Source of the DNA: Caldilineales bacterium
GTDB lineage: Bacteria > Chloroflexota > Anaerolineae > Caldilineales > Caldilineaceae
Direction of reading: 5' to 3'
DNA length: 54,854 nucleotides
Assembly: GCA_038318235.1 (NCBI GenBank)
Contig: JBBQBY010000001.1
Span: 1 to 54,854 of the forward strand
The translations under genes were made by a program, and so were the position numbers. Position 1 is the stretch's first letter. Each line of letters begins with the position of its first letter. Shown one piece after another: positions 1 to 54,854 of the stretch. Under the pieces are notes generated by a model. That model made no database searches. It saw nothing but the letters and a program-made list of their open reading frames with translations, and had not been told where the DNA came from.

Positions 1-1
1 C

Positions 2-157
2 GCCGATGGTAAGCTGATCGGGGCGATCTTGATCGGCTACCCGGTTGAGGCGTCGATGGTGGCAGAGGCAATTAAGCAGCAGGTGGACGTGACGCCCTAT
101 CTGGGCGCGCTGCGGGCCGGTGATTGGCAGGTGTTGAAGCAACTGGTGCAAGTTTGA
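2..157 (+). CDS. 3' end (51 codons) of a gene starting upstream of the window; possibly the C-terminus of an FAD/NAD(P)-dependent oxidoreductase
   Basis: Frame is open from the window edge to TGA at 155-157: ADGKLIGAILIGYPVEASMVAEAIKQQVDVTPYLGALRAGDWQVLKQLVQV. It resembles the C-terminal dimerisation segment of pyridine-nucleotide-disulfide-type oxidoreductases, but the fragment is too short for certainty. Confidence 0.3.
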   Translation, partial: ADGKLIGAILIGYPVEASMVAEAIKQQVDVTPYLGALRAGDWQVLKQLVQV

Positions 158-657
158 TCGCGCCATGGGGTAATCTGCAAAATACCATCAGAATGAATCG
201 AACTCTTTGGCTGTAATCAAGTACGGAGTGATGTTTGGACGGTAAGTCCTGCGCGCTCCTCGCCTCAAACAAACCACGACGGCTTTCCTTGACGGAGTAG
301 CCGCTACAATTTTCGATCAATCCACCGACTACGGCTATAATACGGCTTATGGTCATAGCGTAGGTCAGCGCATAGGGCATATTGTGAGTGGAATTTAACG
401 CCGGGCGCGTATGGCTTGCGGCTGCTGACACCGGTCTATCTGTTGCCAGCCCGGTCAGGGCTAGACCTTGCGGTCAAGTCTGGGTATAATTCAACCGGTG
501 ACCAAGTAGTGCGCCATCACACCGTTGACATCATGGCCGCTACGGCATTGCTTGGTGCCCAGTTGACTAATCAACTGAATTCTTAGGAACAGATTGATCG
601 CGTTCTCACAAATTTCATCGTTCTCTGAAGCATAAGTTCTGAAGCATAAGGTGTCAC

Positions 658-1161
658 ATGAAACACGTTTATTTGACTTGGCATGAGACCGAGGAATTGG
701 TCACAAAATTGGTCTTTAAAATTAACACGCCCTATGATGCCATCCTAGCCATTTCGCGCGGTGGGATTATTCCTGGCGGGATGATTGCCGAAGCCTTAAA
801 GATGAAAGATGTGCTGACCGCGGCGGTCTTGTTTACGGATAATCCCGGTCAAGCTTCACTCAGTTGGCCGCGTTTTCTGCAATTCCCGCCCGATTCGTTG
901 CTAAAAGGCCGTAAGATCCTGGTGATCGATAATCTTTGGAATCGGGGCCGCGACATCCTGGCCGCCAAAGGCCGGATCGAAACCGCCGGTGGCTTCCCAG
1001 AACTGGCTGTGTTGCATTGGAAGCAGATCGGCAGCGACTATCCAGACCAAGCGCCCGACCACTATGGCGAAATTACCGAGGATTTTATCCACTATCCGTG
1101 GCAACGGATTGACGATTCGGATTATCGCGTGCTTGCTCATCCCGTTACGCCATTGTCTTAA
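658..1161 (+). CDS. Phosphoribosyltransferase family protein (Gpt/xanthine-guanine PRT-like) with an atypical PRPP loop
   Basis: The 167-aa product has the Gpt-like N-terminus (VYLTW...AISRGGIIPGG) and C-terminal YPWQ. The PRPP-motif position reads KILVIDNLWNRGRD rather than the canonical VIDD-x-x-DTGGT. An AGG-type RBS precedes the ATG. Confidence 0.7.
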   Translation: MKHVYLTWHETEELVTKLVFKINTPYDAILAISRGGIIPGGMIAEALKMKDVLTAAVLFTDNPGQASLSWPRFLQFPPDSLLKGRKILVIDNLWNRGRDILAAKGRIETAGGFPELAVLHWKQIGSDYPDQAPDHYGEITEDFIHYPWQRIDDSDYRVLAHPVTPLS

Positions 1162-1197
1162 TCTTGTCTTAGGCGCAATCAAAGCATAAAGGATCCA

Positions 1198-1266
1198 GTA
1201 GGTGCGTGCTTTTAGCCGCACAATTTGGGGTATACGCAGCACGTGCGGCTACAAGCACGCACCTAC
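1198..1266. repeat. REPIN-like element, diverged copy of the GTAGGTGCG family
   Basis: GTAGGTGCGTGCTTTTAGCCGCAC...GTGCGGCTACAAGCACGCACCTAC, with outer unique arms AAGGATCCAG (1189-1198) / CTGGATCCTT (1289-1298). Confidence 0.7.
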
Positions 1267-1421
1267 GCATGATTTTGTTCGGCAAACGCTGGATCCTTAT
1301 TTCATTGAAATGGCCTTAATCTGTAAAATGGTAGATAGATCTGAATCGTTATGTTACTTGGCACATCTGGACGATCAAATCGAGATAGACTCGCATCTGA
1401 ATTGTAAAATAAGGCCTTTAT

Positions 1422-2084
1422 ATGAGCGAAAATTTGGCCCTGACCGCTATTTCACCGGCCACAGAGCGCATTGGGGAATTGATTCGGTTGCTGCATTTAC
1501 AATACCCCGATCCAACGTGCGCCCTTGATCATCGCAATGCCTTTGAATTGCTGGTGGCGACCATTCTATCGGCCCGATGCACCGATGTGCGTGTGAATTT
1601 GGTGACGCCTGCCCTCTTCGCAAAATATCCGACGCCGTTAGCCTTTGCCGAGGCGGACCGCAGCGAACTGGAAAAGCGTGTGTGTTCCACGGGTTTTTAC
1701 AAAACCAAAGCTAAAAACATTCAAACTGCGGCGCGACGAATTGTCGAAGCCTATGCGGGGGAAGTGCCGGCTACGATGGATGATCTGTTGACTTTGGCTG
1801 GCGTCGCTCGCAAAACCGCCAATGTCGTGCTTGGCACCGCCTATGGCATTGCGGATGGCGTTGTCGTAGATACGCATGTGCGTCGCCTGTCGAATCGCCT
1901 GGATCTGACGCAGGCCGATGATCCCGAAAAGATTGAGCGCGATTTAATGGCGCTTGTGCCAGTGACCGAGTGGATTCAGTTTGCCAATATGTTAATTCTG
2001 CATGGCCGGCAAGTTTGCGATGCCCGCAAGCCAAAATGTGCGCTTTGTACACTGGCGCACCTTTGTCCTTCGGCCATGCAATAA
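1422..2084 (+). CDS. nth: Endonuclease III (DNA-(apurinic or apyrimidinic site) lyase)
   Basis: HhH-GPD core (LLVATILSARCTD, LAGVARKTANVVLG) is present. The C-terminal 4Fe-4S motif C-x6-C-x2-C-x5-C reads CDARKPKCALCTLAHLC. Confidence 0.93.
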   Translation: MSENLALTAISPATERIGELIRLLHLQYPDPTCALDHRNAFELLVATILSARCTDVRVNLVTPALFAKYPTPLAFAEADRSELEKRVCSTGFYKTKAKNIQTAARRIVEAYAGEVPATMDDLLTLAGVARKTANVVLGTAYGIADGVVVDTHVRRLSNRLDLTQADDPEKIERDLMALVPVTEWIQFANMLILHGRQVCDARKPKCALCTLAHLCPSAMQ

Positions 2085-2167
2085 GGATTGTTCGACATAG
2101 GCTCTGTTTGTAGAAGGTAGAGCGTAGACCTATAAAAGGCTCTCTCCCTTCTACAAGCGCTCACCAT

Positions 2168-2950
2168 GTGACCATTAATCATCTAAATATTTTTAGGAAG
2201 GTTAGCGCCATCTCTAACTCCCGTTGGGCCTTAATCTTGTTTGTGTGTCTGACTGTGCTCTTTGCGCTTGTATTCATCGACCAGCGTTTGCTGCCCAGGG
2301 TAATCCCCACAAGTACGCCTGTCGCCACTCTCGCTAGCGCGCTTGTACCGGCGGGCCAGTTAGCCTATCTGAATTCCACCAAATTCGGCGCGCAAAGTGC
2401 CCTCAAGGTGAATTTGCCGGCTGCTTGGCAAGCCATTGACCTGGATGCTGAACACCTGAAACTTGCCCTGGATAAGCTGAAAAGTACAGTGACTACACCG
2501 CCCATGCTGGTGGCGGTCGAGACGCTGCTCATCGCGGTTGATGCGGATTCAACGGCTCTGGTTGCGTTGTTACTTGATGATCAGGCCAAGGGGCAAGCTG
2601 CGCTGCCCCCCAATCTAATTGTGGTGGTGGTGCCGCGCCATGGATTGAGTCTGGCCAGGTATCTGACCGACGTCGGCGCAGATTTGCAGCGTCATCCTGG
2701 GGTCGAAATTCAAGAAAGCAAACTCGATACCACATTGCGCACTACGGGGTTACCGGTTGCTATTCTGCACTACACCTTAGCTGCGGACTTGGTGCCTGGC
2801 ATAAACCCGCCGATGGATGGTTATCAGATCGCTGCTTTTGATGCACAAGCCACCAACATCATTGTCTTTACTTTTACGACACCATCGTCACGTTATACAG
2901 AACTGCTGCCCATATTTCAGGCGATTGTGCGCAATGCACAGCTGAATTGA
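2168..2950 (+). CDS. Hypothetical membrane-anchored protein
   Basis: 260-aa ORF with a GTG start. One N-terminal hydrophobic helix (WALILFVCLTVLFALVFI) is followed by a soluble domain. No motif recognised. Confidence 0.55.
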   Translation: MTINHLNIFRKVSAISNSRWALILFVCLTVLFALVFIDQRLLPRVIPTSTPVATLASALVPAGQLAYLNSTKFGAQSALKVNLPAAWQAIDLDAEHLKLALDKLKSTVTTPPMLVAVETLLIAVDADSTALVALLLDDQAKGQAALPPNLIVVVVPRHGLSLARYLTDVGADLQRHPGVEIQESKLDTTLRTTGLPVAILHYTLAADLVPGINPPMDGYQIAAFDAQATNIIVFTFTTPSSRYTELLPIFQAIVRNAQLN

Positions 2951-2973
2951 AATTTGGTCGTAGCTAGGAGAAA

Positions 2974-3888
2974 TTGCCTGTGCCTGCACTTGTCCCGCCT
3001 GGATTTACCCGTGGCCCACTCTTATTGATGGGTTCACCGGCCACTGAATTGGCTGAGACCATGCTCTTGCAACGTTTTTGGACGGACGCTGGTGGTTATG
3101 GCGCTCGGATTCTGGTTGTCCCGACTGCCACGACCGCCCAGGCAGCTCAAAAGTATGTGGATCTTTTTACGACTTGGGAAGCGGCGGCTGTCAATGTCCT
3201 GACCATCGAAAGTCGCGCGGACGCGCAACAAGCGCATCATCAAGCGTTATTTGACAATGCCACTGGGATTTTAATTTTAGAGGGCAATCCTTTACAGTTT
3301 ATCAGTCTGTTGGGCGGCACACCGGTGGCGCAGGCCATTCGGCGCGCCAATGCGCATGGCAAAACGGTGGCCGGTCTTGGCCGCGGCGCATCCCTCCTTT
3401 GCCAACATATGATCGCCTTTGAACAGGATAGCGAAAATTTACCGACTTTTTTGCACCGGCGGCTGATTCAATTTGCGCCCGGTTTGGGGCTGATCAATCG
3501 CTTGGTGCTTGACGTTGCGCACGTTGAAGCAGAGCACCAGAACCGCCAGCATTTACCGATGGCGCTGAGTACATTGCTCACCGCCGTGGCCTATAACCCA
3601 TTCTTGATCGGCTTGGGCCTGGAACCGGGTGTCGGCGTCGCCGTCTATGCCGACAGCACCGTAGATGTTTTTGGCGAGGGCAGCGTTCTACTGATTGATG
3701 GCGCAGGCATGAGCTATACCAATGTCCACGAATACAAAAGTGAAACCCCAATCAGCATGCTGGGTGTAAAGCTTCATGTATTAGGCTATGGTTATACCTT
3801 TAACCTCGATGAGCGCACCGTCCATCAACCTGTGGCCAGTGATATTCCGACCACGGCTGTGCCGGATCAGAGTAAAAGTCCGTTTTAG
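2974..3888 (+). CDS. Peptidase S51/cyanophycinase-like (class I glutamine amidotransferase-like fold) protein, nucleophile motif not evident
   Basis: ILVVPTATT...ILILEGNPLQF...GKTVAGLGRGASLL matches the layout of the S51/cyanophycinase family. The expected G-x-S-A-G serine elbow reads GLGRGAS. Confidence 0.5.
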   Translation: MPVPALVPPGFTRGPLLLMGSPATELAETMLLQRFWTDAGGYGARILVVPTATTAQAAQKYVDLFTTWEAAAVNVLTIESRADAQQAHHQALFDNATGILILEGNPLQFISLLGGTPVAQAIRRANAHGKTVAGLGRGASLLCQHMIAFEQDSENLPTFLHRRLIQFAPGLGLINRLVLDVAHVEAEHQNRQHLPMALSTLLTAVAYNPFLIGLGLEPGVGVAVYADSTVDVFGEGSVLLIDGAGMSYTNVHEYKSETPISMLGVKLHVLGYGYTFNLDERTVHQPVASDIPTTAVPDQSKSPF

Positions 3889-3889
3889 T

Positions 3890-3924
3890 AGGTAGACGGC
3901 AGAACAAGCTTTTACCGTCTACCT
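3890..3924. terminator. Stem-loop between convergent genes (candidate bidirectional terminator)
   Basis: AGGTAGACGG (3890-3899) pairs with CCGTCTACCT (3915-3924). It lies between the + strand stop at 3888 and the - strand stop at 3934. There is no clear U-tract. Confidence 0.35.
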
Positions 3925-3933
3925 GCTACCTGC

Positions 3934-4359
3934 CTACCACTCATCAATCCACTCATCTTTTTCGCCGACCACGCGGAATTTACGTTCCTCGGCCATTTCA
4001 CGCGGTGCGGGCAAGGCGTAACGAGGCTGTTGATCGACGTTGCCATAGCCTGGTTGCATGGGCATATGTCCCTGCGCCCCATTGCCAGCCAACACAATCA
4101 CCGGTGGTTGTTGGGGAAAGGCCGGATAGCCATACCCATTTTGCGGAAAGCGCCCTTGAGGATTTGAACGGGGTGAATCCTCTGCTTCGGAGCGGCGTCT
4201 ACTGGAGGCCAAGAGCAGCAACGCGGTTGGAATCCCCGCTACGATGCCAAAGAGCACGCCAATCGCCATCCCTAGGGCGTCACTGCTCAACCGATCGCCA
4301 ATCCGCCAGCCTGCTACGGCCACAAAAACCAGTGCCATCAGAATTATCAAACGTTTCAT
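3934..4359 (-). CDS. Hypothetical two-TM membrane protein with a Pro/Gln/Gly-rich tail
   Basis: 141-aa product with two hydrophobic helices (LIILMALVFVAVAGW; MAIGVLFGIVAGIPTALLLLA). A GGGAGAG RBS lies 6-7 nt upstream. It starts 25 nt downstream of the FtsK-like gene on the same strand. Confidence 0.65.
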   Translation of the reverse strand: MKRLIILMALVFVAVAGWRIGDRLSSDALGMAIGVLFGIVAGIPTALLLLASSRRRSEAEDSPRSNPQGRFPQNGYGYPAFPQQPPVIVLAGNGAQGHMPMQPGYGNVDQQPRYALPAPREMAEERKFRVVGEKDEWIDEW

Positions 4360-4384
4360 CGTACGCTCTCCCTCTAAATTGCTT

Positions 4385-5530
4385 TCACTTCACCAAAAAA
4401 CGTTCCAACAACCCGCGCCAGGCTGGTTGGGCTGCTGGTTGTTTTGTTTGCGCTTCAGCCTTCAACGGCGATGCCTGTGGTACTACCGCCGGTGCTTGCC
4501 AACGGCGCGTTGTGCGGCCACTTTCGCATAGTTTTGCCGCGATCTCAGCCAAATCATCCGCGCCTAACCAGGCCGCCTGAAAGCGCACAACTTCGCCTTT
4601 AGCCACCAACAGGAAATCGCCTTTGCCTTCCAATTTTTCTGCGCCGCTATCGGTGACGCCAGCGGCAAAACGGGCTTCATCGCGGCTGGCCACGGCGCCA
4701 ACCAAGCGGACTGGGAAATTGGCTTTCATCGCGCCGCCGATCAGGGCGGCGGTTGGCTTTTGGGTGCAGGCAACAATGTGAATCCCCGCCTCGCGCCCAC
4801 GTTGACTCAGGCGGGTTAACATCGCTTCGACCGCGCTCCCGCCGGTTTGTAGCAGATCGGCCAACTCGTCCACGGCTACCACCAACACCGGATTGCTGAT
4901 ATGCGCTCGGTCGCGACGCTCCATTTCTTGAACCAGCCACCGCAGGCGCTCAACCGCCGCGCCCATCTCGGCTACGACTTCGCCTAGTACGTGCGGCAAA
5001 CTAGCCAAGGCCCCAAAGCCGCGCCCTTTGGGGTCGATCAGCACCAGTTGAACCTCCACTTGGCGATTGTGCATCGCCAGCGAGGTGAGCAACGTACGGG
5101 CCAACGCTGTCTTGCCCGAACCGGTGGTACCCGCTACCAAGACGTGGGCTACATCTGGCGCAGGCAAGCGCAGCAGGAGCGGCGTGCCATTTTGTTCGAT
5201 CCCCAGCACCGCCGTAACAGGGGGGACGGTTGGTAGGCGGCTGCACAACGCGAGCAACCGCACCGGTTCTGCCTTCGCGCGCGGCACCTCAATGTTGATC
5301 GCATCGCCTTGGCGGTAGATGCGGGCCTCACGCTTGCCCAAGGCCAACGCGATCTCTTCGGCGAGCGCGACGATTTTATTAATTTTGGTGCCCATTTGGG
5401 TCGCCAGTTGAAAGCGGATAAAGCGTGGGGTTACAACACCGCCTTGCACATGGCCCTGGACTTTGTGACGTGCCAAAACCGCCTCGATGCGGTCTGCTTG
5501 CAGATCCAGATTACGTTTGCGATTGGTCAT
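4385..5530 (-). CDS. FtsK/SpoIIIE-family DNA translocase ATPase (soluble; alpha+beta domains only)
   Basis: FtsK alpha-like N-terminus ([32 protein letters not shown]), Walker [11 protein letters not shown] and Walker [11 protein letters not shown] are present. There are no N-terminal TM helices and no recognisable gamma winged helix. Confidence 0.85.
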
Positions 5531-5939
5531 CTTCTAACTCCCCAATCGTTGATGGATTGGTCGCTGGTGTGCGCAAGGTGTGAGAGGTTTAGCGTATCAG
5601 TAAAACCCGACTCTAACTTTTTTCGCGCCAAAGCTTAGCCATGTAGGAACACGCGCCGATCTCTAGTTTTATGTGATTTAGGGCGGTCGCTTTTGGTGCG
5701 TGACGAAAATCTACGCTTAAGTAAATGACAGCGTATAAAAACAAAAAAGCCCAATCTTACGGATCAACCCTACATCGACACCACATCTTCGCCGCAACGA
5801 AGAATTGTGCTTGTCGTTCGTAGAATTGATCCGCGCAGACCAGGCTTTTTCTTAAGGCTCGCTACTTGTCCAGATGGCACGCGTACGAGCCTAGTGCTGT
5901 GCGATTCAAAGCTCCTAGAAATCCATTTTAGAATCTCGT

Positions 5940-5953
5940 AGAACTTTTGTTCT
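5940..5953. promoter_or_regulatory. LexA (Cheo/DinR-type) box AGAAC-TTTT-GTTCT, just downstream of the -10
   Basis: Perfect GAAC-N4-GTTC palindrome AGAACTTTTGTTCT. Confidence 0.6.
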
Positions 5954-5959
5954 GTTTTG

Positions 5960-5989
5960 AGTATATCAGAACAAAAGTTCTGTTGTCAA
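5960..5989 (-). promoter_or_regulatory. Sigma-70-type promoter (TTGACA-18-TATACT) on the minus strand
   Basis: Reverse complement of 5984-5989 is TTGACA and of 5960-5965 is TATACT, with an 18-nt spacer that contains a Cheo-type box. Confidence 0.6.
5968..5981. promoter_or_regulatory. LexA (Cheo/DinR-type) box AGAAC-AAAA-GTTCT, in the promoter spacer
   Basis: Perfect GAAC-N4-GTTC palindrome AGAACAAAAGTTCT, 14 nt from the first box. Confidence 0.6.
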
Positions 5990-6012
5990 GTAGCAAAATT
6001 GTAAATTTCGTT

Positions 6013-6154
6013 TATACTGAGTTCAGAATGAAACCCGGCGTTTTCGTCGACGATCTTCCTGGAACCCTTCAGGCTCTTCAGGGTCATAGAATCGATCGGC
6101 GACCCCTTCCAGGAAGATTTTAGAGACGCCGGTTCTCAACTTGATTTGAGTATA
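6013..6154. repeat. ~140-bp long imperfect palindrome, CTTCCWGGAAG-core family, copy A
   Basis: TATACT...TCAGAATGAAACCCGGCG...CTTCCTGGAA...CTTCCAGGAAG...CGCCGGTTCTCAACTTGATTTGAGTATA. Termini and cores are shared with the copy at 51714-51853. Confidence 0.75.
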
Positions 6155-6203
6155 ATCGCTAATCAGTATAATGTTTTTAGGCTTCACTAACACGCCTGAT
6201 CAT

Positions 6204-6232
6204 TTGACAAACCGGTGTTGACCCACTAAACT
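6204..6232 (+). promoter_or_regulatory. Promoter TTGACA-17-TAAACT for the metal ABC importer operon
   Basis: TTGACA at 6204-6209, a 17-nt spacer and TAAACT at 6227-6232, about 60 nt upstream of the ATG at 6292. Confidence 0.55.
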
Positions 6233-6240
6233 GCAACTCT

Positions 6241-6263
6241 TAAATGAGAATTTTTCTCATTTA
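6241..6263. promoter_or_regulatory. Fur-family-like (Zur/Mur?) operator palindrome
   Basis: TAAATGAGAA-TTT-TTCTCATTTA has perfect 10-bp arms. Its core TGAGAAT-T-TTTCTCA follows the 7-1-7 layout of Fur/Zur/PerR boxes. It sits immediately after the -10 over the predicted TSS. Confidence 0.55.
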
Positions 6264-6291
6264 GTGACGCGAAACAGGATCAGGAGCATGA

Positions 6292-7227
6292 ATGTTACAC
6301 AAATGTAGCAATTTCGCAGGATTGCTGGGGCTTGTCGGGCTTGCTTGTTTATTGCTAGCTTGTCAGGCCCAAGCCGAGCCATCTTCCACGGCGCCCACTA
6401 GATTGACCGTGATTGCCACGACTACCCAACTCGAAGACATCGCCCGTGTGATCGCTGGCGACCATGTAACTGTGATCGGTTTGGTGCCGCGCAATGGCGA
6501 CCCGCACGAGTTTGAACCGACGCCAGACAATGTCAAGCAAGTGGCCCAGTCGGCGGCCGTTTTCATCAATGGCGTCGGGTTGGAAGGCTGGTTGGAAGAA
6601 TTGGTCAAGAATGCCGGCGGCGAACGACCGATCTTTGACGTTTCGAAAAACCTAGCGTTGGGCAAGATCGACGCCGCCTTTGCGGAAGGTGGTGACCCCG
6701 ACCCGCATATTTGGATGAACCCGCTGAATATGGTGACGGTGGTTGACAATATCGCGACCGGTCTAAAACAGATTGATCCAACGGATGCCGACGCGTTCGA
6801 TGCCAATGCCGCTGCCTATAAAACGAAACTGACGGAATTAGACGCCTGGGCCGAAAAGACACTGGCTGTGATTCCGCCCGAACGGCGCAAACTCGTGACC
6901 ATGCACGATGCGATGGGTTATTTTGCCACGCGCTATCAATTTAAAATTGTCGGTGCGGTGATTCCCAGTGCGAGCACCGAAGCTGCCGAAACTTCCGCTA
7001 AAGATTTGACCAAATTAGTCGAAACGATCAAGCAAGAGCAGGTGCAGGCGATCTTCACCGAAGCTTCGGTCAACCCTAAGTTGCTTGAGCAGGTGGGCGC
7101 CGAGGCCAACGTCAAAGTCGTCACGGATCTATACATCGACTCATTGGGTGACAAAGGTGGCGAAGCTGGCACGTATCTGGATTTCTTCCGCGCGGATGTC
7201 AACAAGTTGGTCGATGCATTGAAGTAG
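6292..7227 (+). CDS. Metal (Zn/Mn) ABC transporter substrate-binding lipoprotein, TroA/ZnuA family
   Basis: Lipobox LLLAC is present. Conserved metal-ligand motifs GDPHEFEP and DPHIWMNP, and the overall cluster-9 SBP layout, support the call. Confidence 0.9.
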   Translation: MLHKCSNFAGLLGLVGLACLLLACQAQAEPSSTAPTRLTVIATTTQLEDIARVIAGDHVTVIGLVPRNGDPHEFEPTPDNVKQVAQSAAVFINGVGLEGWLEELVKNAGGERPIFDVSKNLALGKIDAAFAEGGDPDPHIWMNPLNMVTVVDNIATGLKQIDPTDADAFDANAAAYKTKLTELDAWAEKTLAVIPPERRKLVTMHDAMGYFATRYQFKIVGAVIPSASTEAAETSAKDLTKLVETIKQEQVQAIFTEASVNPKLLEQVGAEANVKVVTDLYIDSLGDKGGEAGTYLDFFRADVNKLVDALK

Positions 7228-7305
7228 GGCAAGACGGCAAGGATTTAAATCCTCGCCTAATCCACAAAGTGCGTTGATAGTCATTAACGAATGATTGCCA
7301 TAAGC

Positions 7306-7370
7306 GTAGGTGCGGTTTTTAACTGCACAGGTTCCGTTCCCTTGCTTGTGCGGTTAAAAACCGCACCTAC
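7306..7370. repeat. REPIN-like element (two inverted GTAG-GTGCGGTT-loop-AACCGCAC REPs)
   Basis: GTAGGTGCGGTTTTTAACTGCAC...GTGCGGTTAAAAACCGCACCTAC, flanked by a unique outer inverted repeat GTCATTAAC (7280-7288) / GTTAATGAC (7390-7398). Confidence 0.8.
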
Positions 7371-7427
7371 AAGGTTACCGATTTATTTTGTTAATGACCA
7401 TCATTCACCCTGATCTGCGTAACACAA

Positions 7428-8219
7428 GTGAGAAGATTGAATATGAGCAATCTAGAGCATCCAGAAGTGGCCGTGATCGTGGATGATGTGATCGTCCGCT
7501 ATCCTGGCACCCATGAGACCGCGCTCGAAGCCGCCAACATCCGCATCGGACGCGGGCAACGGGCGGCCTTGATCGGCCCTAACGGCGCCGGCAAATCGAC
7601 GCTTTTGAAAGCGATGGTCGGCCTGTTGCCTTTAACGCGTGGCAGAATTCAGGTATTGGGCGAACCGGCGCATGTGGGCCGGTACCGTGTGGCCTATGTG
7701 CCACAGAGCCGCGAAGTCGATTGGCATTTTCCGATCACGGTTTTTGACGTGGCATTGATGGGGCGTGATGCCCATCTGCGTTGGCCGCGCTGGCCGCGGG
7801 CGCACGACAAAGCGCTGGCGATGACGGCGCTAGAAGAAGTGGGCATGGCGCCACTGGCAAAGCGCCATATTGCCGATTTATCCGGCGGACAACGCCAGCG
7901 GGTCTTTATTGCTCGTGCCCTAGCCCAACAAGCCGAGGTGCTGCTGTTGGATGAGCCATTTGGTGGCGTGGATACGGCTACCGAACAATTGATCTTTCAA
8001 CTAGTAGACCAACTTTGTCGGGCCGGTGGCACCGTGATTATTGCCACGCATGATCTGGCGACATTACCTGAACATTTCGATCAAGCTGTAATCTTGCAGC
8101 ACCGGGTGGTCGCCAGCGGTTCACCCGATCAAGTCTTAGCGGCTGCCGTGTTGGCTGAAGCATACGGCGGTCCACTGGCCTTATTACACGAGCGAGCGCA
8201 GCATGACCTGGTTAATTGA
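7428..8219 (+). CDS. Metal ABC transporter ATP-binding protein (ZnuC/TroB-like)
   Basis: Walker A GPNGAGKST, signature LSGGQRQR and Walker B LLLDEPF are present. The start may instead be the ATG at 7443. Confidence 0.9.
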   Translation: MRRLNMSNLEHPEVAVIVDDVIVRYPGTHETALEAANIRIGRGQRAALIGPNGAGKSTLLKAMVGLLPLTRGRIQVLGEPAHVGRYRVAYVPQSREVDWHFPITVFDVALMGRDAHLRWPRWPRAHDKALAMTALEEVGMAPLAKRHIADLSGGQRQRVFIARALAQQAEVLLLDEPFGGVDTATEQLIFQLVDQLCRAGGTVIIATHDLATLPEHFDQAVILQHRVVASGSPDQVLAAAVLAEAYGGPLALLHERAQHDLVN

Positions 8220-9051
8220 ACCCTTACAATATGCGTTTTTCCTGCGGGCGCTGCTGGTCGGCGCGCTGCTTGGCGCCACCTGTGGTGCGCTTGGCTGCTT
8301 TGTGGTCCTACGCGGCATGGCCTTTATTGGCGACGCGATGGCGCATTCGGTGTTGCCCGGCGTGGTGATCGCCTATCTGCTGGGCGTCAACATTATCGCC
8401 GGCGCCTTTGTCACTGGTCTGCTGGCCGCCATTTTGATCAGCGCGATCAGTCATACCGAACAAGTGCGCGAAGATACGGCGATTGGTATTGTCTTTACCG
8501 GAGCCTTTGCGTTGGCAATCGTGTTGATCAGCCGCACGCAAGGTTATGTGCGCGATTTGACCCATTTTCTTTTTGGCAATATTCTGGGCGTGGCACCCGG
8601 TGATGTGATCATCGCCGCAATCGTTACGCTGGTTGTCCTGAGCTGCATGTTTCTGTGGTATCGCGAATTGCTGGTCAGCTCATTCGACCGCACGCATGCC
8701 CAAGTGATCGGTCTGCACTTGAATTGGCTGCATATGGGGCTAATGGCGCTGTTAGCGCTGACGATTGTCTCGGGCATTCAGGCGGTAGGCGTCGTGTTGA
8801 TTGCCTCTTTGTTGGTGACGCCGGCCGCCACGGCGCGCCTGCTCACTGATCGTTTAACAGTAATGATTTTGCTCGCCGCCTTGTTGGGCAGCGGGGCGAC
8901 CCTGATTGGGCTCTACACCTCCTATTATGTACAGGTTGCCTCGGGTGGCGCTGTCGTCTTGACGAGTACGCTCGTGTTTTTGTTAGCGCTAATCTTTGCA
9001 CCGCATAAAGGGATCCTGGCGCGTCGTGTACATCAAACGTTACCCTCCTAA
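8203..9051 (+). CDS. Metal ABC transporter permease (ABC-3 family, ZnuB/TroC-like)
   Basis: 282-aa polytopic membrane protein whose start overlaps the ATPase gene by 17 nt. It has the typical ABC-3 hydrophobic pattern (FIGDAMAHSVLPGV). Confidence 0.9.
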   Translation: MTWLIEPLQYAFFLRALLVGALLGATCGALGCFVVLRGMAFIGDAMAHSVLPGVVIAYLLGVNIIAGAFVTGLLAAILISAISHTEQVREDTAIGIVFTGAFALAIVLISRTQGYVRDLTHFLFGNILGVAPGDVIIAAIVTLVVLSCMFLWYRELLVSSFDRTHAQVIGLHLNWLHMGLMALLALTIVSGIQAVGVVLIASLLVTPAATARLLTDRLTVMILLAALLGSGATLIGLYTSYYVQVASGGAVVLTSTLVFLLALIFAPHKGILARRVHQTLPS

Positions 9052-9076
9052 ATTGACCATAGCCAGACCCCCACCT

Positions 9077-9150
9077 AACCTCCCCCTGCTGGGGAGGAAC
9101 TGATGTTTCGTTTGCCCCAACTGTTCCTGCCCAACTGGGAGGGTGAGGTT
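9077..9150. repeat. Mirrored double-hairpin element, fourth sequence family
   Basis: AACCTCCCCCTGCTGGGGAGGAAC (9077-9100) faces GTTCCTGCCCAACTGGGAGGGTGAGGTT (9123-9150). The left arm is itself a CCTCCCC/GGGGAGG hairpin. It lies just after the permease stop. Confidence 0.55.
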
Positions 9151-9240
9151 ACAACGCCGCTATCCAAACTAGAAAGTTTGTTCGTGTTTCCGTGGCTTTA
9201 AATTTGCAGGAATTTAGTTCTATGGCGTACAATTCTACCC

Positions 9241-9834
9241 ATGACTAATTCAACACGTCCAGATTTGGGCTCTGTATACCGCCAGACCTTCCATCAACTG
9301 CTTGCTGCCCACGGGATCACCGAGTTGCATGGGGCAGAATTGTTGCGCTTGGTCCACATGGTAACCAATACCTATGAAAATGTTGTCGGGGCGGTTGGCG
9401 GCGGTGAAAGACTCTCGGCACCCCGTTGGCGCTTGTTGATGCGTCTATTGGTGGAAGAGCGGGCCGGTGGTTCCTATGTCTATCCGACGGAACTCAGCAA
9501 GTCGCAAGCCGTGAGCAAAAATACGATCAGTGCGCACTTGCGGGCCTTAGAAGAACAAGGGCTGATTATCCGCGAACTTGACCCGCAAGATCGGCGCCAG
9601 TTTCGGATTCATCTTTCCGATGCTGGACGCACTTTGATTCAAAACGATACGCCCAAATATATGATGTGTCTGAACCAACTGACGGCTGATTTGACTGGCC
9701 CAGAAGTTGAACAATTGCAAGCGCTCTTATGGAAATTATATGGTTCACTGGTCCATCATGGCGGCTTGAATGAGCAATGTATGCAAATGAACCAATCTCA
9801 TCAAACGGATCATCAAGCCGAGGCTGAAACGTAA
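9241..9834 (+). CDS. MarR-family transcriptional regulator
   Basis: Winged-HTH segment LSKSQAVSKNTISAHLRALEEQGLIIRELDPQDRRQFRIHLSDAGR. A TACAAT -10-like hexamer lies only 9 nt before the ATG, so the mRNA may be leaderless. Confidence 0.85.
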   Translation: MTNSTRPDLGSVYRQTFHQLLAAHGITELHGAELLRLVHMVTNTYENVVGAVGGGERLSAPRWRLLMRLLVEERAGGSYVYPTELSKSQAVSKNTISAHLRALEEQGLIIRELDPQDRRQFRIHLSDAGRTLIQNDTPKYMMCLNQLTADLTGPEVEQLQALLWKLYGSLVHHGGLNEQCMQMNQSHQTDHQAEAET

Positions 9835-9870
9835 CTACCCTAGTGGTGCGTCCATTTAGTTTTTAGAAGC

Positions 9871-9923
9871 GTAGTGACGACTTTAGTCGTTCCGACCGAC
9901 TCAACGACTAAAGTCGTCACTAC
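9871..9923. repeat. REPIN-like element, second sequence family (GTAG-TGACGACTTTAGTCGT / mirror)
   Basis: GTAGTGACGACTTTAGTCGT-13 nt-ACGACTAAAGTCGTCACTAC, with perfect 20-nt inverted arms. Each arm is itself a small hairpin and each starts with GTAG. Confidence 0.75.
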
Positions 9924-9987
9924 GGTTAGACAGTAAGTCAGTAGGACAGTCAGCTAATAGACAAAGCAAATCAAAGGCATACAAAAG

Positions 9988-10053
9988 GTAGGTGCGGTTT
10001 TTAACCGCACAGCTTGGGTAAACCAGCCAAGTGCGGTTAAAAACCGCACCTAC
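9988..10053. repeat. REPIN-like element (GTAGGTGCGGTTTTTAACCGCAC family)
   Basis: GTAGGTGCGGTTTTTAACCGCAC...GTGCGGTTAAAAACCGCACCTAC, with outer unique arms ATAGACAAA (9957-9965) / TTTGTCTAT (10075-10083). Confidence 0.8.
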
Positions 10054-10191
10054 GATTGTCTGGCATTTAAATGGTTTGTCTATAAGGTTAGCAATCTACG
10101 CAGTTTTTATCGCATGTTATTTGTAAAGACCTCTTGACAGCGCAAAGAGTAGCACGGGCCGAAGAGCGGCCATGAATAAAGGAGGTATGTT

Positions 10192-12066
10192 TTGGTAAAT
10201 AGTCAACGTGGTAATCGGCAAGGCCAAGGTCGCAATAAGGGCGGCTTTAAACATTTGGGTAGGGCGATCCGCTATCTAGGGCGTTATCGGCGGACGGCGC
10301 TGCTTGGGTATCTTGCCCTCTTTTTGAGCACAGGCGCGCAATTGGTTGTGCCGCAACTGGTGCAAAATATCTTGGACGCCGTGGGTAGGGGCATGGCCGC
10401 CCGCGCAACGGGTGGCACGCCGGACGCTGCCTTCCAAGCGCTCTATTGGGCGATTGGCCTGATCCTGATCTTTGCGGTCATTCGTGGTTTTTTTGCCTTT
10501 GCGCAAGCTTATTTGTCGGAAAAGTTAAGCCAGAGTGTTGCCTTCGATTTTCGCAATGAGTTGTTTGCCAAGATCCAGCATCTCTCGTTCAGCTATCACG
10601 ACCGCAATCAGACGGGCCAATTGATGATCCGCGCCACTGACGACGTGGACAAGCTGCGCGTCTTTATCGGGCAAGGGTTACTGATCATCGTGCAGGCGTT
10701 TGTGCTCCTGATCGGTGCGCTAACCCTATTGGCGCTCACCAACTGGAGCCTGACGCTGACGGTCATTGCCATTCTACCTTTAGCCTTGATCCTGTTTATG
10801 CTCTTTGGGAGTATTAGCCAACCGATGTTTGCCCAGGTGCAAATGAAGCTTTCTGCTTTGAACACCGTTCTGCAAGAAAACCTGGCCGGGATTAAGGTGG
10901 TCAAGGCCTTTGCGCGCGAACCACAAGAAGAAGCCCGTTTTGATAAAGCTGCCGAAATTTTGATGCAGCAACAGATTACGCTGGCGCGGGTTTTTAGCTT
11001 CCTCTTTCCCTTTATTTTTTTAACGGCCAGTTTGGGCCAAGCGGCCGTCATCTACTTTGGTGGCAAGCAGATCATCGTCGGCACCTTGACCGTGGGCGAA
11101 TGGCAAAAATTCAGCCTCTATCTGGTTTTGGTCTTTTTCCCAATCGGCCAACTTGGCTTCATTATCTCGCAGATGAGCCAAGCGAGCGCAAGTGCGACGC
11201 GGATCTTTGAAATTCTCGATACGAAAAATGAGGTTGCGGACAAGCCAGACGCCAAGCCATTGCCACCGATCCAGGGGCATGTCGAATTCAAAAACGTAAC
11301 TTTCCGCTATTTCAGCAGCAGCGAACCGGTATTGGCTGATATCAGCTTTGAAGCGACGCCCGGCCAAACCGTCGCGCTGCTTGGTTCCACTGGTAGTGGC
11401 AAGACGACGATCATCAATTTGATCCCGCGCTTTTATGATGTCAGTGAAGGCAAGGTGTTGATCGATGGCTTTGATATCCGTGATGTACAACTAGAATCGT
11501 TACGACGTCAAGTGGGGATTGTGTTGCAAGAGACTAACCTGTTCACCGGCACCATCCGTGATAATATCGCGTTTGGCCGGCCAGACGCCTCGGACGAAGA
11601 CGTGATCGCGGCCGCCAAAGCCGCGGCGGCCCACGATTTTATCGTCAGCTTTCCCGAAGGTTATAACACACCAGTGGGTGAGCGTGGCACGACCTTGAGC
11701 GGCGGGCAGAAACAACGCGTTGCGATTGCACGTGCCTTGTTGCTTGACCCGCACATTCTGATTTTGGACGACTCAACCAGCAGCGTTGACGTGGTGACCG
11801 AAGTGCAGATCCAACAGGCGCTCGACCGCCTGATGCAGGGCCGCACCAGCTTTGTGATCGCACAGCGGATTAGCACAGTGGTCAGTGCCGATCAGATTTT
11901 GGTGCTGGACAAAGGTCGCATCGTCGCTCGTGGTAAGCATGTCGATTTGATGGAGCAGAGTGAAATCTACGCCGAAATCTATCGCAGCCAACTCGTCGAA
12001 GACGCGACGGTGGTAGAAGAGCCGGGTGAATCGGAGAAGATGTTAACCGCAATAAGTAATAAGTAA
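10192..12066 (+). CDS. ABC exporter fused permease/ATPase, subunit with a non-catalytic Walker B (heterodimer partner 1)
   Basis: TTG start 7 nt after AGGAGG. Six TM helices are followed by an NBD with Walker A GSTGSGKTT, signature LSGGQKQR and Walker B ILILDDSTS, where Asp replaces the catalytic Glu. Confidence 0.9.
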   Translation: MVNSQRGNRQGQGRNKGGFKHLGRAIRYLGRYRRTALLGYLALFLSTGAQLVVPQLVQNILDAVGRGMAARATGGTPDAAFQALYWAIGLILIFAVIRGFFAFAQAYLSEKLSQSVAFDFRNELFAKIQHLSFSYHDRNQTGQLMIRATDDVDKLRVFIGQGLLIIVQAFVLLIGALTLLALTNWSLTLTVIAILPLALILFMLFGSISQPMFAQVQMKLSALNTVLQENLAGIKVVKAFAREPQEEARFDKAAEILMQQQITLARVFSFLFPFIFLTASLGQAAVIYFGGKQIIVGTLTVGEWQKFSLYLVLVFFPIGQLGFIISQMSQASASATRIFEILDTKNEVADKPDAKPLPPIQGHVEFKNVTFRYFSSSEPVLADISFEATPGQTVALLGSTGSGKTTIINLIPRFYDVSEGKVLIDGFDIRDVQLESLRRQVGIVLQETNLFTGTIRDNIAFGRPDASDEDVIAAAKAAAAHDFIVSFPEGYNTPVGERGTTLSGGQKQRVAIARALLLDPHILILDDSTSSVDVVTEVQIQQALDRLMQGRTSFVIAQRISTVVSADQILVLDKGRIVARGKHVDLMEQSEIYAEIYRSQLVEDATVVEEPGESEKMLTAISNK

Positions 12067-12128
12067 CAGGTAAATGGTAAGTGGTCATGATCGGTAACGA
12101 TCACTTACAAATTACTAATTACCTGTTA
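12064..12128. repeat. Intercistronic palindrome between the two ABC exporter genes (GTAAGTG/CACTTAC word family)
   Basis: TAACAGGTAA...GGTAAGTGGTCATGATC-GGTAAC-GATCACTTAC...TTACCTGTTA. The AAGGAGG RBS of the downstream gene follows. Confidence 0.6.
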
Positions 12129-12153
12129 CCTATTACCTATTAAGGAGGTTTCT

Positions 12154-14109
12154 ATGTTTGGTGATCCAAGGCGTTTATTCGGCCAGGATACGAGCAAACC
12201 ACGCAGTGTTGGGTCTACGCTCAGCCGCTTGGGTAAATATTTTAAAGCGTACTGGCCTTTGTTAGCGTTGGTGCTGGTCTTAATGGTGGTCAACACTTGG
12301 GTGCAGGTCTATACACCCCAATTAACTGGCCAGGCCGTTGACTGTTACCTGGTGCCCGCGGGTGTCACAGGTCAAACCACGGCTGGCGCAGCGACCACGG
12401 CCAGCAACGCAGCCCAAAGCAATTGTTGGTATGATAGTTTGCCACCCAATGCCAGCCCCGAAGCGCGGACAAGCGGGCTGCTCCACTTGGTGCTTGTCTT
12501 GGTGGGCCTTTTCATCCTGGGTGCGCTCGCCGGCGGTGCGATGTTCTTTCTGATGGGTTGGATGGGTCAACATGTGTTGCGCCGCTTGCAGGTAGATGTC
12601 TTTCATCAACTTCATCGTCTATCGCTTAGCTTCTACAGCAAAAACGAGACCGGCGATCTGATGAGTCGCATCACCAACGATATCAGCACGATCCAACAGA
12701 CGCTTACTTTTGCCCTGGTCAATGTCCTCGGTGGCGTTTTGCTGATGGTCTGGCTAGCCTATAATATGCTGCGCGCTGATCTGCTCTATGCCCTGATCAG
12801 CTTAGCGGTGGTGCCGTTGATGGTCATTGCCACGCTCTGGTTTAGCGGCCAGGCGCGTAAGGCCTTTCGGGTGACGCGCCTGAAAATCGGCGATGTCAAC
12901 GCCGAGTTGGAAGAGGGCATTGCCGGTGTACGCGAAGTGCAAGCCTTCAGTCGCGAGGGTGCCAACATTGCCGCCTTCCGCGAGAGCAACGCCGCCAATC
13001 GTGACGCCAACGTGCGGGCTGTCGCCTATTCCGCGGCGCTGTCACCGACCCTGGAAGCGCTTGGCTATCTGGCAATTGCGATTGTGGCTGGCGTGGGTGG
13101 CATTTATTTGTTGCGCGGGCAGACGCTGGGCGCCACCGCCGTCTCACTGGGCTTGATCGTCACTTTCCTGGGCTATGTGCAACGCTTCAATCAACCAGTG
13201 CAGCAGATCAGCATTCTCTGGACAAATATTCAGAGCGCCATCGCTGGGGCTGAGCGTATTTTTGACCTGCTCGATGAAGTGCCGGATATTTTGGAGAAGC
13301 TCGATGCCAAGGAAATGCCGGAAATTCTCGGGCGCGTGGTCTATCAAGATGTGCGCGCCGAGTATGACACTGAGACGCCAGTGTTGCGAGGGATTAACTT
13401 AACTGCCGAACCCGGCCAGACGATTGCGATTGTTGGGCCAACCGGCGCCGGTAAGACGACGCTGGTCAATTTGCTGCCGCGCTTTTATGATGCTACGAGC
13501 GGCAGTGTGACCATCGATGGGGTTGATGTGCGGGATGTAAAGCTGGCCACTCTGCGCCGCCAGATTGGCATCGTGTTGCAGGATTCTTTCCTGTTTAGCG
13601 ACAGTGTGATGAATAATATTCGCTTTGGTCGCCCGGAAGCCAGCGACGAAGAAGTGATAGCCGCTGCCAAACTAGCCCGCGCTCATGATTTCGTTGAACG
13701 GTTGCCCGAAGGTTATAAGACCGTGCTGGGTGAGCGTGGCAGCGGGCTCAGCCAAGGTCAGCGCCAGCTACTTTCGATTGCCCGTGCGGCGCTCGCGCAA
13801 CCTCATGTGCTGATTCTGGACGAAGCCACGAGCAGTGTAGATACGCGCACCGAGCGGCAGATTCAAGCGGCGTTAGAGCAACTGCTGGCTGGGCGTACCA
13901 GCTTTGTGATCGCCCACCGCCTGAGCACCATTCGCAATGCCGACCAGGTATTGGTGCTGGTGCAAGGTGAAATCGTCGAGCGCGGTCGCCACGAAGAATT
14001 GTTGGCGCACAAGGGTGTTTATTACGACTTGTATATGAGCCAATTCAAACGACAAGAGAGCATGATGATGAGCACCAACGGGCACGCCCCCGTGGCCGTA
14101 GCGGTTTAG
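12154..14109 (+). CDS. ABC exporter fused permease/ATPase, catalytic subunit with a degenerate signature (heterodimer partner 2)
   Basis: AAGGAGG RBS. Walker A GPTGAGKTT and Walker B LILDEATS (canonical Glu) are present. The signature reads LSQGQRQ instead of LSGGQ. Confidence 0.9.
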   Translation: MFGDPRRLFGQDTSKPRSVGSTLSRLGKYFKAYWPLLALVLVLMVVNTWVQVYTPQLTGQAVDCYLVPAGVTGQTTAGAATTASNAAQSNCWYDSLPPNASPEARTSGLLHLVLVLVGLFILGALAGGAMFFLMGWMGQHVLRRLQVDVFHQLHRLSLSFYSKNETGDLMSRITNDISTIQQTLTFALVNVLGGVLLMVWLAYNMLRADLLYALISLAVVPLMVIATLWFSGQARKAFRVTRLKIGDVNAELEEGIAGVREVQAFSREGANIAAFRESNAANRDANVRAVAYSAALSPTLEALGYLAIAIVAGVGGIYLLRGQTLGATAVSLGLIVTFLGYVQRFNQPVQQISILWTNIQSAIAGAERIFDLLDEVPDILEKLDAKEMPEILGRVVYQDVRAEYDTETPVLRGINLTAEPGQTIAIVGPTGAGKTTLVNLLPRFYDATSGSVTIDGVDVRDVKLATLRRQIGIVLQDSFLFSDSVMNNIRFGRPEASDEEVIAAAKLARAHDFVERLPEGYKTVLGERGSGLSQGQRQLLSIARAALAQPHVLILDEATSSVDTRTERQIQAALEQLLAGRTSFVIAHRLSTIRNADQVLVLVQGEIVERGRHEELLAHKGVYYDLYMSQFKRQESMMMSTNGHAPVAVAV

Positions 14110-14234
14110 GCCATAGAGCACCCTGCCAACGGCTTTCTCCCTTTCTAGAGGAGGGAGAAAGCCGTTGGGGAACAAAACAAGTAGCGTGACGCACACCCGA
14201 CGCGGAGCGCCGGGATCTACCAAAAAGGAAGAAT

Positions 14235-14269
14235 AAAAGGGCTATCCACAGTTGGTGGATAGCCCTTTT
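14235..14269. terminator. Bidirectional intrinsic terminator between the ABC exporter operon and the giant gene
   Basis: AAAA-GGGCTATCCAC-AGTTG-GTGGATAGCCC-TTTT, an 11-bp GC-rich stem flanked by A- and T-tracts. It lies between convergent stops at 14109 (+) and 14298 (-). Confidence 0.75.
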
Positions 14270-14297
14270 ATGATAAGCACTCAGCCCTATCCAAACC

Positions 14298-17200
14298 CTA
14301 CTTGCCTTCGGTTTTTTTCTTTTTATTGAGCCGGTTGCGGCGGAACATGCCGACCAGAAGCACCAAACCAATCGGCAGCGTGACGTTATTGCAGATGCCT
14401 TTGCTGGCGCCGGCAAGACTGGGCAACTTGGCCGTGGTCGTGGGCAATTGGCTGCCACTGATATTCATCGTCGCCGTGACTGCCGCGGTCGCGGTTGTTG
14501 CTGGTATGCTATCCGTTTGATTGTGGGTGGCGGTTGTATCTTGTGTGTTCGTTACTTTAGATGCGCTCTGAATCGTGCCTTGCCCTTGCACTTCGAGCGT
14601 ACCGCTCACGCCAGTTGTGGCGCCCAGTGTGCCAGTGATCAGTTTGTCATTCGTAACCTCGCCGTTGCCTTTGTAATCACCAGAGAGCAGGGGCGCGGCC
14701 CAATAATAGGGGGCGCTCGATGTTGTCTGCTTCAACATATCGAGTTGGGCGTTGCGCAGAGCTTCCGCTGTGGTCTGCTTTTCGCGCAGATACTTATAGA
14801 AGGCGCTATATAATTTTACCGTAGCCGCATCTTCCACCGGCCAAAGCGTGCTGATCACTGCCGGTGCACCGGCATATTGCACGGCCCGGTTCAACTGAAT
14901 TATTTCGCTGCCCGTGTTGCGCGAATTGGTATCCGCCGCGCTGCGCGACAAGACAACCAGGTTGGCCTGCGCCAGATTCAGATTGAAGAAATCATGCGTT
15001 TCCAGATTGCCATCATCTTGCGCGTCTGGCGCCAGTTTGATCGTGGTGAAAAGTGGTTGGAATGGCTTATAGGTCGCCGGTGACGCAATATGCAAGATGT
15101 CTACTTGCGGCGCTTTGTCATTCACCTGGAGTTTGGTGGCCTCTTTGCCAATGATCGCCGTCGCCCCATACAGCTTTGCCACCGCCTGCAATTCCTGCTT
15201 GGCAAAGTTGAGTGAATTATCCACATCGCCCACGGCCAACATCCGCCCCGTGTCGGCATTGCGTTTGCCAATCGCATAGCGCAACGCACTAGCGCTTGGC
15301 GCATAGCTGATCGCGAAATCCTCGACCAGATAACGTTTGTGGGCCGCATCATACAACCCCGCGAAGGGTAGATATTCCAAGATGCCTTGCGGCACAATCA
15401 CCAAATTGCTATGCCGGATATAGGGCCGGATCGGGACAATCAGACGACTATACAGATCGGCGTTCTCGGTGACTTGGGCGGTCGGATTGGCCATCTTTGT
15501 GCGCAGGGCGGTCACAAAACGGATCAACTCATTGCCCGTCACGTCGAGCGGCACCAGCACGTCACGATCTTGATCCACCACCCAGGCGATTGAGGTCTTG
15601 CGTAAGATAAAGAAGGTGACCAGCGTTGTATGGCTGTCCAATACGCTTTTCTTGAGTTGTTCCAAGCTGATCGCGTCAATGCCGATCAGCGAAGCATATT
15701 CTGGGTTGCTCTGTTTCAGTTGGGTCACTACTTGTTGATACTGCACGCTGGCAGTTTTGGTCGCTTCGCCCAATTGATTGAGCAACGCCTGATTTTGCTG
15801 GTCAGCCGGTTTCAGATGTTCCGCATCCAGGGCCCGTTGCGAACCAACCAGTTGTTGGCGCAACGTCTGCTCCTGCTTGATGATATCGGGTGTTGTAGCG
15901 GCGCGGAAATCGATCCACGGATTGGCGTTTTTGTCGAGCGAGGCGCGTGAGCGAGCTTGTTCCATATAATTGAAGGCATCATCATAGCGCTTCTGTTTCC
16001 AGAGCAAATTGACCAGGCGCTGATAGCTTTCCGTCTGCACAACATTGGTCTGGACAATCGCGACTGCTTGCTGATAGCTGCTGATGGCCTGCACCACGTC
16101 GCCTTTCGCTTCCTGCGCCATCCCCATTCCCGCCAGACTTTCGCTCTCTTCCGACTTATCACCAATCCGGCGTACGATTTCCAGCGCCTGGCGGAACGGT
16201 TCCAATGCCTTATCGAATTGGAGAATATTCAGGTAGACGGCCCCGATCTCATTCTGAGTGGCGCCCTCGGTGCTTTGATCGCCGATCTCCTTGGCAATTG
16301 TCAACGCTTGCTGGAATTGTTCCAGTGCTAAGTCATTTTGACCGGTGTCACGGTAGACTTTGCCCAAATTAACCAGAATGCGTTCTTTCACCGCTTTGTT
16401 ATCCATTTCATCGGTGATTTTTAACGCCTTTTGATAGGTGTCCTGGGCTTCCTGTGAGCGATCGAGATCGTTAAGGACAATGCCAACATTGTTAAGCGCC
16501 AAGGCTTCACCAATCTTGTCACCCAGTTTCTGCTGCGCCGCCAACGCCTGTTGATAGAAGGCCAACGCCGAATCATGTTGTTGGAACGCCCGGTAGGTGC
16601 GGCCCAACCCCGTATACGTTTCAGCAGCCAGGGCCAGATTGCCCATTTGCGTCACCAGGGCCGAAGCTTGTTGATAGGCAGCTAGGGCCTTTTCATAATC
16701 ACTCATGAGCAGATAGGTGGTACCCAATTGATTGAACGTCGCCACGACACCGGCATTATCTTTGGCGTCTTGATAAAGCTTGAGTGCCTGTTTGTAAGCC
16801 GGCAGCGCCTGATCAAAGCGTCCAATCTCACTATAAGCGGCGCCGATGCCGCTCAGGGTTTGTGCCGCCCCGGTCTGGTCGCCCGCGGCTTGCGAGATCT
16901 TGAGCGCTGCTTGATAGAATTTGAACACTTGATCATATTGACCCTGCACTCGGTAGAGCAAGCCCATATTATAGTTAGTCGTGGCGATTAGCATTTGATT
17001 GTTGCTGCTCTCGGCGCTGGCCAAGATCTTTTGATAGGCGGCAATCGCCTGGTCCAGCTGGCCCATGTCGCCGTACGCACCGCCGATGTTGGCTAAAGTC
17101 GCCTGTTCGAGCGGCTTATCGCCAAGTTCCTGCGCGATGGCGATCACTTGTTGATAGCTTTCCAGCGCTTTGGCGGGCTGGCCTGCTTTGCGATAAAGGC

Positions 17201-20200
17201 TACCCAGATTATTCTGCGCTTGGCCTTCCAACTTCCGATCCTTGGCCTTCTGCGCCAGCGCCAACACCTGTTCATAGCTTTCTCGCGCCTTATCCGCCTG
17301 CCCGGCGTTGCTATACAACTCACCCAAGTTACTCAATACTTCGGCTTGCAGGGTGGGATTGCCGCTATCCTGCACAATTTTCAACACTTGTTGATAGGTT
17401 TCCAGCGCCTTAGCCGTCTGCTTTAAGTCGCGATAGATGCGGGCGCTGTTGGTCAGGGCACTCATTTCCATCGCCCCGTCCTTGCTTTCGCGGGCGATTA
17501 CTAATGTCTTCTGATAGGCATCCAATGCTTGCTGCGGCTGGTTTAAGCGGCGATAGAGTTGCCCCAAATTGTCCAGCGCGGCGCCTTCCAACACCCGATC
17601 GGCCATTTGTTGCGCCATAATCAACGCCTGTTGGAAGAGTTCTCTGGCTTGGTCATATTGGCCTTGCGCCAACTCGATACCGCCCAGGCCATTGAGCGCT
17701 GTATAAATCAGCGCTTTGTCGCCGATACTCCGGGCGCCGTCTAGGGCTTTCTGATAGGCAGCTTGGGCTGGCCCGACCTGTTTTGCCGTCACATAGACTT
17801 TGCCCAGCTCGATATAGGCGGCGTTGGTCACACTCTGGTTATTCATCTGCCCACCAAGCGTCACCACCTGCTGGTACGTCGCCACTGCCTTATCCATCTG
17901 GCCCGCATCGCGATAGGTGCGTCCTATCCGGGTCAAGGCATCGGCTTGTAAGGCATTGTCTTGCAAGGTTTGGGCCAACTTGAGACCATGCTCATACGCT
18001 TCCAACGCCTGATCATAGCGGTTGGTATTTTGATAGAGCCGGCCTAGGTTAACGAACACTTCAAATTGTAAATTCTGGGCAGTGGGCGCGCTGGCCAATG
18101 CCTGGGCCAGCACTAACGCCTTTTGAAAGGCATCCTGGGCCTGATCTGGTTTGGCCAGGGTGGTGTAAAGCTTACCCAGTTCACTAAGCGTTTCCGCCTG
18201 CGATTGTTTGTTGTCGACCTTTTGGGCCACGGCGAGGGCCTTCTGATAAGCTTCTACGGCTTTCTCCGGTTGCCCTGAATCGCGATAGATGTTAGCCATA
18301 TTCGCCAACGTCTCGTCCTGCAAGCCGAGGTCACCCAGTTGTTGGGCGATCTGGAGGGCCTGATCAAACTTGCGCTGGGCATTGTAAATCTGGCTAATGT
18401 TGCCCAAGATATTGATTTCGGCTGGATGGTCTTTGGCCTTTTGGGCCAGCGCCAAAGCCGATTGATAGCTTGTCAACGCTTGATCATATTGCTGCGCACT
18501 CTGTTGGACCGCACCGATATTTTCGAGAACGGTGGTCTGCAATTTGATGTCGTTGAGTGCCTGGGCAATCGGCAAAGCGGCGGCAAAGGCATGCAACGCT
18601 TCAGTCGGCTTTTGCAAGCCAATCAGCGTCTTGCCCAATTCCACATAGACGGCGCCTTCAAGCGCTTGATTCTTACTCGTCACGGCAATCGTCAGCGCCG
18701 CACTATCGCTAATTTGCGCTTGGTCGAATTGCCCCAGTGCCCGATAGACGCGACCGATATTGGCTAACGCTTGACCTTCTGCCGCCTGATTGCCCGCCTC
18801 ACGCGCCAGGGTGAGGGCTTGTTGGTAGGGCTCCAGCGCCTTGTCGAACTGGCCGGCGTTGCGGAAGGTCTCCCCCATAGCGTTTAAGACCGCGTCTTCT
18901 AACTTAAAATCCCCCAACTGTTGCGCAATGGCAAGTGCCTGCTCAAACTGGCCCAAATTGCGATAGACATTGCCGACTTTGAGCGTGAGCGTATTGACGA
19001 GCTTGGTATTACCGCTGGTTTCGGCCAGCGTTACCCCTGCTTGATACGCCGCTAGCGCCTTATCGTTTTGCTGCAACGCCGTATACACCTCGCCGATGCT
19101 GTCGAAGATCATCGGCTGCCATTGCGGGTCAATTTGCGCATCACAGGCCGCGGTCTGGTTGGACAACCCCTGGACCAAGGTCAAAGCCTGCTGGTAGCTG
19201 GCGAGTGCTTCCGTGTACTTTTGCCCCGTTTTGTAGAACTCACCCAATCCATCGCGCACCATGGCTTCGAGCACGCGGTTGCTGCTCTGCTGGGCCAGGG
19301 TTAAGGCCGTTTGATAGGACTGCAAGGCGGGATCGTTCTGGCCGAGCGCTTGTTGGGCCGCGCCCAGGGCGATTAATGTTTTGCCTTCTAAGTCTGGCAG
19401 CGTTAATTGGCGGGCCAGTACAAGGGCTTTAGTAAAACTTTGCACCGCTTGATCCTGTTTGCCCAAACTGCTATAGGCTTTGCCTTGCTCAAGCAGGGTC
19501 TTGGCTTCCAGCATATGGTCGGTCAACGCCTGCGCCAGCGTGAGCGCTTCGGCAAACGTTGCCAACGACTGATCCAATTGGCCGGCATCGCGATAGACTT
19601 TGGCGATTTCGGCCACCAACTGTCCTTCCCGCGCGGGATTCTTGGCCTGTTGGGCAAGCGCGCGCGCTTGTTGATAGGCTTTCAAGGCGGCATCATATTC
19701 GCCCAAATCACGGTTGGCATGACCAATCGTGGTGAGGGCTTCACCCTGCAATTTGGGATCCTTCAAGGCTTGCGCAATCGCCAATGCCTGTTGGGCAGGT
19801 GCTAATACTTGGTCTATTTGACCCAGCGCCTGTCGTAGACGGCTCACGGCGGCCAGGGTTGCGCCTTCTAGCGCCCGTAATTTGAAAGCCTGCGCGATCC
19901 GGAGCGCCTCTTGGTAGGCACTGAGCGCATCATTACACTGGCCTAAATTTTCCTGCAAAGCACCCATGCTCGCCAACGTGTTGGCTTCACCCGCGTGATC
20001 AGATAGTCGCCGGGCCACCAAGCGTTCTTCGTCATAGGTCTGCAAGGCGTCCGCGGGTTTTTGCAACGCCACTTGTGTTTCGGCGATACTGTCCAGCGCG
20101 ATTTCTTGCAGCGCAAAATCGTCGAGCGTTTTGCCAATCGCCAGTGCATCCTGGTAGAACTTGAGCGCCTGGTCAAACTGGTTTTGGGCCCGATTGATAT

Positions 20201-23200
20201 CGCCAAGGTGCGCTAGCGCCTTGCTTTCCGCCGCGCGATTGCCAGATTCGCGGGCGAACGCCAACCCTTGATTAAATGCTTCCACAGCCTGATCGCTCAA
20301 GCCCTGGGCAAGATAGATGCGGCCAATGTTGTCGAGTGCTGTCGCCTTTAACTTAGCATCGTTCACTTGATCGCTCAGGGTAATCGCGCGCTGATAAGCG
20401 GTGAGGGCTTGGTCATACCGCTTCAACTCACGATAAGCGTTACCGGCGTTGACCAGGCTCTCGCTCTCCATCGCGGCATTTTTGGTCTGTTGCGCCAATT
20501 GCCGTGCTTGCTCGAATTGGGCCACCGCCTGGTCGAATTTCTGTGTATCGCGATAGAGTTTACCAATTTCCAGCAATGTATTCGCCTGCGCATTGTTATC
20601 TTTCAACTGCTGGAATAACGCCAGCGCTTTCTGATAGGCCGCCATACCTTTGTCGGTCTGGCCTTGTACCCGATAAAGTGCGCCCAACTCGTTCCAAGTC
20701 TGACCTTGCAAATTGAGATCCTTGATCGTCAGCGCAATCGTCAGGGTAGTTGTAAAGGCCGTTTGTGCCTTGTCAAACTGGCCAAGCGCGCGATAGATGC
20801 GGCCCAAATTGGCTTGCGTACGCGCTTCCTGGGTCTTATCACCCGCCTTCTGTGCGCTGGCGAGTGCCTGTTGATAGGGTTCCAGCGCTTGTTCAAACTG
20901 GCCGGCATCGCGTAGATTGCGTCCCAAATCCTGTAATACGGCGTCTTCCAGGTCAACATCATTCAATTTTTGGGCTACGGCCAGCGCCTTCTCATAGTCG
21001 CCTTGCATGCGATACACATCGCCGACGCGGGCCGTGAGTTGATTCACCAAACTCAGATTGTTGAGGCGCTGGGCGACGACAAGCGCCTGTTGATAGGCCG
21101 CTAACGCCTGGTCAGCTTGGGTCAACGCCTGATAGGTCTGGCCAATGTCATCGAGAATTTTTGCTGCCCAAGCTGGATCGGTGGGGGCTGCACAGGTGAG
21201 TGCTGGGCTGCCCAGCGTGCGCACAACAGTCAACGCCTGCTGGTAGGCGCCAAGCGCTTGCGGCTCCTGCTGGCTGTTATGATAGAAGTCGCCCAAGCCC
21301 TGTTGCGCCTGCGCAGCTAAGACCTGGTCGTTATTCTTTTGGGCCAACGCCACCGCGCTTTGGTAAAATTGTAATCCTTGTTCGTCTTCATTGAGCGCCT
21401 GTGCTGTGCGCCCTAATTCGAGCAGCAAACTACCTTCTAAATTAGCGATTGCTTTATCATGGATAATGGCCAGCGCTTGGTTATAGTTTTGCTGCGCCAA
21501 ATCAAATTGACCCAACATCCGGTAGACTTTGCCAATTTCGATCAACAGCTTGGCTTGTAACGGGTAATCGCCAGTTGCTCGCGCCAGCGCCACTGCTTGG
21601 TCGAAACCGGATAATGCTGCCTCCAACTGCCCGGCGTCGCGCGTTACTTTGGCTGCTTCGGCGAGAATCTGCCCTTCTAATGCTTGATCCTTTAACGTGC
21701 GCGCCAATGCGCGCGCCTGCTCAAATGCTTGGCGGGCCTGGTCCAATTGGCCCAAATCGCGATAGGCTTTGCCAATCTCGACTAAGGTAAGGCCTTCCAA
21801 ATGCGCATCTTTTAACGATTGGGCAATCGCTAAAGCGGCTTGGTTGGTCTTTAAGACCGTATCGGCATGACCCAGCGCGCGGTTCAGCCGGCTGATTTCG
21901 TTGAGGGTTGCTCCTTGTAAGGGGCGCAACTCAAACTCCTGGGCCAGCGCCAGCGCATTCTGATAGGTGGTGATCGCTTGGTCGCATTGGCCAAATGCTT
22001 CCTGCGCCGCGCCCATGCTGACCATGATTTCGCCTTCGGCTTTATGGTCAGCCAAGCTTTGTGCCAGCAAACGGGCGTCATCGTAGGCTTGGAGCGCTTT
22101 GTCATATTCGTTGATCGCTTGATGCGCTTCGGCGGAACTAATCAAGGCCAGCTGTTCCAATGGTTGATTGTTTAGTTCGCGCGCGATCGCGAGTGCATCG
22201 TCATAGAACTCTAGCGCACGGTCATTCTGATTTTGGTCATGATGGAGTTTGCCTATGCGTACCAATAGACGACCTTCGGCCTGTTGATCATTCGCCTTGC
22301 GGGCCAGTGCTAACACTGCTTTATAGGTCTCCAGCGCGCGGTCAACGCGCTGTAAGGCGAGGTAGACCCGACCCACATTCTCCAGCACGCGTGCTTGCAA
22401 GGCGATCCCAGCGGTGTCGCTTGGTTTCCCAATCACTTTCTGTGCGGCTTGGAAACTTTGCAGCGCCTGTTCATATTGCGTCAAGTCCCGATAATTGATG
22501 CCGATGGCCAATAACACTTCGCCTAACAAGGTCGCGTTATCCGGCCCTGTCGCCAACTTTTGCGCGGCTTGATATTGGGGCAACGCCTGGCTGAACTGAC
22601 CCATATCGCTGTAGACATGGCCGATTTCGAGCAAGACATTCGCCTGGCCTGTGCCATCTTTAATTTTTTGGAACTGGGCCAACGCCTGTTGATAGGCGCC
22701 CAAACTCTCTTCAAATTTCGCTTGGTCACGCTTCAGGCCGCCGATCTCTTCAAAGGTTTGCGCCAATCCATTGGTGTCGGTTAGCGTCTGGGCCAGCGTC
22801 AGCGCGGCTGTGAAGGCGCGATCGGCCTGGTCATAATTGGCTTGCGTCCGCTCAATGCGCCCGATATTAACCAGGGTTTGGCTTTGCAGGATGCGATCTC
22901 CGCTGGTCTGGGCTTTGGCGAGGATCTTTTGATAGGCGGCCAGCGCCTGTGCGTATTGACCGGCATCGCGCAAGCTGCGTGCTAGCGCGGCCTGCACCTC
23001 ATCTTCAAAGGCGACATCGCCCAGTTGTTGGGCAATGCTCAGCGCCTGATCAAATTTGCCGGTCAGGCGATAGATCTTGCCAATACTCTTTTGCAGGTTG
23101 GCCGCCCAGGTTGGATCAATCGCCGCTACGGCGCAGGTCGCCGACGTTGCCGCGGCCGGCGTAACAACGGCCCCTGGCGCCAGCGTCTGCACAATGCTCA

Positions 23201-26200
23201 GCGCCTGTTGATAGGCGCTCAAGGCCTGATCGAACTGATTGGCCGTGCGATAGAAATCCCCTAAGCCTTGTTGCGTCTGGGCTTCCAACTTGCGATCCCC
23301 CTGCTTTTGCGCCAAGGCCAGGGCGGCCAGATAGGCTTGTTGGCTTTGGGCCGCTTGGCCTGCCGCCTGATTCACCGCACCGATGGCTAAGAGGAGCGCG
23401 CCTTCCAGGTTCGGCACAGGAGCCGTGCGGACCAGGGTCAGGGCCTGGGTATAACTTTGCAAGGCTAGATCAAATTTGCCCGTTTCTGCCTGAAATTTAC
23501 CTGTTGCCACGATCATGTTGGCGAGGATCGTTTGATTGCCCAAAGTGCTAGCCAGTGAGATGGCCGATTGATAGGCTGTAAGCGCCAGATCCAACTGGCC
23601 TGCACTCTGATAGGCTTTGGCAGTCTCGGCGACGATCTGAATTTCCAGTGGATGGTTTCTGGTCTGTTGCGCCAGCTCACGTGCTTTGGTCAAACTTTGG
23701 ATCGCTTGGTCATTTTGGCCCAAGGCATAATAGGCGCGGCCTATCTCAACTAGCGCCTGGCTCTCCATGGTCTGATCTTTGATCGTTTGGGCTAGTTTTA
23801 GCGCTTGCTGCGCGGACACAAGCACTTGATCGGCCTGGCCCAACCGCCGTTGCAGTTGACTCAAGTCCGTCAATGCTTCGCCTTCTAAACTGTGCAAACC
23901 CAGTTCACGCGCCACCGCCAATGCTTGGTGGTAGGCGGTAGCCGCATTATTACATTGACCCAAGACTTCCTGGGTTTCGCCAATGCTGATCAAGAGGTTG
24001 CCCTCAGCATTGTGATCGCCCAGATCCTGCGTCAGTTGTAGCGCATCGTTAAAGTCGTCTAAGGCTGCCTGATTCTCATTCAAGGCGCGATGCACCAAGG
24101 CCGAACCCTTGAGCGCAATCTGTTCCAACGCCTGGCTACCCAATGCCTGAGCCACGGTCAATGCATCCTCGTAGAAACGCAACGAACGTTCGGGTTGCCC
24201 AAACTGACGATAGACATCGCCGATGTGCACCAGCGTGCGCCCTTCTAACGGATGATCGCCGGATTTTTTTGCTAGCGCCAACACTTGTTGATAAGCGTCT
24301 AACGCCCGTCGATCTTGTTGTAAGGCCAGATAGACGCGCCCAATGTTGTCGTAGACGTTGCTGGTGGCGGCGTCATCGTTGGTCGTCAGGATCAATTTCA
24401 ATGCGGCCTGGAAGGACTCTAAGGCCTGATCATATTTGGTCAACTGGCGATAGGTGATGCCAATATTGACCAAGATTTCGCTGGCCACGCGCGGATTATC
24501 CGCCGTTTTGACCAGTGTCTGCGCCGCTTGATATTGCCCCAAGGCCTGGTCAAATTGCCCTAGCGCTCGGTAGACATTACCAAGCGCCAGCAACGTGTCG
24601 GCTTGCGAATTCGCATCGTTGATCTGCTTGAAGAGGGCCAATGCCTGCTGATAGGCCGCCACTCCAGCCGCAGACTGGCCCAAAGCTTGGTAAGCCGCGC
24701 CGATTTTCGCCTGGGCCGTGGCCGCCATGTTGGTGTTCTTCAATGCCTGGGCAACGGTTAATGCCTTCGTAAAGAGCGCCAACGCTTTGTCAGATTGACC
24801 AAGGTCTTGGTAAATATCCCCAATATCTTCGTAGATGCTGCCTTTGCTGGTCTGGTCGGCCAGTTGGTCAGCCGTCGCTAGCGCCTTATCATATTGGCCA
24901 AGGTCACGGTAGACTTTGGCCAGCGCACCACGTAAGCTAGTTGCGAACTCTGAGTTCTTTAATTCCAGGGCAATCACCAGCGCTTTTTCATAGGGGTCAA
25001 CCGCTTGATCGTTATGCCCCTGCGCCCGGTAGGTGCCGCCTAGCCCGTCGAGGGCTTGCGCTTCTAGACCGCGCTGCCCAAACTGGCGCGTATTGGATAG
25101 CGCCGTCTGGAAGGTCGCCAACGACTGTTCATATTGGCCCAATTGGCGCTGCGAAAAACCGATGTCCATCAAGATTTCGCTGACGCCTTCGTTGTCTTTC
25201 AATTGCTGCGCATCGGTGAGCGCTTCTTGATACAAGACCAAGGCTTTTTCGTGCTCGTCCAGTTCACGGTGGACGCGTCCTTCGTCGAGCAGGATTTCGC
25301 CGACGACTTCCAGATTTTTTGTCGCCCGCGCAATCGTCAATGCCTTGTCGTAGTGGGCGAGTGCTTCGGGGAATTTGCGCAGTTGGCGATAAATCGCGCC
25401 AATTGCAAAGAGGGTGTCACTTTTTAATTCTTGATTATCGAGCTTTTCGCCCACCGCCAGCGCTTGTTGATAGGTGGCGAGCGCCTGATCAAATTGTTCC
25501 TGGTCGCGATAGACCATACCCGTGTCGGCGAGCACTTTGCCTTCCAGCGTAAAGTCTTCGATCGTGCTACAAGTCGGTGCGCTGAGCCCCAGGCGGGCGA
25601 TGTTGGCGCGTGCCAGGCGCAATGATTCCGCATAGGATTGCAAGGCTTGCGCATATTGCTTGGTCAGCCGCTGTACTTCGCCCATGTTGCTAAAGGCGAT
25701 GGCTTGCAGCCCCAGATCATCGATCGCCTGGGCAATCGCCAGCGCCTTTTGATCGGCATCCAGCGCCTGGTCATACTTGCCCAGATCGCGATAGGCGCGC
25801 CCCATGCCCGAATAAATTTCAAATTCCAACACCCGATCACCGGTCTTTTGCACCAGCACCAGGGCCTTTTGATAAGGATCAAGTGCGGCATCATATTGGC
25901 CAGATTCGCGATAAGCCCCACCTTCGCCGGCCAGCGCTTCGGCCTGCATCAGAATTAAGTTTAATTCCTGGCCAATCACCAATCCAGCCTTATATTCGTC
26001 CAGCGCTTTCTCATACTCGCCAGAACTGCGCAAGGAATCACCTAGATAGATATGACCGTTGCCTTCGAGTTCACGGGCTTTAATCGTTTGTGCAATCTGG
26101 ATCGATTCGCGAAAGGCAAGCTGTGACTGATCGAATTGACCGACCAGATCATCCATGTGGCCCACGCCAAATAACGCCCTGGCCAGCGCCAAGTTATCAT

Positions 26201-27998
26201 TGGCGCTTCTGGCCGCATCTACGGCGCTTTGATAGGCGCTCACGGCCTGGGCACATTGCCCCAGATTAGCATAGAGGCCACCCAGGCTGACAAAGATGCG
26301 ATTCTGCATCGCCATATCGTTGCTGGTTTGGGCTGCGGTAAGTGCTTGCTGATAAAAGCTTTGCGCCTGATCCACGTTCTTTTGCGCCTGATAAACCGCC
26401 CCAATTTCGCCATAGATCAGCGCGGTGGTGGTCTGGTTGTTGCGCATCTGGGCGTACACCAGCGCTTGTTGGAAAGCCTGCAAGGCCCGATCATACTGGC
26501 CGGCGTCGCGGGCGGCGCGCCCCAGATCAACCAGCAATTGGCTCTGTGCCGTGGTATCACTTAGCACTTTGCTGGCCGTTAGGGCTTGCTCATAAGCGGC
26601 CAATGCTTGGTCATATTTTCCGGCGCTGCGGTAGATTTGCGCCAGATCGCTGCGCGCTTGGCTCTCCAGGGCCCCGTTCTTTACGGCTTGGGCGGCGGTC
26701 AAGGCTTTCTGATAAGCCTCGGTCGCGCGCTCCAACTGATTCATGTTGGCATAGGTTTTGCCAATGCCATCCCAGAGCAAGCTTTGCAGCGCCTGATCAC
26801 TGCTGACTTGGGCGTTGACCAACCCTTTTTGATAGAGTTGCAGCGCTTGCACATTCTGGCCCAAGGCGCGATAACTGCTGGCGAGATCGGCCAAGATATC
26901 AATCAAGAGCGCCGGATTATTTTCCGTTTCGGCTAAAGTGAGTGCTTGTTGAAAATAGGCCTGCGCCTTGATCATTTCGCCGACGTCGCGATAGGCGCGA
27001 CCTAGATTAGCCAGGGTTCGACTTTCCAACTGGTGATCGCCCAACAAAGGCAGCAGGGTTAAAGCCTTTTCGTACGCCTGCTTGGCTAAATCAATTTGAC
27101 CCAATGCGCGATAGGCATTGCCAATATTCACTAACGTTCGGGCGGCCAGCGCATTGTCGCCCAGTTCCGTGGCAATTTGCAGCGCGCCTTGATAGGTTTC
27201 GAGCTCTTGTTGATGTTGGCCCAAATTTTCATAGACATTGCCAACGTTGTCGAGCGCTTCGCCGGCTAACTTCTGATCGTTGGCGGCCTTGGCCAGTGCC
27301 AAGGCCTGTTGATAGGGGCCGACAGCCTTATCAAATTGTTTGGTTGTCTGATAAATTTGACCCATGTCGGCCAATATCTGGCTGGCTAGCGCGTTATTGT
27401 TGGCGCGCTGGGCAATCGTCAAGGCTGTTTGATAGGTCTGCAAGGCCTGGTCATATTGCTTTTGGGCCAGATAGACGCGGGCTAGCCCAAACTGGCTATC
27501 CCCGAGCAATTCTGTGCCACCCAATTTTTGCGCCAGGGTCAGAGCCGCTTGAAAGCTTTGTAAAGCCAAGTCAAATTGTGCCGTGGTTAAGTAGATTCTA
27601 CCCAGGCCAACGTGGGCCTTAACCATTCGTTCGCCATCGCCAATCCGTTGCGCCAGTGCCAAGCTTGCCTTGTAGGCTTCCAGCGCGCCGTTGATATCCC
27701 CTTGCGCCGTCTTGACCAGACCAATATAGCGCCAGGTAATACTCTCGCTTTTAGGATTGCCAATATAACGATAAAATTTTTGCGCCGTGACCAACTGGAT
27801 CAACGCATCTGGCCACTGCTGCGCCTCGATCAGCGTCAACGCGGCGACCAATGCGGCATCGCCCTGATTGTGCACCACGGGTGGGGCGGTGGCAGGGACG
27901 GCCAACACCGGCTGGGGCAACAGGGTCAAAACCACCAGCATGATCTGCAAACATGCTTGGGTTGCCCTGCGTAGCGATCTTTGGGATGCCTTTTTCAT
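14298..27998 (-). CDS. Giant secreted/anchored TPR-repeat protein with a C-terminal CHAT domain (4566 aa from ATG 27998; ORF open to 28067 = 4589 aa)
   Basis: Single uninterrupted ORF. MKKASQRSLRRATQACLQIMLVVLTLLPQPVLA-VP looks like a Sec signal, and GGAG lies 8 nt before ATG 27998. About 95 tandem 40-residue KLC-type TPR units follow (consensus A-x-x-YQQAL-x-IAQ-x-x-D-x-x-x-E-x-x-x-L-x-NIG-x-VYR-x-LGQYDQ). The CHAT-like region contains LVIVPQGILEYLPF, DILHIASPA and LVVLSRSAAD. The end has a Thr-rich linker, a TM helix and an RRNRLNKKKK tail. Confidence 0.9.
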   Translation of the reverse strand: MKKASQRSLRRATQACLQIMLVVLTLLPQPVLAVPATAPPVVHNQGDAALVAALTLIEAQQWPDALIQLVTAQKFYRYIGNPKSESITWRYIGLVKTAQGDINGALEAYKASLALAQRIGDGERMVKAHVGLGRIYLTTAQFDLALQSFQAALTLAQKLGGTELLGDSQFGLARVYLAQKQYDQALQTYQTALTIAQRANNNALASQILADMGQIYQTTKQFDKAVGPYQQALALAKAANDQKLAGEALDNVGNVYENLGQHQQELETYQGALQIATELGDNALAARTLVNIGNAYRALGQIDLAKQAYEKALTLLPLLGDHQLESRTLANLGRAYRDVGEMIKAQAYFQQALTLAETENNPALLIDILADLASSYRALGQNVQALQLYQKGLVNAQVSSDQALQSLLWDGIGKTYANMNQLERATEAYQKALTAAQAVKNGALESQARSDLAQIYRSAGKYDQALAAYEQALTASKVLSDTTAQSQLLVDLGRAARDAGQYDRALQAFQQALVYAQMRNNQTTTALIYGEIGAVYQAQKNVDQAQSFYQQALTAAQTSNDMAMQNRIFVSLGGLYANLGQCAQAVSAYQSAVDAARSANDNLALARALFGVGHMDDLVGQFDQSQLAFRESIQIAQTIKARELEGNGHIYLGDSLRSSGEYEKALDEYKAGLVIGQELNLILMQAEALAGEGGAYRESGQYDAALDPYQKALVLVQKTGDRVLEFEIYSGMGRAYRDLGKYDQALDADQKALAIAQAIDDLGLQAIAFSNMGEVQRLTKQYAQALQSYAESLRLARANIARLGLSAPTCSTIEDFTLEGKVLADTGMVYRDQEQFDQALATYQQALAVGEKLDNQELKSDTLFAIGAIYRQLRKFPEALAHYDKALTIARATKNLEVVGEILLDEGRVHRELDEHEKALVLYQEALTDAQQLKDNEGVSEILMDIGFSQRQLGQYEQSLATFQTALSNTRQFGQRGLEAQALDGLGGTYRAQGHNDQAVDPYEKALVIALELKNSEFATSLRGALAKVYRDLGQYDKALATADQLADQTSKGSIYEDIGDIYQDLGQSDKALALFTKALTVAQALKNTNMAATAQAKIGAAYQALGQSAAGVAAYQQALALFKQINDANSQADTLLALGNVYRALGQFDQALGQYQAAQTLVKTADNPRVASEILVNIGITYRQLTKYDQALESFQAALKLILTTNDDAATSNVYDNIGRVYLALQQDRRALDAYQQVLALAKKSGDHPLEGRTLVHIGDVYRQFGQPERSLRFYEDALTVAQALGSQALEQIALKGSALVHRALNENQAALDDFNDALQLTQDLGDHNAEGNLLISIGETQEVLGQCNNAATAYHQALAVARELGLHSLEGEALTDLSQLQRRLGQADQVLVSAQQALKLAQTIKDQTMESQALVEIGRAYYALGQNDQAIQSLTKARELAQQTRNHPLEIQIVAETAKAYQSAGQLDLALTAYQSAISLASTLGNQTILANMIVATGKFQAETGKFDLALQSYTQALTLVRTAPVPNLEGALLLAIGAVNQAAGQAAQSQQAYLAALALAQKQGDRKLEAQTQQGLGDFYRTANQFDQALSAYQQALSIVQTLAPGAVVTPAAATSATCAVAAIDPTWAANLQKSIGKIYRLTGKFDQALSIAQQLGDVAFEDEVQAALARSLRDAGQYAQALAAYQKILAKAQTSGDRILQSQTLVNIGRIERTQANYDQADRAFTAALTLAQTLTDTNGLAQTFEEIGGLKRDQAKFEESLGAYQQALAQFQKIKDGTGQANVLLEIGHVYSDMGQFSQALPQYQAAQKLATGPDNATLLGEVLLAIGINYRDLTQYEQALQSFQAAQKVIGKPSDTAGIALQARVLENVGRVYLALQRVDRALETYKAVLALARKANDQQAEGRLLVRIGKLHHDQNQNDRALEFYDDALAIARELNNQPLEQLALISSAEAHQAINEYDKALQAYDDARLLAQSLADHKAEGEIMVSMGAAQEAFGQCDQAITTYQNALALAQEFELRPLQGATLNEISRLNRALGHADTVLKTNQAALAIAQSLKDAHLEGLTLVEIGKAYRDLGQLDQARQAFEQARALARTLKDQALEGQILAEAAKVTRDAGQLEAALSGFDQAVALARATGDYPLQAKLLIEIGKVYRMLGQFDLAQQNYNQALAIIHDKAIANLEGSLLLELGRTAQALNEDEQGLQFYQSAVALAQKNNDQVLAAQAQQGLGDFYHNSQQEPQALGAYQQALTVVRTLGSPALTCAAPTDPAWAAKILDDIGQTYQALTQADQALAAYQQALVVAQRLNNLSLVNQLTARVGDVYRMQGDYEKALAVAQKLNDVDLEDAVLQDLGRNLRDAGQFEQALEPYQQALASAQKAGDKTQEARTQANLGRIYRALGQFDKAQTAFTTTLTIALTIKDLNLQGQTWNELGALYRVQGQTDKGMAAYQKALALFQQLKDNNAQANTLLEIGKLYRDTQKFDQAVAQFEQARQLAQQTKNAAMESESLVNAGNAYRELKRYDQALTAYQRAITLSDQVNDAKLKATALDNIGRIYLAQGLSDQAVEAFNQGLAFARESGNRAAESKALAHLGDINRAQNQFDQALKFYQDALAIGKTLDDFALQEIALDSIAETQVALQKPADALQTYDEERLVARRLSDHAGEANTLASMGALQENLGQCNDALSAYQEALRIAQAFKLRALEGATLAAVSRLRQALGQIDQVLAPAQQALAIAQALKDPKLQGEALTTIGHANRDLGEYDAALKAYQQARALAQQAKNPAREGQLVAEIAKVYRDAGQLDQSLATFAEALTLAQALTDHMLEAKTLLEQGKAYSSLGKQDQAVQSFTKALVLARQLTLPDLEGKTLIALGAAQQALGQNDPALQSYQTALTLAQQSSNRVLEAMVRDGLGEFYKTGQKYTEALASYQQALTLVQGLSNQTAACDAQIDPQWQPMIFDSIGEVYTALQQNDKALAAYQAGVTLAETSGNTKLVNTLTLKVGNVYRNLGQFEQALAIAQQLGDFKLEDAVLNAMGETFRNAGQFDKALEPYQQALTLAREAGNQAAEGQALANIGRVYRALGQFDQAQISDSAALTIAVTSKNQALEGAVYVELGKTLIGLQKPTEALHAFAAALPIAQALNDIKLQTTVLENIGAVQQSAQQYDQALTSYQSALALAQKAKDHPAEINILGNISQIYNAQRKFDQALQIAQQLGDLGLQDETLANMANIYRDSGQPEKAVEAYQKALAVAQKVDNKQSQAETLSELGKLYTTLAKPDQAQDAFQKALVLAQALASAPTAQNLQFEVFVNLGRLYQNTNRYDQALEAYEHGLKLAQTLQDNALQADALTRIGRTYRDAGQMDKAVATYQQVVTLGGQMNNQSVTNAAYIELGKVYVTAKQVGPAQAAYQKALDGARSIGDKALIYTALNGLGGIELAQGQYDQARELFQQALIMAQQMADRVLEGAALDNLGQLYRRLNQPQQALDAYQKTLVIARESKDGAMEMSALTNSARIYRDLKQTAKALETYQQVLKIVQDSGNPTLQAEVLSNLGELYSNAGQADKARESYEQVLALAQKAKDRKLEGQAQNNLGSLYRKAGQPAKALESYQQVIAIAQELGDKPLEQATLANIGGAYGDMGQLDQAIAAYQKILASAESSNNQMLIATTNYNMGLLYRVQGQYDQVFKFYQAALKISQAAGDQTGAAQTLSGIGAAYSEIGRFDQALPAYKQALKLYQDAKDNAGVVATFNQLGTTYLLMSDYEKALAAYQQASALVTQMGNLALAAETYTGLGRTYRAFQQHDSALAFYQQALAAQQKLGDKIGEALALNNVGIVLNDLDRSQEAQDTYQKALKITDEMDNKAVKERILVNLGKVYRDTGQNDLALEQFQQALTIAKEIGDQSTEGATQNEIGAVYLNILQFDKALEPFRQALEIVRRIGDKSEESESLAGMGMAQEAKGDVVQAISSYQQAVAIVQTNVVQTESYQRLVNLLWKQKRYDDAFNYMEQARSRASLDKNANPWIDFRAATTPDIIKQEQTLRQQLVGSQRALDAEHLKPADQQNQALLNQLGEATKTASVQYQQVVTQLKQSNPEYASLIGIDAISLEQLKKSVLDSHTTLVTFFILRKTSIAWVVDQDRDVLVPLDVTGNELIRFVTALRTKMANPTAQVTENADLYSRLIVPIRPYIRHSNLVIVPQGILEYLPFAGLYDAAHKRYLVEDFAISYAPSASALRYAIGKRNADTGRMLAVGDVDNSLNFAKQELQAVAKLYGATAIIGKEATKLQVNDKAPQVDILHIASPATYKPFQPLFTTIKLAPDAQDDGNLETHDFFNLNLAQANLVVLSRSAADTNSRNTGSEIIQLNRAVQYAGAPAVISTLWPVEDAATVKLYSAFYKYLREKQTTAEALRNAQLDMLKQTTSSAPYYWAAPLLSGDYKGNGEVTNDKLITGTLGATTGVSGTLEVQGQGTIQSASKVTNTQDTTATHNQTDSIPATTATAAVTATMNISGSQLPTTTAKLPSLAGASKGICNNVTLPIGLVLLVGMFRRNRLNKKKKTEGK

Positions 27999-28086
27999 GA
28001 TTTCTGCTCCAAACGTACGACGTCCGTTATAAACTTGATGATAGCGATCTTTATCGATGATAGTCAATGGCGGTAGGTGGAAAAGC

Positions 28087-28210
28087 GTAAGTGGTGATTG
28101 GTAAGTGGTGATTGGTAAGTGGTAAATAGTAAATGTGAAAGATCACTGCCTGGCAGCGAGATGAGCAAGGCTGGCCACTGCTGCCCACTTACCAATCGCC
28201 ACTTACCAAT
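28087..28210. repeat. Intercistronic long inverted repeat built from tandem 14-mers (GTAAGTGGTGATTG x2.5 / CCACTTACCAAT mirror)
   Basis: Left arm is tandem GTAAGTGGTGATTG at 28087-28128. Right arm is CCACTTACCAATCGCCACTTACCAAT at 28185-28210, ending at the first base of the synthase stop codon. It lies between the synthase gene and the giant gene. Confidence 0.7.
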
Positions 28211-31200
28211 TACTTCGTAACATGCACAAGTGAATCCAGCCAAGGTGCAACCCGATCAACCGTGCCGAAAATGTTAATCGGCCGGTTGGCGACCGTCGCC
28301 CATTCATCGGTAAACCGAATGTTCTCGATATTGCTCCGACTATTGGGGAAGTTATTGGCGAGGAATTGGTTCGACCCCGTCTTTAAGTACAGACCTACTT
28401 TATTGCCCGTTACTTCGTTATTGGCGATCTGGTTGCTGGCGGCCTCGGTCGTCAAATAAACGCCGCGCTCTCCATCGGCAATCTGATTGTGGAAGATGTA
28501 ATTTTCGGTAGAGCGAATGTAAACGCCGATCCTGTTCTTCTCCAGCGTATTCTTCCAGATCCAATTTTGGAACGATGCCTCGTAGATGTAGACGCCGTAT
28601 TGTGTGCTGCCGACGATTTGATTGTCGTGCACGATATTGGTGGCCGCGCCGCGCTGCATGAGGATGCCGCGTTTGTTATCGTTCAATTTGTTGTTATAGA
28701 TCAAATTGTTACTGGAGCGCCAGACAATAATGCCATCGGTATTATTGTCTAGGATGTTGTCATAGATCGAATTTTTGTCGCTTTCGCGGTCTAACATGAT
28801 GCCGTGTAAACGATTGTTGACCGAGCGGTTGCGGCGGATGATGTTATTGGTACAGCGGCGCGAGAAGATAATGCCGTGGTTGCCATTGTCGTGTACATAA
28901 TTATCTTCCATAATGAAGTTGTTCGAATCATCATGCGGGTCAAAGCCGTATTGCACGTTATTAAACACTTCATTGTTGCGAATAATCATATTGGTGGCGC
29001 CAAACGAGTAAAAACCGAAATAATTATCGTGGATTTTGTTGTTCTCCACGTGGCCTGTCACCAATTCTTTGCCAAACTTGGTGCTGGTTTCGATGCGCCA
29101 GGCCAGACCATAAACGCCACCGCCGCTTTCACGGGTGGCGGGCTGGCCCAAGAAGGAAATTTCCGAATTAACCACATCCATCCGGGCATTGTTGACGCGA
29201 ATATGGCTGCGACCATCCTTATAGTTACGGTCATAATCGTTTAACTGGGGATCCCAGGTGCTGACCTTGACGCCGCTGATGCCAAGACCACCGCCGTCAC
29301 CAAAAATTCGGATCGTGCCCGTGGTGTCACTCTTTAACTTGAGCCACGCCACCTGCGGTGCTTCTACCAAGAGCAATGTGTGGCGCTTTAGGATTAGGTT
29401 GGTTTTCAAAAGATAGACGCCGTTGCCTTGATCTTCCAACAGAGAACTATCACCCACGCGTGCATATAGGGTCGGCACATCTAACACGGCGCCCCAACCA
29501 TCCACCGTGATCGCGTTGATCTCCGGCTTATATTGCACTTTTAAGTTGCTCTCGCGGCCGACAGCGCTGTCCATCGCCTGGCGATAGGCTTCATAATCCT
29601 TAAAGGGTAACTTGATCTGAACTTTTTGCCCGATCTCCCATTTGCCGCTTGGCACGCTAATCGCACTCTGCTCAACGCCATACTTGCGGCTGATCAGTTG
29701 AGGGGTATCACCCACGCCAATTTCATAGTCGGTCAAGCCTTCGCCAACTTTGGTCGCGCCGGCATTGGTCGTCGGTGGATCGTTCACTTGAATAATTTTG
29801 CTGCTCGCCAGGGCAAAGTTATAGTTGGGCAACTGATCCTCGGCGTTTTTGACATGCGAATCCAGCGTGATGCCGGGCAGTGGCAATTGACGTTCGAAGA
29901 AGAGATTGATGCCAAGCACAATGAGAACGACGGTGACGGCTGTGGCCAGATAGGCCGGGATCATCCGAAATGGCTTTAGGGCGCGTAGCCGATTGCTCGA
30001 CCAGCGTGTGCCCCACCCTTGCAAGTTCATGGTAAAGAATGCATAAATGCGCAGGATGGCAAACCAATAGCTGAAGAGGATGTACCAGGGCAGGACAATA
30101 ATGCTTGACCGTCGGCGGCGTATATTGCCCCAAATTTTGATCAGGCGCGAGGTCAACCACCACAGAACAAGCACAATTGTAATAAAATAACGTTGGTAAT
30201 AGATCGACAAGAAAAAATAGGTCGGTGCAATCAACGTAGTCACTGGTTGAAACAACCGATCGATCAGGTGGAAAGCCAAGGCCGGCTCGTGCCAAACCCA
30301 GCCACTGAAAAGCGTTCTTAGGTCAGAACGCCAACTGTTGCGCGCCCAGCGAATACGTTGCTTGATAAAAAAGCCTAATTGCGGCGCACCTGGCGTATAT
30401 ACCCGTGCATTCTCTTGATAACGAACTTTCCACTTTTGGGCTTGCACTAGATTAGTGAGCGCTTTATCATCCCCGCTGATCACAGGTCGCCCCCAAAATG
30501 TCTCGTTTTCCAAATCGTCTAGCACTGGCAAGATGGCCGCGCGGCGATAGACCGCTGTACGCCCAGAAATACAGGTCACGGCATTGCCCAAGACCGCCAA
30601 GAAGCGGATCTCGTCCATATAACGAATATCCAGATAGACATCAAACAAACGCTGGGCAATGGTGTGCGGATTTAAAACGTTCTGGCGGGTAGTCACACCG
30701 CCCACATCTGGATCTTCAAACGGGGCCACCGCTTTGACGAGCACGTCTTCCGTCCAAATGGTGTCACTGTCGACCAAAAAGATGATTTCACCGCTGGACG
30801 ACAAAGCGCCATCGACAAGCGCCGGTCTTTTTCCGGGTTTTTTCGTGACGATCAATTTCGTCGCAGTGATGCCTTCAACGGCTGCCTCTTGCTCGAATTC
30901 TGTAAATACTTGAATACACTTCTCATCTGTGTAATCAATGACCGCGATGATCTCCGTTGGTCTGTTCGCGGCCCAAGAACGCAACGCCATCAAAAACACT
31001 TCGGGGTTTTCATTGTAGACCGGTGTGACAATACTGGTGGTTGTCATATACCCAGAGGGTTCTTGGGGGTGATAGCGCAAGCCGATCAATTTGCGCAGTA
31101 GCCATATGCCCCAGCGGTAAATGCCGATATAACCGACCGGAATTAAGAGGAAAATGAGGTTGCCTGTACTCTTTAACGCGCTAAAAAGCTGCAACAAGAC

Positions 31201-31242
31201 GTCATACAGACGTTTAAATTCCAACAGCAATTGATCGGGCAT
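28210..31242 (-). CDS. Fusion protein: processive family-2 glycosyltransferase (HAS/NodC/Alg8-like synthase) + multi-TM + LysM + right-handed beta-helix (polysaccharide C5-epimerase/lyase-like)
   Basis: GT2 motifs are VDSDT, ISGDDKALTN and KQRIRWARNSW (QxxRW). At least 5 TM helices follow. The LysM-like segment reads YEIGVGDTPQLISRKYGVEQSAISVPSGKWEIGQKVQIKLP. About 12 PbH1-type repeats (NNxIxxNxxxGI) follow, with QYGFDPHDDS encoded at about 28930-28950. An AGGTGGG RBS precedes the start. Confidence 0.85.
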   Translation of the reverse strand: MPDQLLLEFKRLYDVLLQLFSALKSTGNLIFLLIPVGYIGIYRWGIWLLRKLIGLRYHPQEPSGYMTTTSIVTPVYNENPEVFLMALRSWAANRPTEIIAVIDYTDEKCIQVFTEFEQEAAVEGITATKLIVTKKPGKRPALVDGALSSSGEIIFLVDSDTIWTEDVLVKAVAPFEDPDVGGVTTRQNVLNPHTIAQRLFDVYLDIRYMDEIRFLAVLGNAVTCISGRTAVYRRAAILPVLDDLENETFWGRPVISGDDKALTNLVQAQKWKVRYQENARVYTPGAPQLGFFIKQRIRWARNSWRSDLRTLFSGWVWHEPALAFHLIDRLFQPVTTLIAPTYFFLSIYYQRYFITIVLVLWWLTSRLIKIWGNIRRRRSSIIVLPWYILFSYWFAILRIYAFFTMNLQGWGTRWSSNRLRALKPFRMIPAYLATAVTVVLIVLGINLFFERQLPLPGITLDSHVKNAEDQLPNYNFALASSKIIQVNDPPTTNAGATKVGEGLTDYEIGVGDTPQLISRKYGVEQSAISVPSGKWEIGQKVQIKLPFKDYEAYRQAMDSAVGRESNLKVQYKPEINAITVDGWGAVLDVPTLYARVGDSSLLEDQGNGVYLLKTNLILKRHTLLLVEAPQVAWLKLKSDTTGTIRIFGDGGGLGISGVKVSTWDPQLNDYDRNYKDGRSHIRVNNARMDVVNSEISFLGQPATRESGGGVYGLAWRIETSTKFGKELVTGHVENNKIHDNYFGFYSFGATNMIIRNNEVFNNVQYGFDPHDDSNNFIMEDNYVHDNGNHGIIFSRRCTNNIIRRNRSVNNRLHGIMLDRESDKNSIYDNILDNNTDGIIVWRSSNNLIYNNKLNDNKRGILMQRGAATNIVHDNQIVGSTQYGVYIYEASFQNWIWKNTLEKNRIGVYIRSTENYIFHNQIADGERGVYLTTEAASNQIANNEVTGNKVGLYLKTGSNQFLANNFPNSRSNIENIRFTDEWATVANRPINIFGTVDRVAPWLDSLVHVTK

Positions 31243-31331
31243 AATCCCACCTGTGTTTACAGTAGCTTACAAACTTGAGGGTTTAAATAATCGAGTAGCT
31301 TGAAAAATTCAGAAAAGTGAAGTCGCAGTCA

Positions 31332-32222
31332 CTAATGTCTCTGTGCGTCCAGCATGACAAAATTGCTTGGAATCTGCTGGCGGTTGTGGTTGACCTGAAT
31401 TGTCGCGGCCAACATGAGCGTTTCCCAACCGCGATCCTGGCAAAAGGCAAAAAATCCTTCTGTATCCTTGGGCAGACAGGCGCCTGCATAGGGCGCGCCC
31501 CCACGTGTACCATACAATGGATTCCACATGCCCTCCGCACTGCGTGCCACGACAGCACTTACGACATTGCTATCGATCGCAAGCTTTTCGCAGATTTCAT
31601 GCACTTCATTGAAATAGCTAATCTTGAGTGCATTGTAAATATTGTTGACATATTTAATCATCTCCGCCTCAGCCGGTGTACACTGGATAATGAGCCCACC
31701 AAAAGGCGTATAAATATCATAAAGAATCGCATTCGTCAGGTGGTCTGTGGTCCCCAGCACTGTGATCCACGGGCGGTCAAAGTCTTGTTCACTGCTGCGC
31801 TGGCGCAGAAATTCTGGATTCACGGCGAGCCCAAAGTCAATGCCAGCCCGTTTGCCAGAAATTTTTTCTAAGACCGGGCGTAATTGCTGTTCTGTGGTGG
31901 TGGGCGGTACAGTGCAGCGCACCACCACTACCACAAATTTACTGGTTGCAGCTAAGCCCGCCCCAATGGTTGTCATCGCCGCCGTCAGTGGACCTAGTGA
32001 GGTTCGACCATCGATGGTTGGTGTTGGCACAGTTACCATCACAATGTCCCATGTTGGCCAATTTACCTGGGCTGGTTGCATAGCAAGCGCCCCTTGCTTT
32101 GAAAGGAGCGTAAGTTTCTCCTGTTCAATGTCAACGTAGCCAATTGTATAGCCTTTTTTGGCTAATCCTTTACCCGTTGCCTGGCCTACAACGCCGGCGC
32201 CCACAACTAATATATTCAACAC
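31332..32222 (-). CDS. UDP-glucose/GDP-mannose 6-dehydrogenase family protein lacking the C-terminal domain
   Basis: GTG start. Rossmann VVGAGVVGQATG, central-domain NPEFLRQ and the catalytic-Cys motif GACLPKD are present. The protein ends about 40 aa after the Cys (296 aa versus about 390-440 typical). Confidence 0.8.
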   Translation of the reverse strand: MLNILVVGAGVVGQATGKGLAKKGYTIGYVDIEQEKLTLLSKQGALAMQPAQVNWPTWDIVMVTVPTPTIDGRTSLGPLTAAMTTIGAGLAATSKFVVVVVRCTVPPTTTEQQLRPVLEKISGKRAGIDFGLAVNPEFLRQRSSEQDFDRPWITVLGTTDHLTNAILYDIYTPFGGLIIQCTPAEAEMIKYVNNIYNALKISYFNEVHEICEKLAIDSNVVSAVVARSAEGMWNPLYGTRGGAPYAGACLPKDTEGFFAFCQDRGWETLMLAATIQVNHNRQQIPSNFVMLDAQRH

Positions 32223-32314
32223 TAGATTGGTTCCCTTGCTTTGTTCTCTGTTTCTGTAGAGAAATGGGTCTCAAACAGATGCGTTGCCGCTTTATTTTAT
32301 ATTTTGCACAGGAT

Positions 32315-32342
32315 AGTTTATGCACCACGATACTTTGGTCAA
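32315..32342 (-). promoter_or_regulatory. Candidate promoter TTGACC-16-TAAACT for the dehydrogenase-synthase-TPR block
   Basis: Reverse complement of 32337-32342 is TTGACC and of 32315-32320 is TAAACT. It lies about 95 nt upstream of the GTG at 32222. Confidence 0.3.
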
Positions 32343-33170
32343 TTGTGGTGTCTGGGCAATTTATAAAGAGTAGTGAAATCATTGATGGTTTATGTTAGTG
32401 ACTGCCAGAGAATTTACATCAGCTTGATTCATTCGATTTATGGTTGATTATTTTTTTATGTATTGATGATTGATATTGCTATAAAATGTGCCGATTGATA
32501 GGTAATATATACTAGACACGGGCATAGATGAGAATTTTTACGCTGTACCTACCAGAGAAAAAATTCTGTGAAATTTTATCATCTATGCCCCCAGACAGTA
32601 TAGCTAAAGATACGCCTAAGATTAGGGGTGGCATAATCAATTGTAGCAGGACGGACTTGAAGCGCGCGGTGGATCAATGCCAGCACTTATGAGCTTACGC
32701 TGGAAATCCATAAAAATTGATGAAAAAAGGCAAATATAAATAAATTAGTTACTCGATTATACTGGAAAAGTGTATAAGTAACTAGCCGTAAATTAATCAA
32801 ATCGCTTGCATAATGCTTACAAATTTTGACTTTAAAACTTGGCTGCTTTTGAGAAAATTGTATATGATATTTACCAGCAAACTTAATCTCAATATACCGG
32901 AGCGGGTTTGGCGGTTTCAGACAGGTAATATACGATTGATATACGATATATATACGGAACGCACTGAATAACCTTTGTTTGCACTATGAAAAACCATCAA
33001 TTAGCCTACGTATTTGGGATTGTTTATAATTTTGGTTAAATAAATAGATTTAAATATCAACCTAGCCAAATAAAAGGTCGTATTGATACGTATAACATTG
33101 GGGTTTTTATGCTACATCAAACGATCAGTAAGTGGGGTGCATATATGGGGGTAATGCTGAGGGGAAGCAA

Positions 33171-33262
33171 ATATGGTTCAACCGGATCGCAAAGGGGAAA
33201 TCGCTCAAATCTTCCTGGAAGCTGGTCAACCCCTAGAAATCCGCTTGAACCGCAATTATATT
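33171..33262. repeat. CTTCCWGGAAG-core palindromic element, short/single-core copy B1
   Basis: GGTTCAACCGGATCG...CTTCCTGGAAG...CCGCTTGAACC. The left half resembles the left half of the copy at 44203-44343. Confidence 0.55.
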
Positions 33263-33290
33263 AGGCAATGGGCAGAAATTAAAGTGAAAT

Positions 33291-33424
33291 TAGTTTGAAA
33301 ATGAGGGTTCTGAAGCTTCCTGGAAGCGGATACAGATGGCCGCGTTTACTGGAAAGTCGCTGTCCGCTTCCAGGAAGCTGGCTCGACGAAAACCACGGGT
33401 CTCTAGCTAATTTTACTTTAGAAT
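33291..33424. repeat. CTTCCWGGAAG-core palindromic element, copy B2 (inverted relative to copy A)
   Basis: GCTTCCTGGAAGCGG...CCGCTTCCAGGAAGCTGGCTCGACGAAAACCACGGGT. The reverse complement aligns with GTTTTCGTCGACGATCTTCCTGGAA of copy A. Confidence 0.7.
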
Positions 33425-33493
33425 GATCCTACCGTATAAAACTGCCCGCAAAACGATTAAATTGTTTTGCGGGCAGTTTTATACGGTAGGATC
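33425..33493. terminator. Perfect 30-bp-stem palindrome containing a bidirectional terminator core
   Basis: GATCCTACCGTATAAAACTGCCCGCAAAAC-gattaaatt-GTTTTGCGGGCAGTTTTATACGGTAGGATC. The inner CTGCCCGC/GCGGGCAG stem is flanked by A4/T4. It lies about 185 nt downstream of the aldehyde dehydrogenase stop. Confidence 0.6.
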
Positions 33494-33676
33494 AAAGGGG
33501 AATAAATTTTAGCGAAGGCAACAGCCTCAAACGCTAATGATTTCATCTGGGATAGTGCGATGCAGGTAAATATAGCGTGGGACAGTGTTTGTACTGCTCC
33601 GCTATCCCACTGTCTTACTTTCTTCATGACACACTGTATAACGCTCTCCGCCTAACTATCGTCCTGTCGCACACCA

Positions 33677-35200
33677 CTATCCGAACTGAATCCCTTGCGC
33701 CAACGGTAATGCGCCAGACCAATTGATCGTATTCGTCTGACGCCGCATATAACCTTTCCAGGCGTCCGAGCCAGATTCTCGTCCGCCACCCGTCTCTTTT
33801 TCGCCACCAAACGCGCCACCAATCTCCGCCCCACTGGTCCCGATATTGACATTAGCAATCCCGCAATCTGAACCGACATGCGATAAAAAGTGTTCAGACG
33901 TGAGCAAATTGGTGGTGAAAATTGCGCTGGATAACCCTTGTGGCACGGCATTATGCATGGCAATGGCTTCGTCCAGTGTTTCGAATGCCATCACATACAA
34001 GATCGGCGCAAAGGTTTCTTCACACACCAAGGCTGTCTGGCTTGGCATCCTGACAATCGTCGGTTCTACAAAATTGGGACCCTTTTCTGGCAAACGATGA
34101 CCGCCCGTGACGATTTCGCCGCCCTCTTGTTGCGCGGTTACCAAGGCCGCCAGCATGTTTTCAACCGCGAGTGCCGACGCCAACGGTCCCATCAATGTTG
34201 TCCCGGCCATTGGATCACCGATCGGTACACTTTTGTAGGCGCGTACAAGCCGCTCAAGCAAAGCGTCGATAATTCGCTGATCGGCCAGAATGCGCCGTGT
34301 AGACGTGCAGCGCTGACCGGCCGTGCCCACCGCCCCAAAGACAATCGCGCGTACCGCCAAATCTAAATCGGCATCGGCGGTGACAATAATCGCATTGTTG
34401 CCGCCCAACTCCAATATTGTCCGCCCCAACCGTGACGCTACCGTTTGTGCCACATGGCGACCCACGCGCACCGAGCCGGTAAAGCTGATCAGGGGCAAAC
34501 GCGCGTCACTAAGCATCCGTTCGCCGATCTCCTCGTTACTACCAATCGCCAGGGTAAATATCCCGCGCAGCCCATGATCGGCCATCACTTGGTTGGCAAT
34601 GTGCTGCACAGCCACGGCCACCAGTGGCGTGGTGGGGGATGGCTTCCAGATCATTGTATTCCCACAGACCGCGGCCAGCGCCGCGTTCCATGACCAGACC
34701 GCAACCGGAAAGTTGAAGGCCGTTACGATGCCGATTGGCCCTAGCGGATGCCACTGTTCATACATGCGATGGCCCGGTCGTTCCGAATGCATCGTCAAAC
34801 CGTATAACTGGCGCGACAGACCAACGGCAAAGTCGCAAACGTCAATCATTTCCTGGACTTCGCCCAATCCTTCGGCGCGAATTTTACCCATCTCCAGCGT
34901 AACCATTTCACCGAGCGGTTCTATAGCGTCGCGCAGCGCATTGCCAAGGTCACGGATAACCAGACCGCGTTTGGGCGCAGGCATCGTTCGCCAGGTTTGA
35001 AAGGCCGTTTGTGCTTGCTCAACCAGCTGATTATATGTCGCGCCTGTTACTTGAACGACACTGGCAATCGGCTCTCCGGTCGTTGGGTTATAGGAGTCCA
35101 ACTTTGTGCCTGCCGCATCCATAAGCCAACCATCGGGACCACTACACGCGCCCGGGTTGATCGTTTTTAAGTGGAGTTTTTCCAATAATGCCTTCATCAA
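33677..35200 (-). CDS. Aldehyde dehydrogenase, ALDH7/piperideine-6-carboxylate (aminoadipate-semialdehyde) dehydrogenase-like
   Basis: 507-aa product with ELGGNNA, the catalytic Cys in GQRCTS, and the antiquitin-like N-terminus (INPGACSGPDGW...YNPTTGEPIA). Confidence 0.85.
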   Translation of the reverse strand: MMKALLEKLHLKTINPGACSGPDGWLMDAAGTKLDSYNPTTGEPIASVVQVTGATYNQLVEQAQTAFQTWRTMPAPKRGLVIRDLGNALRDAIEPLGEMVTLEMGKIRAEGLGEVQEMIDVCDFAVGLSRQLYGLTMHSERPGHRMYEQWHPLGPIGIVTAFNFPVAVWSWNAALAAVCGNTMIWKPSPTTPLVAVAVQHIANQVMADHGLRGIFTLAIGSNEEIGERMLSDARLPLISFTGSVRVGRHVAQTVASRLGRTILELGGNNAIIVTADADLDLAVRAIVFGAVGTAGQRCTSTRRILADQRIIDALLERLVRAYKSVPIGDPMAGTTLMGPLASALAVENMLAALVTAQQEGGEIVTGGHRLPEKGPNFVEPTIVRMPSQTALVCEETFAPILYVMAFETLDEAIAMHNAVPQGLSSAIFTTNLLTSEHFLSHVGSDCGIANVNIGTSGAEIGGAFGGEKETGGGRESGSDAWKGYMRRQTNTINWSGALPLAQGIQFG

Positions 35201-35281
35201 TTGATCACTTTCGCTTGCTCCATAAGCCGGGTATCTTCAATGTCATTCAATTAGCCGCATGCCGTACTGGCTGTCTTGGGC

Positions 35282-36319
35282 TTAACGCACGCGGGCATGG
35301 TAACGTTCTACAAGGGTCTGGCCTGCGGGGCTGAGGACAAAATCAATAAACGATCGGGGCCAGCCGCGCGGTTGGCTGTTGCTGACAAGATAGAGCGGTT
35401 GGGTTAGAAAATAACGTTGATTCTTTACATTTTCAATCGATGGTAATTGATTTTCCAGCCGCACAACGCGCACTTGTTTTTGTCTGGCCTGATTGGCCGC
35501 GCTTGGCGTGGCCGAAGCATCCGCCGATTGTGCGGCTAGTGCGTCGATCACATAGGCCCGCGAAACATAACCAATCGCGCCTGGATTCTGCGCCACATAA
35601 TCAACCACATCCGCACTGCTTGGCATAACCACTGCCGTCAGTGCCACCGCTTCAGAGGCCATGACGCGCGACTCAAATAGATATCGGCTGCCGCTGCCAT
35701 CCTCGCGGCTCACCAACTGCACTTCGCCCGGCTCACCACCCAGCGTTGACCAATCGAGGATCCGACCGCTAAACAAATCGCGTAATTGCACAAGGGTGAG
35801 GTTTTCGATCTTATTGGCGGGGTCGACAATGATCGCCAACCCATCCACCCCAATCGGAATGTAGACAAATGTAGGTGATTTTGTTCTAAAAACTGGCGCT
35901 GGGCTAGAACCGCTTGCGGATGTGACTGCGGTTGCCGTAATCGTTGTGGCTGGGATCAGGGTACTGGCTGCTAGATCGACCTGACCCGCGCCCAATCGTT
36001 CCGCGCCAGCCACACTCGAACTGCCTAACCAATTGAAGAGGACGTTTGGATGTTGGCGGCTAAATTCGGCAGTGAGATCATAGAGCACCGGTTGCATGGC
36101 CGTTGCCCCGGCGATTGTAATTGTCGTTGGTTTCGGTGGGGTTACAGCGGCCTGTTCGCACGCCGCTAATACCAACATAATCCCAAGTGCGCAAAGCAAA
36201 ACAGGATGCCGGTAGCCGATCAACGCCCTTACCCTTTGGTTTAGCTCCATGTTAACTTTTTCTGTTCGCATCCGGCGCAAGCGTGTAAAAGCGTTCGGAT
36301 CTCGGCATATTGGCTTCAA
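35282..36319 (-). CDS. PstS-like (PBP_like_2) substrate-binding lipoprotein
   Basis: Lipobox VLAAC is present, with ITIAGATAMQPVL...GSSSVAGAERL...EDGSGSR...GAIGYVS typical of phosphate/anion-binding PBPs. The true start is probably internal (MELNQ, about 36250). The long ORF overlaps tgt by 4 nt. Confidence 0.65.
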   Translation of the reverse strand: MKPICRDPNAFTRLRRMRTEKVNMELNQRVRALIGYRHPVLLCALGIMLVLAACEQAAVTPPKPTTITIAGATAMQPVLYDLTAEFSRQHPNVLFNWLGSSSVAGAERLGAGQVDLAASTLIPATTITATAVTSASGSSPAPVFRTKSPTFVYIPIGVDGLAIIVDPANKIENLTLVQLRDLFSGRILDWSTLGGEPGEVQLVSREDGSGSRYLFESRVMASEAVALTAVVMPSSADVVDYVAQNPGAIGYVSRAYVIDALAAQSADASATPSAANQARQKQVRVVRLENQLPSIENVKNQRYFLTQPLYLVSNSQPRGWPRSFIDFVLSPAGQTLVERYHARVR

Positions 36320-37479
36320 GCCCGCTGCGCGGCTAAATATCGTTCACGTTGTTGATGGCGAACCACCTGATTGCTCATCTGATAACGGGCGAGAAAGGTC
36401 GTGCGAAATTCTGCGAATGTGCCGGCAGCCAGCCGCGCGCGAATCTGGCGCATCAGTTCTAGCATAAAGTGGACGTTGTGGATCGTGCCCAGGCGTAACC
36501 CCGTAATTTCGCCAGCTTTGTACAAATGACGCAGATAGGCACGACTGAAGGTGCGACAGGTGTAGCAGGTACAATCTTGCTGCACAGGCTGCGAATCTTC
36601 GGCGTATTGTGCATTGCGAATATTAAGCCGGCCGTCCGGCGTCAACAAAGCGCCATTACGGGCAATGCGGGTGGGCAATACGCAATCAAACATGTCGATG
36701 CCCCGATAAACGGCCTCCACAATATCTTCAGGCGCGCCGACGCCCATCAAATAGCGCGGTTTATGCACGGGCACAAAGGGACAAGTTTCGTCCAATGTCC
36801 TATACATTTCTTCTTTGGTCTCGCCCACAGCCAGACCACCAATGGCGTAGCCGGTAAAATCCAGTTCGCTCAAAAAGCGGGCGCTCTCCTGGCGCAAATC
36901 AGGAAAGACCCCGCCCTGCACAATCCCAAACAGCGCCTGATCCTGGCGCGTATGAGCATTTTTACAACGTTCCGCCCACCGATGTGTGCGCTGTAGCGCC
37001 TGCAACAGATAATTGCGATCAAGCGGATTGGCGCATTCGTCCAATACCATCGCAATATCCGGCCCCAGCGCTTCTTCAATCTCCATCACCAGTTCTGGTG
37101 TAAAGCGATGACGACTGCCATCGATGTGGCTGCGAAACGCGACGCCATCCTCATCCAACTTCATTTGATGACCCAAACTGAAAACTTGAAACCCGCCTGA
37201 GTCAGTCAAAATAGGACCATCCCACCCCATAAATTGATGGAGGCCACCAAATTTTTCAATCAAGCGATGGCCAGGTCTCAGGTAGAGATGATATGTATTG
37301 GCCAAAATTAATTCACAACCGGCGGCTTGGAGATCGCGCGGTTCAAGTGTTTTGACATTGGCTAGGGTGCCAACCGGGGCAAAGGCGGGCATTTGAATCG
37401 GGCCGTGGGGTGTTTGAAATGTACTAAGCCGGGCGGCGCCTTCGGTTTTGTGAAGGGTGAAGACAAAAGCAGGCTGCAT
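36316..37479 (-). CDS. tgt: tRNA-guanine transglycosylase (queuine tRNA-ribosyltransferase)
   Basis: LTDSGGFQVFSL catalytic motif, GLAVGE, and the Zn site CTCYTC...H are present. Length 387 aa. Confidence 0.95.
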   Translation of the reverse strand: MQPAFVFTLHKTEGAARLSTFQTPHGPIQMPAFAPVGTLANVKTLEPRDLQAAGCELILANTYHLYLRPGHRLIEKFGGLHQFMGWDGPILTDSGGFQVFSLGHQMKLDEDGVAFRSHIDGSRHRFTPELVMEIEEALGPDIAMVLDECANPLDRNYLLQALQRTHRWAERCKNAHTRQDQALFGIVQGGVFPDLRQESARFLSELDFTGYAIGGLAVGETKEEMYRTLDETCPFVPVHKPRYLMGVGAPEDIVEAVYRGIDMFDCVLPTRIARNGALLTPDGRLNIRNAQYAEDSQPVQQDCTCYTCRTFSRAYLRHLYKAGEITGLRLGTIHNVHFMLELMRQIRARLAAGTFAEFRTTFLARYQMSNQVVRHQQRERYLAAQRA

Positions 37480-37481
37480 AA

Positions 37482-39779
37482 TTACCCCGAAATTCCATTG
37501 ATCAGGTAACGACTATCGGTCTGATTGGTCAAAAGACTGGCGAGTGGGATCGAGCCATTGACACAAGTACCTTGGCCGAACTCGTTGCAAGGCGATTGAA
37601 TCGTGAGCCGACCACCGTGCATACTGGCGCGCTCATGCATGTTAAATAGGCCAAAACTGCCAAACTCGCCATACTTATCAATCGTGGCATCAAAATCAAA
37701 GCCGACGCCATCGTCTTCAATCTCAAAATAGAGGTTCTCACTGTCCACATGCACACGAATCCAGATATTCTTGGCTTTGGCATGTTTGCGAATATTATTG
37801 ACTGCTTCCTGAATAATACTAAAAACCGTGCTGGCGCCACTCATCGTCAAGGGCAGATCAAAGGGTAATATTTCCAGATGGATTTTTGATTCGAGCGACG
37901 CCTGCAACTGCCGATGATAGGCATGTAAGGCTGGAATCAAGCCACGGCTTTCCAGGATCACAGGCCGCAATTCAAAGAGTAGCGTTCGGATCTCACGGTT
38001 CGCTTGGCGCGCTAGCTCTTCAATTGCGTCGATCTCTAATTGGGCCTTCTCATAATTTTGATTGGTTAACTGACGGCGCGTCATGTCTAGATTCATAATG
38101 ATCAAGCTTAGCATTTGCGCTGTATTGTCATGCAACTCGCGCGCCAGTTGATGCCGTACCTCTTCCTGCGCCCGGATGATTCGTTCTTGCTCGGTGCGCA
38201 GATTTTGGTATAACTCGGCATTTTGCAAGGCAATCGCTGCATGGTTTGCGAAAGTTTGCAGCAAGGCCTGTTTTTCCCCATCAAAGGCCTGACCTTTTAA
38301 GGAATAGACCACAATCACACCGGTCACGCGCCCGCGATAACTTAAGGGAACGGCCGCCACGCTACTTTGATCCAAATCTGGATGATCTTCGCGCGCGACA
38401 TGCCGCCAGTCCAAATCTGCTCGCCGCACGGTCAACGAGCGGTTATACGTAACACTCCACCCCGCCAGCCCTGCATGAATTGGCATCATTCTTTCTGTTT
38501 TATCTGGATCCGCGCCAAATCCCGCCTTGGCAAAAAGTCGGAGGGCCTGTTTACGCGCATCAATTAACCAAAGCTCGCTGCGATCCGCCCCCGAAATCTC
38601 CAATACACTTTGCGTAATCGCATGCAAAACAACTGAAGCGTCCAACTCACTGTTAATTGTCTGGCTCACTTTATTCAAGGTCGCCAACTCATGCACCTTC
38701 ATCTGTTCACGCGCAAAGAGTTGGGCATTGTCCAATGCAATCGCAATCTGCTGCCCCAACATCGACAGCCATTCTACATCATCCGTGGTAAAACCACCTG
38801 GCGTCACTTTGTTGAGCAACTCAAGCACACCAATCGTGCGATCATGGGCCCGTAACGGCACACACAGAATGTCGTGCGTTGTAAACCCAGTCTGAGAATC
38901 GACCGCTGAATTAAAAAATTTGCTCTGGCTTGTATCGTTCACCACGAGCGACTCGCCATGCGTCGCCACCCAGCCAACTACCCCACTGTCTAATGGGATC
39001 CGCTGCTCTTCTAACAAATGGGCTGCGGCCCCTTTGGTAATCATAAAAACCAATTCCTGCCGGTCGTAATCGATACTAAACAGGGTGGCCGCTTCTGCAT
39101 TAATCACATACGCCGCCAACTCGGTGGTCTGATGGAAAACCGATTTCAGTTCCAGGCTGCTTGTGACTGATTGGGCAATTTGGTATAACAAATTGACCCG
39201 TTCTAATTGATCTCGGCTCGCGCGCAAATATTGGGCCCGCAAAGCGTTGCCGGCAAAGACCTGCACCGCAATATCAAGACTTGCCTGATCCAGGTTATTG
39301 GGCGCGCCATCAGCATCGAATAAAAAACTAATCGCACCACGAACAATTTGTTCCACCACGATTTGTATGTGCCGAATGGTGTTTTCATCGGTACCTGAGG
39401 CAATCGCTGTCCCATTCACTGCGTCATTGGCGCCACCCAAGGCAACCGGTGAATTTATCAGCGCTTGTTCCCATTGATCCAATTGATGAAGGCTGGTTTC
39501 GGTCCATTCACCCATGCGCGTCACTCGATGGCCGTAGTCTGGCCCTGGTTCAAATAGGTAGAGACTAGTGGCCTTCGCCGGTAATTGCTGGCAAAATAAT
39601 TGTAAACCGGTCTGCCAATAGTCAGACCACTCCTGTTGTTCAATGAGTGTGTTCAATTGACCAAATGCGGCCAGAAGCATGGTAATATTCACCGAACCTA
39701 AATGTTGATTCGCTTGTGATTGATCGTGTAATTGTGATTGATCGTGTAATGGGGTCTTCAAAGTATTCGATCCATTCAT
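37482..39779 (-). CDS. Multi-GAF sensor histidine kinase (HisKA_3/NarL-type partner class), no adjacent response regulator
   Basis: H-box ARELHDNTAQ, N-box IQEAVNNIRKHA and G1 DDGVGF are present. At least two GAF-like segments lie upstream. The N-terminus has a tandem duplication HDQSQLHDQSQ. Confidence 0.88.
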   Translation of the reverse strand: MNGSNTLKTPLHDQSQLHDQSQANQHLGSVNITMLLAAFGQLNTLIEQQEWSDYWQTGLQLFCQQLPAKATSLYLFEPGPDYGHRVTRMGEWTETSLHQLDQWEQALINSPVALGGANDAVNGTAIASGTDENTIRHIQIVVEQIVRGAISFLFDADGAPNNLDQASLDIAVQVFAGNALRAQYLRASRDQLERVNLLYQIAQSVTSSLELKSVFHQTTELAAYVINAEAATLFSIDYDRQELVFMITKGAAAHLLEEQRIPLDSGVVGWVATHGESLVVNDTSQSKFFNSAVDSQTGFTTHDILCVPLRAHDRTIGVLELLNKVTPGGFTTDDVEWLSMLGQQIAIALDNAQLFAREQMKVHELATLNKVSQTINSELDASVVLHAITQSVLEISGADRSELWLIDARKQALRLFAKAGFGADPDKTERMMPIHAGLAGWSVTYNRSLTVRRADLDWRHVAREDHPDLDQSSVAAVPLSYRGRVTGVIVVYSLKGQAFDGEKQALLQTFANHAAIALQNAELYQNLRTEQERIIRAQEEVRHQLARELHDNTAQMLSLIIMNLDMTRRQLTNQNYEKAQLEIDAIEELARQANREIRTLLFELRPVILESRGLIPALHAYHRQLQASLESKIHLEILPFDLPLTMSGASTVFSIIQEAVNNIRKHAKAKNIWIRVHVDSENLYFEIEDDGVGFDFDATIDKYGEFGSFGLFNMHERASMHGGRLTIQSPCNEFGQGTCVNGSIPLASLLTNQTDSRYLINGISG

Positions 39780-39901
39780 GCAGCACCATTTTTAACTAAG
39801 CCTACAGAAATATGTGCAAATTATAGGTAAAAGCAACCAAAGTATAGTAGAGTTTATTCCGATTTATTATTTGGATAGCAAAACAGAGCCAGATCGGTCT
39901 T

Positions 39902-39968
39902 GTAGGTGCGGTTTTTAACCGCACAACCTTGGTCAATCCAGACTTGTGCGGTTAAAAACCGCACCTAC
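39902..39968. repeat. REPIN-like element (GTAGGTGCGGTTTTTAACCGCAC family)
   Basis: GTAGGTGCGGTTTTTAACCGCAC...GTGCGGTTAAAAACCGCACCTAC, with outer unique arms TTATTCCGATTTA (about 39855-39867) / TAAATCGGAATAA (about 39981-39993). Confidence 0.8.
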
Positions 39969-40389
39969 AAATGCACAAAATTAAATCGGAATAAGGCCTA
40001 GTGATTGATTCCCAAGTTAGCTCATCATGGCAAGGCGCTGAGCAATATGTCCCACTTTTGATGAATAGGCAGGTTAATTTTACTCTAGTTTGCTAGAATT
40101 ACCCATTTCAAACTTGTTTTGTTAATGATTTTCTTACGGCTATCGTCATTCATAGGAGCTTGTACTAATTTCAGTACGCGAAGCTACAACTGCCCATTAT
40201 CAATCGAATTGCAGAAAGAAATTATTTATTGCCGAGTCTATTGGTCAGTGTAGGGAAAATTGCTGTTTCAAGCTATACAATTTATGCCTGCTGAACTTAC
40301 CTTACGGCAAACAAACAAATAGCTTACTAATTATTAATCGTTTTTTGGCTTCAATTCCTTCGCGCTGGTGTAAAACCTGTTTGAAACAA

Positions 40390-40430
40390 AACAAGGATGC
40401 CAGTGTTCATTGAACACTGGCATCCTTGTT
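40390..40430 (-). terminator. Intrinsic terminator of recA
   Basis: AACAAGGATGCCAGTGTTCA/TGAACACTGGCATCCTTGTT form near-perfect 20-nt arms. On the minus strand they are followed by TTTTGTTT. The element lies 50 nt after the recA stop. Confidence 0.8.
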
Positions 40431-40480
40431 ACCAATTATTTAAAACCACGGCCGCTTCTACGCAGCTGCCAATGTTACGC

Positions 40481-41614
40481 TTATGCAGCAATTTCTTCTT
40501 CAATCGTTTCGAACAAACCTAACTCAGGTAGTTGCACTTCGGGCAACGTAACCCCAGCTTTCGGGGTAAAATTGACTGGTAAACCAAAATTACTGCGAAT
40601 TCCCGCATCAATTTTGGCCATCAATTCTGGGTTGCTATCCAAGAATCCCTTGGCATTCTCACGCCCCTGGCCCAGGCGCAGTTCGCCATAGGTGAAGAAA
40701 CTGCCACGCTTGGTGATAATTTCTTGATCCACACCCAGATCCAGAATATCGCCGGCCGTGCTGATGCCTTCGTTGTACATAATATCGAACTCGGCGATCT
40801 TGAAGGGCGGTGCGACCTTGTTCTTCTTGACGGTCACCTTCGTGCGATTGCCGACCACCTCATCACCCTGCTTGATCGACTCGATGCGACGGATATCCAG
40901 GCGAACACTGGCATAGAACTTGAGCGCCATACCGCCGGTGGTCGTTTCTGGGTTACCAAACATGATGCCAATTTTCTGGCGCAGTTGATTGGTGAAGATC
41001 AAACAGGTGCTGGTGGATTTGACTGCGCCGGTCAATTTGCGCAATGCCTGGCTCATCAAGCGGGCTTGGAGGCCCACATGGCTATCGCCCATTTCACCTT
41101 CGATTTCCGCACGTGGCACCAGGGCCGCCACACTGTCGACCACCACGACATCCATCGCCCCTGAACGCACGAGGGCTTCGGTAATCTCAAGCGCCTGTTC
41201 ACCGGTATCGGGCTGGCTGACGTACAAACTATCTACATCAACCCCAATTTTGGCCGCATAGACCGGATCAAGTGCATGTTCCACATCAATAAAAGCACAG
41301 ATGCCGCCGGATTTTTGCGCCTCAGCAATGATGTGCAGACAAAGCGTAGTTTTACCAGAGCTTTCTGGGCCGTAAATCTCGACCACGCGGCCTTTGGGAA
41401 CGCCACCAATGCCAAGCGCCACGTCCAAACTCAGGCTGCCGGTAGAAATGGATTCAATCGTCAGGCGCGTCGCTTCACCCAACTTCATGACTACACCATC
41501 ACCATATTTCTTGTTCAGGTTGGCCAAGGTGGTTTCCAATGCCTTGACTTTGCCGCCATCCGTTATGTTTTCTGCTGGTTTGTGTTCAACCACAGCCTTC
41601 TTTGTTGGACGCAT
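40481..41614 (-). CDS. recA: Recombinase RecA
   Basis: Walker [20 protein letters not shown] and the L1/L2 regions are present. An AAGGAG RBS precedes the start. Length 377 aa. Confidence 0.97.
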
Positions 41615-41797
41615 AATTACTCCTTGTATGTGCTATTTGTATGTGCTATTTGTATGCTATCTATAGGGTCGTTAAAAATTCACGATTCATGGCTCATTTC
41701 AGTTGCTCAACATGAGCGATCATTGGGGCTATCCCTGGCCGCAGTGCAACTCACTGGGCAGATATACCAATCGATCTTTTCAAAGCATTATAATCTA

Positions 41798-41826
41798 AGT
41801 ATAGCTCGAATGTTCTATTTTGTCAA
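41798..41826 (-). promoter_or_regulatory. recA promoter TTGACA-17-TATACT with an imperfect Cheo-like box in the spacer
   Basis: Reverse complement of 41821-41826 is TTGACA and of 41798-41803 is TATACT. The spacer contains AGAACATTCGAGC (GAAC-N4-GAGC, 2 mismatches from GAAC-N4-GTTC). Confidence 0.6.
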
Positions 41827-41961
41827 GTTGCTATCGTCAGATCAATCGAAAACTCAGCCCTTTGGGCCGGCTCAAATTCGGTCTAGATTTGACGGATGAC
41901 GCCGCCAACTCGCCGTTGCAACTACACATACAATCGTTGCTTTGTAACGATTCAGGCTCGG

Positions 41962-42025
41962 CGAAGAAACCGGGTTTTTCGTGGTAGCATTAGCCTGTCT
42001 TACGCATAAAAAACCCGGTTTCTGG
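41962..42025. repeat. Mirrored double-hairpin element, third sequence family
   Basis: AGAAACCGGGTTTTT (41965-41979) and its complement AAAAAACCCGGTTTCT (about 42008-42023) are separated by about 28 nt. Each arm is self-complementary (AAACCGGGTTT). Confidence 0.6.
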
Positions 42026-42189
42026 CTGAACAGTTACGTTGATTTCTACATTTTGGCCTGTACGTATTTCACCCTGTTGTCGCCACCTGTTATAATCAAC
42101 GGGACGCAGTAATCTGCTTCTACAAATAAATAGCCTCTGAAACAATCAACCGCACACATTTTCATACCGTACCTTGGACCAGGAAAATC

Positions 42190-42528
42190 GTGTACAGACG
42201 CAAACTAAACCGAGCTTGGGAGACGTTGCGATCAATGCCGATGCCAGCCATCGCATCTGATCGATTGGTTGATTTGCATAATGACCTAACCGATTATGAC
42301 ACGACCATTGCGCAAGAAATGCGCGAATATTTACGTGGTAAGTCTATCGATCAACACAGAGTATATATTGATGAAGAGTTAGAAGAAGCGCTGCGGGCCT
42401 TCAAAGCTGAAAACGCAGCCGAAGTAGAATGCCGACGTGAACTATTACGTTATAAGCGCCGTGTCGATGATGTTGTGCGTGAATTATTGCGCATAAGCAT
42501 GGAAAGCGAAACGTCTACAACTCGCTGA
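42190..42528 (+). CDS. Hypothetical protein (charged, helical)
   Basis: 112-aa ORF with a GTG start. It is followed by a 16-bp perfect inverted repeat AATTTCCAACAAGTGA (42532-42547) / TCACTTGTTGGAAATT (42577-42592). No motif recognised. Confidence 0.45.
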   Translation: MYRRKLNRAWETLRSMPMPAIASDRLVDLHNDLTDYDTTIAQEMREYLRGKSIDQHRVYIDEELEEALRAFKAENAAEVECRRELLRYKRRVDDVVRELLRISMESETSTTR

Positions 42529-42794
42529 TCAAATTTCCAACAAGTGAACACTAACAGCAACCTTGCTCTTGGTATGTCACTTGTTGGAAATTCTCAGGTC
42601 TCTTCAACGCCCTCTATAATTGGCCGCCAGCGCTCTCTGTCTTCCACTTTGCAGACCGTTATTCTAGCAACGCAAAGCTGTTTTATCCTCCAAAGTGTAT
42701 AGAATCGACAGCCCTTGTCCGCCGATAAAACGCTGTAAGACTACGTGGCGACCCGCGCTCTGTAAGGATCGTGTATGGCTGTCTTGCGTCGAAA

Positions 42795-44135
42795 TCAGAA
42801 GGACAACTTTATATCGCGGACGATCAGATCGTCAACTGTTTCGCGCCGCTGAATCAGATGTGCTTCGTTCTGGCGCAACCAAACCACGGCTGGCTTGCAC
42901 GCGCCGTTATAATTGCTGCCCATGTTTAAGTGATAAGCGCCGCTAGCTGGCACCGCCAGCAATTCACCAATCTGGATGGCCGGCAAATCTAGGGCTTGGA
43001 TCAATACATCGCCACTTTCGCAATAGGGACCGCCTAACCAGGCTGGGCCACTATTTTCGCGTAGCGGTTGGCTAACCGGTAAGGCTGAATAGCGCGCCCC
43101 ATATAACGCCGGCCGTGGGTTGTCGGACATGCCACCATCGATCATCAGCCAGCGCCGCTGCGGTGTGTGTTTGATCGCACCTACACGATAGATGGCCACA
43201 CCTGCCCGCGCGGTTAAACTGCGCCCCGGCTCCACTTGTAAGCGTGGCAATGGCAGACCGCGTTGTTTACATCCCTCCGCCAGATGATAGGCAATAAAGG
43301 CTACGTACTGTTCAATCGCTGGGTGCGGCAGCTCATCCTCATGATAGGCTACCCCCCAACCGCCGCCCGGTGAGATCACTTGGGGCGCCCAACCAGTCTC
43401 GGCGCGCAATTCAACGATCAGATCAAGCACGGTCTCCAAGGCGGAACCGATCGGCTCTGGGTCATGAAAGTGGGAACCTTGATGAAAATGAATGCCGGTC
43501 AAGGGTAACTGGTGTTGCAAACAGAGCGCAACGGCTGTGCTGGCTTCGGCCACACTCATGCCAAATTTACTGTCCGCCTGGCCGGTCTGGCGATAGGCGT
43601 GGGTATCCACCGCCACCCCTGGCCGCATGCGCAACCACAACGTTGGCAGCGGTGGTTGCACGGTCTGGCGTAAGGCGACAATATGCCCCAACTCGGTCAG
43701 ATTATCGACAACAATCACCCCGCCGTACGCCAGGGCCGCCGACAGATCAACTGCACTTTTGTTCACCCCATGGACCAGAATACCTGTCCGTTCAACACCT
43801 GCGGCCGCGGCGATCCGCAACTCTCCCGCGCCTGTGCAGTCAAGCAGCAGCTTTTGTTGCTGAACCCATTGGGCGGCGGCGACACAGAGAAAGGCCTTAC
43901 CCGCATAGGTAATGCCAGACTCACCTGGATAATGCTTGGCTAATGCTTGGCGATACGTGGCAACCGCCGCATCCATCGATGCTTGATCATACACATATAG
44001 TGGCGTGCCGAAGCGCTCGGCCAACGCGGCTAGACTAAAACCAGCAATCGTTAAATGGGCCTCAGCCCCTACGCCCGCGATTTTTGTCGTGATTGGAAAG
44101 AGATCTAAACGTTGCGCATTCGGTTGAGTGGACAA
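42795..44135 (-). CDS. lysA: Diaminopimelate decarboxylase
   Basis: Fold-type III PLP decarboxylase motifs are present: YAGKAF (PLP Lys region), HFHQGSH, GGGWGVAY and CESGD. Confidence 0.88.
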   Translation of the reverse strand: MSTQPNAQRLDLFPITTKIAGVGAEAHLTIAGFSLAALAERFGTPLYVYDQASMDAAVATYRQALAKHYPGESGITYAGKAFLCVAAAQWVQQQKLLLDCTGAGELRIAAAAGVERTGILVHGVNKSAVDLSAALAYGGVIVVDNLTELGHIVALRQTVQPPLPTLWLRMRPGVAVDTHAYRQTGQADSKFGMSVAEASTAVALCLQHQLPLTGIHFHQGSHFHDPEPIGSALETVLDLIVELRAETGWAPQVISPGGGWGVAYHEDELPHPAIEQYVAFIAYHLAEGCKQRGLPLPRLQVEPGRSLTARAGVAIYRVGAIKHTPQRRWLMIDGGMSDNPRPALYGARYSALPVSQPLRENSGPAWLGGPYCESGDVLIQALDLPAIQIGELLAVPASGAYHLNMGSNYNGACKPAVVWLRQNEAHLIQRRETVDDLIVRDIKLSF

Positions 44136-44202
44136 ACTAACCTCGTGTTTTATCTGTGTTACGGAAAGGAAGAAGAGGAAGCTTTCAAAGCATGATGAGC
44201 AA

Positions 44203-44343
44203 GATTCGGGTCAACCGGATGTCAGGTGGTTGACCATCTTCCAGGAAGCAGCGGTGAAGATCAGGGACAAACCGGCGGTCGCTGCGCCGCTTCCTGGAAG
44301 ATTTTGGCGAGGTTATCCCTGAGAGCCAGTTGAGCCCAAAATC
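44203..44343. repeat. CTTCCWGGAAG-core palindromic element, copy C
   Basis: GATTCGGGTCAACCGG...CTTCCAGGAAG (44238-44248)...CTTCCTGGAAG (44290-44300) ATTTTGGCGA...CCAGTTGAGCCCAAAATC. The termini are mutually complementary. Confidence 0.7.
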
Positions 44344-44697
44344 CCAGCGAATGGAATCTGCACCCTAATGATGCTGCGCCCAGCCCCGCTGTACATGCCA
44401 ACGCAAACTGTGCGACAAGGCCATTAGATCACCAGTCAACATTCGTCGATAAATGTAGCGCAGTGATCTCGCCCAAAAAATAGAAAACGGCCTTCTATCT
44501 GGGCGCGCAAGCAGTGTCTCGCCCAGGTAGAAGGCCAGCAATAAGGATGGCAACGGCCATTATTAACAAACCGTCCACCGCCTAAGCTAAAGAAAAAAAC
44601 GGTAATCACCGCATAGACAACACCTTGCCGGTCATTGCGGATTGGGGTTTGTAGAATTAAGCTCGATTGAATTCTGGGCTTATAACATTAACCGTGC

Positions 44698-44808
44698 TTA
44701 GCGGGGTATAAAGGCAACCGAAATCATCCCAAAGAGCATGGTCAGGATGAGCAATAAGCTTAGTATGTAAAAAATCTTCTCTCGACGGCTATGTTTCTTG
44801 AAGTTCAT
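44698..44808 (-). CDS. Possible 36-aa single-TM small protein
   Basis: MNFKKHSRREKIFYILSLLLILTMLFGMISVAFIPR has a basic N-terminus followed by one hydrophobic helix. An AAGGA lies about 9 nt upstream. It is below the ORF-track cutoff and found by manual translation. Confidence 0.3.
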   Translation of the reverse strand: MNFKKHSRREKIFYILSLLLILTMLFGMISVAFIPR

Positions 44809-45007
44809 TCTCAATATCCTTGTATTCAATTCATCACATACGGTAGCATGAATGCTATTGATCGATTCTGCCTATTCAACTTCTGGCCGCATGCACAACC
44901 AACCTGTACGATAACCCTGGCAAAGACAGTGGCCAGATCCAGGTAAATTATAGCATAAAACTTCGTTAATTTGGAAACGCTAAAGCTCAAATGATACACT
45001 GGCGCGT

Positions 45008-45409
45008 ATGACACGTACACAAACCCTGGGGTGGTCGATTTTCTTGTTAATTGTGGGTGGTGGAATTGTGGCCTATGTGCTGCAGAACATCCCGCCAACC
45101 ACGCCAGATGGACAGAGGAATCTGCCCCTCATTGTTCTTTTTATCCTCGCGCTGGCCAGTCTAAGCACTGGGCTGGGAGCGCTTGGCGCTTTAGCCTTGC
45201 ATAAGCGTTGGCCGGCATTAGGTGGTCAGCGGCGTTATACACCGCCAAAACCAGAGATCGCGCTACGTCAGGGTGTGTTGCTCGGCGTGTTGCTCACGGC
45301 TGTTGCGATCTTTGCCTTGCTGCGCACTTTGGATATCACGTTTATTTTGGTCACGCTGCTGCTGCTTGGCTTGGTCGAAGCTTATCTGCAAAATCGCCAA
45401 GCGCGCTAG
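45008..45409 (+). CDS. Hypothetical integral membrane protein (3 TM)
   Basis: 133-aa product with three clear hydrophobic helices. No recognisable motif. Confidence 0.6.
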   Translation: MTRTQTLGWSIFLLIVGGGIVAYVLQNIPPTTPDGQRNLPLIVLFILALASLSTGLGALGALALHKRWPALGGQRRYTPPKPEIALRQGVLLGVLLTAVAIFALLRTLDITFILVTLLLLGLVEAYLQNRQAR

Positions 45410-45515
45410 AAATTATTCATCACACATCTTGATCGTCGCCCGGCTTGTTGCTACTGTATACTACGCGTGATCTGCGCCGCTATCGTCATTGTTCGTCTAG
45501 AAAAGGAATTTCTTC

Positions 45516-46532
45516 ATGCCGGATATTTTAAACGCCATTCAGCAATTTATGGTTGAATCACCAACTGGTTCTGCTCTGGCGGACGGCTATCAATGTGTCA
45601 GCGCTCGCCGCATCGCTGCTCAGTATTACCCGCAGGTTGATTTGGGTTTACCTTTGTTGATTACCCCGCTTGATGGATTGGCGACGCCGCTAAAGCTGGT
45701 TTTGCTCAACGCTTATCCGGTGGACCATCCAGTCACAATTTTTTCCAGCGAAAATCGTCCGACGCAAAACTATACGGCTATTGAACTTGGCGCATTGGAT
45801 CAAGCAACTGGGCTTACCCTAAACTCAATTGTCTATATACCGCCCCTACACCCGGCTAGTTTCAGCGCACTTCAGGCCATTGTTGCGCATCTGCGCGCCC
45901 CCGAAGGCTGCCCCTGGGACCGGGCGCAAACTTTGTTCAGTATGCGGCACGATCTGTTAGGCGAATGCGCGGAAGTGTTAGAAGCAATTGATGCCGAAGC
46001 CAGTGGCCAGAACAACAGCCCGCATATTGCGGAGGAGTTAGGCGATCTATTAATGGCGGCTGTCCTCATGATCCAGATTGCCAGCGAAGAAAAGCGCTTT
46101 CAAATGGCCGATGTGATCAATGGCGTGGTCACCAAATTGATCCGGCGGCATCCGCACGTTTTTGGCGATACGACTGTGGATGGCGTCCAAAGTGTGCTCA
46201 CCAATTGGGATGCGATTAAAGCGCAGGAAAAATTGGCCAAGGGCCAGACCCAACGTGATCCGCTTGATGGGGTGCCTGCCGGTTTGCCGGCTTTAGAAAA
46301 AGCACGCCAACTCCAATCGAAAGCGGCCAAGGCTGGTCTGCTCGATCGCGCAGCCCTCGGCCAAATCACCCCAGAACTTGCTCCGTTGCTTGGCTCAGCA
46401 CCTGACGAAGCACGGCTCGGTGAAATTTTATGGCAACTGGTTGCCTTAGCGCACACCTTTGACTTGAATCCAGAAGACGCACTGCGCAATTATGTTGTAC
46501 AGTTTCGGCAAGCGGAGCGAGTGAGAGAATAG
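45516..46532 (+). CDS. mazG: MazG-family nucleoside triphosphate pyrophosphohydrolase with an N-terminal extension (YabN-like remnant?)
   Basis: APEGCPWDRAQT...ECAEVLEAI...EELGDLLM...RRHPHVFG is the MazG EXXE12-28EXXD-type core. It is preceded by about 115 aa of unassigned sequence. Confidence 0.85.
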   Translation: MPDILNAIQQFMVESPTGSALADGYQCVSARRIAAQYYPQVDLGLPLLITPLDGLATPLKLVLLNAYPVDHPVTIFSSENRPTQNYTAIELGALDQATGLTLNSIVYIPPLHPASFSALQAIVAHLRAPEGCPWDRAQTLFSMRHDLLGECAEVLEAIDAEASGQNNSPHIAEELGDLLMAAVLMIQIASEEKRFQMADVINGVVTKLIRRHPHVFGDTTVDGVQSVLTNWDAIKAQEKLAKGQTQRDPLDGVPAGLPALEKARQLQSKAAKAGLLDRAALGQITPELAPLLGSAPDEARLGEILWQLVALAHTFDLNPEDALRNYVVQFRQAERVRE

Positions 46533-46557
46533 GCATGAGCACCCGCCTAATTTCTCA

Positions 46558-48678
46558 CTATTCATTTGGCGGAATGACGAGTTCTACACCCAAGACTAAA
46601 TTATTCGGATCATCGCCAATCTTGCCACGGTTTGCCGCGTAGATTCGGGTCCATAGCGCAGAATTTCCATAGTAGCGCAGCGCGATCGTGCTTAAGGTCT
46701 CACCTTGCGCGATCTGATGCAGCATGGGCGTCGGGCTCTCGTTCGGGGTTAGTGTGGCGGTGGGCTGTAGAATGAGCGCATTGGCGTTGGTTGGCAAGGG
46801 CGTTGATGTTTCGGTTGGGGTCGCGCTTGGGATCAAGATCAGTTGCCGCGTTGGTGACTGGGCTGCTGGCGTGACAAGTGACGCCGTGGGCGTCGCGGAT
46901 GGCGGCAGCCTTGTTGCAACCGGCAAAGTTGTGGGTGTTTTGAGCGCCACGGTGCTGGTTAGTGCCTGGGTGGGTGCCGGTCCAACGCTAGGCCATAGCT
47001 CAAGCGGGTAGGGAAAAGCATCGTCAAACCATTTGTGGTAGAGCGTCGCATAGGTGCCATCGAGTTGCATGGCCTGCAAAGTGGCATTGACCTGATCGCG
47101 AAAGGCGCTATCAAAGCGCGGCACCCCAATCCCATAGGGCTCCTGCGTGAAAGGTGTACCGACGATGACTAAAGCCGGATTCGCTTTGGCAAACTGCGCC
47201 AGCGCCATGCTATCCGTCGTCAAGACATCCACCTGGCCCGCTTTGAGCGCTTCTAGGGCCGAGGGATACTCCTGAAAAGGCAGCACGGTAATTTTGATCC
47301 CACGCTCTTTGCTGATCGCCACAATATTTTCAAGCGCCGTTGAGCCAGCCACCGCCGCCACCGTTTTACCCTCTAACCCCTTTAGATCCTCAATGCCACT
47401 CGCTTTCTGGACTAGCAAACTTTGTCCATCCAAAAAGTAAGTTTCACTAAAATCGATCAGATCATCCCGCTGCTGCGTGTGAGTCATCGAAGCCAGCACC
47501 AGATCAACCGCTCCGCTCGATAAAAAGGGAATTCGGGTGTCCGAGAGGACCGGCACTAATTCAACCGCGTCTGCATTGCCCAACCAACGCTTGGCAAATT
47601 CGTGGGCGATATCGACATCAAAACCTTGGACCTTGCCCTGCGCATCCACCGACCCAAAGGGTGGAAAATCATATTTGACGCCGGCCAATAATTTGCCGCG
47701 CGTTTGAATCAAGGCCAGCCGAGTTTGGGCTGGCTTATCCAGCAGGGTTGGTGATGTCGCAAACGTATAGGGCCATTGTCCCGGTAAGATTTCAATTGGG
47801 TAGGGGTGGGCGTCTGGAAACCACTTCGCATAGATAATGTCATAGGCACCGTTAGCTTTTAGGGTCTGTAACGTGAAATTGATTAGATCGCGAAAATAAG
47901 AATCGTCCGCCTGCATGCCAATACCATATTGTTCTGTGCTGAAAAATTCACCGACAACATGCAACCCTGGATTGTTCTGGGCCGCGCGTGACAGATAAGC
48001 GTTGTCGGTTGTCAAGGCATCCACCTGGCCAGCCTTGAGGGCGGCCAACGCAGGCGGGTATTCTTGAAACGGTAACACAGAAACTTTTAGATTGTTTTTT
48101 TGCACCAACTCGCGGATGTTGTCTAGGGATGTAGACCCTTGAATTGCGGCCACAGTTTTACCATCCAGGCTATCTATGTCCGTAATGCCCGCCGCGGCTC
48201 GTACTAATAAACGTTGTCCATCCAGATAATATGTCTGGCTAAAATCGACCATTGCTTCCCGTTCTTTGGTGTGCGTCAAGGAGGCCGCAATTAGATCAAC
48301 CGCGCCATTGGCCAGAAATTGTAGCCGATTCGACGAATTGACCTGGACAAACTGCACCTTAACCCCCCATAGATCCGCAATGGCGCGCACTAGATCGACA
48401 TCAAAACCAACAAGGTTGCTGCTGTTGTCAATAAAACCAAAGGGTTCAAAATCGTATTTCACGCCTGCGATCAACGTATTGCCGCGGTCACGAATCCGTT
48501 GGATTGCAGAATGGGGAATGGCTGGCGTGGTCGTCTGTGGGGGAGGGGTTGCGGTTAAGCGTTGGGCCGAGGTGCTTGTCGGGATCAGCGAAGCGACCCC
48601 CAGCAGAATAACTGCGACGAAAAATAAAGTGAGTTGGAAGCCGCTGGCTCCCTGATTACCGCGACGACGAATATACAT
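46558..48678 (-). CDS. Secreted/anchored protein with two tandem amino-acid-type (SBP_bac_3) solute-binding domains, a Pro/Thr-rich linker and C-terminal LysM
   Basis: It has an N-terminal hydrophobic anchor. Two about 260-aa repeats are each like polar amino-acid SBPs (GVKYDF.PFGF...GFDVD...A.MT.T..R...DFS..Y). The LysM reads HQIAQGETLSTIALRYYGNSALWTRIYAANR...LGVELVIP. Confidence 0.8.
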   Translation of the reverse strand: MYIRRRGNQGASGFQLTLFFVAVILLGVASLIPTSTSAQRLTATPPPQTTTPAIPHSAIQRIRDRGNTLIAGVKYDFEPFGFIDNSSNLVGFDVDLVRAIADLWGVKVQFVQVNSSNRLQFLANGAVDLIAASLTHTKEREAMVDFSQTYYLDGQRLLVRAAAGITDIDSLDGKTVAAIQGSTSLDNIRELVQKNNLKVSVLPFQEYPPALAALKAGQVDALTTDNAYLSRAAQNNPGLHVVGEFFSTEQYGIGMQADDSYFRDLINFTLQTLKANGAYDIIYAKWFPDAHPYPIEILPGQWPYTFATSPTLLDKPAQTRLALIQTRGKLLAGVKYDFPPFGSVDAQGKVQGFDVDIAHEFAKRWLGNADAVELVPVLSDTRIPFLSSGAVDLVLASMTHTQQRDDLIDFSETYFLDGQSLLVQKASGIEDLKGLEGKTVAAVAGSTALENIVAISKERGIKITVLPFQEYPSALEALKAGQVDVLTTDSMALAQFAKANPALVIVGTPFTQEPYGIGVPRFDSAFRDQVNATLQAMQLDGTYATLYHKWFDDAFPYPLELWPSVGPAPTQALTSTVALKTPTTLPVATRLPPSATPTASLVTPAAQSPTRQLILIPSATPTETSTPLPTNANALILQPTATLTPNESPTPMLHQIAQGETLSTIALRYYGNSALWTRIYAANRGKIGDDPNNLVLGVELVIPPNE

Positions 48679-48805
48679 GTAAAATCCTGGATCTATAGCT
48701 GACGATGTAGATGATCGGGCTGCCCTAGCATGAATGTATCAGTTTATCATAGGTCAGCCCGATCAATCAACGAAGCTGCCGATGGCAGATCTGCCTCTAG
48801 TTTTG

Positions 48806-50395
48806 TCATTGGGTCCAGGCAATCGTGGCTTGATTGATCTCGGCCACGAGGTGTGCTTGATCTTGCAAGTCAGTCACCCACAAATAAAGAATCGGTGCCT
48901 CCTTTTTAGCGCTGCCTGTGACATAGGCCAGCTGATTACTGCTAGGTGACCAAGCAAAGCTTAAACTAGTCGCCTTGGGTAATGGAATTTGATGGCCGCC
49001 ATCGCTGTCAGTGACCCATAAATTTGACGTGCCACCGTTACTGTTTTTGTCTGAGAAAAAGGCAATTTTCTGCCCATCAAACGACCAGGACGGTGACCAT
49101 CCATGGCCCTTGGTTAATTGTTGTAAATCGCCCCCGTGGTTATCAAGGGTAAAAATTCCTTCCCGAGAAGTAACGGCCACCCGTTTCCCATCAGGCGACC
49201 AAGCAGGATCCCAACTGTCAAAAGGCGTAAACAACCGCAGCTTATGCTGGCTAGGATTAAATTGATAGATTTGGCTGGCATTGCCTAGATAAGCATCAAA
49301 TAGAATTGTCTGGCCATCTGGCGCCCAGTCGAAATTCTTGGCAAAGCCTAAATTGGCGTTGGGTGGATCGTAAAAATGCTCATCGCTTACATCAAAAATT
49401 CGTAAAATGGTTTGCGAATCCGGCCCTGCCAAAAAGGCAATCAGCTTGCCATTGGGTGACCAAACTGGCGTAGATTTAGGCTGTGAATCCTTGGTCACCT
49501 GGCGCAGATGGTCACCGTCTACACCAGAAACAAAAATCTGTGAGGCATGCGCTTCCCCAGAAACATAGGCGATTTGCTGGCCATCTGGTGATGCAGACGG
49601 TGACCAGCCTGTAAGCCCCAGATCAATTTGATGCGTACCATCCGCCTGCGACGCATAGACCATCTGATGGCTGTCTTGCTCCACAGAAAAAAGTAAGTGA
49701 TCCGCCTCTAACCGTTTAGCAATTGGCGCGTTGCCCGAAAAATTGAGCGCCTTACTGATCACGGGCAAACCTATTCCGAATTGGAGCAGCACGATGGCCA
49801 GCAAAATGACAAAGCAAAGCGCCACACTCAAAGCAAGGCGTGGGGAGAATTTGAACGATGGCGATGCTTTCGTGACCTGCACCATCAGATTGAGCCGGGC
49901 GCGCACCCCATCCATATCAATATCAACCCAGGCATGATGGGTCTGCGCCAACGCCAACTTGTGCAGATCGGCCGTAATATCAAACAACACCGGCAGTGGT
50001 TTACCCTCAACAATTGGTCGCCCATTCCCGATTTGAAACCAGGGCTGATGTTCCTCATAGACAAATTCAATGGTTTTTGCTGGCCCACCTAAATTGTCCA
50101 CCTGAAAACTCCGCACAACTTTAGCTCTGCCATTCACAATGCCAAAATCGAGCCAGAGTGGATCTGTTACCGGTCTAGGCGCCCCCAACTTTGCTTCGGA
50201 TTCTGTTTCCGTCCGGTTGGACAAGACACTATAAGCTTCGTTGATCTCTTTTAGCTTTTCTTCGGCATAAACTTTATCGATTGGGTTCATAAACCGATCG
50301 GGGTGGTAAATGCGGACGAGTTGCTTATACTGAGAGCGGATCTCTTCGTGCGTAGCCGTGACCGGAACTTCTAGCACCCCATAATATTTTTTCAT
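48806..50395 (-). CDS. J-domain protein with a central TM helix and an extracytoplasmic TolB-like (PD40) beta-propeller
   Basis: J domain YYGVLEVPVTATHEEIRSQYKQLVRIYHPDRF carries the HPD motif. The TM helix is LALSVALCFVILLAIVLLQF. Six WSPDG-type PD40 repeats follow (WSPSASPDGQQIAY, WSPNGKLIAF, WAPDGQTILF, WSPDGKRVAV, WSFDGQKIAF, WSPSSNQLAY). Confidence 0.85.
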   Translation of the reverse strand: MKKYYGVLEVPVTATHEEIRSQYKQLVRIYHPDRFMNPIDKVYAEEKLKEINEAYSVLSNRTETESEAKLGAPRPVTDPLWLDFGIVNGRAKVVRSFQVDNLGGPAKTIEFVYEEHQPWFQIGNGRPIVEGKPLPVLFDITADLHKLALAQTHHAWVDIDMDGVRARLNLMVQVTKASPSFKFSPRLALSVALCFVILLAIVLLQFGIGLPVISKALNFSGNAPIAKRLEADHLLFSVEQDSHQMVYASQADGTHQIDLGLTGWSPSASPDGQQIAYVSGEAHASQIFVSGVDGDHLRQVTKDSQPKSTPVWSPNGKLIAFLAGPDSQTILRIFDVSDEHFYDPPNANLGFAKNFDWAPDGQTILFDAYLGNASQIYQFNPSQHKLRLFTPFDSWDPAWSPDGKRVAVTSREGIFTLDNHGGDLQQLTKGHGWSPSWSFDGQKIAFFSDKNSNGGTSNLWVTDSDGGHQIPLPKATSLSFAWSPSSNQLAYVTGSAKKEAPILYLWVTDLQDQAHLVAEINQATIAWTQ

Positions 50396-50772
50396 CCAGC
50401 AGAACCTTTACCACAATTTATCGGGGCGAATATGAATAATAATGGAATAGACTATGATATCGTTTAGAAATATCGTTTAGACTAAATTTTGATTTTAGAT
50501 AATTTTCGCATACCTTAGATGATTTACAACTTACATATTGCTGACATGTTTTTGCAGAGGGTCGCGTCTAACGCACAAGCTATCATTTTCGTAATGCAGG
50601 TTATGCGGATATTCAGTGAATCCATAGTTCGCTAAATATTCGCATATATGATAACACATGAGCAAGCAGAAAATGTAAGTAATTTGTTGTAAAGTCAATC
50701 ATCAATTTATCTATAATGAAGGCCAGAATAAATGTAAGTTAAGCGCTTATTTGGATCTATACGCCAAAATTG

Positions 50773-50802
50773 TTGGACGAAATTCAACCATAATGATACA
50801 AT
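50773..50802 (+). promoter_or_regulatory. Candidate promoter TTGGAC-18-TACAAT for tRNA-Arg
   Basis: TTGGAC at 50773-50778 and TACAAT at 50797-50802. The tRNA 5' end is at 50813. Confidence 0.4.
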
Positions 50803-50812
50803 ATGGTTGTAG

Positions 50813-50885
<73 letters not shown>

Positions 50886-50951
50886 CTAATTCTGCACGGC
50901 CATCATCAATAAAGGCGCCTACTGGCTTCTTTTGCTTCACGTTATTGTAAC

Positions 50952-51003
50952 TTTTACTTGTTGAACATAAATAGCAAACACCCGCAGGTTTATTCAGCCT
51001 GTG
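50952..51003. terminator. 18-bp stem-loop downstream of the tRNA
   Basis: ATAGCAAACACCCGCAGG-tttattcag-CCTGTGGGTGTTTGCTAT (coordinates approximate). Confidence 0.45.
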
Positions 51004-51265
51004 GGTGTTTGCTATAAGGCCTCGCCGCCTCACTTTATTAGTCGCTATTCAGACCCTCGATCCTTCGCTCCGCCTCGTGCTGTAACAAAAAAATAGGTAA
51101 TTTGGCGTAGATGTTGGCGTGACAGCCAGTCGCTTAGGCTACACCGTAGCCTAAGCAAGCCATAGCACGAAGCACACGGCATAGGCCTCGCCCTGGGCTC
51201 TCTGTTTTTGTATAGGGTTGTTACGGCAACGCGCCTTTGAAAGGGTTGCTACTCTAGCAAGCGGT

Positions 51266-51373
51266 CTATGGATAAACCAATCGATAGACAACACCGCCTA
51301 GGACTAAGCCATTGATGAAAATCCACGGAATTAGCCAGCGGCCTTCTTTAAACAACCCGCGCCAGTTCCACAT
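51266..51373 (-). CDS. Possible 35-aa small membrane protein
   Basis: MWNWRGLFKEGRWLIPWIFINGLVLGGVVYRLVYP. A GGAGG lies 6 nt upstream of the ATG. It is below the ORF-track cutoff and found by manual translation. Confidence 0.4.
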   Translation of the reverse strand: MWNWRGLFKEGRWLIPWIFINGLVLGGVVYRLVYP

Positions 51374-51462
51374 GTCAACCTCCTAAATGCCTATTTGAGA
51401 TCCAGAAATGCCAGTCGAAGCTAAAATAAAAAGAGGAAAACTACGTAAGTACTGAAAGCGTC

Positions 51463-51507
51463 GATGTTATGTAAAGATGTTATGTAAAGATGTTATGTAA
51501 AGATGTA
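51463..51507. repeat. Tandem 13-bp repeat GATGTTATGTAAA x3.5
   Basis: Perfect copies at 51463-51475, 51476-51488 and 51489-51501, plus a partial copy. It lies about 90-130 nt upstream of the small minus-strand ORF. Confidence 0.85.
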
Positions 51508-51713
51508 TTTTGCCGATAGCATAGAGAAAAAATACTGGTTTATGACCAAACGCTTGTTGCTACGCCATCTGTTATATGTACGCTGCGATGACAGATAGAT
51601 TATAACATATGATCGCCTGTTTTTTATCGGCAATTCTACTGAATTTACTGGAACGTAAGCTTGTAGATGCTGCAAGCTGTAGATTGTAAGGCAATCACGA
51701 ACTTTTGACCTAT

Positions 51714-51853
51714 TATACGTATGTCAGAATGAAAACCGAAGTTTAAGGAACCAACCTTCCAGGAAGCGGTCACCAGTAGCCTCGTTAACCCTAGACGGCC
51801 TGACTGCTGCCTGGAAGGTTAGAACCTCCGCTGCTCAACTTGATTTCAGTATA
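51714..51853. repeat. CTTCCWGGAAG-core palindromic element, copy D
   Basis: TATACG..GTCAGAATGAAAACCGAAG...CTTCCAGGAAG...GCCTGGAAGG...CTCAACTTGATTTCAGTATA. The termini are nearly identical to copy A. Confidence 0.75.
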
Positions 51854-52124
51854 GGCCGCAGTCAGTGTCACTTGGCTTTTTGCGGATTTTAGGACTTTTT
51901 ACCGGTTGGCTTGCGTCCAAATTAGTTGCCCTCGATTTCATCCCCGCAAAGTTGCCTAGGCCAATCCAACCGGGCAGATCCCTAGTAGAATTAAGGCTTG
52001 GAACTGTCTCAATATAGCAAATTTCACTGAAATAGAAGGCTACCTACGCTTAGTTGCTCTTCCTTTGTCGTATATAATAAGCCAGTAAAAATAAACCAAA
52101 GGAAATAAGGAAAAGAGTAGGCAA

Positions 52125-52355
52125 ATGGACAATCAAACGATGACATTCGAAGAAGCAATCGAAATCAAGGTCAGCGGCACCGATGACAGTGATTTAAACT
52201 ATGAAGCAACTAAAGTGATTGAGAGTGCCGTGCTGGCCATTTCTATGTATGGGGACCCTGAACAGTTGCTGCAGGACTGGATTAGCGAAAGTCATTTTGA
52301 GCTTACGGATACGCCTGAATCGATCACGAAAGAATGGGATTCCGGTCGCGAATAA
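52125..52355 (+). CDS. Hypothetical small acidic protein
   Basis: 76-aa product, very acidic (rich in D and E). An AAGGAAAAGAG purine-rich RBS region precedes the start. No motif recognised. Confidence 0.5.
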   Translation: MDNQTMTFEEAIEIKVSGTDDSDLNYEATKVIESAVLAISMYGDPEQLLQDWISESHFELTDTPESITKEWDSGRE

Positions 52356-52467
52356 TTCGCGGCAGCCGCATCAATACAAAATGGCTGCACCTGTTTTATT
52401 CATTATTTCAGCCCTAGCTTGCTTTAACCGAAAGTCACTCGCGATAAATTTCGCCGTGGCTTTCGGT

Positions 52468-53745
52468 TTATTTATGGCCGGCGTTCTCCAGGCTGATATC
52501 TAATGCCGCTGGCTGCGCATACAAAGTACGCACAGGTGAGCAATAGAGCCACAACACACCTAGCAATTCGCCCAGCGCGGTCACGGCGATTACGGTGCGT
52601 AGACCCAAATATTCACCCAACAACCCGCCCAATAATGCTCCCACCGGTGCAATACCCCACAGGGCGAACTCCATGGTCGCATTCATGCGCCCTTGCAGAT
52701 GATTGGGCGTAATCGCCTGGCGCAAACTGATCTGGGTGATATTATACGCCGTGTGACCCAGGCCAAACAGCGTATATCCCAACATCAAAATTAGGATCAT
52801 GCTGATTTTAGCGCCAATTGTCAGGGCTAAGACCAGATTGCCCAACCCCAGCACGAGCAAAGCCGTCATGAGTGTCGGCCCCAAACCAAACCGCTGCGCT
52901 GTCGCCTGCGTGACCCAGGCTGCCAGCATAAAACCAATCGCTCCGCCGACATAGATAAACCCAATCCAGCCCGGTTCAATGCTGAGATCGCGCGTGATGT
53001 GGAGTAGGAAGACGGTTTCTAGCATGCTGTAAAAGAGACCAACGGTGCTAATGTTGGCGGCAATTGCGCGCAGATAGCGGTTGGTTGTCACAAGATGCAA
53101 GCCTTCGCGGATCTCATGCAAAATGGATTGACGCGCAATGGTTGAACTTGGCGCTGCCTCAACGTCTGGCAGGCTGGTTACGATCGCGGCCGATAGTAGA
53201 AATGAGCCACCGTTCACCAAAAGCCCAAAGGGCGCGGTGATCAGTTGCACCAGCACCCCAGCAATGCCTGGCCCCACTGTTTCGGCGGCCGACTGGCTGA
53301 CCTCAAACCGGCTATTCGCCGTCAGCAATTGCGGACGGCGCACCAGCGATGGTAGATAGGCGCGATAGGCTACATCGGAAACAAGGGTGAAGAGACCGAC
53401 GATGAAAGCTGTTATATACAGTTGTGTGATGTGCAATGTGCCCATAAACGCGCTGAACGCAATTAAGAGGAGAAAAAAGCTGCGTACCAGATCCGTCATC
53501 ACCAGGAGTGGTCGGCGTTTTTGGCGATCAACAAAAACACCGACAAAGAGGCCGAGGAGCAGCGAAGGCAACGAACCCATCGCTACCAGTAGGCCAATCT
53601 GTACCGGTGATGCCTTTAAAAGGACCGCTGCCGCAAGCTGTAAGGTGGGAAAGGCAACGCCAGAGCCAAACAATGAGATCGATTGGCCAATCCAGAACTT
53701 GATAAAATTAGATGGGGGCTGCGATGTGGTGAGCTGAACATGCAA
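52468..53745 (-). CDS. MFS transporter (EntS/MFS_3-like)
   Basis: 425-aa product with about 12 hydrophobic helices. The loop 2-3 motif region reads GVFVDRQKRRPLL. Confidence 0.85.
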   Translation of the reverse strand: MHVQLTTSQPPSNFIKFWIGQSISLFGSGVAFPTLQLAAAVLLKASPVQIGLLVAMGSLPSLLLGLFVGVFVDRQKRRPLLVMTDLVRSFFLLLIAFSAFMGTLHITQLYITAFIVGLFTLVSDVAYRAYLPSLVRRPQLLTANSRFEVSQSAAETVGPGIAGVLVQLITAPFGLLVNGGSFLLSAAIVTSLPDVEAAPSSTIARQSILHEIREGLHLVTTNRYLRAIAANISTVGLFYSMLETVFLLHITRDLSIEPGWIGFIYVGGAIGFMLAAWVTQATAQRFGLGPTLMTALLVLGLGNLVLALTIGAKISMILILMLGYTLFGLGHTAYNITQISLRQAITPNHLQGRMNATMEFALWGIAPVGALLGGLLGEYLGLRTVIAVTALGELLGVLWLYCSPVRTLYAQPAALDISLENAGHK

Positions 53746-53908
53746 AAGTAGAGCCTTAGTAAATTGTAATGGTTGTTTGTAATAACTCTACACCTTACGT
53801 ATTTGATAAGGCAAATTGTAAGGTTTCAAAATGAATAACCAACCATTTACTCCGCTCGTGGTAAGAGACTGGAAGCCCCTACCACGAACGGAAATAGGCT
53901 CAAGTGTT

Positions 53909-54854
53909 TTAGGCTGGCATCTGTTCAACCTTTGCTTGGGCGCGAATAGCAAGACCGCCGACAACCCCACTAAAGGTATCCAAGGGGACTAGGCGTGCGA
54001 CTGGGAATTCATGTGCCAACATCTGTTGGAAAAGTGGGATCACGGATGAACCGCCCGTCGTGACCACAGCATTCACGTCACCGGGCGCAATTCCTGCCTG
54101 CGTCATGATGGCGCGCACTCCTTGGCGCGCCAGGGCCACTTCTTCACTGATCGTCAGATTAAATTCGCGGCGCGTCACGGTCAGCGCCAAGTCAATCGTA
54201 TCCGTTTGCAAATTGACCTGGGCCTGAGGCTGGGTTGATAAGCTGCGTTTGGCCTGTTCAATCTGTTCAAACAGGGCAAAGCCGTGGTTGCGCGTCACCA
54301 GTGCGGCCAAAGCGGCAAATTTGCCTGATTCGGGGCTGTGCCGCCTGGCGCGTTGGATCACAGCCAAATGCTGTGGTTGTGATAAGACCGGAATCGTCTG
54401 CCAATGGTCAAGCAACTGCGCCAGATCTTCTGGGAAAAGCAGCGTGCGATCATCATAACCAACGTCAATTGTCGCATCCACACCAAAACATTGGGCCACG
54501 TGACGGTGCATTAGTGTGCTGTCGATGTCATCACCACCGAGCAGCACCCCATGCGTGGCCAAAATTGTTGGCGTCTGCCGGTCGTCCACGCGCATCAACG
54601 TGAGGTCCAACGTGCCGCCGCCAAAATCGAAGACGAGCGCGGTCTCGGGCGCGGCGACTTGGTTGAGATAAAACGCGGCGGCGGCAATTGGCTCCGGCAC
54701 AAAGCTTACATCTGTAAAGCCAGCCAGCAAGGCAGCTTCGCGCAGCCGTTGCTCGGCGCGCTGGTCCGCCGCTGGATCAGCGGAGAATTGCACTGGGCGA
54801 CCCAAGACGACCTCGCACACGGGTGTTTGCAGATAAGCTTCGGCGCGCGTGCGC
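53909..54854 (-). CDS. Hsp70-family (actin-like ATPase) protein, N-terminus beyond the window
   Basis: The frame is open to the window edge. Phosphate-2 motif VFDFGGGTLDL and adenosine motif VVTTGGSSVIP are present. There is no canonical DnaK substrate-binding domain after the NBD, so it resembles YegD/HscC-like short forms. Confidence 0.8.
   Translation of the reverse strand, partial: RTRAEAYLQTPVCEVVLGRPVQFSADPAADQRAEQRLREAALLAGFTDVSFVPEPIAAAAFYLNQVAAPETALVFDFGGGTLDLTLMRVDDRQTPTILATHGVLLGGDDIDSTLMHRHVAQCFGVDATIDVGYDDRTLLFPEDLAQLLDHWQTIPVLSQPQHLAVIQRARRHSPESGKFAALAALVTRNHGFALFEQIEQAKRSLSTQPQAQVNLQTDTIDLALTVTRREFNLTISEEVALARQGVRAIMTQAGIAPGDVNAVVTTGGSSVIPLFQQMLAHEFPVARLVPLDTFSGVVGGLAIRAQAKVEQMPA

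Follow-up and report, generated by a model that had tools for sequence, protein, structure and literature searches.

The question raised by this locus is whether three neighbouring genes, which encode a short sugar-nucleotide dehydrogenase-like protein, a membrane synthase fused to a beta-helix and a very large TPR-CHAT protein, belong to one system of polysaccharide production. The window analysed here is a stretch of 54,854 nucleotides from a Caldilineales bacterium. On balance we favour the view that the cluster produces an acidic (uronic-acid) surface polysaccharide by a synthase-dependent route, with the giant protein as a surface TPR scaffold; the polymer is probably alginate-like. The interpretation given in the first-pass annotation is thereby supported with amendments, and the underlying observation is as a whole partly confirmed. 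No description of this cluster was found in the searchable literature.

Organization of the cluster

The three genes are indeed co-oriented on the minus strand (ORFs 31332-32222, 28210-31242 and 14298-28067). The gaps, previously given as 89 nt and about 140-210 nt, measure 89 nt and, depending on the start of the giant gene, 211 nt (ATG 27998) or 142 nt (TTG 28067). The ATG is preceded by GGAG 8 nt upstream and is the same start point as in the ORFs of close relatives. A terminator scan revealed no terminator-like site in either gap. The bidirectional terminator proposed for one end of the cluster was recovered as a hairpin between the convergent giant and ABC-exporter genes (Table 1).

Table 1. 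Features of the cluster and its borders; positions refer to the window.
Feature	Position	Strand	Remarks
Short dehydrogenase gene	31332..32222	(-)	296 aa, GTG start
Gap dehydrogenase/fusion	31243..31331	(-)	89 nt; ORF coordinates
Fusion gene	28210..31242	(-)	1010 aa: GT2 synthase + LysM-like linker + AlgG-type beta-helix
GT-A catalytic domain, cytoplasmic	30313..31059	(-)	aa 62-310; Glyco_tranf_2_3 E 9e-25
Membrane region	29887..30285	(-)	aa 320-452; hydropathy and AF2 helices
LysM-like module, degenerate	29608..29736	(-)	aa 503-545
AlgG-type right-handed beta-helix, extracytoplasmic (predicted)	28303..29514	(-)	aa 577-980; NosD/Beta_helix region
Gap fusion/giant	27999..28209	(-)	211 nt; 27-80 nt in close relatives
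TPR giant gene	14298..27998	(-)	4566 aa from ATG 27998; mechanical ORF reaches TTG 28067
N-terminal signal peptide or anchor	27885..27998	(-)	MKKASQRSLRR, hydrophobic core, VLA|VP
TPR super-repeat, three diverged tandem copies	18099..25001	(-)	~650-685 aa each; aa ~1000-3300
CHAT (caspase-like) domain	14676..15458	(-)	His position = Pro4307 (nt 15078-15080), Cys position = Ser4353 (nt 14940-14942)
C-terminal anchor GICNNVTLPIGLVLLVGMFRRNRLNKKKK	14301..14399	(-)	Cys, transmembrane helix, basic tail; Thr-rich linker before
Hairpin terminator, strong	14233..14271	(.)	17-bp stem, 7 GC pairs, then T-run
AT-rich non-coding spacer 5' of cluster	32223..33676	(-)	1.45 kb, GC 0.38

The synthase-epimerase fusion

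The fusion protein had been described as a GT2 membrane synthase joined to an epimerase-like beta-helix with the motif YGFDPHD, and Pfam, the AlgG profile and AF2/Foldseek agree on this. The GT-A domain contains DSDT (aa 158-161), CISGRTAVYRR (aa 224-234), GDDK (aa 257-260) and QRIRW (aa 295-299). By sequence the synthase part resembles NodC (104 bits) and PgaC (55 bits), and no Alg8-named family is found among its profile matches. The gating loop carries WGTRW (aa 410-414, nt 30001-30015), of which W410, T412, R413 and W414 are invariant among 32 homologues; behind it comes one more transmembrane helix, the last (aa 424-452). The conserved motifs DSDT, GDDK, QRIRW and W-x-T-R-W agree with the motif list of hyaluronan synthases (HAS), which includes DxDT, GDDR and QxxRW (PMC11750622). 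Since the gating loop of HAS is cytosolic (PMC11750622) and one helix comes after it, the C-terminal half of the fusion would lie outside.

The proposed LysM domain is only partly upheld: in the fusion the profile scores below threshold (12.7 bits, E 0.12), but at the equivalent position of a Patescibacteria homologue (aa 480-525) it is significant with 44.9 bits (P0059). The AF2 model shows short strands at aa 503-507 and 540-544 and a helix at aa 514-521 in this region. LysM modules are binders of GlcNAc glycans.

In the beta-helix, YGFDPHD occupies aa 765-771 (nt 28930-28950) and HGIIFSRR aa 789-796. The AlgG profile NF038177 matches with E 6e-37 and 127.5 bits, which is far below its equivalog cut-off of 700 bits. 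In the sequence match to AlgG 4nk6 (E 1.5e-27) DPHD and R345 align, so that the catalytic D-P-H-D of AlgG falls on residues 768-771 and a basic residue on 795/796. Among the 32 homologues D768 never varies, and conservation at H770 and D771 is 90% or higher; YG.DPH[DE] is present in 70 of 82 long homologues. The AF2 model (mean pLDDT 85.6) was compared with known structures by Foldseek. A Chlorella-virus hyaluronan synthase was found for the N-terminal half (E 1e-18) and AlgG 4nk6 for the C-terminal half (TMt 0.76, rmsd 3.6), so that both halves, like the dehydrogenase below, model as the families proposed for them. The fused architecture is widespread in the databases (551 matches; mean column identity of the 32 aligned homologues 46%), though unstudied.

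The short dehydrogenase

The protein encoded upstream of the fusion matches the N-terminal and central domains of the UDPG_MGDP_dh family (PF03721 and PF00984), and no match to PF03720 was obtained. It thus consists of the NAD-binding and central catalytic domains without the C-terminal nucleotide-binding domain. The best PDB sequence match is the GDP-mannose dehydrogenase AlgD (1mfz, E 1e-36), of which residues 78-302 of 436 are covered. In the Foldseek search of the AF2 model (pLDDT 84.8) AlgD 1mfz is again the best match with TMq 0.83, while all others reach 0.69 or less. NPEFLR, K190, N194, C249 and D253 are invariant in 31 homologues, and the catalytic set of this AlgD/UGDH-type cytoplasmic dehydrogenase is complete.

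The first-pass annotation had assigned the protein correctly to the NDP-sugar dehydrogenases, but called it truncated, which is misleading. The best 120 homologues (296-417 aa) as well as all 53 complete dehydrogenases adjoining a fusion gene (300-375 aa) lack PF03720. The short protein is the native form of a large, strongly conserved two-domain family and not the product of a decayed gene. To our knowledge every characterised relative has the C-terminal domain for binding the substrate's nucleotide, and the substrate of the short form is therefore uncertain.

The TPR-CHAT giant

As annotated before, the third gene encodes a very large TPR-CHAT protein with TPR_12 repeats and a CHAT domain (PF12770, E 6.5e-56). 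By its sequence it is an exported protein with a C-terminal membrane anchor, in line with the earlier prediction that it lies outside the membrane: only two hydrophobic segments were found, one at either end of the chain and both with basic flanks. Its orthologues begin with equivalent signal-like sequences and keep the anchor motif G[IL]CN[GN][IV]T[LM]P[LI]GLVLL..FRR; a MYXO-CTERM-like profile matches the anchor weakly (12.1 bits, E 0.23, below cut-off). Self-comparison gave offsets of 646-686 and 1332-1339 aa with 40-50% identity, and these super-repeat copies may be the source of the ~1300 extra amino acids in comparison to the orthologues of 3217-3313 aa.

In the aligned CHAT domains the catalytic positions are occupied by His in 141 of 155 and by Cys in 141 of 155 sequences. 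The giant of the window and all its syntenic orthologues have neither residue, and in the CHAT alignment dyad loss sets this syntenic subfamily apart. Judged from its sequence, the CHAT domain of the giant is a pseudo-protease, both catalytic residues being lost.

Conservation and synteny

Co-conservation of the three genes was confirmed pairwise. The short dehydrogenase adjoins the fusion in 42 of 43 distant fused loci, which are probably mostly patescibacterial, as are those with a name. In 13 non-redundant Caldilineaceae-type loci the genes for the fusion and the dead-CHAT giant are same-strand neighbours (fusion identities 57-82%, CHAT identities 43-50%), and in several of them the ORFs abut or the called genes are 27-80 nt apart. 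All three genes in order are present in one relative on two contigs (L110/L027). No dehydrogenase is located beside the fusion in L108 or in the Caldilineaceae loci of ~60% identity, and among the loci with a fusion the giant is absent in Ardenticatenaceae, other Chloroflexota and all Patescibacteria-type loci. The trio is an overlap of two conserved pairs and not one invariant operon. This is best explained by an ancient core of dehydrogenase and fusion, common to many uncultured bacteria, and a giant that was added in one lineage.

Unfused versions of the module were also observed. In Kouleothrix the genes for a short dehydrogenase, a GT2 protein and a secreted beta-helix in which YGFDPHD occurs twice are followed by one for a membrane-anchored TPR protein of 851 aa, which is unrelated to the giant, yet found at the equivalent operon position. 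L011 and L013 are further unfused cases. A remote GT2-beta-helix relative in Arthrobacter cheniae, in which the DPHD motif is missing, has a full-length UGDH gene at a distance of ~0.8 kb.

Polymer, proposed pathway and alternatives

The neighbouring genes of the relatives give information on the polymer. Genes for PL7 enzymes (Alginate_lyase2, E 4e-44) adjoin the module in 18 loci and those for PL6-like beta-helices in 19, and L026 has a ManC-like GDP-mannose pyrophosphorylase gene beside it. The family PL7 comprises alginate and glucuronan lyases, and its presence beside the module is an independent pointer to a polyuronate product. It counts against the preferred reading that none of these lyase partners, nor the fn3 and BNR ones of relatives, is present in the window.

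According to the pathway we propose, the dehydrogenase would supply an NDP-uronic acid, with GDP-mannuronate as the leading candidate and UDP-glucuronate as the second. The synthase would polymerise it and push the chain through its own channel, so that the chain would emerge beside the tethered beta-helix. This domain would deprotonate the uronate at C5; the outcome would be epimerisation, either of mannuronate to guluronate or of glucuronate to iduronate, or perhaps cleavage of the chain. The LysM-like module may tether the enzyme to the wall or the glycan. In Caldilineaceae the giant might be a non-catalytic extracellular scaffold, held at the membrane by its C-terminal anchor and binding the polymer or the beta-helix domain, a role similar to that of the TPR domains of AlgK, PelB, PgaA and BcsC in diderm bacteria.

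The likeness of the synthase to GlcNAc-polymerising enzymes (NodC, PgaC, HAS) and the GlcNAc binding of LysM pull against a pure mannuronan. Unlikely, in our estimate, is nevertheless a glycosaminoglycan-like heteropolymer of GlcNAc and glucuronate, comparable to hyaluronan, for which the dehydrogenase would make UDP-glucuronate and the beta-helix would convert glucuronate to iduronate at the polymer level. Such a product would suit a synthase whose structure is nearest to HAS and whose sequence is nearest to NodC/PgaC, the retention of the HAS acceptor-site Cys (in C-I-S-G) and of GDD(K/R) in the fusion family, the significant LysM of Patescibacteria homologues, the name 'hyaluronan synthase' given by JGI to several homologues, and a UGDH sequence score of the dehydrogenase (E 7e-34) close to that of AlgD. 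However, the recurrent neighbour lyases are PL7 and not of hyaluronan-lyase families, in structure the dehydrogenase clearly matches AlgD best, and a ManC-like gene is present in L026; that we know of no AlgG-type enzyme acting on glucuronate also counts against this polymer. An AlgG-type beta-helix may act as a lyase or as an epimerase; the two activities have the motif and the first catalytic step in common, and a bifunctional enzyme, AlgE7, exists. The beta-helix could thus be a lyase or hydrolase which trims or releases the nascent chain and leaves an unepimerised polyuronate, all the more as the AlgG score is far from equivalog level and sequence alone does not separate the two activities. 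We regard this as improbable: the closest matches in sequence and structure are all epimerases (AlgG, AlgE4, AlgE6, 8ja4), and the separate PL7 and PL6-like genes of relatives would make a second lyase redundant.

For the alginate-like system preferred here, the roles of the two remaining proteins have to be weighed as well. The giant is missing from most lineages bearing the fusion, TPR-CHAT proteins abound (87,143 matches at E <= 0.001), Cys-TM-Arg tails are also seen in many related proteins whose dyads are intact, and no literature link between CHAT and polysaccharides was found. It might therefore be an independent surface protein, e.g. a protein-protein scaffold or adhesin, which in one lineage merely has its place in the same transcription unit or neighbourhood. 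There is perhaps one chance in a few that this is so, but the same-strand adjacency to close or abutting genes in 13 loci despite divergence, the dyad loss peculiar to the syntenic subfamily and the TPR protein of Kouleothrix speak for a connection. The consistent lack of PF03720 and a TIGR03026 score of 181.6, slightly below the cut-off of 189.8, would be compatible with a dehydrogenase acting on another substrate or forming a synthase subunit with an NAD-sensing or regulatory function. We give such a role little credence, since all catalytic residues of the four-electron oxidation are invariant, the modelled fold superposes on AlgD and the Arthrobacter gene lies near a full-length UGDH; strict pairing with a synthase that bears a uronate-specific modifying domain also fits a precursor role.

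The upstream region

A promoter with an AT-rich leader had been suggested for the 5' end of the cluster. Both the AT-richness and the site TTGACC-16-TAAACT (32315-32342, 9 of 12 positions matching) exist, but the site is a chance-level match: the region contains 12 such sites, and shuffles contain 9.4 +/- 3.7. It is located ~95 nt from the start codon, so that most of the AT-rich stretch is situated 5' of the site and does not form its leader. The spacer contains hairpins only and no Rfam family. Its part 32611-33009 shows 72% identity to the relative locus L001, and a comparable spacer of 1368 nt with 37% GC is present in L108.

Organization of the gene cluster

The three genes lie together on the minus strand, and their coordinates are collected with those of the other features in the table below. 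Upstream of the cluster we found genes for an aldehyde dehydrogenase, a solute-binding protein, Tgt, a GAF histidine kinase and RecA, while two ABC exporters converge on it from the downstream side. The flanking genes on both sides are ordinary housekeeping genes, and no further polysaccharide genes are present in the window beyond the cluster. A search of the window for the accessory genes of the relatives (fn3, PL7, PL6-like and BNR proteins, see below) gave none.

Coordinates of the features in the window and of example genes in related loci
Feature	Position	Strand	Basis
Three-gene cluster	14298-32222	-	ORF calling
Short NDP-sugar dehydrogenase homologue, 296 aa	31332-32222	-	Pfam
Putative synthase-epimerase fusion	28210-31242	-	Pfam, NCBIfam, structure model
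Giant TPR protein, 4566 aa	14298-27998	-	ORF calling, Pfam
Three diverged tandem TPR super-repeats of the giant, 650-685 aa each (~2-kb block), 40-50% aa identity	18099-25001		
C-terminal tail of the giant (Cys, transmembrane helix, Arg)	14301-14399		orthologue C termini in L002, L003, L007, L030
Cluster-closing hairpin, 17-bp stem and T-run	14233-14271		
AT-rich non-coding spacer upstream of the cluster, 1.45 kb, GC 0.38	32223-33676		
Example neighbour genes in Patescibacteria-type relatives	L088:12771-13661, L046:14033-15244, L080:8179-9504, L047:5694-6509		

The first-pass annotation had proposed a terminator at the end of the giant gene and a promoter at the opposite end of the cluster. 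The terminator was recovered as a hairpin followed by a T-run, and neither internal gap contains a terminator-like site. The promoter call was dropped as evidence, because the region contains 12 sigma-70-like matches, this one among them, where 9.4 +/- 3.7 are expected from shuffled sequences. Regulation of the cluster probably resides in the AT-rich spacer. Its block at 32611-33009 is 72% identical to the related locus L001, and a comparable spacer (1368 nt, 37% GC) is found in L108, a relative without the dehydrogenase gene. No Rfam family was detected in the spacer and no promoter could be placed there; an RNA element was rejected, as searches with gathering and E-value thresholds gave only hairpins matching miRNA models. 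A long hairpin is seen at 32510-32600. About 180 nt past the aldehyde dehydrogenase stop there is a near-perfect long inverted repeat (33423-33495), with Rfam matches to miRNA hairpin models only, which is probably the terminator of that gene and would set it apart from the cluster.

A short nucleotide-sugar dehydrogenase homologue

The product of the first gene comprises an NAD-binding Rossmann domain (PF03721, E 5.9e-23) with GxGxxG at residues 8-13 and a central domain (PF00984, E 1.6e-19). The C-terminal nucleotide-sugar-binding domain PF03720 gave no match, and the chain stops about 15 aa past the central domain. The enzyme had at first been described as truncated. However, the short form is the conserved state of the family: PF03720 is absent from 53 of 53 adjacent homologues as well as from the best 120 database matches, which are 296-417 aa long, and the complete adjacent dehydrogenases (53/53) measure 300-375 aa. 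In an alignment of 31 homologues with 63% mean column identity, NPEFLR, K190, N194, C249 and D253 are invariant and the chain closes with a short variable tail. Since its best 120 relatives are likewise short and without PF03720, and since the catalytic residues are invariant, the gene is not decayed, and we rejected its reading as a pseudogene. Its first description as a member of a uronic-acid-precursor enzyme family agrees with both Pfam matches and the complete catalytic set.

The TIGR03026 score (181.6) is under the cut-off of 189.8. A sequence search of the PDB gave the AlgD GDP-mannose dehydrogenase from Pseudomonas as best match (E 1e-36), followed by UGDH (7e-34). AlgD is also the best match of the predicted structure (pLDDT 84.8; TM 0.83, rmsd 3.3 A), where UGDHs reach at most 0.69.

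A hyaluronan synthase-like enzyme fused to a beta-helix

Pfam and NCBIfam assign the GT2 domain of the second protein to the NodC (104 bits), PgaC and HAS type. Even at E <= 10 no Alg8-named family appears among the matches to NCBIfam, a library which may hold no Alg8 model. In the structure model of the fusion (pLDDT 85.6) the N-terminal half is matched by Foldseek to the Chlorella-virus hyaluronan synthase 7sp7 (E 1.4e-18, TMt 0.60-0.64) with its GT-A domain, interface helices and transmembrane channel, at a sequence identity to HAS of about 18%. The motifs which are described for HAS enzymes, DxDT, GDD(R), QxxRW and the gating-loop W-G-T-(R/S) (PMC11750622), are found as DSDT (158-161), GDDK (257-260), QRIRW (295-299) and WGTRW (410-414). 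The W, T, R and W of the gating loop are invariant in 32 homologues, and the Gly is replaced by Ile in most of them. One hydrophobic helix (aa 424-452) follows the gating loop. Because the loop is cytosolic in HAS and only a single helix comes after it here, the remaining ~550 residues are predicted outside the membrane, so that the C-terminal part of the protein should be extracellular.

At the start of this extracellular part lies a degenerate LysM-like module, which in the window protein scores 12.7 bits to PF01476 (E 0.12), under the cut-off of 20.9; in the Patescibacteria homologue P0059 the equivalent place reaches a significant 44.9 bits. The C-terminal half forms a right-handed beta-helix that matches AlgG both in fold (Foldseek, 4nk6, TMt 0.76) and in sequence (E 1.5e-27). 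D768-P-H770-D771 aligns with D317-P-H319-D320 of AlgG, which includes the catalytic His, and R795/R796 with the charge-neutralizing R345; no substitution of D768 occurs in 32 homologues of the fusion family, and conservation of H770 and D771 is 90% or higher. The AlgG equivalog score of 127.5 is far below the cut-off of 700, and the beta-helix is therefore a homologue but not an orthologue of AlgG. Judged from its sequence, it carries the catalytic apparatus of an epimerase or a lyase. The processive membrane synthase and the polymer-modifying beta-helix with an epimerase motif that had been proposed for this gene are both recovered as domains, and in the structure model the two halves fall into the families suggested for them, Chlorella-virus HAS and AlgG.

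A giant TPR protein with a degenerate CHAT domain

ATG 27998 is the likely start of the giant, since it is preceded by GGAG and the ORFs of relatives begin at the equivalent Met. The protein has two hydrophobic segments only, a signal-peptide-like N terminus after MKKASQRSLRR and a C-terminal helix followed by RRNRLNKKKK. As these are limited to the two termini, the body of the protein is predicted to be extracytoplasmic. The sampled ends of the giant consist of TPR_12/TPR_1 arrays, and its three super-repeats may account for the ~1300 aa by which it exceeds its orthologues of 3217-3313 aa. A CHAT domain (PF12770) was identified with E 6.5e-56. The very large TPR-CHAT protein beyond the membrane, as it was first described, is in line with these features and with the predicted topology. 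A sequence search of the PDB with the CHAT region gave no matches.

Among 155 aligned CHAT domains the catalytic His and the catalytic Cys are each present in 141. The giant has Pro4307 at the position of the His and Ser4353 at that of the Cys, and all its syntenic orthologues miss both residues. With the dyad gone in the whole set, an active protease was rejected, and by its alignment the domain is a conserved pseudo-protease. An exhaustive search for CHAT proteins with a dead dyad revealed three representatives, all of them fragments; a word-indexed search for such giants gave mostly short fragments and no full-length giant among its results.

Behind a Thr-rich linker the giant ends with the conserved tail G-[IL]-C-N-x-x-T-x-P-x-G-L-V-L-L..F-R-R and basic residues. 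Its resemblance to MYXO-CTERM (TIGR03382) is weak (12.1 bits, E 0.23, below the cut-off of 15.85). The tail may be a sorting signal of Chloroflexota that has yet to be described; we identified no sorting enzyme to go with it. Similar Cys-TM-Arg tails are seen in two related TPR-CHAT proteins with intact dyads, P0393 and P0398.

Conservation of the module in other genomes

Genome and metagenome collections supplied 110 loci for comparison. The closest relative of the fusion is a 95% identical copy on a Chloroflexota MAG contig from Lake Pavin, followed by proteins of Caldilineaceae MAGs, which places the host among Caldilineaceae-like Chloroflexota. The family has 551 database matches, which are named glycosyltransferase, NosD-domain protein, parallel beta-helix protein or "hyaluronan synthase". 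For distant relatives we considered 43 non-redundant, fused loci with both flanks present and with GT2 domains less than 55% identical to that of the window. The short dehydrogenase is encoded directly upstream or downstream of the fusion in 42 of them, and the named loci of this set belong to Patescibacteria (Microgenomates, Andersenbacteria and Saccharibacteria).

The fusion and the giant with the dead CHAT domain are neighbours in the same orientation in 13 non-redundant Caldilineaceae-type loci (L002/3/4/5/6/7/10/28/30 and L108/109/110/27), in several of which the ORFs abut or the called genes are 27-80 nt apart. In L110 and L027, which are probably one organism on two contigs (fusion ~80% identical to that of the window), dehydrogenase, fusion and giant are all repeated in order. 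L108 (82% identical) contains fusion and giant without the dehydrogenase, which is also not adjacent in the ~60%-identity clade. Neither Ardenticatenaceae nor a further lineage of Chloroflexota has the giant, and none of the Patescibacteria-type loci collected contains it. The co-occurrence of three genes expected from the first-pass annotation thus holds for two conserved pairs and, as a trio, for L110 and L027, but not for the loci in which the dehydrogenase or the giant is missing.

Unfused modules were also found. A Kouleothrix MAG (L107:10001-19087) encodes a short dehydrogenase (323 aa), a GT2 protein (411 aa), a secreted beta-helix protein (1298 aa) and, as last gene of the operon, a TPR protein of 851 aa that is anchored in the membrane and has no CHAT domain. 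L011 and L013 resemble this locus, and the secreted beta-helix proteins of these three loci (1298-1364 aa) contain two YG[FI]DPHD motifs each. The existence of both split and fused forms argues that synthase and beta-helix act on the same polymer. In the same way, an unrelated TPR protein at the same position of the Kouleothrix operon argues for a functional rather than accidental TPR partner.

A further Chloroflexota MAG (L021:13263-18085) has no TPR giant behind the dehydrogenase-fusion pair; the two proteins encoded there are one of 801 aa with an OpuAC domain and one of 796 aa with a carbohydrate-binding domain of the BcsB type (PF03170). The isolate genome of Arthrobacter cheniae (L018) contains a GT2 and beta-helix gene with 36% identity, and a full-length three-domain UGDH lies 0.8 kb away. 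As the DPHD motif is missing it was rejected as the same module, and it is probably a different family of similar logic. The searchable literature, which covers few subscription journals, yielded no account of the fusion or the short dehydrogenase, nor of any link between TPR-CHAT proteins and polysaccharides.

The nature of the polymer

Neighbouring genes were clustered for 89 non-redundant loci. PL7 genes (Alginate_lyase2, E 4e-44) lie beside the module in 18 loci, genes for PL6/chondroitinase-B-like beta-helices in 19, BNR propellers in 18 of both clades including Caldilineaceae loci, and sortases in 7; a small fn3 protein is encoded directly upstream in 24. A ManC-like GDP-mannose pyrophosphorylase was found at one locus, L026.

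A polyuronate product is indicated by the lyases, by the dehydrogenase with its likeness to AlgD and by the motif of AlgG/AlgE type, and from these sequence features a mannuronan/alginate-like polymer is the leading candidate. It is possible, though, that the product is a hyaluronan-like heteropolymer in which glucuronate would be epimerized to iduronate. The synthase belongs to the GlcNAc-polymerizing NodC/HAS/PgaC group and LysM domains are binders of GlcNAc glycans, both of which would fit such a polymer. The PL7 lyases, the ManC-like gene of L026 and the AlgD-like dehydrogenase are indirect pointers to a polymer of mannuronate and guluronate. The pointers to mannuronate and to glucuronate that can be read from the sequences are thus in conflict.

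Comparison with known exopolysaccharide systems

The cluster shares with the alginate system of Pseudomonas and Azotobacter (AlgD, Alg8/Alg44, AlgK, AlgE, AlgG, AlgL) an AlgD-like dehydrogenase, a GT2 membrane synthase, a beta-helix that folds like AlgG and carries its catalytic DPHD motif, a TPR protein and, in the operon of relatives, an alginate-lyase-family gene. In contrast to that system the dehydrogenase has no nucleotide-binding domain, the synthase is HAS/NodC-like and not matched to any Alg8-named family, and the putative epimerase is fused to it instead of being a free periplasmic protein. Neither a PilZ or Alg44-like gene nor an AlgE-type porin gene was found in the window, and AlgX/AlgIJF are absent from the cluster. 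The lyase of the relatives is of type PL7 while AlgL is PL5, and the small AlgK lipoprotein is contrasted by a pseudo-CHAT TPR protein of 4566 aa. Judged as an alg operon, the cluster lacks Alg8/Alg44, the porin and a full-length AlgD. Chloroflexota are usually regarded as being without an outer membrane.

The two-gene logic of a dehydrogenase and a polymerizing and translocating synthase is that of the streptococcal has operon (HasA synthase and HasB UDP-glucose dehydrogenase), and also of the pneumococcal type 3 capsule genes Cps3D/Cps3S. With class I HAS the synthase shares the DxDT, GDD(R/K), QxxRW and W-x-T-R motifs and the fold of the Chlorella-virus enzyme, but it has one transmembrane helix past the gating loop in place of two, which would send the 550-aa extension outside. 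The fused polymer-modifying domain and the short dehydrogenase are further differences, and a full-length UGDH as in a has operon is missing. The YG(F/I)DPH(D/E) motif is identical to that of Azotobacter AlgE1-7, and the unfused relatives (Kouleothrix, L011, L013) encode secreted proteins with two such modules in tandem, a layout also seen in some AlgE enzymes. No RTX-type R-modules were detected, and unlike the secreted AlgE enzymes the window module is tethered to the membrane through the synthase.

Like AlgK, PelB, PgaA and BcsC, the giant is a predicted extracytoplasmic TPR protein encoded directly downstream of a synthase and modifying enzyme. It differs from them in having no fused or partner beta-barrel porin, in being ~5-10x larger, and in its TPR_12-type repeats, pseudo-CHAT domain and C-terminal helix anchor; homology to them does not exceed generic TPR similarity. 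The order of TPR and CHAT and the clear Pfam match recall TPR-CHAT proteases such as Csx29 of type III-E CRISPR and HetF, but the subfamily of the giant is without both catalytic residues, and the giant itself is predicted to leave the cytoplasm and to be anchored in the membrane. Nothing in the window points to CRISPR or another defence context. In its logic the cluster resembles the alginate and hyaluronan systems, yet it is a member of neither, and it probably represents a synthase-dependent exopolysaccharide system with three unusual features: the obligately short dehydrogenase, the in-line epimerase fusion and the giant pseudo-caspase TPR partner.

Proposed mechanism and significance

From the catalytic equipment, the predicted folds, the logic of the membrane topology and the gene linkage we infer the following steps. 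The dehydrogenase would provide an NDP-uronate, which the synthase would polymerize and export as a uronate chain. The tethered beta-helix would take the C5 proton off uronate residues in the emerging chain, leading to epimerization or, less likely, to cleavage, and the LysM module would hold the enzyme at the wall. The C-terminally anchored giant could serve as extracellular scaffold that binds the polymer or the beta-helix domain, in analogy to AlgK, PelB, PgaA and BcsC. We regard it as probable that the cluster is a polyuronate synthase-modifier system, and we lean slightly less firmly towards the mechanism as a whole; for the giant, the chances that it is a working part of such a system appear even. 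A broader reading is tentative and rather doubtful: that Patescibacteria (CPR) and Chloroflexota might possess a minimal machine for an alginate-like C5-epimerized polyuronate, consisting of a dedicated two-domain dehydrogenase, able to function in the absence of its nucleotide-binding domain and possibly docked on the synthase, and a self-epimerizing HAS-type fusion, with a ~0.5-MDa pseudo-caspase TPR surface scaffold added in Caldilineaceae, in a layout unrelated to the Pseudomonas alg operon.

To our knowledge bacterial alginate synthesis is experimentally known solely from Pseudomonas and Azotobacter, and among bacteria that lack a classical outer membrane we know of no description of a synthase-dependent system that carries its own epimerase acting at polymer level. 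If the broader reading is true, an epimerizing polyuronate system would for the first time be known beyond Proteobacteria and brown algae, and it would be a candidate for the origin of the "alginate-like" polymers that have been described in sludge and sediments. Both Caldilineaceae and Kouleothrix grow as filaments and abound in activated sludge, so the polymer could matter for floc and granule structure. The two-gene core, which hundreds of uncultured Patescibacteria and Chloroflexota share, would open their surface-polymer biology to tests. A family of nucleotide-sugar dehydrogenases that occurs in strict pairing with a synthase, although its nucleotide-binding domain is lost, poses an enzymological puzzle, and a natural synthase-epimerase fusion would be of use for the engineering of tailored polyuronates. 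The giant would be a case of a caspase-like CHAT domain turned non-catalytic on a predicted extracellular TPR protein.

Other genes of the window

A 381-aa ORF of the FtsK/SpoIIIE family (4385-5530, minus strand) is without the usual long N-terminal membrane part; it lies in a locally GC-rich kilobase (59%) and is overlapped by a 191-aa ORF on the opposite strand (4005-4580, plus). At 48806-50395 a 529-aa protein is encoded which has a DnaJ domain at its N terminus as well as beta-propeller repeats of the PD40/WD40-like type, and a tRNA gene is located near it at 50813-50885 (Rfam 66.6 bits).

Follow-up and report, generated by a model that had tools for sequence, protein, structure and literature searches.

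Can a single gene encode both the enzyme that polymerizes and exports an acidic polysaccharide and the enzyme that modifies it afterwards? This question is raised by the window, the whole stretch of 54,854 nucleotides of Caldilineales bacterium DNA that was analysed here. In this study, the modules of one long gene, their predicted topology, the neighbouring genes and the related loci were investigated, and the possible products were weighed against each other.

Organization and conservation of the fused gene

The gene occupies positions 28,210..31,242 of the minus strand, begins with ATG and encodes 1010 aa; domain matches, the AF2 model and the homologues agree that a synthase, a LysM-like module and an epimerase-type beta-helix lie in one chain. 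The first-pass annotation had already read it as such a fusion, and both the open reading frame and every motif string that it quoted were found again in the translation, at the positions given below. The single polypeptide was also confirmed as a conserved family and not an assembly artefact, since 119 of the 120 best homologues listed exceed 900 aa and display the same GT2 and beta-helix architecture; the motif counts given for the fusion family refer to these 119 members. Nevertheless, the fusion is only one of two natural arrangements, and split forms are equally common. The AF2 model (mean pLDDT 87.3) found its best Foldseek matches in CvHAS (E 8.5e-19, TM-score 0.62) and AlgG (E 2.3e-17, TM-score 0.73). 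Database names for the proteins of this family are generic only, and we found no paper in the literature that describes a GT2/beta-helix fusion.

The synthase half and its membrane region

The cytoplasmic GT-A (GT2) catalytic domain spans aa 62-310 (30,313..31,059, minus strand; Pfam Glyco_tranf_2_3 9.1e-25, NodC 4.4e-29) and harbors the motifs D157-S-D159, G257-D-D259 and Q295-R-I-R-W299, seen in the translation as VDSDT (aa 157-161; 30,760-30,774), SGDDKALTN (aa 256-264; 30,451-30,477) and KQRIRWARNSW (aa 294-304; 30,331-30,363). In the alignment with XlHAS1 and CvHAS, they stand opposite CDSDT, LGDDRHLTN and NQQTRW; each was missing from at most one of the 119 members, while a PDB sequence search matched HAS with an E-value of 3.8e-15. 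The earlier assignment to the processive class-I HAS/NodC type is therefore upheld, as DSD, GDD, QxxRW and WGT(R/S) align residue by residue. No Alg8 model was noticed among the NCBIfam matches of the fusion protein at E<=0.1.

The block of transmembrane helices proposed to follow the GT domain was recovered in the membrane region, aa 311-450 (29,893..30,312, minus strand), where the AF2 model places hydrophobic helices at 319-347, 351-375, 377-402 and 422-450. Read together with the charge pattern and with the HAS alignment, which extends over IFH3 and the gating loop, the model predicts that helices 319-347 and 351-375 cross the membrane, that helix 377-402 lies at the interface and is followed by a cytosolic gating loop, and that helix 422-450 crosses the membrane last. 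The gating-loop motif W409-G-T-R-W413 (30,004..30,018, minus strand) corresponds in the alignment to WGTSGRK in XlHAS1 and WGTRG in CvHAS. Its family consensus is QGWITRWD, W.TRW occurs in 116 members, and alignment A1, whose numbering runs one lower than that of the protein (M1 dropped), shows no variation at W409, T411, R412 and W413.

Topology and the LysM-like module

The LysM-like module and the beta-helix are both predicted to lie outside the membrane, so the possibility that the beta-helix is cytoplasmic, which would have undone the first reading, is disfavoured by the homology to HAS, by the way charges are distributed and by the signal anchor of split homologues. In HAS, the gating loop is cytosolic and lies between IFH3 and TMH5 (PMC11750622), and WGTR of the fusion aligns with it. 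HAS has a sixth transmembrane helix that returns the chain to the cytoplasm, whereas the fusion ends at the fifth, and the chain would therefore continue outside. Basic clusters fall in the predicted inner loops, at 372-380 (RRRR) and 403-421 (five basic residues), and the protein turns acidic after aa 450. In the split systems, the stand-alone beta-helix proteins start with a basic stretch and a strongly hydrophobic anchor.

The LysM-like module itself (aa ~498-545; 29,608..29,751, minus strand) is degenerate, reaching 14.1 bits (E 0.047) against a Pfam LysM cut-off of 20.9 bits. The homologous columns score as LysM in P0059 (44.9 bits), P0064 (39.5 bits) and L004 (25.5 bits), with genuine LysM in CPR and Aeromicrobium homologues, and some fused homologues carry additional C-terminal SH3_3 or genuine LysM domains, which also speaks for an outside position of this half. 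The modelled strand 501-506, helix 513-520 and strand 539-544 (pLDDT >88) are compatible with the beta-alpha-alpha-beta fold of LysM. Thus, the segment that had been called LysM-like is real and has genuine counterparts, but the accompanying suggestion of a tether to peptidoglycan is only plausible, because the copy in the window stays below the threshold.

The beta-helix as a candidate C5-epimerase

The half predicted to be extracytoplasmic, aa 567-976 (28,315..29,544, minus strand), forms a right-handed parallel beta-helix of the AlgG/ManC5-E type (NCBIfam AlgG 6e-37; PDB AlgG 4nk6, 1.5e-27 over the 287 residues of aa 600-886). About 12 repeats had been counted from the sequence, a fair estimate beside the approximately 14-15 rungs of the AF2 model. 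The string QYGFDPHDDS (aa 764-773; 28,924-28,953) contains D768-P-H770-D771 (28,930..28,941, minus strand), the proposed catalytic base region of YG(F/I)DPH(D/E), which aligns with D317-P-H319-D320 of AlgG, as the epimerase assignment had anticipated; the AlgG numbering is fixed by the PDB entry 4nk8, named 'D317A mutant'. Arg795 (28,858..28,860, minus strand) takes the position of AlgG Arg345, to which carboxylate neutralisation is ascribed (alignment hgiifSRr / HGIIISRE). The pattern YG.DPH[DE] was detected in 110 and HG..S[KR] in 113 of the 119 members, Arg795 is nearly invariant in alignment A1, and these catalytic residues are conserved across Chloroflexota and CPR homologues. On this basis, we propose the beta-helix as a polymer-level uronate C5-epimerase.

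An unrelated beta-helix of the NosD copper-chaperone or pectate lyase type, displaying DPHD by chance, is suggested by the top Pfam name, NosD (1.1e-31, ahead of Beta_helix with 1.4e-28), and by the label 'NosD domain-containing' that NCBI gives to some homologues. However, both Pfam entries are generic repeat models, and in NCBIfam, AlgG (127.5 bits) outscores the NosD family (51 bits). A PDB sequence search returned AlgG, AlgE4, AlgE6 and other 'mannuronan 5-epimerase' chains and no NosD, which is also absent among the 50 best Foldseek matches listed, and DPHD, the arginine of HG..SR and the flanking rungs stay in register with AlgG over the whole aligned length. The NCBIfam, PDB and Foldseek results effectively refute this reading, and the domain groups with AlgG.

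Neighbouring genes and related loci

A short nucleotide-sugar 6-dehydrogenase of the UDP-Glc/GDP-Man dehydrogenase family (296 aa; 31,332..32,222, minus strand) ends 90 bp upstream of the synthase gene on the same strand. By Pfam, it consists of the N-terminal (UDPG_MGDP_dh_N, 5.9e-23) and central (UDPG_MGDP_dh, 1.6e-19) domains and lacks the C-terminal one, with a putative catalytic Cys249 in AGACLPKDT; the family motifs GxG[VI]VG and P[YF]GGxCLPKD occur in 120 out of 120 dehydrogenase homologues listed. Its closest solved structure is the GDP-mannose 6-dehydrogenase of P. aeruginosa (1mfz; E 1.1e-36, 129.7 bits), with the UDP-glucose dehydrogenase (UGDH) 3vtf narrowly second (E 7.4e-34, 120.5 bits), and the only NCBIfam names are UDP-Glc dehydrogenase equivalogs, all far under their cut-offs. 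We propose that this enzyme supplies the activated uronic acid, with GDP-ManA favoured, although the near-equal score against UGDH counts against that choice.

On the other side, a giant TPR/CHAT protein of 4589 aa (14,298..28,067, minus strand; Pfam TPR_12 in 49 stretches, CHAT 1.8e-54) starts 142 bp downstream of the fusion on the same strand, with a signal-like N-terminus and a C-terminal transmembrane anchor. The same gene order was observed in another Caldilineaceae genome (L023; 40% collinear identity), and the protein is a possible partner of the fusion. No lyase or acetyltransferase gene was detected within the window.

Dehydrogenase, GT2-LysM and beta-helix come together again, in fused or split form, in Chloroflexota, in CPR bacteria and in a lineage of Aeromicrobium, and the same genes in the same order amount to a Rosetta-stone link between them. 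Apart from the window, the short dehydrogenase adjoins the module in six other loci of three phyla (L002, L004, L024, L025, L026 and L027). Separate candidate lyase genes, PL7 or PL9-like, stand beside the module in most related loci; PL7 Alginate_lyase2 genes were found in L002 and L004 and, in three copies, in L027, and L002 also has an Acyl_transf_3 gene. The adjacent short dehydrogenase and the conserved lyase context, on both of which the first-pass annotation is silent, are the strongest evidence for what would be a polyuronate product.

Proposed pathway and alternative readings

We consider it probable, with some reserve, that the fusion and the dehydrogenase together make up a minimal synthase-dependent pathway which makes and C5-epimerizes a polyuronate and dispenses with Alg8, Alg44, AlgK and AlgE; the polymer would most likely be alginate-like. 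The gene would then be a self-contained machine that makes, exports and modifies an acidic polysaccharide. The upstream dehydrogenase would provide the activated uronic acid, most likely GDP-mannuronic acid, because it resembles the short brown-algal GDP-mannose dehydrogenases (GMDs) and is closest to AlgD among solved structures. From this precursor, the GT2 domain and its HAS/NodC-type membrane channel would polymerize and translocate a 1,4-linked polyuronate (mannuronan) in one coupled step, and the tethered beta-helix would abstract H5 of uronates at the pore exit, turning some of them into the C5 epimer (guluronate), so that an alginate-like polymer, whose identity we infer, would emerge. 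The Chloroflexota, CPR and Actinobacteria hosts appear to be single-membrane; an untethered secreted epimerase would therefore diffuse away, and the covalent tether, aided by LysM in the relatives, may do the work that falls in Pseudomonas to a periplasmic scaffold of Alg44, AlgK, AlgX and AlgG. In the related loci, the products of the PL7 alginate-lyase or PL9-like genes could serve to trim or recycle the polymer. A route of this kind to an alginate-like acidic polysaccharide looks undescribed for bacteria with a single membrane.

Against mannuronan, it can be argued that the GT2 domain falls in the HAS/chitin-synthase/NodC clade, whose characterised members use UDP-GlcNAc. The synthase might then use UDP-GlcNAc and UDP-GlcA to build a GlcNAc-containing heteropolymer resembling hyaluronan, heparosan or a chitin-uronate, with the dehydrogenase acting as UDP-glucose dehydrogenase, the beta-helix converting GlcA to IdoA and LysM perhaps binding the GlcNAc product. 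HAS and NodC are indeed the closest characterised synthases, the WGT(R/S) gating loop is typical of GlcNAc-transferring enzymes, JGI labels many members 'hyaluronan synthase', a GlcNAc-glycan binding module (LysM) comes directly after the last transmembrane helix, and the dehydrogenase scores and NCBIfam names given above fit UDP-glucose. Yet every characterised AlgG, AlgE or ManC5-E beta-helix enzyme acts, to our knowledge, on mannuronan; the accompanying lyases belong to the PL7 'alginate lyase' family and not to glycosaminoglycan lyases; in brown algae, enzymes with this short dehydrogenase architecture have been characterised as GDP-mannose dehydrogenases; and a UDP-GlcNAc-related gene was found in none of the loci examined. 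A glycosaminoglycan-like product is thus rather unlikely.

The activity of the beta-helix may be questioned as well. Because epimerases and lyases of this fold have the proton-abstraction step in common, and bifunctional enzymes carry the same motif, sequence alone would accommodate a domain that acts mainly as a polysaccharide lyase, or as epimerase and lyase at once like AlgE7, and that sets chain length or releases the polymer at the pore exit. The absence of a separate lyase gene from the window and the very many architectures in which beta-helix modules of this AlgG-type family occur, including giant multi-module surface proteins, agree with this, but we regard it as quite improbable, given that most related loci have their own candidate lyases, that the nearest relative by sequence and structure, AlgG, is annotated as an epimerase, and that no nascent chain would escape cutting by a lyase placed there. 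More improbable still is a chiefly non-catalytic exit guide or wall anchor, steering or protecting the nascent chain through the wall, with dispensable epimerase activity. DPH is lost entirely in six of the 119 members, four of which also lack HG..S[KR], and three further members read DTHD, DLHD or GSHD, while the beta-helix is retained and the GT2 motifs are intact in each of the nine, so the domain may also have a non-catalytic role. The AlgG protein, and not its epimerase activity, is reportedly needed for polymer formation in Pseudomonas fluorescens, according to the title of a 2003 study by Gimmestad et al. cited in PMC4432689. On the other hand, the full catalytic motif is kept in the window protein and in 110 of the 119 relatives, across phyla and at about 40% overall identity, which argues for selection on catalysis, and the two roles are not mutually exclusive.

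Comparison with known systems

Like the proposed epimerizing pathway, the alginate system of Pseudomonas and Azotobacter (AlgD, Alg8, Alg44, AlgK, AlgE, AlgG, AlgX, AlgL and AlgI/J/F) encodes a nucleotide-sugar dehydrogenase, a GT2 synthase and a polymer-level C5-epimerase together, and the related loci of the fusion family add the parallel of a lyase and an acyltransferase. The synthase of the fusion is, however, not Alg8-like, its link to the epimerase is covalent, and the short dehydrogenase has no counterpart of the C-terminal domain found in AlgD. In the related loci the lyase belongs to PL7, whereas AlgL is PL5. Neither a PilZ/Alg44 co-polymerase nor an outer-membrane porin nor AlgK/AlgX was seen. 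In Pseudomonas, polymerisation and modification are joined by protein-protein contacts (PMC4436075).

AlgG itself, the periplasmic poly(beta-D-mannuronate) C5-epimerase of Pseudomonas (4nk6), is likewise an extracytoplasmic right-handed parallel beta-helix with YG(F/I)DPHD and equivalents of His319 and Arg345, alignable over about 290 residues. It is a free periplasmic protein in a multi-protein trans-envelope complex, whereas the fusion domain sits covalently on the synthase through a transmembrane helix and the LysM-like module. The fusion reaches 127.5 bits against an AlgG equivalog cut-off of 700, too far below it for the beta-helix to count as an orthologue of AlgG. Where AlgG has YGIDPHDRS, the fusion has YGFDPHDDS, the string given for brown-algal ManC5-Es in the machine-read supplement of PMC11468063.

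The brown-algal pathway comprises a short GDP-mannose dehydrogenase, a presumed mannuronan synthase and the ManC5-E family. The biochemically characterised algal GMDs are short (315-320 aa) with GGxCLPKDV, and Val in GxGVVG and Pro five residues before Cys are described as brown-alga-specific (PMC4782291); the window dehydrogenase has both and, like the algal enzymes, combines a length of about 300 aa with GGxCLPKD. The algal GMDs are reportedly closest to a CPR (Woesebacteria) protein, and the ManC5-Es carry DPHD (PMC11468063, with the longer string YGFDPHDDS only in its machine-read supplement). In the literature, the algal genes are traced to bacterial donors. The likeness to algal sequences comes from published motifs and a machine-read figure and not from a computed alignment. 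Unlike the tethered domain, algal ManC5-Es are free secreted proteins of large gene families.

With the class-I HAS (Chlorella virus HAS 7sp7, Xenopus HAS1 8smm) and NodC, the fusion shares the GT-A domain with DSD, GDD and QxxRW, the interface helices and the WGT(R/S) gating loop. In these enzymes, the same helices form the membrane channel and polymerisation and translocation are autonomous, as is likewise proposed for the fusion. The identity to HAS is only about 18-20%, NodC scores 101.6 bits against a cut-off of 550 bits, the last transmembrane helix is missing, which leaves the C-terminus outside with 560 additional extracytoplasmic residues, and the substrate is probably a nucleotide-uronic acid alone. 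BcsA-BcsG of E. coli (cellulose synthase:phosphoethanolamine-transferase, 9fmv), which was among the structural matches of the fusion model, also couples a processive GT2 physically to an extracytoplasmic modifier of the nascent chain. There, synthase and modifier associate non-covalently, cellulose is decorated with pEtN, and BcsB/BcsC act as partners in a Gram-negative host, whereas in the fusion synthase and modifier form one chain.

Synthase half of the fused protein

The gene at 28210-31242 on the minus strand is a single uninterrupted open reading frame with an ATG start, and its 1010-aa product joins a GT2 synthase to a LysM-like segment and an AlgG-type beta-helix. The motifs quoted in the first-pass annotation were all found in it, namely VDSDT (aa 157-161), SGDDKALTN (aa 256-264) and KQRIRWARNSW (aa 294-304), and QYGFDPHDDS lies at aa 764-773 with its DPHD codons at 28930-28941, as that annotation had claimed. 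In the profile search, GT2 families covered aa 70-302 and beta-helix/NosD repeat families approximately aa 730-960, and the best named NCBIfam models were AlgG (6e-37, aa 577-858) and NodC (4.4e-29, aa 62-309). The observed fusion of a GT2 domain with a beta-helix is far beyond chance.

Among solved structures, aa 131-418 matched Xenopus hyaluronan synthase 1 (XlHAS1, E 3.8e-15) and the Chlorella-virus enzyme (CvHAS, E 1.4e-14), and four sites align in register, with 18-20% identity between the synthase half and HAS. At the DxD site, D157-S-D159 stands opposite CDSDT/IDSDT of XlHAS1/CvHAS; the DSD motif occurs in 118 of the 119 members (those longer than 900 aa among the 120 best homologues listed), and D157, S158, D159 and T160 are invariant, in the numbering of the family alignment, which is one lower than that of the protein. 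SGDDKALTN is placed opposite LGDDRHLTN/YGDDRRLTN of HAS, and KQRIRW, within helix 288-311 of the AF2 model, opposite NQQTRW/VQQTRW, both motifs being present in 119 of 119 members. The fourth site pairs FTMFDIAWGTRG / LTLNKTGWGTSGRKK of HAS with FFTMNLQGWGTRW of the window protein. At the gating loop, W409-G-T-R412 faces WGTSGRK of XlHAS1 and WGTRG of CvHAS, and the W.TRW motif is kept in 116/119 members. For the AF2 model, which was built from a 30-sequence family alignment (mean pLDDT 87.3), the best PDB match in Foldseek was CvHAS (7sp7, E 8.5e-19, TM-score 0.62 on the target), the second-named was XlHAS1 (8smp, E 9.7e-17), and cellulose and chitin synthases were much weaker matches. Taken together, the HAS alignment, the structural matches and the motif counts indicate that the synthase half belongs to the processive GT2s of HAS/NodC/chitin-synthase type, which form a channel. 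Its NCBIfam scores are far below the orthology cut-offs of NodC (101.6 against 550 bits) and PgaC (51.8 against 422), and Alg8 is absent from the matches listed for the fusion, the best GT2 matches being NodC and HAS. By sequence comparison, the synthase half is an orthologue of no named enzyme and is not Alg8-like.

Beta-helix half

The C-terminal half was modelled as regular three-strand rungs over aa 567-976, mostly with pLDDT above 90, and is matched by Pfam Beta_helix at 1.4e-28. In the PDB sequence search, aa 600-886 matched Pseudomonas syringae AlgG (E 1.5e-27), and the model superposed on AlgG with a Foldseek TM-score of 0.73. After correction of the AlgG chain index by an offset of 45, which was fixed by the PDB titles 'D317A' and 'T265N', Y765-G-F-D-P-H770-D771 falls in register with AlgG YGIDPHD, D768 and H770 corresponding to D317 and H319; the proposed correspondence of this segment to the epimerase active-site motif is thereby borne out at the level of alignment. 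The pattern YG.DPH[DE] is found in 110 of the 119 relatives, and R795, nearly invariant in the family alignment, lies opposite Arg345 of AlgG HGIIISRE, 26 residues past His319. In the work of Wolfram and colleagues of 2014, His319 of AlgG reportedly acts as the base and Arg345 neutralises the carboxylate. The NCBIfam AlgG score of 127.5 bits against a 700-bit cut-off places the protein in the same superfamily and outside AlgG orthology, and the C-terminal half is best described as a predicted epimerase of the AlgG/AlgE/ManC5-E-type superfamily. A NosD identity was considered and rejected, as the NCBIfam NosD model reached only 51 bits and NosD was found neither in the PDB sequence matches nor in the 50 best Foldseek matches listed; the 'NosD' label of Pfam and GenBank is that of a generic repeat model.

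A subclade of six fused relatives (P0050, P0051, P0053, P0054, P0055 and P0056) lacks DPH and keeps its beta-helix and GT2 motifs intact, four of them having also lost the Arg-containing HG..S[KR], and three further relatives (P0059, P0070 and P0076) carry DTHD, DLHD or GSHD. The epimerase domains of these relatives are probably dead or altered in catalysis. They recall a study cited in PMC4432689, according to which polymer formation in P. fluorescens reportedly needs the AlgG protein but not its activity. A further role of the beta-helix is probably to guide or shield the nascent chain.

The AlgG-like module (aa 561-1010, 28210-29562) is very widespread: a search with it matched 8671 clusters, formed at 50% identity, with E<=1e-3, and 352 with E<=1e-30. 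Some of the architectures are giants of 3000-5600 aa in which as many as 25 stretches match. The cluster names of the closest beta-helix representatives were uninformative, and several of these representatives are fragments of fused proteins.

LysM-like module and membrane topology

For the LysM module proposed in the first-pass annotation, the copy in this protein reached only 14.1 bits against the Pfam threshold of 20.9 (E 0.047), over the first 23 of 43 profile positions. The segment is homologous to the clear LysM domains of CPR and Aeromicrobium relatives, in which the same columns score above threshold. It was modelled confidently by AF2, and its secondary structure fits the beta-alpha-alpha-beta fold; 'LysM-like, degenerate' appears to be the accurate description. 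Tethering to peptidoglycan through this module is put forward as a hypothesis.

Whether the beta-helix lies outside the membrane was the key test set for this architecture, and four lines agree that it does, namely HAS homology, charge, the split systems and the partner domains. The HAS gating loop WGTSGRK/R is cytosolic and located between IFH3 and TMH5 (PMC11750622). In the window protein, helix 377-402 with the following WGTRW aligns exactly with IFH3 and this loop, which makes helix 422-450 the predicted counterpart of TMH5, running from inside to outside, with TMH6 absent. Basic residues are clustered in the loops at 372-380 (RRRR) and 403-421 (five basic residues), and the region beyond aa 450 is acidic. 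The stand-alone beta-helix proteins of the split systems retain YGLDPHDDSNN; at their N-terminus a basic stretch precedes a signal anchor, a 19-mer whose mean hydropathy is 2.6-2.8. In the first ~90 aa of those from L004, L026 and L027, a segment such as 'YGYYMIKPNQTLTE' after this anchor resembles the beginning of a further LysM-like module. Relatives carry a genuine LysM at the aligned position, some with an extra C-terminal SH3_3. LysM and SH3_3 are typically extracytoplasmic wall-binding modules. From the HAS homology, the charge distribution and the split-form signal anchor, we infer that the beta-helix is extracytoplasmic. Counting helix 377-402 as a transmembrane segment, as a naive hydropathy count does, would put the beta-helix inside; this was rejected, as the helix corresponds to HAS IFH3 with the cytosolic gating loop after it. 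Since such a count inverts the topology, automated predictors need caution here.

Short dehydrogenase and gene neighbourhood

Gene context provided the main new evidence. Only 90 bases upstream of the fusion, on the same strand, lies a gene for a 296-aa dehydrogenase of the UDP-Glc/GDP-Man family (31332-32222, minus strand), in which the NAD-binding domain, the central domain and the catalytic Cys are present and the C-terminal domain is absent. It displays GAGVVG at aa 8 and PYAGACLPKDT at aa 244-254, the family consensus being PYGGACLPKDT.

This short dehydrogenase adjoins homologues in six other loci. In L002, from Candidatus Levybacteria, the order is fn3 - fusion - dehydrogenase - PL7 alginate lyase, with an Acyl_transf_3 gene and a sortase near; in L024, another CPR genome, it is fn3 - fusion - dehydrogenase - DUF1565 beta-helix; and in L025, from Candidatus Andersenbacteria, it is dehydrogenase - fusion - Pel9A-like beta-helix - sortase. 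In three loci the synthase and the beta-helix are separate genes: L004, an Aeromicrobium MAG, has dehydrogenase - GT2-LysM - beta-helix - one PL7; L027, an Aeromicrobium-like contig, has the same order with three PL7; and L026, a 1.35-Mb JGI contig, has Pel9A-like - dehydrogenase - GT2-LysM - beta-helix. A second Chloroflexota pair bears the consecutive locus tags BroJett011_46870 and _46880, and in L023, from Caldilineaceae, the dehydrogenase is not adjacent. Taken as a set, a dehydrogenase predicted to supply an activated uronic acid, a polymerising synthase, a putative uronate epimerase acting at polymer level and PL7 'alginate lyase' genes follow the logic of the Pseudomonas alg operon with different parts.

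As to the side genes, a sortase and an fn3 protein repeatedly stand beside the module in the CPR loci, and a second beta-helix of Pel9A/DUF1565 type, a candidate PL9-like lyase, replaces or joins the PL7 genes at several loci. These sortase, fn3 and Pel9A/DUF1565 genes were located at 6645-7304 and 8178-9026 in L002, 7123-7998 and 13915-14514 in L024, 10784-12531 in L025, 4789-5922 in L026 and 5247-6740 in L023.

Fused and split forms and their distribution

A scan of species genomes with the family alignment gave at least 22 confirmed loci; among the matches listed, most loci were rejected as unrelated GT2s, those of Pseudomonas being ArnC/ArnA and that of Spirochaetia an ordinary GT2 resembling chitin synthases, with other genes around it. 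For the Aeromicrobium GT2-LysM protein, almost all of the 120 best relatives have a length of ~500-560 aa; the few whose source is named come from Aeromicrobium, Saccharibacteria/Saccharimonadales, Zambryskibacteria and one Nevskiaceae MAG. In a neighbour-joining tree of the GT2 and transmembrane region, a rough distance tree without support values, a split clade is set apart from a fused clade, the latter comprising Chloroflexota and CPR of the Levy-, Davies-, Chisholm- and Andersenbacteria types.

The closest genome to the window among the loci listed is a Lake Pavin Chloroflexota MAG (L001, 95% identity over aa 1-809). Locus L003 of this MAG harbors a GT2-only paralogue without the beta-helix (9992-11605, plus strand, 537 aa, 63% identity), which nests beside the window protein in the tree, and, next to it, two secreted beta-helix proteins of ~1300 aa with six repeat stretches each (12623-16519 and 16774-20715, both on the minus strand). 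One of the two contains both YGIDPHT and YGFDPHD and the other neither, and they resemble multi-module AlgE-style extracellular epimerases. The pattern of gene fusion in the family is independent evidence that the synthase and the beta-helix act on one polymer. Database names in the family are 'hyaluronan synthase', 'glycosyltransferase', 'NosD domain-containing' and 'parallel beta-helix repeat protein'.

Nature of the polymer

As an overall reading, we favour with some confidence an epimerised polyuronate, most likely alginate-like, in which the polymer is the inferred step. Among solved structures the short dehydrogenase is closest to AlgD, with a lead over a UGDH of only 9 bits. Characterised brown-algal GDP-mannose dehydrogenases (GMDs) have 315-320 aa and GGxCLPKDV, and Val in GxGxVG together with Pro five residues before Cys is algal-specific (PMC4782291); both residues are present in the short dehydrogenase and its family, which, compared through these published motifs, conform to the brown-alga-type short GMD of that study. 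The algal enzymes are most similar (40%) to a protein of CPR (Woesebacteria), and the DPHD motif occurs in all brown-algal ManC5-Es (Mazeas et al., PMC11468063, main text for the motif). The strings YGFDPHDDS, DGRS and RMDI..SE..YLG of the window protein also appear in the supplementary alignment of PMC11468063, a machine-read and corrupted copy with identical tails in every row that serves as a lead only; AlgG has YGIDPHDRS. The lyase genes linked at related loci are PL7 and were counted for mannuronan/alginate.

Against mannuronan/alginate stand the synthase, which falls in the GlcNAc-using HAS/NodC clade, and LysM, which binds GlcNAc glycans. Both would fit a GAG-like polymer of GlcNAc and GlcA(IdoA), a reading that we judge improbable. 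Among the neighbouring genes at the loci examined, none was found that settles GDP-ManA against UDP-GlcA. What is left of the probability is shared by a beta-helix that acts mainly as a lyase and one that is non-catalytic; the relatives devoid of DPH bear on the latter, and the alignment of the DPHD segment and R795 with AlgG speaks for the epimerised polyuronate. A bolder extension of that polyuronate reading, to which we give rather less than even credence, is that true alginate is produced in Chloroflexota, CPR and some Actinobacteria through a pathway of only two or three genes, with no need of Alg8 or Alg44. The HAS-like GT2 would then be a GDP-mannuronate-dependent mannuronan synthase, and the module of short GMD, HAS-like synthase and YGFDPHDDS epimerase would be a bacterial prototype or donor lineage of the brown-algal pathway, thus pointing to the kind of GT2 that serves as mannuronan synthase in brown algae.

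Other features of the window

Starting 142 bp downstream of the fusion gene, on the same strand, is a giant open reading frame of 4589 aa (14298-28067, minus strand). Its N-terminus is signal-like, ~49 TPR_12 stretches follow, and towards the C-terminus come a CHAT (caspase-like) domain (aa 4204-4464) and a transmembrane helix with a KKKK tail behind it. The same gene order is found in the Caldilineaceae locus L023 (from 11149 on), where the first 967 aa of the giant are matched collinearly at 40% identity. Other exopolysaccharide systems that depend on a synthase also come with TPR scaffolds (AlgK, BcsC, PgaA and PelB), and by this analogy the giant may be a partner of the fusion.

Upstream of the short dehydrogenase is a gene-free AT-rich stretch of 1.45 kb (32223-33676; ~42% GC vs ~52% for the window). 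In it, a near-perfect hairpin of 35 nt (33424-33458 / 33460-33494) occurs together with a perfect inverted repeat of 17 nt (33314-33330 / 33363-33379) just downstream of an aldehyde dehydrogenase gene. Rfam gave no match in this stretch, and its promoter signals did not exceed those of shuffled sequence. In the whole window, Rfam matched only a tRNA gene (50813-50885, plus strand), with no riboswitch upstream of the operon, and promoter and terminator scans performed no better than shuffles. The other window genes scanned are housekeeping genes: recA, tgt, a ZnuABC-type transporter, ABC exporters, a GAF histidine kinase and the aldehyde dehydrogenase.

Comparison with known systems

To our knowledge, Pseudomonas and Azotobacter are the only bacteria known to synthesise alginate, and they do so with a trans-envelope machine built on Alg8/Alg44. 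In bacteria with a single membrane, a self-sufficient synthase-epimerase would offer a second and far simpler way to make and tailor a polyuronate, and because only two genes are involved, the module is attractive for the engineering of alginate-like polymers. The family occurs widely among uncultured lineages, filamentous Chloroflexota and CPR/Patescibacteria among them, under generic database names only. A full-text literature search found no description of a covalent synthase-epimerase, or of this gene module in Chloroflexota or CPR. A long-standing proposal in the brown-alga literature, made with reference to Michel et al. (2010), derives the GMD, mannuronan synthase and ManC5-E of brown algae from an actinobacterium (PMC8307928). 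Actinobacterial homologues of the parts are accordingly not new; what does appear new is that synthase and beta-helix are fused, that the linked synthase is of HAS type and that the family extends across CPR and Chloroflexota.

The closest known families to the fusion are AlgG and class-I HAS, and the closest known system is the alginate machinery of Pseudomonas and Azotobacter, although the window is without its Alg8, Alg44, AlgK, AlgE and AlgX; no PilZ-, AlgK-, AlgE- or AlgX-like protein was found among the remaining window ORFs that were scanned. In dehydrogenase and epimerase motif, the brown-algal pathway is closest. Its mannuronan synthase was still unidentified in the 2024 literature (PMC11468063), and the resemblance to the brown-algal enzymes in the short dehydrogenase and the YGFDPHDDS epimerase motif makes the family a testable candidate type for it. 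A synthase and a modifying enzyme are coupled non-covalently in BcsA-BcsG (PDB 9fmv), and the Alg8/Alg44 interactions (PMC4436075) are another non-covalent case; the present fusion would provide a case from nature in which a polymerase and the enzyme editing its product at the pore exit are covalently joined.
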